Source: Rhodospirillales bacterium (GTDB taxonomy: Bacteria > Pseudomonadota > Alphaproteobacteria > UBA828). Taken from it: 31,819 nt of DNA. Positions 1 through 31,819 of this stretch are shown here, piece after piece. The notes beneath the pieces were generated by a model. That model did no database searches. It worked only from the letters and a program-made list of their open reading frames with translations, and had not been told where the DNA came from. A program made the position numbers and the translations under genes. The stretch spans positions 1-31,819 of the forward strand of contig JAPOPO010000196.1 in the NCBI GenBank assembly GCA_026712885.1. The letters are read 5' to 3'. The stretch's first letter is position 1, and every line of letters starts with the position of its first letter.

Positions 1-502
1 CCGCGGCGGTCACCTTGCTCAGGTCCAGCGCGGAGTAGGCGATTTTGAGCGTGGCGTCCGCGGCGATTGCGCCGCCGACTACCCGCGTCACCGTGCCGGC
101 GTCCGCGTCGACGGTGTAGTCGTCACCGGCGTCGTAGGTGGTGTCGGCAGCTTTGTTTTTCACGACGACGTCGCTCACGTCCCGGTCGGGCAGCGCGACG
201 ACGTCGGCGGCGATCTCGTACTCCGCCTCGGCCACCATTTTATTGTGCTCGGCCGGGTCCAGGACGTTGATGACGACGATCTGCGCGTCGAATTGGCTGA
301 GGATCTGGTCCAGGAAGGCGGGGATCGTGCCTATGTCCGCGCCGAACTGCGCGCCTTCGGCGGCCGATCGCACGAGCGTGGGCTTGTTGATCGGCCCTCT
401 GGCGGTCCCCACCACCCCGACCACGCTGCCGTCGCCGAGGCGCGGCCCCGGCGCCGCCTTGGCGCGCTCGCGGAGGATCTCGATGCCGTGGAGGTAGCTC
501 AC
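1..502 (-). CDS. Tail sheath protein (P2 FI-like), N-terminal part; runs off the window
   Basis: Not in the ORF track. Manual translation from GTG at 502 gives MSYLHGIEILRERAKAAPGPRLGDGSVVGVVGTARGPINKPTLVRS...QIVVINVLDPAEH, open to position 1. The YLHGIE and VVINVLDP motifs are typical of sheath N-termini. Confidence 0.88.
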   Translation of the reverse strand, partial: MSYLHGIEILRERAKAAPGPRLGDGSVVGVVGTARGPINKPTLVRSAAEGAQFGADIGTIPAFLDQILSQFDAQIVVINVLDPAEHNKMVAEAEYEIAADVVALPDRDVSDVVVKNKAADTTYDAGDDYTVDADAGTVTRVVGGAIAADATLKIAYSALDLSKVTAA

Positions 503-601
503 GATGCAGAGAATATTTCCATCGCGCGGGTATGATGTGTCCCGGTGACGGCATTCGCCGCCCGGTGGCGCCGCCAGCGGATCGTCACGACGTGGGGCAT
601 C

Positions 602-1504
602 TCAGGTCTTTATCACGTACCTGACAACCCCGAACGGCTGCATGTTGTTGTGGGCCCTGTCGCCGCCGGTGGAGCCGGTCGACAATACTGTGTCCGCCTC
701 ACCGGTGCCCGAGTCAAGGGTTATCGCCCCGGCCTTTGGTACGCCTAAACGACTACCAAGGCGATGCGTGTGGGAGGGCATCTCCTCCACCGTCAGCCTA
801 TGCGTCTCCGCTCCGCCCGTGGCGCCGCGTGACCTTTCGGTCAGCCCCGCGCCGCCGTCGCCGCGTCCGACCGGCACGCGGCCCCTCAGATCGGGCAAGC
901 TGAACGTCCGCGCCCCGTCGCCCGCGCCGTAGGCGGTCCCGATGGCGCGGAACAGCCGCGCGTAGTCCGTGCGGCTCACCGCCGCGCCGTCACACTCCAG
1001 CCATCCGGCGGGCACGTCGGCGGCGGCGCTCATCTTCACGTCGCCCGTGTCGGCGGTGTGGAACACGATAGTGGGCGTGGCCGTGAGATTGACTTCGGCG
1101 GTTGGGTTGACGAGTTCGATGATGCCGGCCAGCGTGAGTTTCTGGCCCGCGACCAGCGCGGCGAGCGAGCCGCCGACGGACTCCGCCGCCCAATACGCGG
1201 CGAGGAATTCCGCCCCGGCTCCGATCCTCGCGAACAGCCCCAGTTCGGTGACGCGATATGAGCCGGTCGAGGTGATGTCCACGCGCCAGGCGATGCGCGC
1301 GGGCACCTCGGAATTGCCGCTGACGGGCGCGGCGTCCTTCGGCGTGCGCAGCGCCGCGCGGCTTGTGTCGTCGGCGTTCCCAGGCTTGAGCCCGCTGCCG
1401 GCCTGCGCGCGGGTGAACCGCACGGTGCGCGTGCCGACGTTTGCGCCGTCGGCGATCGCCGCCAGGCCCGCGGCCGTCAGTTTCAGCGTTGCATGATTCG
1501 CCAC
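602..1504 (-). CDS. Short tail fibre protein (P2 H-like N-terminus plus tail collar domain)
   Basis: N-terminal LTAAGLAAIA...ELGLFA baseplate-attachment region; C-terminal collar motif GDVKMSA...GWLECDGAAVSRTDYARLFRAIGTAYGAGDG..TFSLPDLRGR. Confidence 0.88.
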   Translation of the reverse strand: MANHATLKLTAAGLAAIADGANVGTRTVRFTRAQAGSGLKPGNADDTSRAALRTPKDAAPVSGNSEVPARIAWRVDITSTGSYRVTELGLFARIGAGAEFLAAYWAAESVGGSLAALVAGQKLTLAGIIELVNPTAEVNLTATPTIVFHTADTGDVKMSAAADVPAGWLECDGAAVSRTDYARLFRAIGTAYGAGDGARTFSLPDLRGRVPVGRGDGGAGLTERSRGATGGAETHRLTVEEMPSHTHRLGSRLGVPKAGAITLDSGTGEADTVLSTGSTGGDRAHNNMQPFGVVRYVIKT

Positions 1505-1507
1505 GGT

Positions 1508-2032
1508 CTATCTCCTCACGTCCGCGCGGGCATAAAAGACGGGCACCGCGGCGGAGGCGGCCGCCACATCGATCTTGTCGGCCATCGCCTTGGAGACGAA
1601 CGTCACGTGCACGCTCAGCCGTTTCACCTGGTCGACGAGGTCGTGGACGGTCAACAGCGACCGGATCAGCGAGTCGGAGTTGTGCAGCGTGACGGTGATC
1701 GTGTGGTGCTGCGCGCCGCGGTGTTCGGTCAGATCGTATATCGCCCCGGCAAACGCCAGTATCCGCCGGATCGCGGCGACGGTCCCGTGCCGCGACCGGT
1801 TGGCGGCGGTGTCGGCGACGGCGGTCCGGCGTCTTTCCTCGCTCCAACCCGAGTCGTAGGGGGCGGTCCCGTAGGCGGCCGCGAGGCGCTCCAGCCACGG
1901 CTCAGGGCACAGCATGGGATCCCAGAGCGTGCCCACCGTGTCCGCCTCCAGGGCGAGCAGCCGCGCGGCGGCGGTGTCCGCCATGGCGCGTTCGAGCGCG
2001 GTGGCGTTCGGCGGCAGCAGCGCGGCGCTCAT
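1508..2032 (-). CDS. Tail protein I (P2 gpI-like)
   Basis: LLPPNATALERA...LWDPMLCPEPWLERLA...HGTVAAIRR. Start placed at ATG 2032, which overlaps the J stop by 4 nt. Confidence 0.9.
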   Translation of the reverse strand: MSAALLPPNATALERAMADTAAARLLALEADTVGTLWDPMLCPEPWLERLAAAYGTAPYDSGWSEERRRTAVADTAANRSRHGTVAAIRRILAFAGAIYDLTEHRGAQHHTITVTLHNSDSLIRSLLTVHDLVDQVKRLSVHVTFVSKAMADKIDVAAASAAVPVFYARADVRR

Positions 2033-2901
2033 GCGAGCGTCACCGTGAGTCCGCCTCTGGGGTGCGTCCCGGCCGCGTAGTCGCGCGCGGTGTCGGCGGT
2101 GGGCCACGGCGCCACGATCGCGTCGCGCACGACGTCCGCGGCCGGCGCGCTGAGCGCCACCTTGACGACGCCGGACACGTGCAGCGCCGCGGTCAGCCCG
2201 CTGCGGGTGACGTAGCCGTTGAGGCGGTGCTGCGCGGTGCAGTAGGCCGACAGCGCCGCCCGCGCGGCCGCCAGCGTCGCGGCGGGATCGGCGCCGGCCT
2301 GCACGGTGATTTCCGCGGCGACGGTGTACGGCCGGATCGTCGGGCCCGTCACGGTCACCGTGTCGGTCTGAGGCCGTGCCTCTTCGTCGTTCAGCGCCGC
2401 GCGCACGGCGGCGAGCACGGCGGCGGAGGGGATCCCTTCCGGGGTTTCGTCGCTCAGCACACTCACGGTCACCTCGCCTGGCGCGGGCGAGAACGCCCAG
2501 ACATCGACGATCCGGTCGTCGGCCTCGCGCGCGAGGGTGCGGTAGGCGGCCCTGGATCCCGCCGCGGGCCGCTCAAGCGACGCCACGGCGCGATCGCGCA
2601 GCGCATCGTCCGCTTCGCCCGCGAGGCGCCGGGTGCCGAGGTTGGCGGCGAGCACCTCCATGTTCGGCCCCTCGGCGGTAGCCATCGACAGATCCAGCGC
2701 GGCGCTGTTGATGCGCGCGCGCAGCAGCAATTCGATATAAGCGCCGGTTTCCATCGCCTTGATCGCGGGGTCGGACGCGACCAGCGCGTCGAAGTCCTCG
2801 TACCGCGAGCGGAAGTCCGCCAGCCACGCCGCGCGCAGCGTCTCGTAGTCCAGCCGCTCGACCGCGCGGGGCGCCGGCAGCGAGTCCCAGTCGAACGCCA
2901 C
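2029..2901 (-). CDS. Baseplate assembly protein J (P2 gpJ-like)
   Basis: LPAPRAVERLDYE, SDPAIKAME.GAY.ELLLRARIN.AA, AGS..AY, SPAPGEV.V.VLS, RPQTD.VTV motifs. Confidence 0.93.
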   Translation of the reverse strand: MAFDWDSLPAPRAVERLDYETLRAAWLADFRSRYEDFDALVASDPAIKAMETGAYIELLLRARINSAALDLSMATAEGPNMEVLAANLGTRRLAGEADDALRDRAVASLERPAAGSRAAYRTLAREADDRIVDVWAFSPAPGEVTVSVLSDETPEGIPSAAVLAAVRAALNDEEARPQTDTVTVTGPTIRPYTVAAEITVQAGADPAATLAAARAALSAYCTAQHRLNGYVTRSGLTAALHVSGVVKVALSAPAADVVRDAIVAPWPTADTARDYAAGTHPRGGLTVTLA

Positions 2902-2904
2902 GGC

Positions 2905-3366
2905 TCAGCCCTCCAGGTGGCGGGACCAGGCGGCGTCGCGGCGCGCGGCCGATGCCCCAACCCCGGCCTCGGCGGCCAGCGCGGCGGCCTTGGGGCGCCC
3001 GTCGCCGAGCCACCAATCCCCCCGCGCGCGGTCCGGGTCGGCCGCGTCCATCGCCGCGGCCGCCCCCGCGAGCACGGCCAGCCACGGCGGGTCGCCGGGA
3101 CGCGCGGGCGCGGACCCGGGCTCCGGGTCCGCCCCGGGAGCCGCTGTGGGCGCCTCCTGCGCCGCCTCGGGGGCCGCGGGCGCGGAGGCCGGTGTCGTCG
3201 TCAGGTAGCCCCTGGCGACGCCGTAGGCGCCGCTCACGGCGTCCAAACGCACGCGCTCCCCCGCACGCACGACGTCGTCGGGCGGCGCCGTCCAGGCGCC
3301 GTCGCGCCACACCCTCACCGTCACATGGGGCCATTTGCGAGTGAAGGCGGCGGTGAATTCGTTCAT
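2905..3366 (-). CDS. Hypothetical virion-region protein with Pro/Ala linker and C-terminal G.PKA.ALA...RDAAW domain
   Basis: Fills the V-J gap with 1-3 nt spacing; C-terminus resembles that of 5125-5436. Confidence 0.65.
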   Translation of the reverse strand: MNEFTAAFTRKWPHVTVRVWRDGAWTAPPDDVVRAGERVRLDAVSGAYGVARGYLTTTPASAPAAPEAAQEAPTAAPGADPEPGSAPARPGDPPWLAVLAGAAAAMDAADPDRARGDWWLGDGRPKAAALAAEAGVGASAARRDAAWSRHLEG

Positions 3367-3367
3367 A

Positions 3368-3985
3368 TCAGTTCATCTTCTGCGGCGGCGGCGCGGCGCC
3401 GTTGGCCGGGTGGGTGTGGGTGTTGTACGTGCGGCGCATCTCGGCCATGGTGCCGGTGGAGTCCTGGACGTCTCCGCCCGCCCCGATGTTGCCGTCCGCC
3501 CCGATGTCGCCTGTCGCGGTCAGCGCGCCGTCGATGGACACGTCGCCGCCGATGGAAACGCTGGCGTCGTCCGGCAGATCGATTGTCAGGGCGTGCGCCT
3601 CGGCGTCGTAGCTGAACACCGCGCCGTCGCTGGCGCGGCGCAAGACGACCTTCTCACCGGGCGTCGGGGCCGGATTCTCGGAGGTGTACAAGGCCGGCAG
3701 CGCCAGTCCCTGGGCCAGATCCCCGCCGGGGCTCAGCAGGACCGCCCGCTCGCCCACCGACGGGGGGTCCCAGGTCAGGTCGTCTCCGGCGCGGGCCGCC
3801 AGCCAGGGGCGCCAGCCGGTCAGCGCCTCGGCGCCGTCGGAGGCGGTGTGGTAGGCCACCCGCACCCGGGCCCCGTCCACCTCGCGGACCGTGCCGAGGC
3901 GGACGATGTTCTCGATCCTTCGGGCGAGCTCGGCCAGCGCGAAGTCCCGCTCCAGCGCCCGCGGATCGTGCGGCAGCTCCATCAT
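3368..3985 (-). CDS. Baseplate spike/assembly protein V (P2 gpV-like)
   Basis: AELARRIENIVRLGTV, W.PW...RAG....WDPPSVGE...LLSPGGDL..G, YD...H.L, and C-terminal YNTHTH metal-binding tip motif. Confidence 0.93.
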   Translation of the reverse strand: MMELPHDPRALERDFALAELARRIENIVRLGTVREVDGARVRVAYHTASDGAEALTGWRPWLAARAGDDLTWDPPSVGERAVLLSPGGDLAQGLALPALYTSENPAPTPGEKVVLRRASDGAVFSYDAEAHALTIDLPDDASVSIGGDVSIDGALTATGDIGADGNIGAGGDVQDSTGTMAEMRRTYNTHTHPANGAAPPPQKMN

Positions 3986-4605
3986 CGCGGGTGAATCCTC
4001 TCCGTCGGCCTTTCCGGCCACGGCCGAAGCCGCGGAGTCACCCACAGTTCAGTGGCGGGCCCGTCGACCGGCCGCTCCGGGGACGCGGCGCCCATGCGCA
4101 CCTCCTGTTTCCAGGTCACCGTCCACAGCGCGATGCGCTTCTCCGCCAGGGCATCGGCGAAGCCGTTGTCCAGGCGCACGTCGTGGGCCCCTCCGATGCC
4201 GCGCAGGTCGCGCAGACGCTCCGGAATGCCGAGGCGCCGCGCCTGCGCCTGCGCCAGTGCGGACAGATTCCATTGCGCCTCGGGGATGCGCACGAGCAGC
4301 ACCGCGGCGATCGCCTCGGCCACCGCGTCGGCGTCCAGGTCCGAGTCCTTGGCCCGCCCCAGCACCACCGCGGCGTAGCGCGCGAGCACGCACCGCGTGG
4401 CGTCGCCGGCGTCGTCGTTGGCCTCCGTGCGCAGGAACGCCACGTAGACCGCGGGCGCGCGCGTGCTCAGCCGCGTCAGGCTCGCCTCGCCGACCCGCCC
4501 GCCGTAGACGTCCACGGTCACCCGCCCGACGCCGGGCGCGTCCTCGGGCAGCCAGGCGCGGATCTGCCCCGCGGCGGCGGCGGCGGGGTCCAGCAGCGCG
4601 GCCAT
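3982..4605 (-). CDS. Mu gp37-like (DUF1834-like) tail completion protein
   Basis: Follows gp36-like gene; RAPAVYVAFL and ALWTVTWKQ motifs. Confidence 0.7.
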   Translation of the reverse strand: MAALLDPAAAAAGQIRAWLPEDAPGVGRVTVDVYGGRVGEASLTRLSTRAPAVYVAFLRTEANDDAGDATRCVLARYAAVVLGRAKDSDLDADAVAEAIAAVLLVRIPEAQWNLSALAQAQARRLGIPERLRDLRGIGGAHDVRLDNGFADALAEKRIALWTVTWKQEVRMGAASPERPVDGPATELWVTPRLRPWPERPTERIHPR

Positions 4606-5117
4606 CAGGGAAAGCGCTCCGGGAGCGGATTGCGGGGGAAGTTCCCCAGCGCCGTGCCGCCCATGGCCGGCTCGGCGCGGGGCAGGGTCCGCACGCGGCC
4701 CCTGGGGGCGATCTCCGCGCCGCCGGCGTCCAGCAGCCGGCCGCGGTCGCCGGCGAGGGAGTCGAGCGCGGTCCGGGAGCGGCGCGCGGCGTATCGCGCA
4801 CCGTCGGGCACGTCGTCGCCGTGGAGCCGCTCCAGCGCCAGATCCGTCACGATCGCGGCGACCGCGGGGGCGCCTGAGGAGGCCGTCCAGTCGTATCGCG
4901 CGGAGAGCTTCGCGGCGACCAGGGCGGTCGCGTGATCGAGCGCGGTTTGCGCGCGGGCGGTGGCGGCGGCCACCTCGGCGGTGTCGTCGGGGCCCCAGCC
5001 GTCCGGTTCGTCGCCGCCGAGCAGCACCTCAAGCTGCTCGTCGGTCAACCCGAAGGCGGTGGCCATGCGGGCCACCGGCCCGGCGCGGGCCAGTCGGGAC
5101 ACCGCGACCGGGGACAT
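4605..5117 (-). CDS. Mu gp36-like (DUF1320) head-tail adaptor
   Basis: FG..EQL..L, ALDHATALV.AKL.ARY, IVTDLALERL, RY......LD.LA.D pattern; position after capsid gene. Confidence 0.8.
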   Translation of the reverse strand: MSPVAVSRLARAGPVARMATAFGLTDEQLEVLLGGDEPDGWGPDDTAEVAAATARAQTALDHATALVAAKLSARYDWTASSGAPAVAAIVTDLALERLHGDDVPDGARYAARRSRTALDSLAGDRGRLLDAGGAEIAPRGRVRTLPRAEPAMGGTALGNFPRNPLPERFP

Positions 5118-5124
5118 TGCCCGG

Positions 5125-5436
5125 TTACCCGGCGGCGGCGCCGCTCAGGGATACGTGCAGCGCCCAGGCCGCATCGCGTTCCGCGGCCGTGACCGGCTCG
5201 CCCCGCGCCTGAGCGAGTGCGCTCGCCTTGGGCACCCCGGCGGCGGTGTAGTCGCCGGCGTCCAGGCCCTCGATGGCGCGCCGGATGCGCTCGACGGGGC
5301 CGGCGTCCGGCTCCGCGATCGCGCCGGCGGCGAGCAGCCCCGCGGCGATGTCGCCCTCGGGGTCCAGATCGATCGGCTCGCCCACACCGTACAGCTTGCG
5401 GTCCAGGGACACCTGTTCCAGCGTCACGTACTGCAT
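5125..5436 (-). CDS. Small head-region protein (HI1506/Mu gp35-like)
   Basis: MQYVTLEQVSLDRKLYGVGEPIDL...GVPKASALA...VTAAERDAAW; ATG overlaps the capsid stop (TGATG). Confidence 0.7.
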   Translation of the reverse strand: MQYVTLEQVSLDRKLYGVGEPIDLDPEGDIAAGLLAAGAIAEPDAGPVERIRRAIEGLDAGDYTAAGVPKASALAQARGEPVTAAERDAAWALHVSLSGAAAG

Positions 5437-6380
5437 CAGTCCACCACGTCCTTGAAGAGGTAGCCCGCGTCCCGGCCGGCGATGACGGGGGTGTCCTCGC
5501 TGGTCATGGGATAGACCCAGGCGCCGCAGGTGCGGTCGTACCAGGGCATCTCGGCCATGGGGTAACCGTTGAGCCGGTAGGTGTAGCCGAAGCTCGGCTC
5601 GCCGCGGTCCATCATCCCCTGCGCCAGCGAGGCGGTGTTCGTGTAGGCCAGCACCGCGAACTTGCCCCAGGCGGGCACGAACGCGCCGGGCTCGCCGTGG
5701 CGCGCCTCGCCGACGGCGAAGTGCTCGACGTCGAAATACGCCTTCAGCGTGTCCTGGGTGACCTGCGCCTCGGGGCCCCGCACGTACTTGATGCGCTCGA
5801 TGACCGCCGGTGCGTTGCGCAGCCTCGAGTACCCCTCCGAGCCGATGACCAGCGTGTTCGGCTTCTGCGCGATGGCGCCCGCGACCTTCTGCTTCGCGTT
5901 CTCGACCGCGTCGGCGGGATCGGAGCCTGCGGCGTCCCACTTGCTCGCGCCGGCCAGCGTCTCGACGTGGGTCGGATCGTAGTTGGCCGAATCGGTGGCG
6001 AGATCCGCCGCGGCTAGCTCGATCTGGAGCCCGACGTTCGCCATCACGGAGTTGCTGGCGCGCTGGCCCATGTCGATCATGAGCACGGCCTCGGCCTCTT
6101 CCTGGTGCTCGACCGGCACCTCACCGTCCAGGGCCTTCTGGACGGTGGCGTAGGGCTTGCCCTCGTGCCCGACGGTGACGCGCTGCCTGGCGCCGCCCGG
6201 CGCCCGCACCACGTTGCGCTTGACGAAGTCGTCGGCGTGGAACTCGATGATCTTGCCGGCCCGCTGCGCGACCAGCGCGTACGGGAAGAGCATCGCGAAA
6301 ATGAACGCCGCGTTGCGGTATCCCCTCGCCAGCGTGGTGACGACGGGATCGACGACGCGGATTTCGCTGAGCGATTCCAT
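5436..6380 (-). CDS. Major capsid protein
   Basis: RVVDPVVTTLARGYRN..FI...LFP, KPNTLVIG, WGKFAVLAY, EPSFGYTYRL.GYP, final AGYLFKDVV. Confidence 0.92.
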   Translation of the reverse strand: MESLSEIRVVDPVVTTLARGYRNAAFIFAMLFPYALVAQRAGKIIEFHADDFVKRNVVRAPGGARQRVTVGHEGKPYATVQKALDGEVPVEHQEEAEAVLMIDMGQRASNSVMANVGLQIELAAADLATDSANYDPTHVETLAGASKWDAAGSDPADAVENAKQKVAGAIAQKPNTLVIGSEGYSRLRNAPAVIERIKYVRGPEAQVTQDTLKAYFDVEHFAVGEARHGEPGAFVPAWGKFAVLAYTNTASLAQGMMDRGEPSFGYTYRLNGYPMAEMPWYDRTCGAWVYPMTSEDTPVIAGRDAGYLFKDVVD

Positions 6381-6415
6381 GAACTGTTCTCCTGCGGGTC
6401 AGATCCGCTACTGGA

Positions 6416-6763
6416 CTACTGGATTGTGTTGACCAGGATGTCGATGACATCCCCGTCGGCGGCGGCGGCATCGAGCGCGCGCCCGACGCACACCGCATTG
6501 CCGGCGTGCGCGGCGATCTTGCCCGCGGCGGTGACCATTATTTTCGCGTGCTTGGCGATGGCGCCGCTGGCGACCCCCTGGCACTGGCCGATCGCGGTGA
6601 CCGCGAACGTCTCGCCCGCCGCCGCGTTGTACAGCGCCGGGCCGGCGGCCCAGCCGCCCGCGGCGGGCAGCGCCCCGTCGGGCGTGGCGAAGAGGTTCTC
6701 GGCGATGGCGACGGCGGCCCTGGGGACCGTGAGACGAAGGACCGGGATTTGAGCCCTGCTCAT
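6416..6763 (-). CDS. Capsid cement/decoration protein (DUF2190-like)
   Basis: Ala/Gly-rich 115 aa ending GRALDAAAADGDVIDILV; start overlaps protease stop (TAATG). Confidence 0.8.
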   Translation of the reverse strand: MSRAQIPVLRLTVPRAAVAIAENLFATPDGALPAAGGWAAGPALYNAAAGETFAVTAIGQCQGVASGAIAKHAKIMVTAAGKIAAHAGNAVCVGRALDAAAADGDVIDILVNTIQ

Positions 6764-7230
6764 TAGCTGGCCCTCCTCTGCACCGCGCGCACCGCGTCGA
6801 TGTAGCTCACGCCGTGCTCGGCGGCATGCGCCGTGGCGTCCTCGTGGAGCCTCAGCCTGTCGGCGTCGGCCTTGCGCCCGGCCGGGGCCGCGAAGCTCAC
6901 GACGGACCCGCCGTGGGGCGCGTCGGCGCCGGGCGCGGACTCGCCCTGGGGCACGCGCGCCGGCAGCGCGGAGACGAAGTCGCGCAGCCACTTCGCGGCC
7001 TGGCCGGGCTCGTCGGCGTCGGCGAAGTCCACCGTCGCGGAGTGCTCCTCCAGCGCCGCCAGCACGTCGGCCAGCGGGCCGGCCTCGCGCGGCAGCACCC
7101 GCCCGGCGTCGGCCTGGGCGTCGGCGAAGCTCACGGCGGACTCGCGCCGCGTCTCGGCTTCGCGCGCATCGATCGCGGCCTCGCGTTGTTCGATCGCGGC
7201 CGCGCGGGCCGCCAATTCCTGTTCGTCCAT
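6763..7230 (-). CDS. Probable nested in-frame scaffold protein (Mu gpZ-like)
   Basis: In-frame ATG (MDEQELAARAAAIEQREAAI) preceded by GGAGA after a Pro/Thr linker; Mu I/Z use the same nested arrangement. Confidence 0.65.
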   Translation of the reverse strand: MDEQELAARAAAIEQREAAIDAREAETRRESAVSFADAQADAGRVLPREAGPLADVLAALEEHSATVDFADADEPGQAAKWLRDFVSALPARVPQGESAPGADAPHGGSVVSFAAPAGRKADADRLRLHEDATAHAAEHGVSYIDAVRAVQRRAS

Positions 7231-7854
7231 CTCGTCTCCGGTGGGTGTGGTTTCGGTGGGTGTGGGCGCCGGCGCGGAAAACCGCTCGTCCTCCGACGCG
7301 GCGTCGCGGACCGTCTCGATCTCGTACTCCGGCAGGATGCGGTCGGCCGTCTCGATATCGTTGTTCTCGATGATCCAGTCGCGGACCCCGGAAAACAGCG
7401 AGGCGACGGAACGCCACGTCCACGGCTTCGCGTCGAACTGCACCGTCAGGTAGTCGTCGTCGGCCTCGAATGCCACCGCGCCCAGGCCCGGGCAGCCCGG
7501 CGCGGCCGCGCCCAAAAGCCCCACGTGGCGCAACGCGAATTTTCCGGGGTGGGGATTGCTGCGGGCGTCGGGACGCCAGAAGCTCGCCGACACGCGGCGG
7601 TATTTGCCCTCGTCGACGATCTTCTTCACTTCGGGATCGACATCGCGGATCGTGCCGTGGAGCACGCCGGCGTCGTCGAATTCCAGCGCCTCGACCCAGC
7701 CGAAGCTGGGGTGGTCGGTGCGCGGATGACCGATGACCAGGGGTGCGGGGTCGGACGCGGAGTCGTACAGCTGCGCGCAGCTGCGCACCGCGGCGTCGTC
7801 GAGCGCCGCGGGCGCCCAGCGGCCCGTCCGGAATATGGGGATGCGCAACTTCAC
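6763..7854 (-). CDS. Head maturation protease (Mu gpI-like) with C-terminal scaffold region
   Basis: IPIFRTG, APLVIGHP, GWVEAL, KYRRVSASF, LRHVGLLGAAAP..PGL motifs. Confidence 0.92.
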   Translation of the reverse strand: MKLRIPIFRTGRWAPAALDDAAVRSCAQLYDSASDPAPLVIGHPRTDHPSFGWVEALEFDDAGVLHGTIRDVDPEVKKIVDEGKYRRVSASFWRPDARSNPHPGKFALRHVGLLGAAAPGCPGLGAVAFEADDDYLTVQFDAKPWTWRSVASLFSGVRDWIIENNDIETADRILPEYEIETVRDAASEDERFSAPAPTPTETTPTGDEMDEQELAARAAAIEQREAAIDAREAETRRESAVSFADAQADAGRVLPREAGPLADVLAALEEHSATVDFADADEPGQAAKWLRDFVSALPARVPQGESAPGADAPHGGSVVSFAAPAGRKADADRLRLHEDATAHAAEHGVSYIDAVRAVQRRAS

Positions 7855-7917
7855 GCACGAATTATTGTGTCGGGATGGGGACCGCTTACGGCAGGTTGTC
7901 GGCAGGCGCGCCGCCGA

Positions 7918-8077
7918 GGTATCGAATTCCGGATCCTCCGGAGCTGAAGCTGCTGCAACGAGGTATCGATTTTCGGCGCCGGCTGCCGTCCAGGACGGCG
8001 AGATCGGTATCTGTTCGCAGTATCGGCCGGCCTATTGTCGTGGCGATCCCGGCGACGGGCGAGGCCCGGCGGTATCG
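7918..8077 (+). repeat. 160-bp direct repeat, copy 1 (copy 2 at 24604-24763)
   Basis: Ungapped hand alignment, 21 mismatches in 160 nt (about 87%); GGTATC at 7918, 7962, 8006 and 8071. Confidence 0.95.
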
Positions 8078-8099
8078 ATCGGCCCGCAGTCGGGTCGAC

Positions 8100-8315
8100 T
8101 CATCGATGCACCCACCGCGAAATGTCATCCGCGAGCGAAAAGGCGGCGCGACGGGCGCGAAAAATGTCGTCGACGCCGCTGAGGGCGTAACGTTCGGCCA
8201 GTGCCGCCGCGGCATCGGCCAGCTCCGTCCTGAGCTCGTCTTCGGACTTCACCCGGGGCTGGCAATAGCACTGAATGAGGCCGGAGAGGCGGCATCTGCA
8301 AGGCGACGCGCTCAC
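8100..8315 (-). CDS. Hypothetical 71-aa protein, last gene of early operon
   Basis: GTG overlaps DUF1643 stop (GTGA); MSASPCRCRLSGLIQCYCQPRVKSEDELRTELA. Confidence 0.55.
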   Translation of the reverse strand: MSASPCRCRLSGLIQCYCQPRVKSEDELRTELADAAAALAERYALSGVDDIFRARRAAFSLADDISRWVHR

Positions 8316-8875
8316 GGCAATTCTTTCCTGAGGCCCTCGATCGACCGCGGCACGAGGTCGTAGGACAGGTACAACGGATGCGCCGGCGAGCCGTTGAAAT
8401 TCAGGCGGAACGCATCGGCGCTGCCCGCCTCGAACAGGTGCCACAACAGGTGTTCGTCCGCGTTGAGCATCCGCGGCACGAGCGGGTGGACGCCCCAGCC
8501 CAGCACCAGGTACCGCGGGTTGTTGTCGACAACAACCCCGATGGTGGTCTCGTTGCGCTCGCCGGGGCCGAACACCTGGCCCGGGTCCTCGAACGGATCC
8601 AGGGTCAACAGGTTGCCGGGGTGCGTCGCGATCCGCGCGAACGCATTGACGACTTCCAGGCGCATGCAGCCCAGGCGCCGGGCGAAACCGACCAGCTTGC
8701 GCACGGTCGGATCGTCCTCATCGGCATCGGCGCTGGAGGGGTTCAGTCCGGCGAACGCCAGCGTGCCGGAGCCCTCGCCGAAGTTCCTGCCCCACTCGCG
8801 CCACAGCCGGTACCGGAAACGCCCGCACCCGCTGATCGAAGCGCCCTGGTCGAGGTATTTCAGGGCCGAGCTCAT
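8312..8875 (-). CDS. DUF1643 family protein
   Basis: A.ISGCGRFRYRLWREW, GLNPSSAD...DDPTVRKL.GFA, VVNAFA..ATHP, LGWG, G.PAHPLYL. Confidence 0.88.
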   Translation of the reverse strand: MSSALKYLDQGASISGCGRFRYRLWREWGRNFGEGSGTLAFAGLNPSSADADEDDPTVRKLVGFARRLGCMRLEVVNAFARIATHPGNLLTLDPFEDPGQVFGPGERNETTIGVVVDNNPRYLVLGWGVHPLVPRMLNADEHLLWHLFEAGSADAFRLNFNGSPAHPLYLSYDLVPRSIEGLRKELP

Positions 8876-9702
8876 GAGCCGCTCTCCCGGACCCTGCGGC
8901 CGCGCTCGTATTCCAGGATCGCGAGCCGGAGCCGCGCCGGTTCGATCCCGGCGGGTCCCTTCTGCGGGACATTGTTGCCGTTATTCAGCAGGGCCAGCAC
9001 GCCCTTGGGCACGCACATCAGGTTATCTATCTCGTTGTTCAGGGGATCGCCGTCCTCGTGAACGATGGCGTGGCCGGGCGGGATCCCGCCCTTATCCCGC
9101 TCCCACACCCAGCGGGCCTTGATGGTCCAATGGGAATTGAACCCGGTGCCGTTCTTCCTGATTGACTCGTAAGGCGACGGGCCGGGCACCTTGATCTGCA
9201 CGGCGCCTTTGCAGAACCGCTCCGAATACATGGGCCGGATGTTGCCGGGCCGGTGCCCGGGCTTGAACCACGTCTTTTCGCACCCCGGAGGATGCCAGCC
9301 CTTTCGGCCCTTGTTCGCGGGCGTATGGCCCTTCTGGAAGCGGACCAGGTTCCTCTCCCGCCTCACCCCGAGGCGGCGCGCCTGGCCCAGCATCATCGAC
9401 TTGGTCAGGCGCCGCCCGAACCGTTCCTCGAACAGGTCCGCCACCTGGCCGTAGGGCGTGTCCGGGATGGTTTCTCGCAGAAACGAAAGTTCCTCGCCGG
9501 TGTACGGGGACGGCGGGGTCTTCACCCCGGCGTTGGCGAGCACCCCGGGGAAATGGTTCTTCTGCGCGGCTCTCAGCTGCGCGCCGGTGATGGACGTGCC
9601 GAACTCGGAGTTGAACAGCCGGACGGTCTCTTCCACCGTGTGCCTCGGGTACTCGATGACCAGCCACACGAGGCGCTCCGGGTTCATCCACCTACCGGCC
9701 AT
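8872..9702 (-). CDS. HNH endonuclease family protein with N-terminal helical repeats and NUMOD-like motifs
   Basis: FQKGHTPANKG, WFKPGHRPGN, RWVWE...G.IPPGHAIVHEDGDPLNNEIDNL. Confidence 0.85.
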   Translation of the reverse strand: MAGRWMNPERLVWLVIEYPRHTVEETVRLFNSEFGTSITGAQLRAAQKNHFPGVLANAGVKTPPSPYTGEELSFLRETIPDTPYGQVADLFEERFGRRLTKSMMLGQARRLGVRRERNLVRFQKGHTPANKGRKGWHPPGCEKTWFKPGHRPGNIRPMYSERFCKGAVQIKVPGPSPYESIRKNGTGFNSHWTIKARWVWERDKGGIPPGHAIVHEDGDPLNNEIDNLMCVPKGVLALLNNGNNVPQKGPAGIEPARLRLAILEYERGRRVRESGS

Positions 9703-9934
9703 CGTCGCCCGTGAGCATTCTCGGGATGCTGACCGGACCCCGGGATTGGTCGATCTGAAGTTTTTTCGCCTCCAGTACGTTGCGCGAGTTTTCGATGATG
9801 GACTTCGCGACGGCGCTCACGGCCTTCGATCTTTCGATTTCCGACTTCAGATCATCGCCTTCCAGCGAATCGTCGCGCAGCGCCTCCACCTGGGCCATCA
9901 GGTGATTGTGCAGGTCGGTCAGGGTGTTTTTCAT
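9692..9934 (-). CDS. Conserved phage protein commonly adjacent to HNH genes
   Basis: MKNTLTDLHNHLMAQVEALRDDSL.GDDL..EIERSKAVS.VAK.II.N. Confidence 0.8.
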   Translation of the reverse strand: MKNTLTDLHNHLMAQVEALRDDSLEGDDLKSEIERSKAVSAVAKSIIENSRNVLEAKKLQIDQSRGPVSIPRMLTGDDGR

Positions 9935-10356
9935 GGTCTTTTCTCCGGGTTGTTCCGTTCGGTCAGCGACTCGATCCGCAGGGAGGCGCTGTCGGAGCGC
10001 TCGGCGGCCCGGCGCCGCTCGGCGCGCTCCACCAGCATCTCCACGTACGAGACGACCGCCAGCCTGTCGGCCTCGTCGAGCCGGCTCGCGCGCAGGCCAA
10101 GCGGCTCGCACGCCGCGGTGCGCCCCAGCAGCCAGTCGGCGCTGACGTCGAGCACGTCGCAGAACAGTCGCAGCGTCCTCGCCCGGGGCATCGACCTGGC
10201 CTTGAAGTAATGGTCGATTGAGCTCGATCCGGACGCGCGGTTCAGCTGTGCGGCGTCGTGGTAGCGCCGGCAGAATTCCTGGCGGGTCCATCCCCGCGCG
10301 GCGATCGCGGCCCGCAGCCGGCGGGCGAACCGGTCGTGCTCGCGCGAGGCGCTCAT
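9931..10356 (-). CDS. XRE-family helix-turn-helix protein
   Basis: FARRLRAAIAARGWTRQEF...SIDHYFKARSMPRARTLRLFCDVLDVSADWLLG. Confidence 0.85.
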   Translation of the reverse strand: MSASREHDRFARRLRAAIAARGWTRQEFCRRYHDAAQLNRASGSSSIDHYFKARSMPRARTLRLFCDVLDVSADWLLGRTAACEPLGLRASRLDEADRLAVVSYVEMLVERAERRRAAERSDSASLRIESLTERNNPEKRP

Positions 10357-10631
10357 CGGCCTGCCTCGCCCAGCAGCTCCCGGATCTGCCGATCGCATCC
10401 GTCGCGCCGCCGGTGCGCCTCGGCCACGTCGGCCAGGGCGCGTTCGGCGTTGAGCGCTCGCTCGCGCCAGCTCTGGACCTCGATCACGAGCCGCGGGTAG
10501 TCCCGCACCGCGGTCCAGACGGCCTTGGTGCGGGCCATGCCGGGGAACGACGCTTCGAGCCGATCGAGCCATCTGGCGTTCTCCGCGCGCAGGATCCTCA
10601 GGGTGAAGGCTTTCGGCTTGTCGATGCTCAT
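10353..10631 (-). CDS. Hypothetical 92-aa coiled-coil protein
   Basis: 4-nt overlaps with both neighbours. Confidence 0.6.
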   Translation of the reverse strand: MSIDKPKAFTLRILRAENARWLDRLEASFPGMARTKAVWTAVRDYPRLVIEVQSWRERALNAERALADVAEAHRRRDGCDRQIRELLGEAGR

Positions 10632-10945
10632 GGGTTCGTCTCCAGGACGCGGCGCACGTGCCGCGCCGACAGGCGGTGCTTGCGGGCGAGCCAGCGGATG
10701 GACCGCCCGTCGCGCCGCTGGCGGCGGATGCGCTCGTCGCGCTCCCAGCGGTCGATGACGGCGGCGGCCGCCTCCCGCGAGGGCAGCCGGACACGGCCGC
10801 GCGCGTGCAATGCCTCGCACACCGCCAGCGTGAGCGAGGCGGCGACGTCCTCGTCGGAGCGCGCCTTGAGGTGGCGGATCGACGGCTCGGCCGCGACCCA
10901 CCGCAGCATGGCGCGCAGCAGCGCGGTCAGCGCCCGTTCGTTCAT
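10628..10945 (-). CDS. Mor/C-family transcription activator
   Basis: GRVRLPS...RDERIRRQRRDGRSIRWLARKHRLSARHVRRVL C-terminal HTH; position after GemA-like gene. Confidence 0.78.
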   Translation of the reverse strand: MNERALTALLRAMLRWVAAEPSIRHLKARSDEDVAASLTLAVCEALHARGRVRLPSREAAAAVIDRWERDERIRRQRRDGRSIRWLARKHRLSARHVRRVLETNP

Positions 10946-11391
10946 GCCTGTTTCCTCGCGAGCATGGCCTTCAGACCCTCGATGACGCGCCAGGCGTCGG
11001 CGGAGGTGGCGATGCGGGCGCTGCCGTAGCGCCGTTCCAGCCACACCAGGTACCGCCTTTCGTCGGGGAAGATCTGCGGCCACAGATCGTCTATGAAGCG
11101 CCGCTGCTTCGCGGTTGCCAGGCGGGTCACGCCCTTCGGCAGACGCGGCGGCGGGGCGTCGGTGTCCGCCGGCGCCGGGTCGCGCGGCGTCTGGCGCGAG
11201 ACGCCCTTCGGCGCCGGGCCGCCGAACAGGTGGCGGATCAGGTCGTGGGCCTGGCGCCGGTCCAGGTCCTTGCAGGTGCGCGCGCCGTAGCGGGCAACGA
11301 GCACCTCGCGGTAGGCGTCGTCGTCGAGGCCGGCCTTGCGGGCGGCCACGTGCACCGTGCGGATCTGCGCACTGGAGATGGGCTTGCTCAT
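10942..11391 (-). CDS. gemA: GemA/Mu gp16-like protein (DUF1018)
   Basis: AQIRTVHVAARKAGLDDDAYREVL..RYG.RTCKDL; C-terminal A.RVIEGLKAM. Confidence 0.88.
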   Translation of the reverse strand: MSKPISSAQIRTVHVAARKAGLDDDAYREVLVARYGARTCKDLDRRQAHDLIRHLFGGPAPKGVSRQTPRDPAPADTDAPPPRLPKGVTRLATAKQRRFIDDLWPQIFPDERRYLVWLERRYGSARIATSADAWRVIEGLKAMLARKQA

Positions 11392-12257
11392 GCCGCCGCC
11401 GTCCGGCGCTCGCGGCGCTGTCTGAGCGCCTCGGCCACGGCGGCCTCCGGCGGGGCCCCGGACGGCGCCGCGGGCGCGGCCGGGGCGTCGCCGAGCGCCA
11501 GCCGGACGTCGGCGGCGGAAATCCGGATCGCGCCCTCGCGAGCCCGGCTCGCCGCCAGCGAGCGGTCCAGGAGATCGGCCAGATCCAGCCAGTTCCTCGA
11601 TCGGGGATCGGCGACGAGCCGCTCAAGCGCGGCGTCGCCGATCAGCGGCGCATCCGCCGAGGGCCGCATCGCCCGCGACGCGGCCTCGCGGGCCTCGGCG
11701 CCGGAGAGACCGGCCAGGACCACCCGGTCGGCGCGACGGCCCACCTCGGGGATGGCCGCCGCGCGGTCGGACTGGCCCACGAGCACGATCGCCAGCAGCG
11801 GCGCGCGGCCCATCCAGGCCAGCTCCAGCAACCGCTTCAGCCCCACCGCGGTGCGGTAATGCAGCCGGTGCGCGTCGTCGACCGCGAGCGCGACGGGGCG
11901 CCGCCGCGAGGCCGCGCCCAGGATGCGGCGCACCTGCCGGGAGCGGGCCTCGCCGCTGCGCCGGGGGCGTTCCTCGGAGAGGTCCGCGACGATCGCCGCG
12001 GCGATGTCGCCCAGGTGAAGGCGGTCGCGGTCCAGCCGCACCGGCTCCACCACGGCGCAGTCCAGGCCCCGCAGCGCCTCGCGCACCGCCACGCTCTTGC
12101 CCGATCCGCGGGGCCCGACGACGGACACGAGCGCGCGGGCGGTCACCGCGGCGTCCACGACCGATACGACGCGGCGCAGGTCGCCCGTGACCGTGGGCGG
12201 GCCGGGCCAGGGTTGCGGCGCCAGCCCCGCCGAGGCCCTTCTCAGCAGGCGGCTCAC
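11388..12257 (-). CDS. Transposition ATPase (MuB functional analogue, ExeA-like AAA)
   Basis: Walker A GPRGSGKS, Walker B LAVDDAH, LVGQ motif; directly follows transposase. Confidence 0.9.
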   Translation of the reverse strand: MSRLLRRASAGLAPQPWPGPPTVTGDLRRVVSVVDAAVTARALVSVVGPRGSGKSVAVREALRGLDCAVVEPVRLDRDRLHLGDIAAAIVADLSEERPRRSGEARSRQVRRILGAASRRRPVALAVDDAHRLHYRTAVGLKRLLELAWMGRAPLLAIVLVGQSDRAAAIPEVGRRADRVVLAGLSGAEAREAASRAMRPSADAPLIGDAALERLVADPRSRNWLDLADLLDRSLAASRAREGAIRISAADVRLALGDAPAAPAAPSGAPPEAAVAEALRQRRERRTAAA

Positions 12258-13876
12258 GACGCCTCCCGCACGGCGGCGAGCTCTCGGGCGAGCGACCGGA
12301 CCGCGTCGCGGTCCAGGCCCGCGTCGCGGATCTCCGCCCCGACCATCCCGAGCAGCCCCGGGGACAACGGCCAGGGATACAGTTCGGCGAACTCGCCGAG
12401 CGCCTCCTCCAGCGAGGCGTACGCGCCGCCGACGCGCAGCGGGTTGTCCAGAGGCGCCCCGGGCACCGCCTTTCGCATCAGCCGCGGGGGGCCGGCCTCG
12501 GCGGCGGGGGCGGGGGCGTAGACGTCGGCGCGGCCGTCCGGGGCGCCGGACTCGAGCAGCTTCTCAAGCGGGGACGCCGGTACCGCGCGCACGTGGCCGT
12601 AGGGCCTGATCTGGAGCGGGCGGGCCTCGCGCCGCTCGGGGGGCTTGGAGCCTTCCAGTTCCACCGCGATGCGCCCGGCCGCCGCGGCGGCGCCGACGAG
12701 CGGGCGGCGGCAGATCACCCAGCAGTCGTGCCAGTCGGGCACCTCGTACTGGACCGAATCCCAGCTGAGCACCCCGGCGTTGTTCACGCGCCGTCTCGCG
12801 CGCTGCGCGGCGGCCGCGAGCGCGTCGGGCGGCATCGCCACCAGCGGGCGCTCCGCCGGGCGGCGCGAGCCCAGCGCCGCCCAGGCGTCCGCGCGGGGCA
12901 CGGGGCGCCCGCCCACCGGCGTCCTGGACGGGCGCCGCGCGTTCTCCCGCGCGTCGTATTCGCGCAGGCGCGAGTTGAGGTCCGACAGCAGGATCGTCTC
13001 CCCGCGCAGGCCCAACGCGGTCTCGAAGCGGCGCCAGCGCGAGCGGTGCGAGCGCTCCACCCCGCCCATCCGGGTTTTCGCGTAGGGCAGCCCAACGACC
13101 ACTTCGATGTCCAGGGCCTCCAGCAGCTCCGCCGCGGCGGCGCCCTTGAACAACGGCCCCTGATCGGTCCACAGGTGCTCCGGCACGCCGTGGCCCGGCA
13201 GCCGGGGATCCTCCGAGGGCTGGCAGGCGCCGATCAAAAAGTCCAGCGCGTCGGCGGAGTTCTCGCCCTGCGCCACGTAGGCGCGGGCCTCCACGTACCC
13301 CGTGCACAGGTCCCAGATCGAGTAATAGACCACGCGCTCGCGCCCCGGCGGCAACGGCTTGTTCTTGTACCCGCCCGCGGAGATCCTGCGGCGGTGGAAC
13401 TTCAGCAACCAGTCGCCGTCGGCGCCGTCGCGCTCCAGCACCGCCATGTGGGCGCTGTGGCTGCCGTCGATCTGCACGGCCTGCCAGGGGTAGTCGGCGT
13501 GGAGGCGCTGGGTGCGCTTGCGGGACGGCGCGAGCCCCAGCTCGCGGCGCACGCGGTAGGCGGTGGACAACGGCATGGCGAGCGCCTGCGGCGGCAGGTC
13601 CCCGGCCGCAACCGCCGCCTCGATGGCGTCCTCCAGCACCGCGCCGGTGCGCGCCGCCCAGCGCACCGCGACCTGAACCCACTCGCGGTAATCGGGGATC
13701 GCGGCGCGGCCGGACCTCGACGCCACGGCGCGGTGCCCGCGGGTGAGCCGGTAGACGGTGCCAGCGGACACGCCGTAGCGCTTCGCGAGTTCGGCGATGA
13801 CGACGGCCGTGTGGCCGTGGGGGGCGGCGTCGATCTCCGCGGCCATGCGCCGCACGGTGGCGGGGTCCAGGCTCAC
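12254..13876 (-). CDS. DDE transposase (MuA analogue, B3/BcepMu type)
   Basis: N-terminal HTH (LAKRYGVSAGTVYR); QIDGS, WTDQGP and GGVERSH give an intact D-D-E triad; no frameshift seen. Confidence 0.92.
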   Translation of the reverse strand: MSLDPATVRRMAAEIDAAPHGHTAVVIAELAKRYGVSAGTVYRLTRGHRAVASRSGRAAIPDYREWVQVAVRWAARTGAVLEDAIEAAVAAGDLPPQALAMPLSTAYRVRRELGLAPSRKRTQRLHADYPWQAVQIDGSHSAHMAVLERDGADGDWLLKFHRRRISAGGYKNKPLPPGRERVVYYSIWDLCTGYVEARAYVAQGENSADALDFLIGACQPSEDPRLPGHGVPEHLWTDQGPLFKGAAAAELLEALDIEVVVGLPYAKTRMGGVERSHRSRWRRFETALGLRGETILLSDLNSRLREYDARENARRPSRTPVGGRPVPRADAWAALGSRRPAERPLVAMPPDALAAAAQRARRRVNNAGVLSWDSVQYEVPDWHDCWVICRRPLVGAAAAAGRIAVELEGSKPPERREARPLQIRPYGHVRAVPASPLEKLLESGAPDGRADVYAPAPAAEAGPPRLMRKAVPGAPLDNPLRVGGAYASLEEALGEFAELYPWPLSPGLLGMVGAEIRDAGLDRDAVRSLARELAAVREAS

Positions 13877-14538
13877 CGGCGCATCGCCAGGTCAAGCAGC
13901 GAGTCCAGGCGCACCGACACGTTGTCGCCCCACTCGCAGATGCGGTCCGCGGCGGCGATGGGCCGATCGCCCGCCGCCGATAGCTGTTCCTCCAGTTGCG
14001 CCAGCGCCGCGTTCACCTGATGAGCGAGCGGGCGCCACTGGATGACGGCGCGATCGGACTCCAGGCGCGGCGCGGCGGCCGGGGCCGACCCGGGGACGGA
14101 CTGTTCGGTCATCCTCCGGATCGCCCGGGCGCGTGCCCTGGGCGGGCGGGTCATCACCTCGGCCAGCAGCTTGTCTTCGGGGATCGAGCCCAGCGCGTCG
14201 GCGGCCCGGTCCGCGTCGCCGACCGTGCGAACGAATTCCTCGATCAGCCCCAACCGCCCCTCGGCCTCCGGGGCGGAGAGCGTGCGCAGCGAGCGCGCCT
14301 CGCGCGCGCCCTCCCAGGCCAGCGCGAGCGCGTCGGCCCGAACCGGTTCCAGGGGCGTGTGCGCGGCGATGAACGCGGCGCGGCGCTCGCCGTCTGGGAT
14401 CGCCTCGCGGATCTCGTGGCAGGCCCGCATGATGCCGCTCTCCAGCATCTCCAGCACCTTCTGCCCGGTGCGGTGCAGCGCGCCGATGCGGTGCGCCGCC
14501 TCCAGCGCCGCGGCCGGTACCGGGGCGGAGCCGGTCAT
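13873..14538 (-). CDS. DUF3102-like early protein
   Basis: Position just upstream of transposase as in BcepMu-like phages; weak sequence resemblance only. Confidence 0.5.
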   Translation of the reverse strand: MTGSAPVPAAALEAAHRIGALHRTGQKVLEMLESGIMRACHEIREAIPDGERRAAFIAAHTPLEPVRADALALAWEGAREARSLRTLSAPEAEGRLGLIEEFVRTVGDADRAADALGSIPEDKLLAEVMTRPPRARARAIRRMTEQSVPGSAPAAAPRLESDRAVIQWRPLAHQVNAALAQLEEQLSAAGDRPIAAADRICEWGDNVSVRLDSLLDLAMRR

Positions 14539-15350
14539 TCGCCGGTCGCCGGTTCGGACGCCGGGCGCACGCGGCACGCCTCGGCGACGATTTCCCGCAC
14601 ACGCCCCTGGCACACGCCGGAGGCCCGCGCGGCGCGGCACTGGCGGGCCACGCTGGCGCGCAACATGCCCTCGGCGTCGGTGGCGTCGGGCGCACCCCGC
14701 GGGCGCTCCGCGGCGGCGATCGTCAGGGGGATCGCGACCCACCTGTGCGCGGGGGTGTCGCGGCGGTGCAGGCGGATGTACTGCGCCCGCCCGGTGGGCC
14801 GCATGGCGTCGGCGATCGCGTCCTGGAACCTCGGCCAGCGGGGGTCTTCGATCCGGATGCGCCGCAACGCCATCAGCTTCGTCACGCTGAGCCGCCCGTC
14901 GGCGGCGGGCTCGAACGCCTGCCTGAGCAGCGCCTGGAGCTGGCGGCTCGCGCCCTTGGTCCACTCGGCCAGGCATTCCTCCAGCAGCGCCTGGGCGGCG
15001 ACGATCTCAGGGCCCACGTCGACGTAGTCCGCCTTGGCCAACGTCACACGGCGGCAGCCGTCGATCGAGGTGAGCGTGATGTTGCCGCGGCGCCCGCCGA
15101 GCGCGGCGCCGTAATCGTTGACGATGCGGTCCGCCAGCCCGTACACGTCATCCATCGTGTGGGTCCGGTAGCGCCAGATCTGCGCGCTCAGGTCCTCGCC
15201 GAAGGCGTGGATCCGGTCGATCACCGCGTCGGTGTCGCGGTCGCGCGGGCGGACGTTGGATTCATGCACCAGGTTTCCCCTGGCGTCGCGGACGTAGCCG
15301 CGCGGCGGCGGCTCGGTCCAGTCGATCGCGGGCGCATTGGTGTCGGTCAT
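14535..15350 (-). CDS. DUF3164 family protein with C-terminal extension
   Basis: GYVRDARGNLVHES.VRP.D, GG.RGNITLTSIDG, GPE...AQAL..ECL.EWT, I.D.RW....DAIADA...TG...YIR. Confidence 0.9.
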   Translation of the reverse strand: MTDTNAPAIDWTEPPPRGYVRDARGNLVHESNVRPRDRDTDAVIDRIHAFGEDLSAQIWRYRTHTMDDVYGLADRIVNDYGAALGGRRGNITLTSIDGCRRVTLAKADYVDVGPEIVAAQALLEECLAEWTKGASRQLQALLRQAFEPAADGRLSVTKLMALRRIRIEDPRWPRFQDAIADAMRPTGRAQYIRLHRRDTPAHRWVAIPLTIAAAERPRGAPDATDAEGMLRASVARQCRAARASGVCQGRVREIVAEACRVRPASEPATGE

Positions 15351-15601
15351 GGGGTGTCCTCTATCCAGTAATAGTAAATTCGGCCCGACGGGCGGCAGAC
15401 AACCGGCACACCGTTGGCGCGCAGTTCCGCGGCGATCGCCGGGATCGCGACATAGCCGGTCGCCTCGATCAACGCCCGGGTGGACAACCGCTTGCCGCGC
15501 GGCAGCAGCGCGTCGCGCACCGCCTGGAGCCTGGGCGAGGTGTCCAGCCGGGCCGCGTGGATGCGCCCGGGCCGCCGCGGCGATGAAACGGCGCCGTTCA
15601 T
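15347..15601 (-). CDS. Small winged-helix DNA-binding protein
   Basis: HAARLDTSPRLQAV..AL....LSTRALIEATG..AIPAIAAELRANG. Confidence 0.7.
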   Translation of the reverse strand: MNGAVSSPRRPGRIHAARLDTSPRLQAVRDALLPRGKRLSTRALIEATGYVAIPAIAAELRANGVPVVCRPSGRIYYYWIEDTP

Positions 15602-15864
15602 GCGCCCGCCCCGGCCATCGCCAGGAGCGCGGCCGACAGCGCCGCAAGCCACCAACGGATGCCGGCGCACCGGCGCCGCCGGACGCCAATCCGGCGGAGG
15701 CGATCGGCGTGGCAACGCCTCGCCGGGCGCCGGCATCCATTGGCGGGCGCGGACACCAGTTCAACCCGGGCGCCGCCGCGGTACAGCGCGACCCGGCCCG
15801 TGGCCCGCTCCACCGCCGCGACGTCGCGCGGCGTGTGGCTGGAGGCGGGGTGGAGCAGGATCAT
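15598..15864 (-). CDS. Hypothetical protein with hydrophobic C-terminus
   Basis: 4-nt overlaps on both sides; LHPASSHTPRDVAAVERATGRVA. Confidence 0.6.
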   Translation of the reverse strand: MILLHPASSHTPRDVAAVERATGRVALYRGGARVELVSAPANGCRRPARRCHADRLRRIGVRRRRCAGIRWWLAALSAALLAMAGAGA

Positions 15865-16454
15865 GCGCCGGACTCCGCGACGTCCTCACTGTCCCGGTCC
15901 TTGCGAGCCCAGTCGATGCCCATGTCCGCCCAGATCCGCACCGCCTCGCGCCGGTGGCGCTGCGGCAGGAATCCCAGCGGGGTGTGAAATCCCCACTGGG
16001 CCACGACCGGGCCGGTGAGGAACAGCGTCCTGACGACGGGCGTCACCGGCACGAGCGCGTGGCTGTAGCCCGGCGGGCGCAGCTTCACCCGCGGTACGTC
16101 GACCAGGACGGCGCCGCCGAGCGGATTGCGGCGCATGTACGCGAAACGCCTCGCCACGACGTGCGGCGGATCGATGCGCCAGTGCGCGAGATCGCGGCGC
16201 CTGCGCTCGATATTCAGCGCCGGGTATTCGTGCACGTATTCGCGCAGCTCGCCCTGAAGGACAATGCTCAGCGACCACCAGGGGTGATCGTGCAGGCCCA
16301 CGTATCGGCCGTCGGCGCCGTGGATCTCGTGAACGTACGCGTTCGTCCAGCGGTTGCGGGGCACCACCGGCAGGCGGTCCATGCTCCCGGGTACGACGGT
16401 CTTCCATCGGAGCCACCGCTGGGGCCGGCCCAGGTTGCGCGCCGGGCGGCTCAC
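15861..16454 (-). CDS. Cupin-fold protein (HDHPW family)
   Basis: AYVHEIHGAD...LHDHPWWSLSIVLQG.LRE ... HAL...V.TLFLTGP...QWGFHT; GTG start overlaps upstream stop. Confidence 0.78.
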   Translation of the reverse strand: MSRPARNLGRPQRWLRWKTVVPGSMDRLPVVPRNRWTNAYVHEIHGADGRYVGLHDHPWWSLSIVLQGELREYVHEYPALNIERRRRDLAHWRIDPPHVVARRFAYMRRNPLGGAVLVDVPRVKLRPPGYSHALVPVTPVVRTLFLTGPVVAQWGFHTPLGFLPQRHRREAVRIWADMGIDWARKDRDSEDVAESGA

Positions 16455-16642
16455 AGTTCCAGCCTCCGCTGCGCCCGCCGGGCGCGGGCCAGTTCGCGGT
16501 CGCGCTTGCGCTTGAGCATCGCCTTGTGTTCCCGGTCCCGGGCCGCCTGGAGCGCCTCGTCGAAACTGAGCGGGCGGGCGGCGCGGGCCTGCCGCGGGCG
16601 CGGCCCGCACAAGAACGCTCCCTGCACGACGCGGCACTTCAT
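16451..16642 (-). CDS. Hypothetical 63-aa basic protein
   Basis: 4-nt overlaps on both sides. Confidence 0.5.
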   Translation of the reverse strand: MKCRVVQGAFLCGPRPRQARAARPLSFDEALQAARDREHKAMLKRKRDRELARARRAQRRLEL

Positions 16643-17607
16643 GCAACCTCCGGCATCGCGTCGTGCTCCACGCCGTCCAGGAGGCGCCCGCCGGCCTTCG
16701 CCACGCGCCCGCCCCACTGCTTGAAGAAAAACGGGACTTCCGCGAACCGGCAATCGTCGCGGATCGTGCGCACCCACCCGGCGTCGATCGGGCGGTGCCC
16801 CGGGCCGGATTCTCCGCCGGCGACGACCCAGTCCAGCGCCGGCGGCTCGAACGCGGCCGCCCATGCGTCGGCCGCGAGGCCCGGCGTGAACGCCCCGGCG
16901 AGCACGTCGATCGACCCGCGAGGCACGCCGGCCCACCTCCCGTTCAGCGAGGTGCTGACCGGGAGGTAGTCGATATCGGTCAACGCGAGCGGGCCGAGCA
17001 GCGGCTCGGCGCTCAGCCAGCGCACGCACGCGGGGGTCTCGAGCAGCGGCGGTATCCGCTTCTGGAGCGTGTCCTGGTTCTCCGCGCTCACGCCGAGCCA
17101 GAGCCGGCGCGCCAGCGACGTCAGAGAATCGTCGACGAACTCCACCGGGCGGCGCGGGGCGACGTGCATGACCTCGGCGGAGGCGCGCAGGATTTCCGTC
17201 CAGCCGTTCACGCGGCGGTAGTAGCGGCTCATCCGCGTCGGGCGCTTGGTCAGCAGCAGGTAGCGGTGGCGCGGCGCCAGCGCCATGACGGCGTGGATGC
17301 GGGCGAGCCATTCGTCTGGCACCTTCGGGTGGAACAGATCGGTGTGCGCGCCGACGAACACCGTGCGCGGTCGCTGCCACCGCATCGGCTGGGTCAGCAG
17401 CGACCAGTTGAAGCGCAGCTCGCCGTTGAAGACGAACCGCCCGGCTTGGGTCTTGTACGTCAGGCCGCGCCGCGTCGGGCAGCCGGCCATCAGCGTGCCG
17501 GCCAGGCGCGCGGCGTAGCAGTGGCGGCACCCCGTGGAGGCGGGCGAGCAGCCGGTGACGGGATTCCAGGTGGCGTCGGCCCACTCGATGGCGGTGCGGT
17601 CGCTCAT
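16639..17607 (-). CDS. Phage Gp37/Gp68 (DUF5131) family protein
   Basis: TAIEWADATWNPVTGCSPASTGCRHCYA (CX6CX2C), DLFH..VP, LLTKRP.RM, WLGVSAENQ, SAEPLLGP, WVVAGGESG, FFFKQWGG. Confidence 0.93.
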   Translation of the reverse strand: MSDRTAIEWADATWNPVTGCSPASTGCRHCYAARLAGTLMAGCPTRRGLTYKTQAGRFVFNGELRFNWSLLTQPMRWQRPRTVFVGAHTDLFHPKVPDEWLARIHAVMALAPRHRYLLLTKRPTRMSRYYRRVNGWTEILRASAEVMHVAPRRPVEFVDDSLTSLARRLWLGVSAENQDTLQKRIPPLLETPACVRWLSAEPLLGPLALTDIDYLPVSTSLNGRWAGVPRGSIDVLAGAFTPGLAADAWAAAFEPPALDWVVAGGESGPGHRPIDAGWVRTIRDDCRFAEVPFFFKQWGGRVAKAGGRLLDGVEHDAMPEVA

Positions 17608-17876
17608 GCGGTCGCTCCGCCCGCCGGGGGCCGCGGCGGCCACAGCGGCATGCCGGCTTCGTTCAGGATCGCCATCCAGTCGTCGATCTCCGCGTCCATC
17701 TCGGCCAGGATCTCCCGCGCGTCTCGATCGTCGACGACGCCGGTGAATCCATTGGCGTGGCCCTCCATGAACAGATCCCGTTCGGCGATCGCGTTTCGGG
17801 TGGCGTCGCGCAGCGCCGATGCCAGTCGCTCCGTCAACGCGGTCCCCGGGGCCTCGACGATCATCGGACCGATCAT
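17604..17876 (-). CDS. Hypothetical 90-aa acidic protein
   Basis: 4-nt overlaps on both sides. Confidence 0.6.
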   Translation of the reverse strand: MIGPMIVEAPGTALTERLASALRDATRNAIAERDLFMEGHANGFTGVVDDRDAREILAEMDAEIDDWMAILNEAGMPLWPPRPPAGGATA

Positions 17877-18058
17877 GCGAGGTGCTTCCGGTCCACGGAC
17901 ACGGCGTGGTAACGCCCGTCGTCGCCGTGCAGCTCGTTGGCCAGACGCCGGGCCTCGTCGGCGTCGAACGCGTTGATTTCGGTGAAGAAACACTCGGCGG
18001 GATCGCTCTGCCGTTCCAGGCACACGCGCCACCACACCGGGTAGTCCTGGACGCTCAC
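17873..18058 (-). CDS. Hypothetical 61-aa protein
   Basis: GTGA overlap; non-biased composition. Confidence 0.55.
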   Translation of the reverse strand: MSVQDYPVWWRVCLERQSDPAECFFTEINAFDADEARRLANELHGDDGRYHAVSVDRKHLA

Positions 18059-18330
18059 GAGAGGCCGGCCCAGCGTTCGGCGAGGCCCTTGGCGTCGCTC
18101 AAGGACACCTGGCCGAAGTCGCGGCGCAGTCCGCCCCCGGTCGGCCGGAACGACCAGCCCCCGCATCGCCTCCGGCGCAGGCGGCCCGCGTGGCGGTAAC
18201 GGAAGCCGTGCGTCTCCCTCGTCAGGAGATCGAGCACGAGCAGGTCGCCGCCGTACAGCGACCGCTTCGACGACCACAGGACCTCCGGCAGGCCGCCCGA
18301 GCCCTGGAACGGATCCCGAGGGGAACTCAC
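18055..18330 (-). CDS. Hypothetical 91-aa protein
   Basis: GTGA overlap on both sides. Confidence 0.5.
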   Translation of the reverse strand: MSSPRDPFQGSGGLPEVLWSSKRSLYGGDLLVLDLLTRETHGFRYRHAGRLRRRRCGGWSFRPTGGGLRRDFGQVSLSDAKGLAERWAGLS

Positions 18331-18569
18331 CCGCGGCACCCGGCGTAGACGGCGATCGCCTCGCGCTGCGCGGTCGCCAGGGTGCGGTGGTTGCTCAGCA
18401 GATCTTTCCCCCTGCACAGCGACCAGCGATGGTGGGCGAACCGTTCGATGCGCCATTCCCAGACGCCCTGCGTCTGGCGGCCGGCCACGTATGTGCCGCG
18501 CGACAGGCGCGTCCAGTTCAGCGGCACGCCGTCCAGTATCGATGCGCAATGCGGGCAGCGCAGGCTCAC
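18327..18569 (-). CDS. Hypothetical 80-aa protein with N-terminal CPHC
   Basis: 4-nt overlaps; Trp-rich beta-like body. Confidence 0.6.
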   Translation of the reverse strand: MSLRCPHCASILDGVPLNWTRLSRGTYVAGRQTQGVWEWRIERFAHHRWSLCRGKDLLSNHRTLATAQREAIAVYAGCRG

Positions 18570-18814
18570 GGCGACTCCGCCACAAAGCGCTCCGCCATGT
18601 AGACGCGCAGCGCCCGCTCAAGGTCCGGGACCTCCGCTCGCCAGCGCCCGTCGGGACCGAGCACCTCGAAGCCGCCCTCGAAATCCCCGCGCACCCGGTA
18701 CGTAACGCCGGCGAGGGATACCCCCGTCGCGTTCAGGGTCGCCGTCCCCTCGACGGGCCCGAACAGCGGGTCGACGATGTCCTGGCCGGTCATCCCGACA
18801 ACCTTCAGTTTCAT
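18566..18814 (-). CDS. Hypothetical 82-aa protein
   Basis: ATGA overlap with the first early gene. Confidence 0.65.
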   Translation of the reverse strand: MKLKVVGMTGQDIVDPLFGPVEGTATLNATGVSLAGVTYRVRGDFEGGFEVLGPDGRWRAEVPDLERALRVYMAERFVAESP

Positions 18815-19383
18815 GCAGTCCCTCCCAACGCATTTCCGACGCGGCCCATCACCGCGCCGAGCGCGGCGGCCTGGCGGGCGAAGCGGGCGTCGCCCGCGGC
18901 GATCAGCCCGTCGTAGGCGACGCGCCGCGACGAGCCGCGCTCCGGCGCCGCGAAATCGCCGCGACCGTGACCGTCCGCCCAGTGCAGGATCACCTGGCGG
19001 ACGTCGCCGGGACGCACGCCGTGGAAATCGGCGAAGGCGGGGATGTCGGCGATGCGCCCGCCATCGTCGAGGCGGTGCGCGATCCGGCGCGCCTCGTCCG
19101 CCGCCGCCTGGCGCTCCGCCGCCGCGAGCGCCGCCGGGGAATCCGGGGCGGGGGAGGGGCGGGGGATGTCGTGGGGCCAGGGGAGATCGTCGGGCCAGAG
19201 GCCGGAGAGCCTTCGCATCACCGTCTCAGCGCGTGAGATCGTGAGGCCGGAGCCGGACCGCAATCGCGAGTAGAAGTTACCTGCGCCGCTCACTGACTTG
19301 CCCACCGTCGCGGGCGCAAGTCCACTGTGATCGGCGAGCACCTTGATGAGCTGGCAGATCGATGAGATGGCGTTGGGAAACAT
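18811..19383 (-). CDS. Cro/Ner-like early regulator with extra C-terminal domain
   Basis: LADHSGLAPATVGKSVSGAGNFYSRLRSGSGLTISRAE.V...LSGLWPDDLPWPHDIPRP; first gene of early operon, divergent from repressor. Start chosen at ATG 19383, 7 nt after a -10 box. Confidence 0.65.
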   Translation of the reverse strand: MFPNAISSICQLIKVLADHSGLAPATVGKSVSGAGNFYSRLRSGSGLTISRAETVMRRLSGLWPDDLPWPHDIPRPSPAPDSPAALAAAERQAAADEARRIAHRLDDGGRIADIPAFADFHGVRPGDVRQVILHWADGHGRGDFAAPERGSSRRVAYDGLIAAGDARFARQAAALGAVMGRVGNALGGTA

Positions 19384-19390
19384 GTGTCCC

Positions 19391-19419
19391 AGTATAAGGT
19401 TATATATATCCCCTCGCAA
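19391..19419 (-). promoter_or_regulatory. Early promoter (sigma70-type)
   Basis: On the minus strand: TTGCGA (19419-19414), 17 nt, TATACT (19396-19391), 7 nt, ATG (19383). Confidence 0.8.
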
Positions 19420-19440
19420 TAGATTTGTCCCACACTCGCG

Positions 19441-19465
19441 AGTCAGGGATAGTAATATCCCGACT
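19441..19465. promoter_or_regulatory. Operator-like inverted repeat over the repressor promoter/start
   Basis: AGTC(A)GGGATA-GTAA-TATCCCGACT; contains TAATAT 7 nt before the repressor ATG. Confidence 0.6.
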
Positions 19466-19870
19466 ATGGTTGTATCGAGCACTCTTCGACGCGCACTCGC
19501 AGATCACACTGCGGCCACATCTGTTCGGGCCGTGGCCGCTGCGTCGGGGGTGCCGAGACATCGCATCCGTAATGTATTGGCAGGCCGTCAGCCAGGGATA
19601 GATACCGCCGCCGAGATATGCGACGCCCTGGGTATCACCCTCACCCTCGGTCCGCGTCGCGATTCCTCCCGCGTCACGCCGTTGCGTCCTATTGATTCTC
19701 TTGCAAAACAGGGGCTTGCGCCGGTTGCCGATCGGGAGTTGGCGGAGTTGCTGGCGGCGATCTGTCGGCGTTGGGAGTCGTTGCCGCCGTCGGAGCGGGC
19801 GTACCTGGCCGCGGACATCTGGGCGGCCGGCGGGGCCGGGCTCAGCGCTCAGCGCTCAGGCAGGTCGTAG
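19466..19870 (+). CDS. Prophage repressor (XRE HTH); C-terminus possibly frameshifted
   Basis: SVRAVAAASGVPRHRIRNVLAGRQPGIDTAAEICDALGI HTH; divergent from early operon across an AT-rich gap. Confidence 0.8.
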   Translation: MVVSSTLRRALADHTAATSVRAVAAASGVPRHRIRNVLAGRQPGIDTAAEICDALGITLTLGPRRDSSRVTPLRPIDSLAKQGLAPVADRELAELLAAICRRWESLPPSERAYLAADIWAAGGAGLSAQRSGRS

Positions 19871-19945
19871 CGTGGCTCGGGTGGCGCGTGGTGGACGGCG
19901 GGGCGGCGCCGGAGGTCGATCCGTAGGGGGGTCCGGCGGGGGGCT

Positions 19946-19981
19946 GCCGCTGTTACTTAGCTCGCTCTAAGTAACAGCGGC
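19946..19981. repeat. Perfect 15-bp inverted repeat (hairpin or palindromic binding site)
   Basis: GCCGCTGTTACTTAG-ctcgct-CTAAGTAACAGCGGC. Confidence 0.9.
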
Positions 19982-20051
19982 GGCTCAATGCCGGGGACCG
20001 ATTCGAGGTGCGGCAAGGGCCAAATCCAGCGGGAGAAAGGAGGTGATGCCC

Positions 20052-20105
20052 ATGACGAGAATCCCCCACGTCGGAGATGCTATTCGTAGCAAGTCGGTGA
20101 TGTAA
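20052..20105 (+). CDS. Putative 17-aa peptide MTRIPHVGDAIRSKSVM
   Basis: Preceded by AAGGAGGTGAT (20037-20047); followed by a hairpin. Confidence 0.35.
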   Translation: MTRIPHVGDAIRSKSVM

Positions 20106-20107
20106 GG

Positions 20108-20135
20108 GGGCCCGCCTGAATCTTCGGGCGGGCCC
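20108..20135. terminator. GC-rich hairpin between convergent units, possible terminator
   Basis: GGGCCCGCCTGAA-TC-TTCGGGCGGGCCC (one G-U pair); no clear U-tract. Confidence 0.5.
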
Positions 20136-20187
20136 GTAACTCAACTTATAACGTCCCGTTGGCCCTTGCCGCCCGCTCAGTCTAGCA

Positions 20188-20532
20188 TCACCTCGGCCGC
20201 TGCGAAGTCCTGATCTCCACCTCGGTCCGCCACACCGCGACGTCGGGCGGTACCGCTCCGAGTGAGCGGATTTCGGCGGCCAGGTATTCGCAGTGATCGT
20301 GAATGACGGTGCTGTCGGCGGGCACACCCCTAGAGCTGTTGCGCTCTGCCGGCGCCATCGTGCAGCCCCACATGACGTATTCCGGAATGATGAAATGATC
20401 GGCCAGCCACAACCGGTCGGTTGCCGTTTCGCGGTTGTGGGCCGCGATCATCCCGCCTATCACGGGTGTGCGCTCCATCGTTGTGCATGACGTCAGGCAC
20501 AACAACGCGAACAGCGCGGCCACGGGCCTCAT
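20188..20532 (-). CDS. Lipoprotein of unknown function
   Basis: MRPVAALFALLCLTSC signal with lipobox-like LTSC; ATGA overlap with upstream gene. Confidence 0.7.
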   Translation of the reverse strand: MRPVAALFALLCLTSCTTMERTPVIGGMIAAHNRETATDRLWLADHFIIPEYVMWGCTMAPAERNSSRGVPADSTVIHDHCEYLAAEIRSLGAVPPDVAVWRTEVEIRTSQRPR

Positions 20533-21365
20533 TCGCCCGCCGCCTCGGGTTCGGATTCAGCCTCGGCCTCGGCCTTCGCCTCGGCGGCCAGCCTCGTGCG
20601 TCGTTCCCAGGCCCACTCGTAGGCGTGGAGTTTCGTCAGGCCCTTGAGCACGGCGGCGACCTGGGCGCTGATCTGGCGGTAGTCGGTGGCGCGGTCGGTT
20701 TGCCAGACGGCGATCACCGTATCCACGGCGTTCTTGACCAACAAGTGAATGTGCGCCTCGTGCGGGCGCTGCTCCAGCCAGCCGATGTGCCGCGTTCTGG
20801 CTGTGGCCAGAGCCGCATCGATCACGGCATCGCGGAACTGCGCAAGCGCGGAGTGCGCGGCGACCACGCGAGCGCGCACGGTGGCGTTCGTGGCCTCGTT
20901 GACCTTGACCTGGGCGGCGTCGATGGCGGAAGCGAATCGACCGACGATGGCCGCCCTGAGCGCATCCTCTTCGTCGAGCATCGCGTCCTCATCGGACGGC
21001 GGCAGGAACAGCCATGCCGTGCCAGCGGCGTTGCGCTCTGCTTTCATAGCGCCCTCGACGTCGGATGGCAGAATGCGAGAGTCAACGGGGTACTTGATTT
21101 CCATCGACTGCTCGTGGGGTTGCTCGCCGTCGTCAGGTGCGGACCACGAGAAATACGCGTACCTTCCATCGGCCAGGTCGGCGGTGTGCCGCACTTGACA
21201 GTGGATAACCTCGAAGCGATGCCCGTTGAACGCTGCGACCTGCATTCGGTCGCCCTGCGCGGTGCCGGGCAGGGCGAGCAACGCTGCTGCTTGCTCCGTC
21301 GTGGTTCCGGCTGGCACTTCGGCCTTGCCGCCATAATCTACGATGAACGTTGTTTTCGGGTTCAT
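20529..21365 (-). CDS. Hypothetical 278-aa protein (possible fibre chaperone/accessory)
   Basis: Long ORF with normal composition directly after the fibre-like gene; lower GC. Confidence 0.7.
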   Translation of the reverse strand: MNPKTTFIVDYGGKAEVPAGTTTEQAAALLALPGTAQGDRMQVAAFNGHRFEVIHCQVRHTADLADGRYAYFSWSAPDDGEQPHEQSMEIKYPVDSRILPSDVEGAMKAERNAAGTAWLFLPPSDEDAMLDEEDALRAAIVGRFASAIDAAQVKVNEATNATVRARVVAAHSALAQFRDAVIDAALATARTRHIGWLEQRPHEAHIHLLVKNAVDTVIAVWQTDRATDYRQISAQVAAVLKGLTKLHAYEWAWERRTRLAAEAKAEAEAESEPEAAGE

Positions 21366-21371
21366 GTCTGT

Positions 21372-23198
21372 CTACCTTGCGTTGATCTGAGTGAGCGACC
21401 ATGTACCGGCGTCATTTCCGCCGACCTTGTAGACGGAAGCGATGAGCTGAGTGCCAGCGTCGTTCAGTCGAAGCGTGACGCCCGCTCTGTTGGGGATGTT
21501 TTTTGGTGTGTTGGTCAGGATCGGGAATCGCCTGTCTACGGCGCTCATCATCACACGAGAAATCCGCTTTCCGAACTGCTCTGCCGCCACATCGTTCTCA
21601 GTGATCCAGACCTCGAACTCGTCGTCCGTGGCCCTGATTGCGTAGGGACTGGCGCCGGCGAGTGCGCGCCATTTGCCGATCCCCGTGACGGGCAACACGA
21701 TCTGGATTGTTTCCAGCAGAGTGCCCGAGCTGTCTTCTATCCGCAGCGATGGGTTTCCGCCAGCCAGTCCGTCGGCCGCATTCTGCACGAGAGTGCGGGA
21801 CTGTACCGCTGTAAACGCGAGAGAGGCAACCGCTTCGTCGGTCGCGTTGACGTACCCTCCGTTTCGCCCGCTTACGTTGAGACGCATCCGCGTGCCGGCC
21901 GGCCACGTGCCATCCACTCGATGCAGGACGACTCTCAAGGTAAACCGGCCCTGGTCATGTGGAATCGTTGGCGGGACAACGGAGATGCTGCCGGGCCATC
22001 GAGCCGCCGTATTGGCGTCCGCGGCGGCCTGAGCCGTTGCCGCGGCGGCCCGCGCCGGCGCGTCGGCTCCGCCTCCGCTGCCTTCCGCGAGTGCGACAAG
22101 GTCGGCTGTAATTTCAGCCTGCTGAACGTCGCTCGCATTGAGCAGACGGACAATAACTGTCTCGACGGCGTTGTCGGCAAGCCCGTCCAGCGCAGTCGCC
22201 ATGGCCGTCGTGACCAGCACCTGAATAGGGATCGAAGTCGAGTGCTGATTGACCACTACCGCAATGGTCTGCGTGACTCCGCCAATGGTCACTGACGCCT
22301 TCGTTACATCGGTATATAGGCCCGGAGCAACAAAGAGATTCAGTTCGAACTTATCGGGGAGAGCGCCCTTGTTGATCTGCGCCGGAGAGACGACGAGCGC
22401 GTGTGGAGTGCCCGGCTCTACCGGCTGTCGCAGGATGTTGCCGACGCGCGTCCAGACCGCGGTGCGGAACATCAGCGCCATGATGATGTCGCCCGCCTCG
22501 GCTGAGGTAAGCGCCGTCTCCGGATCGGAAATGTCCACGAACGAAATGCCGGCGGCCACGTCCGCGCGGAGAATGATGACGTCGCTGCCCAGGTTTGCTT
22601 CGTCAATCCGGGGCAGCGTCGCGGCAACCGAGATGTGCGCCGACCGGAACGCCGCGCGGAACGCCTTGCGCTTGGCCGCGTCGGAGACATCCATTTTGGC
22701 GGCCGACAGACTGCCGTCCGCGATTTCGCCCGGCGCCGCGGCGGCCGCCGTATCGGTCACCTTGACCCACGTCGCCGCGCCCGCGAATTGCATTGTCACG
22801 GCGGTACCGGGCGGAATCTCCAGCGTCCGCCCGGCGCCCTCTATCCGGTCGGTGATGCCCACGTCGAACGTGAGCGCCGCCGTCGCGGAGTTCAGGAGCC
22901 GCACCCAGAATCCCCCGCCGACAGAGCCGGACTTGGTGAACGTGCGGGGCGTCGCGCCGGTCAGCCGGATGGTATTGCCGCGATCGGCGAGGGTGATGTT
23001 GCGGTCAGCGGCCGTCGAAACAATGGCCGCGCGGCGTCGGTAGCCGCTCAGCGCGTCGCCGATCTGCGTAGCCACCTCATCGGCGTCGACATCGTCGGCC
23101 TCCGCGGCGTTGATGAGCGCCTGCACCTGCGCCGCATTCAGGCCGGAGCCCGGAGTCGCCGGGGCGCCGCCTCCAGATCCTGGAAGGTAGAACGGCAC
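21372..23198 (-). CDS. 608-aa putative fibre/adhesin-like virion protein
   Basis: Gly/Ala/Thr/Val-rich beta-type modules, ITLADRGNTIRLTG...GFWVRLLN fibre-like domain; lies in operon with gpW. Confidence 0.65.
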   Translation of the reverse strand: MPFYLPGSGGGAPATPGSGLNAAQVQALINAAEADDVDADEVATQIGDALSGYRRRAAIVSTAADRNITLADRGNTIRLTGATPRTFTKSGSVGGGFWVRLLNSATAALTFDVGITDRIEGAGRTLEIPPGTAVTMQFAGAATWVKVTDTAAAAAPGEIADGSLSAAKMDVSDAAKRKAFRAAFRSAHISVAATLPRIDEANLGSDVIILRADVAAGISFVDISDPETALTSAEAGDIIMALMFRTAVWTRVGNILRQPVEPGTPHALVVSPAQINKGALPDKFELNLFVAPGLYTDVTKASVTIGGVTQTIAVVVNQHSTSIPIQVLVTTAMATALDGLADNAVETVIVRLLNASDVQQAEITADLVALAEGSGGGADAPARAAAATAQAAADANTAARWPGSISVVPPTIPHDQGRFTLRVVLHRVDGTWPAGTRMRLNVSGRNGGYVNATDEAVASLAFTAVQSRTLVQNAADGLAGGNPSLRIEDSSGTLLETIQIVLPVTGIGKWRALAGASPYAIRATDDEFEVWITENDVAAEQFGKRISRVMMSAVDRRFPILTNTPKNIPNRAGVTLRLNDAGTQLIASVYKVGGNDAGTWSLTQINAR

Positions 23199-23202
23199 GG
23201 GG

Positions 23203-23529
23203 TTACGCCAGGGCGGCGAGGTGGGCGATCGCCTCGGCGCCGACGGCGGTGAGGCGCACGGCGGTGATCGCGGCCGGCAGCTCCGCGCCGCTGTCTCCGG
23301 CCAGCGCGGTGGAGGCGCCGATCTGGACGTCGATCCAGGAGGCGTTTCCGGCCTCCACGTCGGCGATGCTGCGGCACGAGGTCGACAGCACGGCGCTGCC
23401 CCCGGCGCCGGGGTGCACCTGCACGGCGATGGAGGAGGCGGCGATGTCCAGCACGACGATGTCGCTCTCTCCGGCGGCGGCGGTCAGCTCGGCATAGAAT
23501 CTGTGGCGGTCGCCGTCTGTAATGGCCAT
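23203..23529 (-). CDS. Hypothetical 108-aa beta-sandwich-like protein
   Basis: Clean ORF between W and the fibre-like gene; SIAVQVHPGAGGSA...NASWID...ITAVRLTA. Confidence 0.7.
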   Translation of the reverse strand: MAITDGDRHRFYAELTAAAGESDIVVLDIAASSIAVQVHPGAGGSAVLSTSCRSIADVEAGNASWIDVQIGASTALAGDSGAELPAAITAVRLTAVGAEAIAHLAALA

Positions 23530-23550
23530 TGCGATGTCCTGTCGGGCCGG

Positions 23551-23901
23551 CTATCCGGCGTTCGGGCTGACGACGATCTCGTCGACGCGCACGGCGTCGC
23601 CGGTCTCTGGATCCACCGCGTCGATGTCCATGACGGCTCGGCCCGGCGCCACCTCCCGCAGGCTCACCGCGGTGACGCGCACGCGCGGTTCCCATCGGTC
23701 CAGGGCCTCGGCGGTGGACGCCCGCAGCCGCCCGTGCAAGCCCCTGTCCATGGGTCCGTCGAGCAGCTCGGGCAGGTCCGATCCGTAGTCCGGGCGCATG
23801 ATGCGGGTGCCCTTGGGCGTGAGCAGGATGTCGGCGATGGACTGGCGCAGGTGCTCGGCGCCGCCGAGCGGGGCGCCGGTCGCGGCGTCCATGCCGTTCA
23901 C
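23551..23901 (-). CDS. Baseplate wedge protein gpW/gp25
   Basis: GMDAATG..L...EHLRQSIADILLTPKGTRIMRPDYGS.LPELLD.P...AEALDRWEPRVRV. Confidence 0.95.
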   Translation of the reverse strand: MNGMDAATGAPLGGAEHLRQSIADILLTPKGTRIMRPDYGSDLPELLDGPMDRGLHGRLRASTAEALDRWEPRVRVTAVSLREVAPGRAVMDIDAVDPETGDAVRVDEIVVSPNAG

Positions 23902-24719
23902 CGGGAGTACTCCCCGTCGCCCAACCAGGCGGCGATGCGCTCGGCCTGGCGCCGGCGGCCCGGGTACTTCGGGTCGGTGGCGAACGTCGAGTCCATGACT
24001 TCGGCCGCCGCGCTGTCCCAGTCGCCGGCGCGGATCGCCTCCAGCGTCGCGTCGAACCCCGCGCAGGCGGCGCTGAAGCACAGCAGGTACACCGCGTCGC
24101 GGCGGGCGGGCTCGATGGCATCCAGGCGGGCGCGCCCGAGCAGCCGCGCGGCTTCGACTTCGGCCCGTGCGCGGTCCTGGAGCGCCAGGGCATACACCCC
24201 GTCGCGGTCCAGGAGGTGGCCGCAGCCGATATGCCAACCCGTGCCGTCGTCGTAGGGGGTGAGGTTCTCGCCCTCCTGATCGCAGATGGCCGCCATCAAC
24301 GGATCGGCGGCCGGCGGGTCCCCGGCCGGCCGATCCTTTATGCCTTGACGGGGGTTCCCATCGGACCCGGACCCCTCCAACTCGGTATCCTGGGTGGCCG
24401 TGCCCGGCGGGTGCACGGTGACATGGATGTTGACGTCGCGGCCGGCCTCGACGCCGGCGACGTATTCGGCGTCGGCCGTGTAGCTGTCGGTGGAGCTGTC
24501 GGTGGAGCTGTCGGCGGCGCCGCCGCCCAGGCCCGCGGCGTCGGCCGCCCCGCGCAGGGCCCCGAGCTGTGCGCAGCCGCTGAGCGCGGCCAGCGCGAGC
24601 AGCGGTATCGAATTCCGGAGACTCCGGAGCTGAATCGGCTGCCGGGAGGTATCGATTTTAGGCGCCGGCGCCGGGCCGGGCCCGCGAGATCGGTATCTGT
24701 TCGCTGTATCGGGCGGCAT
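23898..24719 (-). CDS. Lipoprotein-signal-bearing T4-type (GH24-like) lysozyme/endolysin
   Basis: LLALAALSG-C lipobox (Cys codon 24573-24575), long linker, then DQEGENLTPYDDGTGWHIGCGHLL and AIRAGDWDSAAAEVMDS. Start uncertain. Confidence 0.8.
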   Translation of the reverse strand: MPPDTANRYRSRGPGPAPAPKIDTSRQPIQLRSLRNSIPLLALAALSGCAQLGALRGAADAAGLGGGAADSSTDSSTDSYTADAEYVAGVEAGRDVNIHVTVHPPGTATQDTELEGSGSDGNPRQGIKDRPAGDPPAADPLMAAICDQEGENLTPYDDGTGWHIGCGHLLDRDGVYALALQDRARAEVEAARLLGRARLDAIEPARRDAVYLLCFSAACAGFDATLEAIRAGDWDSAAAEVMDSTFATDPKYPGRRRQAERIAAWLGDGEYSR

Positions 24720-24763
24720 ATTGTGGTGGCGATCCCGGCGACGGGTGAGGCCAGGCGGTATCG
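24604..24763 (+). repeat. 160-bp direct repeat, copy 2 (overlaps 5' end of the lysozyme gene)
   Basis: See copy 1; GGTATC at 24604, 24648, 24692 and 24757. Confidence 0.95.
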
Positions 24764-24775
24764 ACCGCCCGGAAA

Positions 24776-25552
24776 TCAGATATCCCAGGCCAGCGCGACT
24801 TCGAACCAGTCCGTGCGCCCGGAGCCGGGCGCCAGGCGCCAGCCGCCGGGGAGCGTCGCCTCGAACGGCGGCGCCAGTTCGTCCAGGCCGGCTTCGGCGC
24901 GGTAGGAGACGGTCACCCCGAGCGGGCCGTCCCCGAACGAGCGGTGCCATTGGGCGAGTCCGCTGAAGCGCCGGGCGGCCTCGGTAGAGACCTCCAGCAG
25001 GAGCGAGCCGCCCAGAAGCTCCGGGGTCCATTTCGCGGCGGCGCGCAGGCCGTGCGCGGAGCCGTCGACCCAATCGGTGGGCAAAGCGTTGGCGGCGAGC
25101 GTCGCGTAAAAGTCCCCGAGTTCGGCTCCGACGCCGAAGGCGGCGGCGAAGACCGGCGTGCCGTCGACGCCGTAGCGCCACACCGCGCCATCCCCGTTCA
25201 GCGACCAGGCGCCGACGGTGGCCACCGTCTCGGCTCCGAACTGGGTGACGGCCCGCCAGGGGCCCCGCTCCCAGCGCCGCTCGACCTGCACGTCGGCGGT
25301 GACGCCGTCACGGGCGCAATCCAGCGCGGTGGGCGCCCAGCGGACGTAGCCGCTGGCGTCGATGTTGTCCAGGCCGAGGCGGTATTCGCCGGACACGGCC
25401 TGGGTGGAGACGGCCTCGCCGTCCTCGAAGCAGGCGCCGTGCTCGGCGGAGAGTCCGATCGACAGCGATTCGTCGGCCGTCGCGGCCGTCGGGAAGCAGA
25501 TCGCGGCCAGGGCGCCCGCGCACACATATATATAGGGGGTCCGGGGATTCAT
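24776..25552 (-). CDS. Secreted protein, predicted outer-membrane beta-barrel
   Basis: Signal peptide ending TAATA-DE; alternating amphipathic strands rich in G/W/Y; C-terminal WFEVALAWDI. Confidence 0.6.
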   Translation of the reverse strand: MNPRTPYIYVCAGALAAICFPTAATADESLSIGLSAEHGACFEDGEAVSTQAVSGEYRLGLDNIDASGYVRWAPTALDCARDGVTADVQVERRWERGPWRAVTQFGAETVATVGAWSLNGDGAVWRYGVDGTPVFAAAFGVGAELGDFYATLAANALPTDWVDGSAHGLRAAAKWTPELLGGSLLLEVSTEAARRFSGLAQWHRSFGDGPLGVTVSYRAEAGLDELAPPFEATLPGGWRLAPGSGRTDWFEVALAWDI

Positions 25553-25791
25553 TTCTTGGGCTCCGTCTCGGGGGTGAGTTTGTTGTCGCTGCGCACGACC
25601 TGCATCATCAGCATCCCGAAGACGCTGCTGATGTTCGTCAACACGTCGGTCGGGACGCCGAGCTTGTGCCCGACGGTGACGATCAGGCCCAGGATGACCA
25701 GGCCGCCGAGCACGTTGACGCGCACCCGGGTGGTGCGCAAGCGCACGAGCTCCCGTTTCGCCACGGCCGGCTGTTTGGCGGTATCCGACAT
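25549..25791 (-). CDS. Holin-like small membrane protein
   Basis: 80 aa, basic N-terminus, two hydrophobic segments, charged C-terminus (ETEPKK); first gene of the cassette that contains the lysozyme. Confidence 0.55.
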   Translation of the reverse strand: MSDTAKQPAVAKRELVRLRTTRVRVNVLGGLVILGLIVTVGHKLGVPTDVLTNISSVFGMLMMQVVRSDNKLTPETEPKK

Positions 25792-25865
25792 GCTTGCAGG
25801 CTATTCGACCGCGTGAGCCGGTAATCGGCGTAGTTCTGTCCGCAGCCACTGGCCACAATGCAGCG

Positions 25866-26180
25866 ATGTTCGACGGGCTAGACGTCTCCACCGCCAACGT
25901 ACTTCTCGCCTCGGCGCTGGGCGGTCTGGGCACGCTGCTGGCGCTGGCGATCCGGGCCATCGCCAACCTGCGCCACCGGGTCTCGAAGATCGAGGGCCGC
26001 ATGGAGGCGCGAAACATCTCCGAATCGCTGGCCCACGTGCACGAGCGGGTGGACGAGATTCAGGGGCAGGTGTCCGGGGTGAGCGGGCAGCTCACACAGC
26101 AGAACGAACGCCTGAGCGACCTGGTCAGCACCAACCAGACGTTGATAGAGACGCTGATCTCGCGGCGGAACCAGCAATGA
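25866..26180 (+). CDS. Mu gp25/DUF2730-like membrane-anchored coiled-coil protein
   Basis: N-terminal TM segment, then heptad coiled coil; precedes gp26-like gene. Confidence 0.6.
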   Translation: MFDGLDVSTANVLLASALGGLGTLLALAIRAIANLRHRVSKIEGRMEARNISESLAHVHERVDEIQGQVSGVSGQLTQQNERLSDLVSTNQTLIETLISRRNQQ

Positions 26181-26479
26181 GCCTTCAGGAGAAGCTGGAC
26201 GGCGATCGCCGCCGCGCGATCCTGCGGCTGATATCCACCGGCGGCGAGTCCACCGAAGTGATCGTGCTCGATGTGCTTCGCAAGACATCGCACGGCTTCC
26301 GGTTGACGCGGGCCAGGGTCCGCGCCGACTTCGACTGGTTGCGCGAGCGCCACCTCATCGACGTGGAGATGCTCGGCGATACGTTGATGGTGGCCACCAT
26401 CACCGATATCGGCGAAGAGGTGCTGGTGAATGCGCGGCGCGTGGCCGGCGTGAGCGCGGCGCGTCGGCGGGACCTCTGA
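26177..26479 (+). CDS. Mu gp26-like protein
   Basis: DRRRAILRL...VRADFDWLRE.HLI......VAT.T..GE.V...RRVAGV. Confidence 0.8.
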   Translation: MSLQEKLDGDRRRAILRLISTGGESTEVIVLDVLRKTSHGFRLTRARVRADFDWLRERHLIDVEMLGDTLMVATITDIGEEVLVNARRVAGVSAARRRDL

Positions 26480-26495
26480 CGCCCGCGGGGCGCCC

Positions 26496-27032
26496 ATGGG
26501 CAGGCGCAGCATCATCGACCGGCTGGATCCCGAGATCAGGGAGCGGATCGGGGACCTGAAGAATGCCGGGCACACGCTCGACGAGATCATGGCGCACCTC
26601 AAGCTGATGGATCTCGGCGTGTCGCGCTCGGCGCTGGGGCGCCACACCAAGAGACTCAACGCGATGGCGGCCGACGCCCGCCGCTCCGCCCATATGGCCG
26701 AGGCGATCGTGAAGACCTACGGCGACGCGCCGGAGGAGCTCACCCAGCGGCTCAACATCAAGCTCATGCACGGCATCGTCACCCGGATGATGATCTCCGA
26801 GGAAGGCGACGCGATCACGCTGGACCCGAAGGAAGCGCACATGCTGTCGGGGACGCTGCGCAACCTGGCGTCGGCGTCGCGCGCGGATGTCCTGGTGGCG
26901 CGCGAGGCGAAGAAGTTGCGCGAGCTCAAGCGGAGGATGACGGAGGCGGCGGTCGGAGCCGCCGAAGCGCAGGGCCTCGGCGAGGACATGGCCGAGAGCC
27001 TCCGGGTGGCGATGACGAAGGTGCCCGCGTGA
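26496..27032 (+). CDS. Terminase small subunit (DUF3486, Mu gp27-like)
   Basis: MGRRSIIDRLDPEIRE.I, T..EI..HL....GVSRSALGRH. Confidence 0.9.
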   Translation: MGRRSIIDRLDPEIRERIGDLKNAGHTLDEIMAHLKLMDLGVSRSALGRHTKRLNAMAADARRSAHMAEAIVKTYGDAPEELTQRLNIKLMHGIVTRMMISEEGDAITLDPKEAHMLSGTLRNLASASRADVLVAREAKKLRELKRRMTEAAVGAAEAQGLGEDMAESLRVAMTKVPA

Positions 27033-28585
27033 CGGGCGCCCAGGGCGCCTGGGACGACGGGCTGCCGCTGCTGCTGGACTATCAGGCGGCGTGGAACCGG
27101 GACCGCGCGCCGGTGGCGGTCATAGAGAAGAGCCGCCGCATCGGGATTTCCTGGTCGGACGCCGCGGAGCGGGTATTGCACGCGGCCGAGCCGGTCGGGC
27201 ACGTCGCCTATCAAAGCTACGCCAAGGACATGACCGGGGGGTACATCTCCGACTGCGCCGACTGGGCCAAGCGGTTCGGCAAGGCCGTGCACGAGGTGAC
27301 CGAGCGCGACGTGAGGATCGGCGACGACGAGCACGTGCATCAGTACGAGCTGGCGTTCCCGGGCGGGCGCGCCATCCAGGCGCTGACGAGCTCCGCGAGG
27401 CAACTGCGCTCCCGCGGCCGGCCCGGGGACATCGTGGTGATCGACGAGGCGGCGTTCGTGGACGATCTGGCGGCGGTGCTCCAGGCGGCGATGGCGGTGA
27501 CGGTTTGGGGCGGGTCGGTGCGGATCATCTCCACGCACAACGGCGACGATTCGGAATTCGCGGACCTGGTGAGGGACATCCGCGCCGGACGCTATCCGGA
27601 CTTCAGCCTGCACACCGTGACGCTCGCCGACGCGATCGGCGCCGGTCTCGTGCGGCGGATCCATTCGGTGACCGGCCGCCCCTACACGCCCGACAGCGAC
27701 GCGGAGTTCGAGGCGGGGATCCGCGCCCGCTACAAGGACGGGGACACGGCCGCCGAAGAGTTGGACTGCGCCCCAAGGGCCGGCGGCAGCACGTACCTGC
27801 CGCGGGCGCTGATCGAAGGTTGCATGCGCGAGGGCCTGCCGGTGCTGCAATACACGGGCAGCGCCGAGTTCAACGCGCGGGCGGAGCCTGAGCGCCGCGC
27901 GGAGATGCGGGACTGGATCCGCGAGCGCGTGCATCCGCTGCTGGACACCCTGACGCCGGAGGAACGCCACGCGATGGGCTTCGACGTGGCCCGCACGCAG
28001 CACCTCTCGGCGATCGCGCCGCTGGCGATCGGCCGGGGCCTGCACCGCACCGTGCCGTTCGTGGTCGAGATGCGCAACGTGCCCCACAAGCAGCAGGAGC
28101 AGGTGATGGTCTCGATCGGCCGCAACCTGCCGCGGCTGTGCGGCGTGTGCGTGGACGCCACGGGGCTGGGGTCGTACCTCGCCGAGGCCGCGGCCGACGA
28201 ATGGGGGCCGCTCGCCCAGGGCGTGCAGATCAACGAGCGGTTCTACCGCGAGCGCTGGCCGCCGCTGAAACGCCGCATGGAGGATGCGGCGATCACGCTG
28301 CCCAGAGACGACGGGGTTCTGGAAGACATGCGGTCGGTGACGCTGATCCGCGGCGTGCCGCGCGTGCCGGACCGCCCCGTCAAGGGCCGGTCGCGGGACC
28401 GGCACGGGGACACGGCCATCGCCGTCCTGCTCGCGGACACCGCGGCGGACGACGACACGGGGACGCTGGCGCACCGCGCGGTGCCGGCCGGCGACGACTC
28501 GCGACCGTGGGGCGGACAGGACAGCTGGATCCGGCCCGGCACCGCGCGGGCGCCGTTCGGAGGGTGGACCCATGGCCACGCGTAG
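27029..28585 (+). CDS. Terminase large subunit (Mu gp28-like)
   Basis: LLDYQ.AW, EKSRRIGISW, RSRGRPG.VVIDEAAF, ISTHNG.D..F, GFDVAR, DATGLG, HGDTAIA. Confidence 0.95.
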   Translation: MTGAQGAWDDGLPLLLDYQAAWNRDRAPVAVIEKSRRIGISWSDAAERVLHAAEPVGHVAYQSYAKDMTGGYISDCADWAKRFGKAVHEVTERDVRIGDDEHVHQYELAFPGGRAIQALTSSARQLRSRGRPGDIVVIDEAAFVDDLAAVLQAAMAVTVWGGSVRIISTHNGDDSEFADLVRDIRAGRYPDFSLHTVTLADAIGAGLVRRIHSVTGRPYTPDSDAEFEAGIRARYKDGDTAAEELDCAPRAGGSTYLPRALIEGCMREGLPVLQYTGSAEFNARAEPERRAEMRDWIRERVHPLLDTLTPEERHAMGFDVARTQHLSAIAPLAIGRGLHRTVPFVVEMRNVPHKQQEQVMVSIGRNLPRLCGVCVDATGLGSYLAEAAADEWGPLAQGVQINERFYRERWPPLKRRMEDAAITLPRDDGVLEDMRSVTLIRGVPRVPDRPVKGRSRDRHGDTAIAVLLADTAADDDTGTLAHRAVPAGDDSRPWGGQDSWIRPGTARAPFGGWTHGHA

Positions 28586-30734
28586 GCCGCCGTCGCCGGG
28601 CAAGGTGCTCGCCGGCATCGAGGGCAACCGCGACATCACCCGCGGCTACCTCGACGAACGCAATCTGCTGCAACCCCAGGACGATCTGTCCGGCGGCCGC
28701 CCGCCGGTGACCCGGTACCGGGCCTACCGTTCGCTGTTGCAGGACGATCGTGTGGGCACGTCCTTCCGACAGCGGCGCTCGGCGCTGATCGGGCGCAGCA
28801 CCGAAGTCCGCCCGGGCGGCGATGCCACGATCGACCGCAAGGCCGCCGACTTCGTGCGCGACGCCGTCGTCGAGGCGCTGCCCTGGGACCGCATCTGCAA
28901 TCTCATGCTGTTCGGCACGTTCTACGGGTTGTCCGTTGCCGAGTGCGTCTGGATGCGCGACGGCGCCCACGTCGTGCCCGAGAAAATCCTCGTCAGGGAC
29001 CGGGGTCGCTTCGCCTTCGGCGGCGCCGACGGCTCCGAACTGCGCCTCGTCACGCCGGGCGCCACGGTCCGCGGCGAGACGATGCCCGAGCGCAAGTTCT
29101 GGGTGGTCGCCAGCGGCGGCGACCACGACGACGAACCCTACGGCCTGGGCCTCGGATGGGAAACCTACTGGCCGGTGTTCCTCAAGCGCCAGGGCGTGAC
29201 GCAATGGGCGGACCTGCTGGACCGTTTCGCCCGACCGATCCCGGTCGGGCATTACCAGCGGGAGGCCGACATCGACGCCGTGTACCAGGCGGTGGAGGCG
29301 GTTCGGGACGGCCGCGGCGCGGCCATACCCGCGTCCGCCTCCATCGATCTGCTGGAGGCGCTGAAGTCCGGCCGAACGGACTACAGGGATTGGCTGGACG
29401 TCTGGAACCGCGCGATCACGCTGACGCTGATAGGCCAGACGATGACCACTGAGGACGGGTCGAGCCGCAGCCAGGCGGAGGTCCACTGGCAGGTGCGCCG
29501 GGACATCGTCCAGGCCGACGACGACCTGCTGGCCGACACGCTGCGCGCGCAGGTGCTGAGCTGGCTCATCGAGTGGAACTATCCCGGCGCGGCGGTGCCG
29601 AGAATCCGGCGCGTGCTCGACGATCCGCCGGACACGCATGCGCTGTCGGAGCGCGACCTGCGGATCTGGCGAATGGGGTGGGCGCCGACCGGGGACTACA
29701 TCGGCGACACCTACGATATCGAAGTGACACCGCGACGCATCGATCCTGCGGCGCCGGGGCCCGGCGGCCCGGGCGAATCGACGGACTTCGCCGCGGAGGG
29801 GCCGGCTGAGCGCCCCCTGGCCCAGCAGGCGGCCGACGCCGTGGATCCTCTGATCGCCCGGTGGCCGGCCGAACTGAGCCGGCCGCTGGCTGCCGCCGCC
29901 ACGCTCGCCGAATGGCGCGACGGGCTGACCGGGGCCGGGCAAGGCGTCGACATCGCCCCCGCCGCCGAGGCGCTGGCCGAGGCGCTGGCCGCCGCGCGGC
30001 TGGCCGGCATGTACGACGTCTGGACGGAGGCCGAGGAAGACACGAGCTTCGCCGACGTGGACGGCGTGCGATTGGGGTTTGCCGAGCAGATCGCGTTCTT
30101 CCGGGAGAAACTGAATCTCGGCACCAACGCCTGGACCGACATATGGGAGGCCCAGCACGATCGATCCTTCGTCGTCGCCGGCGCCGCCCGCGACGACCTC
30201 GTGGCGGATCTCAAGGGCGCGGTGGAGGCTGCGATCTCCGACGGTGAGACGCTGGAGACCTTCCGCGCGCGATTCGATGAGATCGTCGAGCGCCACGGCT
30301 GGGCGTACAAGGGCGACCGCCTGTGGCGCACGCGCGTGATCTACAACACCAACATCGCCACGTCGTATTCGGCGGGGCGGTGGACCCAGGCCAACGCCGT
30401 CACCGACCAACGGCCCTACTGGCGATATCGCCACTCCCCCGCCTCCGAGGTGCCTCGACCGGACCACGAGACGTGGGACGGGTTGATCCTGCGCGCCGAC
30501 GATCCGTGGTGGCTCACGCACTGGCCCCCCAACGGCTGGGGCTGCCAGTGCTGGGTGGAGACGCTCTCGATGCGGGACATGGAGCGCCACGACCTCGCTG
30601 TGAGCGAGCCGCCGCCGATGGGTTGGCACGACGTCACTGTCGGTCCCGCCGACAGCCGACGCACCGTGCGCGTGCCCGCCGGCGTCGACGCCGGGTTCGG
30701 TTACGCGCCGGGAGCCAGCCGGGAAGCCGCCTAG
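28572..30734 (+). CDS. Portal protein (DUF935/Mu gp29) fused to head morphogenesis protein F (Mu gp30)
   Basis: Portal motifs (DDEPYGLGL, W..LLDRFARP, GQTMTTEDGSSRSQAEVH) then, with no stop, F motifs (FAEQIAFFREKL, FVVAGA.RDDL, R..VIYNTN, PPNGWGCQC). Confidence 0.9.
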   Translation: MATRRPPSPGKVLAGIEGNRDITRGYLDERNLLQPQDDLSGGRPPVTRYRAYRSLLQDDRVGTSFRQRRSALIGRSTEVRPGGDATIDRKAADFVRDAVVEALPWDRICNLMLFGTFYGLSVAECVWMRDGAHVVPEKILVRDRGRFAFGGADGSELRLVTPGATVRGETMPERKFWVVASGGDHDDEPYGLGLGWETYWPVFLKRQGVTQWADLLDRFARPIPVGHYQREADIDAVYQAVEAVRDGRGAAIPASASIDLLEALKSGRTDYRDWLDVWNRAITLTLIGQTMTTEDGSSRSQAEVHWQVRRDIVQADDDLLADTLRAQVLSWLIEWNYPGAAVPRIRRVLDDPPDTHALSERDLRIWRMGWAPTGDYIGDTYDIEVTPRRIDPAAPGPGGPGESTDFAAEGPAERPLAQQAADAVDPLIARWPAELSRPLAAAATLAEWRDGLTGAGQGVDIAPAAEALAEALAAARLAGMYDVWTEAEEDTSFADVDGVRLGFAEQIAFFREKLNLGTNAWTDIWEAQHDRSFVVAGAARDDLVADLKGAVEAAISDGETLETFRARFDEIVERHGWAYKGDRLWRTRVIYNTNIATSYSAGRWTQANAVTDQRPYWRYRHSPASEVPRPDHETWDGLILRADDPWWLTHWPPNGWGCQCWVETLSMRDMERHDLAVSEPPPMGWHDVTVGPADSRRTVRVPAGVDAGFGYAPGASREAA

Positions 30735-30735
30735 C

Positions 30736-31218
30736 ATGCGCGTCTCCGTCGAGCTCGACGACCGCGCCATCGTCGATGCCATGAACCGCGCCCTGGGCGC
30801 GGCCCGCGACTTGAGCCCCGTCATGCGCGACATCGGCGAGTCGCTGCTCAACTCCACCGGCGAGCGCTTCGGCACACAGACCGCGCCAGACGGCTCCGAC
30901 TGGGCGAAGCTGTCGCCGACGTACAAGGCGCGCAAGCGACGCAACCGCGACAAGATCGGCACCTTGCGCGGTCACCTGCGCGCAACACTCGCTTACGACG
31001 CCGGCCCGGATAGCGTGGTGATCGGCAGCCCGAGGATCTACGCCGGCACGTTTCACTTCGGCGCGGCGAAGGGCGCCTACGGCACGTCCAGGCGAGGACT
31101 GTCCATTCCCTGGGGCGACATCCCCGCCAGGCCCGTCTTCGGCATCTCGGACGCGGACCGGACCGACATCGTCGAGGCGCTCCACGACCACATCGTCGCG
31201 TCGATTCGTCGAAAATAG
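30736..31218 (+). CDS. Virion morphogenesis protein (Mu gpG / P2 gpS-like)
   Basis: DLSPVMRDIGESL..ST.ERF.TQ.APDG..W..LSP, VIGSPRIYA..FHFG, IPARP..GIS. Confidence 0.93.
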   Translation: MRVSVELDDRAIVDAMNRALGAARDLSPVMRDIGESLLNSTGERFGTQTAPDGSDWAKLSPTYKARKRRNRDKIGTLRGHLRATLAYDAGPDSVVIGSPRIYAGTFHFGAAKGAYGTSRRGLSIPWGDIPARPVFGISDADRTDIVEALHDHIVASIRRK

Positions 31219-31282
31219 GCGCGGTATCGTTCCGCGCGGTTGGCCGGGCTCATCGCCCCTCCGCCGATACCTGGACCGCTAC

Positions 31283-31370
31283 GTCCCAACCGATCCCGTC
31301 GAGTCCCACCGGCATCCGCCTATATCCCACCGGCGTCCCGCCGAATCCCGGTCGTATCCCGATTTGTCCC
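31283..31370 (+). repeat. Helically phased array of nine RTCC(C) pentamers
   Basis: Starts at 31283, 31293, 31303, 31314, 31324, 31335, 31345, 31356 and 31366 (mean spacing 10.4 nt). Confidence 0.85.
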
Positions 31371-31394
31371 GCATTCCTATTGCGCCTTGACCAC

Positions 31395-31438
31395 CCGTTA
31401 TTTCGATAATGGCGGGGGTTTCTAAACGATCCCCAACA
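31395..31438 (-). other. Probable prophage terminus (5'-TGTTGGGGATCGTTTAGAAA reading inward)
   Basis: Host Nudix frame is closed by TAA at 31423 and resumes here; ACA at 31436-31438 gives a TGT..ACA end; imperfect IR CCGTTAT-TTCG-ATAATGG at 31395-31412. Confidence 0.65.
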
Positions 31439-31812
31439 CTGCCGCAGTAAGGGAGATGCGTGAGGAAACGGGCCTGGTCTGCATAGCGCCGGCGCCGGCT
31501 GCCGCAGGCGTATCCGCTCCCCTGGCCGAAGGAGTACACCGACGCCAGCCGCCGTTGCTGTTACAGACGAATATCAGCAACCGTTTCCCGATACTGCCCG
31601 AGTGGCGCCACCGATACGCATCCGGCGTGACCGAGAACCTGGAGCATCTGCTCTATCTTGAGCTACCTGAAACCTGCGAGGTGACCCTCAACGCCGCAGA
31701 GCACGTCGCCTATCGTTGGGTGAACTTGGAGGAAGCCATCCGAAAGGTCACGTCATGGACCAATCGGGAGGCATTGGAGCGGTTGCGATCCACCGCCGGA
31801 GATCGCCGCTGA
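31439..31812 (+). pseudogene. nudB: 3' half of host NudB-like Nudix hydrolase (dihydroneopterin triphosphate diphosphatase), interrupted by the prophage
   Basis: AAVREMREETGL is the distal Nudix box; WRHRYASGVTENLEH, EHVAYRW and SWTNREAL match NudB; the G-x5-E half of the box is missing. Confidence 0.82.
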
Positions 31813-31819
31813 TCGCCGC

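Follow-up and report, generated by a model that had tools for sequence, protein, structure and literature searches.

The cassettes described here are carried by a single transposable phage of roughly 38–39 kb with Mu-type early genes and a P2-type tail. Two of them, E1 and E2, lie within the window (the whole 31,819-nucleotide stretch of DNA that was analyzed), and their starts are 16,686 bp apart. All genes flanking the two cassettes are on the minus strand as judged from GC3 phase, so their original description as upstream of late gene blocks holds when the DNA is read on that strand. The relevant features of the window are as follows.

5436–6380, minus strand: major head protein gene, after the decoration gene (profile match)
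6416–6763, minus strand: decoration gene, next after the head protease gene (profile match; phrog_673/PF09956 and phrog_1005 are cited for the decoration and head genes)
6763–7854, minus strand: head maturation protease gene, the Mu I counterpart, first after E1 (phrog_976, E = 1.6e-83)
7913–8091, no strand: cassette E1 (copy 1), non-coding (alignment, codon-position test, GC)
7918–7923, plus strand: E1 box a, GGTATCGA (motif scan)
7928–7942, no strand: TCCGGA-N3-TCCGGA palindrome/hairpin, E1 unit a (sequence comparison)
7962–7967, plus strand: E1 box b, 44 bp past box a (motif scan)
7985–7999, no strand: 15-bp perfect palindrome, E1 unit b (alignment and folding)
8006–8011, plus strand: E1 box c, 44 bp past box b (motif scan)
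8048–8059, no strand: CCCG-GCGA-CGGG hairpin, E1 unit c (motif and folding)
8071–8076, plus strand: E1 box d, 65 bp past box c (motif scan)
8312–8875, minus strand: DUF1643 gene, last recognized gene before E1 (profile match)
8872–9702, minus strand: HNH endonuclease gene, upstream of the DUF1643 gene (profile match)
10628–11044, minus strand: candidate Mor-like activator gene (phrog_532, E = 6.6e-6; Pfam Mor 18.4 bits, below cut-off)
23898–24719, minus strand: lipoprotein lysozyme-like gene, after E2 (phrog_7, E = 2.3e-5; homologues P0002 and P0003)
24599–24777, no strand: cassette E2 (copy 2) (alignment with E1)
24604–24609, plus strand: E2 box a (read on the minus strand as Ser-Ile-Pro just before the lipoprotein signal core)
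24648–24653, plus strand: E2 box b (motif scan)
24692–24697, plus strand: E2 box c (motif scan)
24757–24762, plus strand: E2 box d (motif scan)
24776–25525, minus strand: 249-aa gene of unassigned family, ending where E2 begins (ORF and profile searches)

The predicted ungapped repeat between positions 7918–8077 and 24604–24763 was confirmed (139/160 identical, 86.9%), and the alignment can be extended without gaps to 7913–8091 against 24599–24777 (151/179, 84%). By comparison, 20,000 random 160-mer pairs drawn from the window had a mean identity of 29.5% (S.D. 4.3) and a maximum of 46.9%. The motifs ascribed to the repeat were also recovered in both copies, namely GGTATC at offsets 0, 44, 88, and 153, TCCGGA-N3-TCCGGA (7928–7942 and 24614–24628), and CCCG-GCGA-CGGG (8048–8059 and 24734–24745). 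The window contains 17 GGTATC sites against 6.9 expected. The stretch in which E1 and E2 have diverged most is still palindromic in both copies: at the place in E2 unit b (24672–24684) matching the E1 palindrome there is a different palindrome despite changes at 7 of 14 bases. Looping out of the intervening DNA by recombination between E1 and E2, as had been proposed, is possible in principle, yet no identical run exceeds 21 bp.

Mismatches between E1 and E2 are distributed 12/9/7 over the three codon positions with no positional bias, showing that the cassettes are not coding sequence. E1 has a GC content of 64%, as against 71% for the window, and lies between a possible 48-codon ORF and the DUF1643 gene on one side and the head protease gene on the other, ending 58 nt from the GTG start codon (7854) of the latter. 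Its GGTATC boxes are on the plus strand and thus antisense to the flanking genes. E2 directly follows the stop codon (24776) of the 249-aa gene, one base on, and runs over about 38 codons at the 5' end of the lysozyme ORF as called (ATG at 24719). The true start of the lysozyme gene is uncertain because one relative begins directly with the signal peptide.

Copies, relatives, and spread of the cassettes

The repeat had been taken to exist in two copies. However, the public contig L091 links contig C477 to the window's left end through an overlap of 141 bp, and C477 carries two further, diverged copies belonging to the same phage.

C477 1989–2146, no strand: cassette E3, before the tape-measure gene, inverted
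C477 5563–5656, no strand: cassette E4, before the baseplate hub D gene (Mu P counterpart)

E1 and E2 are the most alike of the four cassettes, and all that the four have in common is the GGTATC boxes, the 44/44/64–65-bp phasing, and palindromic spacers. The boxes are spaced 44/44/65 in E1 and 44/44/64 in E3, which over the first 94 bp are 63% identical with all four boxes intact; E4 retains the 44/44 phasing with two boxes flipped. An E3 orthologue in an unrelated MAG (G201) also retains the boxes and phasing. E1, E2, and the G201 orthologue keep the unit-a TCCGGA-N3-TCCGGA element, and E3 has a weakened form of it. All eight GGTATC pairs at 44 bp in the 2.76-Mb MAG fall inside the four cassettes, and there are none among 200 related genomes. 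Each cassette starts 0–20 bp from the stop codon of the preceding gene and heads a block, beginning with the head protease (E1), lysozyme (E2), tape-measure (E3), or hub D (E4) gene, at a distance of 0 to about 60 nt from the start codon.

Searches of IMG/VR identified 16 distinct arrays of at least three co-oriented boxes at 44 bp, with 2–5 arrays per genome. The exact 44-bp spacing was set by the search pattern and so is independent evidence only within genomes; every box cluster on contigs A and C shows it. The carriers form a Vibrio-type group and a lambda-terminase group, are marine-type, and have 43–49% GC, and the arrays on two mapped contigs occupy gene gaps. A blastp comparison at 1e-3 gave no real match for proteins common to the three phage groups; the design recurs in unrelated phages. 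Within arrays, co-orientation of the boxes is far above chance, with 16 co-oriented IMG/VR arrays against two genuinely mixed ones and, in the present phage, the mixed E4. E3 and the second array of contig C are inverted relative to the other arrays of their own genomes. No cassette match was found among sequenced isolate phages, and we found no earlier description of the design.

Paralogous pairs (A1/A4, B1/B4, H1/H4, and E1/E2 of the window) are 84–87% identical, whereas orthologous cassettes in different genomes are 66–68% identical. In the group with 4–5 cassettes per genome, one pair stands at ~85%, like E1/E2. The closer resemblance of paralogues than of orthologues indicates concerted evolution.

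A neutral recent duplication without function would account only for the high identity of E1 and E2, and we consider it highly improbable. It is contradicted by the preserved phasing of E3 and E4 (boxes intact in E3, two flipped in E4), by the orthologue in another genome, by the same design in unrelated phages, and by the variable stretch that is palindromic in both copies.

The cassette could instead be chiefly a recombination or mobility element, a repeat that spreads by duplication to the gaps between genes and provides a junction at which phages exchange modules; E2 would be a recent copy of an E1-like cassette placed before the lysozyme gene. Several observations point this way. Homology between G201 and the phage is limited to E3 and the first ~100 tape-measure codons, its start coinciding exactly with box a. 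Only two relatives of the lysozyme are on record (69 and 48% identity), and in both the gene coordinates show overlap with the upstream gene and no room for a cassette; the window version has cassette-derived codons before the lipoprotein signal at which one of these relatives directly starts. No array precedes distantly related protease genes, E4 is bounded by 10–11-bp true inverted repeats as read by eye, the cassettes border blocks whose order departs from that of Mu, and paralogues are more alike than orthologues. However, neither E1 nor E2 shows a visible target-site duplication, no cassette-specific recombinase or transposase was found, and, unlike the REP, ERIC, and MITE families, the cassettes have no copies at other places in the host MAG or in 200 relatives. 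Boxes and phasing that stay strictly conserved across long divergence further indicate a function beyond spreading, and we regard mobility as an unlikely main role. The same evidence bears on the suggestion that the repeat is a scar of genome rearrangement: the cassettes do lie at module junctions, with a homology break at a cassette edge, but four copies with conserved boxes indicate a selected element rather than a scar.

Folding of the GGTATC strand

GGUAUC can pair with itself (four Watson-Crick and two G·U pairs), so that the outer boxes would close a long hairpin. The cassette might therefore act as a structured single strand of the GGTATC sense, with the inner boxes as the next helix or apex and the palindromic spacers as side hairpins. 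Such a strand could function as a small non-coding RNA, as an element of RNA processing or stability, or as a single-stranded DNA signal such as a priming site. Fold z-scores for the GGTATC strand were −2.1 (E1), −2.5 (E2), −2.0 (E3), and −0.7 (G201), compared with +0.5, −1.5, −1.1, and +0.3 for the opposite strand. For twelve AT-rich arrays the mean z was −4.0 against −2.2, the GGTATC strand being lower in 10, although this strand asymmetry follows in part automatically from the box sequence. Minimum free energy folds share a plan in which the outer boxes are paired and the middle box is apical, and in the consensus fold of the four high-GC copies box a pairs with d and box b with c. Compensatory two-sided changes occur in at least one sequence at 11 of the 39 pairs of this fold; since the box helices are invariant, covariation contributes only a small term (−0.88 kcal/mol). 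Retention of a palindrome at the most diverged E1/E2 stretch also fits, and pairing of co-oriented boxes on one strand only, via wobble, would explain why the boxes are not inverted.

Against this proposal, the better-folding strand is antisense to all flanking genes at E1, E2, contig A arrays 1–3, and contig C array 1, and is the sense strand at E3, C2, and L023. An antisense strand excludes a cis-acting role in mRNA for most copies and would need a separate promoter, and none was found at E1 or E2. Moreover, E4 has flipped boxes with its phasing preserved, one orthologue comparison read by eye points to the opposite strand, and Rfam gave no match at gathering or relaxed thresholds. Overall a single-strand role seems to us possible but rather unlikely. 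An RNA leader or antitermination element, as considered in the original prediction, is unlikely on the mRNA, given the antisense folding strand at E1 and E2 and the variable orientation.

Possible control of late transcription and comparison with known systems

In Mu, the late promoters Plys, PI, PP, and Pmom require the activator C, and among them are promoters positioned before lys, the head protease/scaffold gene I, and the baseplate hub gene P. The cassettes likewise precede counterparts of Mu lys, I, and P, are several related non-coding sites inside a long co-directional late gene array, and share their genome with an early Mor/C-type gene that comes after GemA, as in Mu. They might thus be late promoters dependent on the Mor/C-like protein (10628–11044). 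No Shine-Dalgarno sequence was found before the genes following E1, E2, and E4, which could fit transcripts starting near the start codon. However, neither E1 nor E2 has a −10/−35-like site within it or next to it, E3 is inverted with respect to the gene it precedes, E4 is mixed, and anything from 0 to about 60 nt separates a cassette from the start codon. Five other cassette-bearing phage records (32–59% complete) have no Pfam Mor match at E ≤ 1, and in the present phage the Mor assignment is itself weak (18.4 bits, below cut-off). Known Mor/C sites are single dyads of about 20 bp, far smaller than a 160–180-bp cassette with four boxes. Mu late promoters as a whole are single, ~60 bp in length, with one activator dyad and fixed orientation, whereas the cassettes, at 100–180 bp, contain 3–4 direct boxes spaced 44 bp apart, can face either way, lack a recognizable promoter, and are also found in records with no Mor gene detected. 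The positions recall Plys, PI, and PP and fit a late control region, but the absence of a promoter-like site, the inversion of E3, and the partial records in which no Mor gene was detected do not support a link to this specific protein, and we consider such promoters very doubtful.

We tentatively favor, as plausible rather than probable, a DNA-level element: a phased protein-binding array that punctuates late transcription. The cassette filling the gap between two late gene blocks, with its three or four invariant co-oriented GGTATC boxes and GC-rich palindromes between them, would be bound by an oligomer of a sequence-specific protein, phage-encoded or host. A spacing of 44 bp is about four helix turns and would place the boxes on roughly one face, and the palindromes may be secondary sites or extrudable hairpins. 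The bound complex would control the passage of RNA polymerase from each late block to the one that follows, an occupied cassette acting as a roadblock or insulator and giving way late in infection to passage or re-initiation. The 87% identity of E1 and E2 would then reflect duplication or gene conversion rather than a requirement for 160 identical bases. Array orientation is not tied to transcription, which is easier to reconcile with recognition at the DNA level than with a cis-acting mRNA element. However, the dyad symmetry of the spacers about the array center and the folding of the arrays, far better than that of shuffled sequences (mean z −4.0), are explained more directly by a structured single strand than by a phased operator.

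No binding protein was found for the cassettes, nor any protein family common to the three phage groups; the binder would accordingly have to be either a small protein that has diverged strongly or a factor of the host. No host factor known to us has GGTATC as its site. The repressor-early switch region (19400–19480) carries another palindrome and lacks a GGTATC array, which makes the prophage repressor no obvious candidate.

Several known systems resemble the cassettes in part. In cluster A mycobacteriophages, the stoperators (L5 gp71 sites), which are proposed to stop RNA polymerase during elongation, are also short asymmetric sites repeated in intergenic gaps all over the genome. They are, however, 13 bp long, occur singly, match the early operator exactly, and point in the direction of transcription, whereas the cassettes are phased arrays of variable orientation with no box at the repressor-early switch. 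The sopC locus of plasmid F, with 43-bp units, similarly has one binding site per ~43–44-bp unit, and dispersed centromere or KorB-type operators (N15, RK2) are several genome-scattered sites that also affect transcription. Unlike the cassettes, sopC repeats its whole unit nearly identically and lies beside sopAB; no ParB-type gene was found in the window phage, and a transposable prophage needs no partition system.

The T4-type PeSLs (promoter-early stem-loop) and similar terminator or hairpin cassettes are repeated non-coding hairpin units between genes at gene-shuffling borders. A PeSL is an early promoter plus one stem-loop of about 50 nt in one orientation, with no phased box array. REP/BIME, ERIC, and Correia-type repeats share with the cassettes imperfect palindromes of 100–150 bp in transcribed intergenic gaps, either orientation, and many copies prone to concerted evolution. 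Those are families of host chromosomes with tens to hundreds of copies, whereas the cassettes are confined to the phage and have direct, not inverted, boxes with a central copy of the terminal box. Finally, the HK022 put RNAs (putL and putR) are two similar structured non-coding copies before two operons of one phage, as are E1 and E2, but put works within the nascent sense transcript, immediately after a promoter, whereas the better-folding strand of E1 and E2 is antisense and the cassette is present in four copies.

Cassette copies and their genomic setting

The ungapped direct repeat of the original prediction is real. Window positions 7918-8077 and 24604-24763 are identical at 139 of 160 bases, and the alignment extends without gaps to 151 identities in 179 positions over the two copies that we term E1 (7913-8091) and E2 (24599-24777). 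Random pairs of 160-mers drawn from the window had a mean identity of 29.5% and never exceeded 47% in 20,000 trials. The repeat has a GC content of 64-66% versus 71% for the window. As had been predicted, both copies contain GGTATC at offsets 0, 44, 88 and 153, hereafter boxes a to d, together with a TCCGGA-N3-TCCGGA element and CCCG-GCGA-CGGG.

The repeat is, however, not the two-copy feature originally described. A search of the same MAG gave a third copy (E3) on a second contig, C477, and a scan for box pairs gave a fourth (E4) on that contig. Positions 1-141 of the window and 1-141 of C477 form a 141-bp overlap within the sheath gene, and the two contigs are joined in the public metagenome contig MKWU01008769.1 (L091). 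This join shows that C477 continues the minus strand of the window, giving a phage of about 39 kb spread over two MAG contigs. C477 carries a P2-type tail block (tube FII, chaperones E and E', tape measure T, U and hub D) that ends near position 6680 and is followed by a methyltransferase gene. All eight of the GGTATC/GATACC pairs spaced exactly 44 bp apart across the MAG lie inside the four cassettes. Neither the 641 MAG contigs nor 200 relatives of the host yielded a further copy. An assembly artefact was rejected, since the longest identical run between E1 and E2 is 21 bp and the join between window and C477 is reproduced by an independent public contig.

Cassettes and neighboring genes of the window phage
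Window 6763-7854, minus strand: head maturation protease gene (phrog_976, E=1.6e-83), downstream of E1 and followed by the decoration and major head protein genes
Window 7913-8091: E1; on its upstream side (minus-strand reading) an HNH endonuclease gene, a DUF1643 gene and a possible 48-codon ORF
Window 19343-19870, plus strand: XRE repressor gene, facing the early operon
Window 20188-20532: 114-aa lipoprotein gene, preceding the two hairpins at the end of the lysozyme-baseplate operon
Window 24599-24777: E2, beginning one base past the stop codon of a 249-aa gene of no recognized family and extending into the called start of a lipoprotein lysozyme-like gene, after which comes the gp25/W baseplate gene
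Right part of the window, plus strand: terminase, portal and neck genes
C477 1989-2146: E3, directly after the E' stop codon (TGA, 1986-1988) and before T
C477 5563-5656: E4, between U and D, the final box ending three bases ahead of the D ATG

All genes from position 1 to about 25,790 of the window are placed on the minus strand by GC3 phase. The early-type genes of the phage encode a MuA-like transposase, a MuB-like protein, GemA and a weakly Mor-like protein (10628-11044). Two strong GC-rich hairpins (19950-19985 and 20110-20137) separate the lysozyme-baseplate operon from the 3' end of the repressor gene and probably terminate transcription converging from the two sides. Shine-Dalgarno sequences are absent from the genes that follow E1, E2 and E4 (window 7854 and 24719; C477 5659) and present for the capsid, decoration, fibre, portal and tape-measure genes. 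The MAG also holds a second, distant head protease homologue (contig C113 4011-5072, 34% identity), and on this basis it probably contains a second prophage.

The four cassettes differ in orientation and sequence but keep their boxes. Within one co-directional gene array, E3 has the opposite orientation to E1 and E2 relative to transcription, and the boxes of E4 are mixed, with one in one orientation and two in the other and the 44-bp spacing retained. E1 and E3 are only 63% identical over their first 94 bp, but each has four intact boxes, spaced 44/44/65 in E1 and 44/44/64 in E3. The most diverged stretch between E1 and E2 likewise retains a palindrome in both copies. The 28 mismatches between E1 and E2 include every substitution type and are distributed 12/9/7 over the codon positions. 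They are thus neither confined to the adenines of one copy, as in the template and variable repeats of a diversity-generating retroelement, nor biased by codon position as in a protein-coding repeat, and both candidates were rejected. A CRISPR-like or type III antitoxin-like tandem array was also rejected, as the units are dissimilar outside the boxes.

The called lysozyme ORF begins at an ATG inside E2 (region 24604-24719), and box a encodes Ser-Ile-Pro within it. Only two relatives of this lysozyme are on record. In both, the gene coordinates overlap those of the upstream gene, and one relative starts directly at the lipoprotein signal peptide, which in the window is preceded by ∼38 cassette-derived codons. 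E2 thus has the appearance of an insertion. The TCCGGA-N3-TCCGGA palindrome codes for LRSLRNS, the n-region of the signal peptide. No canonical start codon is located in frame close to this region, so that the protein would have either a genuine long N-terminal extension or a non-canonical start (ATT). The cassette may have donated the 5' end of a gene, namely the signal-peptide region of the lysozyme.

Relatives of the cassette and arrays in other phages

No phased array was found near the protease homologues of the host family (≤38% identical), a protease-based locus search of IMG/VR gave no relative, and megablast of the phage against isolate phages returned only one unrelated 100-bp match. 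The high-GC cassette patterns retrieved from IMG/VR, GTDB genomes and JGI metagenomes only the window phage again (contigs L014 and L091) and one orthologue of E3 (L050), the remaining matches being plain tandem repeats of 11, 22 or 44 bp. This orthologue, in a complete MAG chromosome labelled Candidatus Rariloculaceae (G201), is 74% identical to E3 and has four boxes with 44/44/64 spacing. It is followed by a 210-bp insert and then by a tape-measure gene fragment, comprising the initial ∼100 codons and 86% identical in nucleotides. Homology to the phage starts exactly at box a, and no other part of the phage is present there.

This break in homology at the cassette edge and the insertion-like character of E2 both favor a role for the cassettes in recombination or mobility, a reading related to the rearrangement scar that was among the original proposals. 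As direct repeats, E1 and E2 could recombine to delete 16.7 kb including the early region, as had been foreseen. Efficient RecA-dependent exchange needs about 21 bp of identity or more, which is the longest run available here, and the deletion is expected to be rare. Unlike MITE, REP or ERIC elements, the cassettes have no visible flanking target-site duplication and no copies across the host genome. Recombination at the cassettes is probably real as a by-product, and we consider it improbable, ranking third among the readings, that it is their role.

In G201, one spacer of a CRISPR array of ∼59 repeats (C1 3445959-3446004) matches the major head protein gene (window 5564-5609) at 40 of 46 positions, including a few bases of repeat flank, which suggests that relatives of the window phage infect this lineage. 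The truncated tape-measure fragment ends (C1 about 3413320-3413350) at a solitary sequence resembling a type I-E CRISPR repeat, with a CCCCGC-N4-GCGGGG core; the large array, some 29 kb distant, has different repeats.

Arrays of the same design occur in other phages. The collection scans used exact patterns, and a three-box pattern with the 44-bp spacing fixed by the search gave 36 stretches in IMG/VR. About half were plain tandem repeats, and the rest comprised 16 distinct arrays on viral contigs of 43-49% GC, with two to five arrays per genome. One group, of Vibrio type, encodes a replication initiator, a ParB-like protein and a PAPS reductase, and its terminase has relatives in Vibrio phages; a second group has a terminase of the lambda gpA type. 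In the two contigs that were mapped (contigs A and C), all box clusters lie in gene gaps with 44-bp spacing. The spacers of these arrays share with the window the short palindromes CCWGG, TCCGGA, CTGCAG and CTCGAG, and strings such as TCCGGAGCTG and TCCGGATCC are common to them and E1. No real protein similarity among the three phage groups was detected by tblastn or blastp. The array is absent from a Vibrio phage with a related terminase, and two of the AT-rich arrays had no blastn match among 50,697 records of isolate phages.

Each Vibrio-type genome has one pair of arrays that are 84-87% identical (A1/A4, B1/B4 and H1/H4), whereas orthologous arrays in different genomes are 66-68% identical. 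On the same measure E1 and E2 are 84% identical, and their similarity is an instance of the same phenomenon. Since paralogues are more alike than orthologues, the likeness of E1 and E2 would reflect homogenization or recent duplication rather than a need for 160 fixed bases.

Folding and comparison with known elements

The arrays are considerably more stable in folding than dinucleotide shuffles. The GGTATC strand of the cassettes has z-scores relative to such shuffles of -2.1 (E1), -2.5 (E2), -2.0 (E3) and -0.7 (G201 orthologue), versus +0.5, -1.5, -1.1 and +0.3, respectively, for the opposite strand. Twelve AT-rich arrays had mean z-scores of -4.0 on the GGTATC strand and -2.2 on the other. 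GGUAUC is self-complementary via two G.U pairs, and the folds accordingly have a common plan in which the outer boxes pair together and the middle box caps a hairpin. The four-box high-GC fold joins box a to d and b to c. Being direct repeats, the boxes pair by wobble only; E4 is an exception, with true inverted repeats of 10-11 bp at its ends. The spacers have dyad symmetry about the array center, and co-oriented arrays outnumber genuine mixed ones in IMG/VR by 16 to 2. Eleven of 39 pairs have at least one sequence with pair-keeping changes on both sides; the main helices consist of the invariant boxes, and the covariation term is -0.88. The dyad symmetry and strand-biased folding point to a structured single strand as the active form, a reading that we rank second and consider unlikely.

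The better-folding strand at E1 and E2 is antisense to the downstream gene, in contrast to what is expected of a cis-acting RNA leader of the put or riboswitch type. The RNA leader or antitermination element that had been proposed is thus not borne out, as the sense strand folds worse than the GGTATC strand at both copies. Rfam gave no match at the gathering score, and only chance-level ones at E≤10.

The original prediction also offered a late control region dependent on a Mor/C-like protein, and its positional element stands. Like Mu-type late promoters, which are located before lys, I, P and mom, the cassettes lie directly upstream of late units. E1 stands ahead of the head protease gene, E2 ahead of the lysozyme-like gene, E3 ahead of the tape-measure gene and E4 ahead of the GPD hub gene, and counterparts of Mu lys, I and P are among these. 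The promoter itself is less well supported. No sigma-70 promoter or intrinsic terminator was found in E1 or E2, the cassettes are large, and they show no recognizable -10 element with an activator dyad in place of the -35 in fixed orientation toward the gene, E3 being inverted and E4 mixed. In addition, the window gene gives only a weak Mor-like match, and arrays occur in five other records (32-59% complete) with no match to Pfam Mor (PF08765). A Mor/C-dependent late promoter is accordingly very doubtful.

Other known classes fit no better. In L5-type stoperators orientation is tied to transcription, whereas E3 differs from E1 and E2 in this respect and contig C has arrays in both orientations. 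Furthermore, the repressor-controlled early promoter has no cassette box: the switch region between the repressor gene and early operon (19400-19480) has a GGGATA..TATCCC palindrome and no intergenic GGTATC box. An iteron origin or sopC-like centromere differs in that the cassette units are only 39-48% alike outside the boxes. A ParB-type binder was rejected, as contig A has a ParB-like gene adjoining one array but neither a ParB nor a Rep gene was found in the window phage. Repeated intergenic cassettes have been described in a handful of phage models, namely the late promoters of Mu, the stoperators of L5 and the PeSLs of T4, and in every case they are restricted to one lineage and one regulator. 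Literature searches found no published description of the present cassette.

Possible function of the arrays

An oligomeric protein that recognizes double-stranded DNA, rather than a cis-acting mRNA element, is favored by the invariant hexamer, the phasing maintained despite the flips in E4, the varied orientation and the confinement of the cassettes to gene gaps at block borders. Such a protein would recognize the phased boxes in the duplex. Tentatively, and at less than even odds, we rank first a DNA-level array that would punctuate the gene blocks.

A single design, comprising the hexamer, the 44-bp phasing and the palindrome vocabulary, is found in three phage groups with no detectable common protein, and its copies are homogenized within a genome. 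It is conceivable, although we hold it with reserve, that the cassettes are an undescribed and horizontally spread class of phage non-coding element, in which phased, co-oriented GGTATC boxes are set in a large imperfect palindrome. The active form would be either a strand-specific fold built on symmetric GGUAUC-GGUAUC wobble helices or a platform for one conserved factor. It would control late blocks in temperate phages that are not otherwise related and whose hosts range from 43% to 71% GC. If a common binder or fold exists, the cassette would be a portable module for late-block control and would mark where modules meet in mosaic phages. The Vibrio-type prophages (IMGVR_UViG_2700989121_000003 and 2684623128_000004) derive from genomes of isolates, so that culturable hosts are available for testing these proposals.

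Each of the three phage types has its array or arrays near one map end in the reverse orientation to the rest: E3 and part of E4 in the window phage, A4 in contig A, C2 in contig C. The site of the flip in contig A is the region of divergent transcription and replication, and that in the window phage is within a late gene array transcribed in one direction. A relationship of array polarity to replication or to genome ends is possible, and with three genomes, two of them partial, is only a lead. Separately, in one Vibrio-type phage (IMGVR_UViG_2700989121_000003, about 10610-10790) a 58-aa cysteine-rich, zinc-finger-like ORF begins 10 nt after one array, and its product is a candidate small regulator or binder.

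Follow-up and report, generated by a model that had tools for sequence, protein, structure and literature searches.

The lysozyme gene at 23898..24719 on the minus strand raises the question of how a phage endolysin that begins with an apparent lipoprotein signal would be delivered to the peptidoglycan. The gene was analysed within a window of 31,819 nucleotides (the whole stretch of DNA studied), which derives from a metagenome-assembled genome that is 62% complete. A preliminary description had proposed an endolysin anchored to a membrane by lipid on a long, repeat-extended tether. In the reading favoured here, to which a probability of about 0.72 is assigned, the gene product is a bacterial lipoprotein that serves a transposable, Mu-like prophage as its endolysin.

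In its longest form with a canonical start (ATG 24719) the gene encodes 273 amino acids, and its stop codon (23898-23900) overlaps the GTG of the downstream gene. Translation of 23901-24719 on the minus strand located the lipobox, the linker, the in-frame repeat and the lysozyme domain where the preliminary description had placed them; the open reading frame is intact and retains the catalytic residues and every Cys residue. A plus-strand open reading frame at 24216-24905 was rejected as a shadow of the kind typical of 71% G+C DNA, the codon-usage signal being in the minus frame. Codon usage is coding-like from about 24600 downwards, and the segment 24551-24384 has a GC3 of 0.89-1.0 and lies at the 47th-70th percentile relative to host genes. 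The signal-peptide h-region and lipobox (residues 40-49; 24573..24602, minus strand) read L-L-A-L-A-A-L-S-G-C and are followed by A-Q. The L-S-G-C tetrapeptide fits the pattern [LVI][ASTVI][GAS]C, with Cys49 encoded by 24575-24573, an h-region comprising residues 40-48 and the basic residues Arg32 and Arg35 just upstream.

The T4-lysozyme-like catalytic domain comprises residues 141-273 (133 amino acids; 23901..24299, minus strand). The window protein (P0001) searched alone against Pfam PF00959 scored 19.2 bits, short of the gathering score of 22.3; it gave no match in NCBIfam and matched the phrog_7 endolysins at 2.3e-5. PF00959 was passed by nine of 23 family members (up to 5.6e-14), and a profile built from these 23 sequences matched T4 lysozyme (T4L, gpe) with an E value of 5.6e-25, the top match being the T26H mutant (1qt8). 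Weak matches to the NCBIfam model of the Bartonella GTA endolysin BgtA were obtained from five relatives. The AlphaFold2 model has pLDDT values above 90 in the helical lobe and poorer ones (53-76) in the N-lobe; nearly all of the top 50 Foldseek matches to the model were T4L or T4L fusions (probability 1.0, target-normalised TM score of ∼0.66, r.m.s.d. of ∼3.1 Å). The predicted fold is the two-lobed fold of T4L, and the motif E-G-x-x-L-x-x-Y-x-D ... I-G-x-G-H aligns without gaps at the catalytic Glu and Asp, whereas about 25 N-lobe residues that follow the G-H motif in T4L are missing from the window protein. Glu149 (24275-24273) is nearly invariant, and Asp158 (24248-24246) is invariant in close relatives and retained in most of the wider family. 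Thr26, which in the inverting T4L holds the nucleophilic water in place, has no equivalent: its position is taken by His163 (24233-24231), which is invariant in the clade. On the family profile, the predicted fold and the Glu and Asp residues, the protein is assigned to the GH24 or T4-type lysozymes. Since the engineered T26H substitution turns T4L from an inverting into a retaining enzyme (PMC5606550), a clade with a Glu-Asp-His triad may work by retention or transglycosylation.

The 91 residues between the lipobox Cys and the catalytic domain (residues 50-140; 24300..24572, minus strand) form an acidic tether (A 18%, G 15%, D 12%, S, T and P 8% each; net charge -10), which is predicted to be disordered (pLDDT values below 50), with one short predicted β-hairpin. 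Within it lies an in-frame 12 bp tandem repeat encoding D-S-S-T units (24478..24514, minus strand; 3.1 copies with 96% matches in Tandem Repeats Finder), the copy number of which is identical in a 99%-identical variant (P0002). The linker and repeat of the earlier proposal are thus real, but the tether is of ordinary length for the family and the repeat adds only about eight residues to it: the lipobox Cys and the catalytic Glu lie 100 residues apart, a spacing that varies from 76 to 175 across the family.

The signal is a property of the family. The lipobox Cys is invariant in all 23 aligned homologues and always stands at the C-terminal edge of an h-region of 10-14 residues, with L, V or A at position -3 and G, A or S at -1; a few residues further on the sequence is polar or Pro-rich. 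Of the 43 sequences in the clade with His at the Thr26 position, at least 36 have a lipobox and the remainder look like truncated gene calls; loss of the lipobox in homologues, which had been named as a finding that would count against lipid anchoring, was therefore not observed. In the tree all 43 His-type sequences (36 with a clear lipobox) fall on one side of a branch with support of 88/75, and all 38 Thr/Ser-type sequences, none of which has a lipobox, fall on the other. Asp does not occur at position +2 here (Ala) or in any of 92 representatives (V, A, G, S, L, T, Q, I or F), in line with the preliminary description, although the +2 rule is borrowed from enterobacteria and the host is a 71% G+C bacterium. 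The source genome encodes LspA (140 bits), Lgt (256 bits) and LolA (78.5 bits), all above their cut-offs.

About 40 sequences represent the clade at 50% identity, all of them uncharacterised and from metagenomes or prophages, and the clade is absent from 50,697 deposited phage genomes. Searches of deposited phage records with tblastn returned nothing for P0001 and P0029 and only catalytic domains for P0022. A search for related loci found no relatives in genome contigs or viral contigs, and a TerL-based search recovered only prophages of 36-40% identity, all lacking the lysozyme family. Among 49 genomes of the host order, the only matches to the lysozyme gene were spurious ones in low-complexity sequence, interrupted by internal stops, and the gene is accordingly not characteristic of that lineage.

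The start of the gene is less ordinary than the remainder. Counted from ATG 24719 the lipobox Cys is residue 49, beyond every homologue (median 19 among 92 representatives, range 11-44) and beyond the ∼15-35 residues usual for bacterial lipoproteins, and the n-region is as unusually long as had been noted earlier; counted from the in-frame ATT that was likewise pointed out, which lies at 24635-24633, the Cys is residue 21. From ATG 24719 to the Cys codon no further ATG, GTG or TTG is present in any frame, and no Shine-Dalgarno-like sequence precedes ATG 24719, ATT 24635 or the downstream ATG 24296; GGAG-type sites precede many other genes of the window. This leader coincides with a 163 bp repeat element with TCGATAC motifs and a small palindrome (copy A; 24603..24765, minus strand), which holds ATG 24719, ATT 24635 and the whole of the long n-region; its end coincides exactly with the beginning of the h-region. 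A second, non-coding copy that is 86% identical (copy B; 7918..8084, minus strand) ends 64 nt upstream of GTG 7854, the start of the head-maturation protease gene. The element is missing from the equivalent junction in the relatives L015, L016 and L018, in which the stop codon of the partner gene and the Cys codon are separated by 44-69 nt compared with 201 nt here, and copy A is therefore regarded as an insertion that ends at the h-region. Mismatches between the two copies are distributed 6/5/8 over the codon positions, which shows no third-position bias and hence gives no evidence that copy A codes. Only copy A contains ATG 24719, ATT 24635 and a TAAAAT hexamer. The element gave no match in Rfam; neither a σ70 consensus promoter nor a terminator was found in it, exact 21-mer searches detected no copy in viral and metagenome collections, and the source genome contains no full copy beyond A and B. 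It is probably regulatory.

As far as the sequence goes, the position of Cys49 is explained by the inserted element, and the insertion neither proves nor excludes initiation at the ATT; translation now begins either at ATG 24719 or at some non-canonical codon, for instance ATT 24635. Since the first 28 codons score low for codon usage (-8.7 over 24719-24636; 0.1 percentile among host coding windows) and duplicate a non-coding element, expression in the phage studied may be poor or may rely on a seldom-used start codon. The codon score is only suggestive as a test of the start site because a genuine stretch of the linker (24383-24300) is also low. In a stronger form of this argument, the insertion cost the gene its native start and n-region, and the lipoprotein form, though a genuine design of the family, is compromised in the window phage through a weak non-canonical start, an aberrant 48-residue signal or decay. 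The exact boundary at the h-region, the lack of any further ATG, GTG or TTG and of Shine-Dalgarno-like sequences and the poor codon score all point that way, as does the fact that the leader is the sole difference from P0002. Against it stand the intact reading frame with its full set of catalytic and Cys residues and the copy-A-specific ATG, ATT and hexamer, which look as though expression signals had been gained. Moreover, long n-regions in themselves do not block Sec export. We consider a compromised form unlikely, though it survives better than the other alternatives.

The anchor might instead be proteinaceous, the enzyme being held by a transmembrane helix and later released, as in signal-anchor-release (SAR) endolysins. 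The Mu endolysin is of this type and has a DUF2730 releasin (PMC9239132), a DUF2730 gene follows the lysozyme gene in relatives, residues 37-55 of the window protein have a high content of Ala, Gly, Ser and Leu, and Cys146 and Cys166 flank the catalytic loop in the nearest relatives. The h-region of 10-14 residues, which ends at a canonical lipobox and soon gives way to polar or Pro-rich sequence, does not, however, have the length of a transmembrane helix. SAR endolysins place the catalytic domain directly after the SAR helix (PMC9239132), whereas a disordered spacer of 76-175 residues intervenes in this family; a weakly hydrophobic transmembrane segment of ∼18-20 residues directly before the catalytic domain was not found in its members. 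Release from a helix is accordingly judged quite improbable.

Less probable still is that only the C-terminal 132 amino acids are made, from ATG 24296 (MAAICDQ) or another downstream start, as a soluble cytoplasmic endolysin with the upstream reading frame as a relic. Such a product would match the classical relatives in size (130-170 amino acids), the closest relative (P0003) is called as a 169-residue protein and a promoter-like element lies just upstream of the h-region. A start downstream of the Cys, which the preliminary description had offered as grounds for abandoning the lipoprotein reading, is nevertheless hard to reconcile with the strong coding signal over 24551-24384 and with linker motifs common to a 48%-identical relative. 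The lipobox and linker motifs are conserved at the protein level with P0004 and across the clade alignment, ATG 24296 lacks a ribosome-binding site, and the 'short' His-type sequences nest within lipoprotein clades in the tree, where they appear to be truncated gene calls.

The surroundings of the gene favour a role in lysis. The block begins with an 80-residue protein with two hydrophobic segments (25549..25791, minus strand), for which no family match was found and which is a holin-like candidate. Its stop codon is overlapped (ATGA) by the ATG of a partner gene (24776..25552, minus strand) that encodes a secreted, β-rich protein of 258 amino acids. From its OMP-like features and predicted fold, which gave low TM scores, the partner is probably an outer-membrane β-barrel. 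It is conserved beside the lysozyme gene, being 51% identical to the product of the gene upstream of P0005 and having distant relatives in L016 and L018; prediction of a complex between the mature lysozyme (A3, residues 21-245) and the mature partner (A6, residues 27-256) gave a score of 0.00, which is counted neither for nor against an interaction. Divergent from the block lies a DUF2730-like gene (25866..26180, plus strand), assigned by phrog_736, by an E value of 7e-4 to the DUF2730 protein of L018 and by synteny, with no match to the DUF2730 family of Pfam.

Transposable phages carry DUF2730 genes no more than five genes downstream from the endolysin gene (PMC9239132). Two relatives have the lysozyme gene in the slot of the Mu endolysin, after Mor and a few genes before DUF2730, gp27 and the terminase: the order in a 4.2 Mb genome is GemA, Mor, a 130-residue protein, lysozyme, DUF2730, a 99-residue protein, gp27, TerL, portal and F, and L018 has the same order plus a 277-residue barrel-like gene upstream. 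In the window the genome order is scrambled, the block of 80-residue, barrel-like and lysozyme genes being inverted relative to the DUF2730-like gene, gp27 and TerL, to which it is adjacent but divergent; the lysozyme gene precedes a baseplate gene and not DUF2730. This neighbour, a gpW/gp25 baseplate wedge gene (23551..23901, minus strand), is start-stop coupled to the lysozyme gene and displaced from the V-J-I baseplate cluster at 1508-3985.

The coupling to gpW and the presence of an outer-membrane-barrel-like partner, which recalls the 'moron' genes of lysogenic conversion, could suggest a virion or baseplate lysozyme or an envelope protein expressed in the lysogen for peptidoglycan remodelling or exclusion, but the chance of this is slight, the lowest of all those considered, given a lipoprotein signal that is hard to square with assembly into a cytoplasmic virion, relatives in which the gene occupies the slot from Mor through DUF2730 to the terminase and never adjoins gpW, a window gpW that is the displaced orthologue of the L015 baseplate W, and the lack of any other muralytic gene or endolysin candidate among the 40 window open reading frames scanned.

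No spanin pair was recognised in the window, nor a periplasmic partner with a transmembrane domain and coiled coil in the block. The lipoprotein encoded at 20188-20532 is not taken for a spanin either, as it lacks a C-terminal transmembrane domain, is not Pro-rich and has no i-spanin partner.

Taken as a lipoprotein endolysin, the protein would pass through Sec by means of its type-II signal peptide and would be lipidated and cleaved at the lipobox Cys by Lgt, LspA and Lnt. Because position +2 is not Asp and the host has Lol, it would then probably be carried to the inner leaflet of the outer membrane, where the acidic, disordered tether of about 90 residues would let the GH24 domain reach the peptidoglycan. 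Export would need no holin hole. The holin independence proposed earlier would hold for export and for export only, with the 80-residue two-TMD and DUF2730-like proteins encoded next to the gene; the timing of lysis would presumably come from late transcription and from these neighbours and the barrel-like partner. The non-coding 163 bp element would have entered between the partner gene and the h-region, and the apparent 48-residue signal peptide would be secondary. A constitutively exported active muramidase should be toxic, which counts against a lipoprotein endolysin.

Comparison with characterised systems places the protein between several of them. T4L is cytoplasmic and holin-dependent, whereas the window protein has an N-terminal lipoprotein signal and tether. 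Mu gp22, a SAR endolysin with gp25 (DUF2730) as releasin, comes from the same kind of phage (transposable, with Mu-like head and transposition genes), belongs to the same enzyme superfamily, is exported by Sec without a holin hole and occupies the same slot as the gene of relatives. It differs in that its SAR helix is releasable, whereas the predicted lipid anchor should be permanent; the window protein further has a long disordered spacer, His for Thr in the triad and a conserved secreted β-barrel-like partner. Lys44 of Oenococcus phage fOg44 and similar endolysins are exported independently of holins by a cleavable N-terminal signal, but that signal is type I, the enzyme soluble and the host Gram-positive, in contrast to the type-II signal with a lipobox and the diderm host with Lol considered here. 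The o-spanins (λ Rz1 and Mu gp23.1) likewise belong to lysis cassettes and are lipoproteins that carry a lipobox and, in the mature part, unstructured sequence containing Pro; they are short, lack an enzyme domain and have an i-spanin partner, whereas the window protein has 273 residues, a lysozyme domain and no visible i-spanin. The host lytic transglycosylases MltA to MltD are peptidoglycan-cleaving outer-membrane lipoproteins, but their folds are non-GH24 and their role is housekeeping, whereas the window protein is phage-borne and T4L-like. In the literature searched, with partial coverage, no lipoprotein, lipidated or lipid-anchored endolysin was found, and lipobox mentions in phage lysis papers referred to spanins.

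For annotation, the case illustrates how a long 'n-region' can arise artefactually when a repeated, probably regulatory element is inserted before a gene. It is tempting, but doubtful, to extend the lipoprotein reading to a clade of Mu-like phages in which a permanently lipid-anchored endolysin, probably in the outer membrane and with a retaining or transglycosylating Glu-Asp-His site, acts together with a phage outer-membrane β-barrel and DUF2730 and replaces the SAR-release or holin-hole route and perhaps spanins. To our knowledge, three routes to the cell wall have been described for endolysins, namely passage through holin holes, SAR release and Sec export in soluble form, and a clade with a conserved lipoprotein signal would add a fourth endolysin topology. 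It would raise the question of whether an exported, tethered muramidase is kept harmless until lysis by the reach of its tether, by disulfides, by the β-barrel partner or by DUF2730. The clade also provides natural active sites with His in place of Thr26, so far known from the T4L T26H mutant, and could be used to ask whether GH24 enzymes that act by retention or transglycosylation occur naturally.

The window, an entire 31.8-kb contig of a 62%-complete metagenome-assembled genome (71% G+C), is a Mu-like transposable prophage. A MuA-like transposase (12254–13876) and a MuB-like gene (11388–12158) are present; gp27/TerS, TerL, the portal and a virion-morphogenesis gene lie on the plus strand (25866–31218), and the protease, scaffold, major head protein and V-J-I baseplate genes with fibre and sheath run along the minus strand from 7854 down to 2. 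The early region ends with genes for a DUF1643 protein and an HNH endonuclease (8312–9687, minus strand).

The lysozyme gene (23898–24719, minus strand) encodes a product of 273 amino acids. The lipobox of the preliminary description was recovered as L-S-G-C, with Cys as residue 49, followed by a linker of 91 residues (about 90 had been counted) rich in Ala, Gly, Asp, Ser, Thr and Pro, and by a C-terminal lysozyme-like domain. The linker carries a net charge of −10 and is disordered by prediction in the AlphaFold2 model. The proposed 12-bp tandem repeat is in frame (3.1 copies, 24478–24514) and has the same copy number in P0002, a 99%-identical variant. All the features described beforehand thus hold. 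The repeat adds only ∼8 residues to the tether, and the tether's length is typical of the family, in which the Cys and the catalytic Glu are 76–175 residues apart.

Taken alone, the protein is a borderline Pfam match (19.2 bits against a cutoff of 22.3) and matches the PHROG endolysin family phrog_7 at 2.3e-5. An exhaustive HMMER search yielded a lysozyme family of 92 representatives, and a profile of 23 of these matched T4 lysozyme (T4L) with an E value of 5.6e-25; the top Foldseek matches of the AlphaFold2 model were likewise T4L (probability 1.0, TM ∼0.66). Glu149 and Asp158 align without gaps with Glu11 and Asp20 of T4L. Relative to T4L, the N-lobe lacks ∼25 residues. The position of Thr26 in T4L is taken by His163, and the best PDB sequence match of the family profile is the engineered T4L mutant T26H (1qt8), a mutation that converts T4L from an inverting to a retaining enzyme (PMC5606550). 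Five of the 23 aligned members weakly match the NCBIfam model of the Bartonella gene-transfer-agent endolysin BgtA (best E value 6.6e-8); the window's lysozyme does not match this model. In two metagenomic proteins, P0007 (1964 amino acids) and P0032 (1219 amino acids), the catalytic-loop segment (residues 133–177 of the lysozyme) is tandemly repeated, with 13 and five separate matches, respectively.

Of the 92 representatives, those with a long extension at the N-terminus almost all start with a classical lipoprotein signal. The Cys is invariant in the 23-sequence alignment, so that homologues do not lack the lipobox, and Asp never occurs at +2. In a maximum-likelihood tree of 81 catalytic domains (43 His-type and 38 Thr/Ser-type), all 43 His-type sequences fall on one side of a branch with support 88/75 and all 38 Thr/Ser-type sequences on the other. 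A clear lipobox was found in 36 of the former and in none of the latter; the other His-type sequences look like truncated gene calls, nested among lipoproteins. From this co-distribution and the long extensions it follows that the lipoprotein signal, the long spacer and His travel together and define a subfamily.

The lipobox Cys of the family has a median position of 19 (range 11–44). A start downstream of it, at MAAICDQ, is unlikely because codon usage is coding-like from ∼24600 downward and linker motifs are common to the window's protein and its 48%-identical relative P0004, which has a short signal peptide with Cys at residue 19. The long n-region coincides with repeated DNA. A search of the lysozyme protein against its own genome matched a second place (7794–8030); protein similarity was rejected here, the similarity being at the DNA level. 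The element concerned, 163 bp long, is found only twice in the genome, as copy A (24603–24765) and copy B (7918–8084), which are 86% identical and in the same orientation. Copy B is non-coding, follows directly on the early region and stops short of the head protease gene, 64 nt upstream of its GTG. Both ATG 24719 and ATT 24635 fall within copy A, whose end coincides exactly with codon 39 of the lysozyme gene, the beginning of the h-region. For the three relatives with available DNA (loci L015, L016 and L018), the lysozyme gene adjoins or overlaps the gene before it; 44–69 nt separate the upstream stop from the Cys codon there, versus 201 nt in the window, which marks the element as an insertion that took the place of the native start and n-region. 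Counting against ATG 24719 as the start are the codon score (among coding windows of the host, the following 28 codons rank at the 0.1 percentile), the copied non-coding DNA and a distance from start to Cys that would exceed that of every homologue. Counting against the alternatives, each is a rare start codon that lacks a Shine–Dalgarno sequence. Three features are specific to copy A: ATG 24719, ATT 24635 and a TAAAAT hexamer.

In the element, phased TCGATAC motifs occur three times, at spacings of 44 and 109 bp, along with a small palindrome that differs in sequence between the copies with its symmetry kept. TCGATAC occurs eight times in the window (2.1 expected), three of the eight being duplicates from the second element copy; single motifs lie at 18536 and 19472, one of these isolated motifs falling in the repressor/early switch region. 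Each element copy immediately precedes the first gene of a late block (lysozyme and gpW; protease and capsid). Mu has the activator-dependent promoters Plys and PI, which this placement recalls, and the element is probably a regulatory module, either a late promoter or activator-binding.

Directly upstream of the lysozyme gene, a signal-peptide protein is encoded (24776–25552, minus strand) that is 51% identical to the product of the gene upstream of a further relative, P0005, and distantly related to the corresponding products in L016 and L018. Its language-model features, together with an AlphaFold2 model of mediocre quality and low TM scores, point to an outer-membrane β-barrel. Before it, joined by an ATGA overlap, is the gene for an 80-amino-acid protein with two hydrophobic segments. 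In L015 the barrel–lysozyme pair is a separate two-gene unit, preceded by three direct TGTCAA-containing repeats (L015:7100–7160) in the intergenic region from which the pair and the protease operon diverge.

In a family member from a 4.2-Mb genome the order is Mor, one small gene, lysozyme, then DUF2730, gp27, TerL, portal and F; in L018 it is Mor, 78, 277 and 115 amino-acid products, lysozyme, DUF2730, a 99-amino-acid product, gp27 and TerL. Judged by gene order, this lysozyme slot is that of the Mu endolysin. The Mu endolysin, gp22, is a SAR endolysin, and in transposable phages DUF2730 'releasin' genes lie at most five genes downstream of the endolysin (PMC9239132). No other muralytic family was matched among the 40 window ORFs scanned. 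Across 23898–26180 of the window, the block of 80-amino-acid, barrel and lysozyme genes runs in the opposite direction to the DUF2730-like gene, gp27 and TerL, an inversion of the collinear order in relatives (L018:3469–6937). The starts of the 80-amino-acid gene (25791) and the first packaging-side gene (25794 or 25866) nearly adjoin, so that divergent promoters would have little space between them. The gpW/gp25 gene (23551–23901), start–stop coupled to the lysozyme gene, is the only one in the window; its product is 47% identical to baseplate W of L015, and it lies ∼20 kb from the V-J-I cluster (1508–3985), where the usual W position holds a 153-amino-acid ORF (2905–3366) with no family match and no similarity to W. 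A virion lysozyme, as adjacency to gpW would have it, is disfavoured because the block is inverted and gpW displaced; the adjacency looks like a by-product of rearrangement.

Downstream of gpW, three minus-strand ORFs (21372–23529; 108, 584–608 and 278 amino acids) gave no match in Pfam and PHROG scans; the second has a Gly-rich N-terminus and could, from its sequence, be a fibre or receptor-binding protein. The last gene of the block (20188–20532, minus strand) encodes a second predicted lipoprotein (114 amino acids; signal ending L-T-S-C) without a match in the family scan; it is not spanin-like.

A lipoprotein endolysin was not found in the literature searched or in deposited phage genomes, both covered in part, and a survey of lysis in the Mu family gives SAR and non-SAR endolysin types only. 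We rate the GH24 phage endolysin as known and its predicted mode of export and anchoring, together with the active-site variant, as new. LspA, Lgt and LolA are encoded in the host genome. The lysozyme would be exported through Sec, lipidated at the lipobox Cys and probably transferred by Lol to the outer membrane, from which the tethered GH24 domain would reach the peptidoglycan via its ∼90-residue acidic disordered spacer. Candidates for the avoidance of premature lysis are the reach of the tether, pairs of conserved Cys residues (146/166 among close relatives, 214/219 across a wider set), the barrel-like partner and the DUF2730-like protein.
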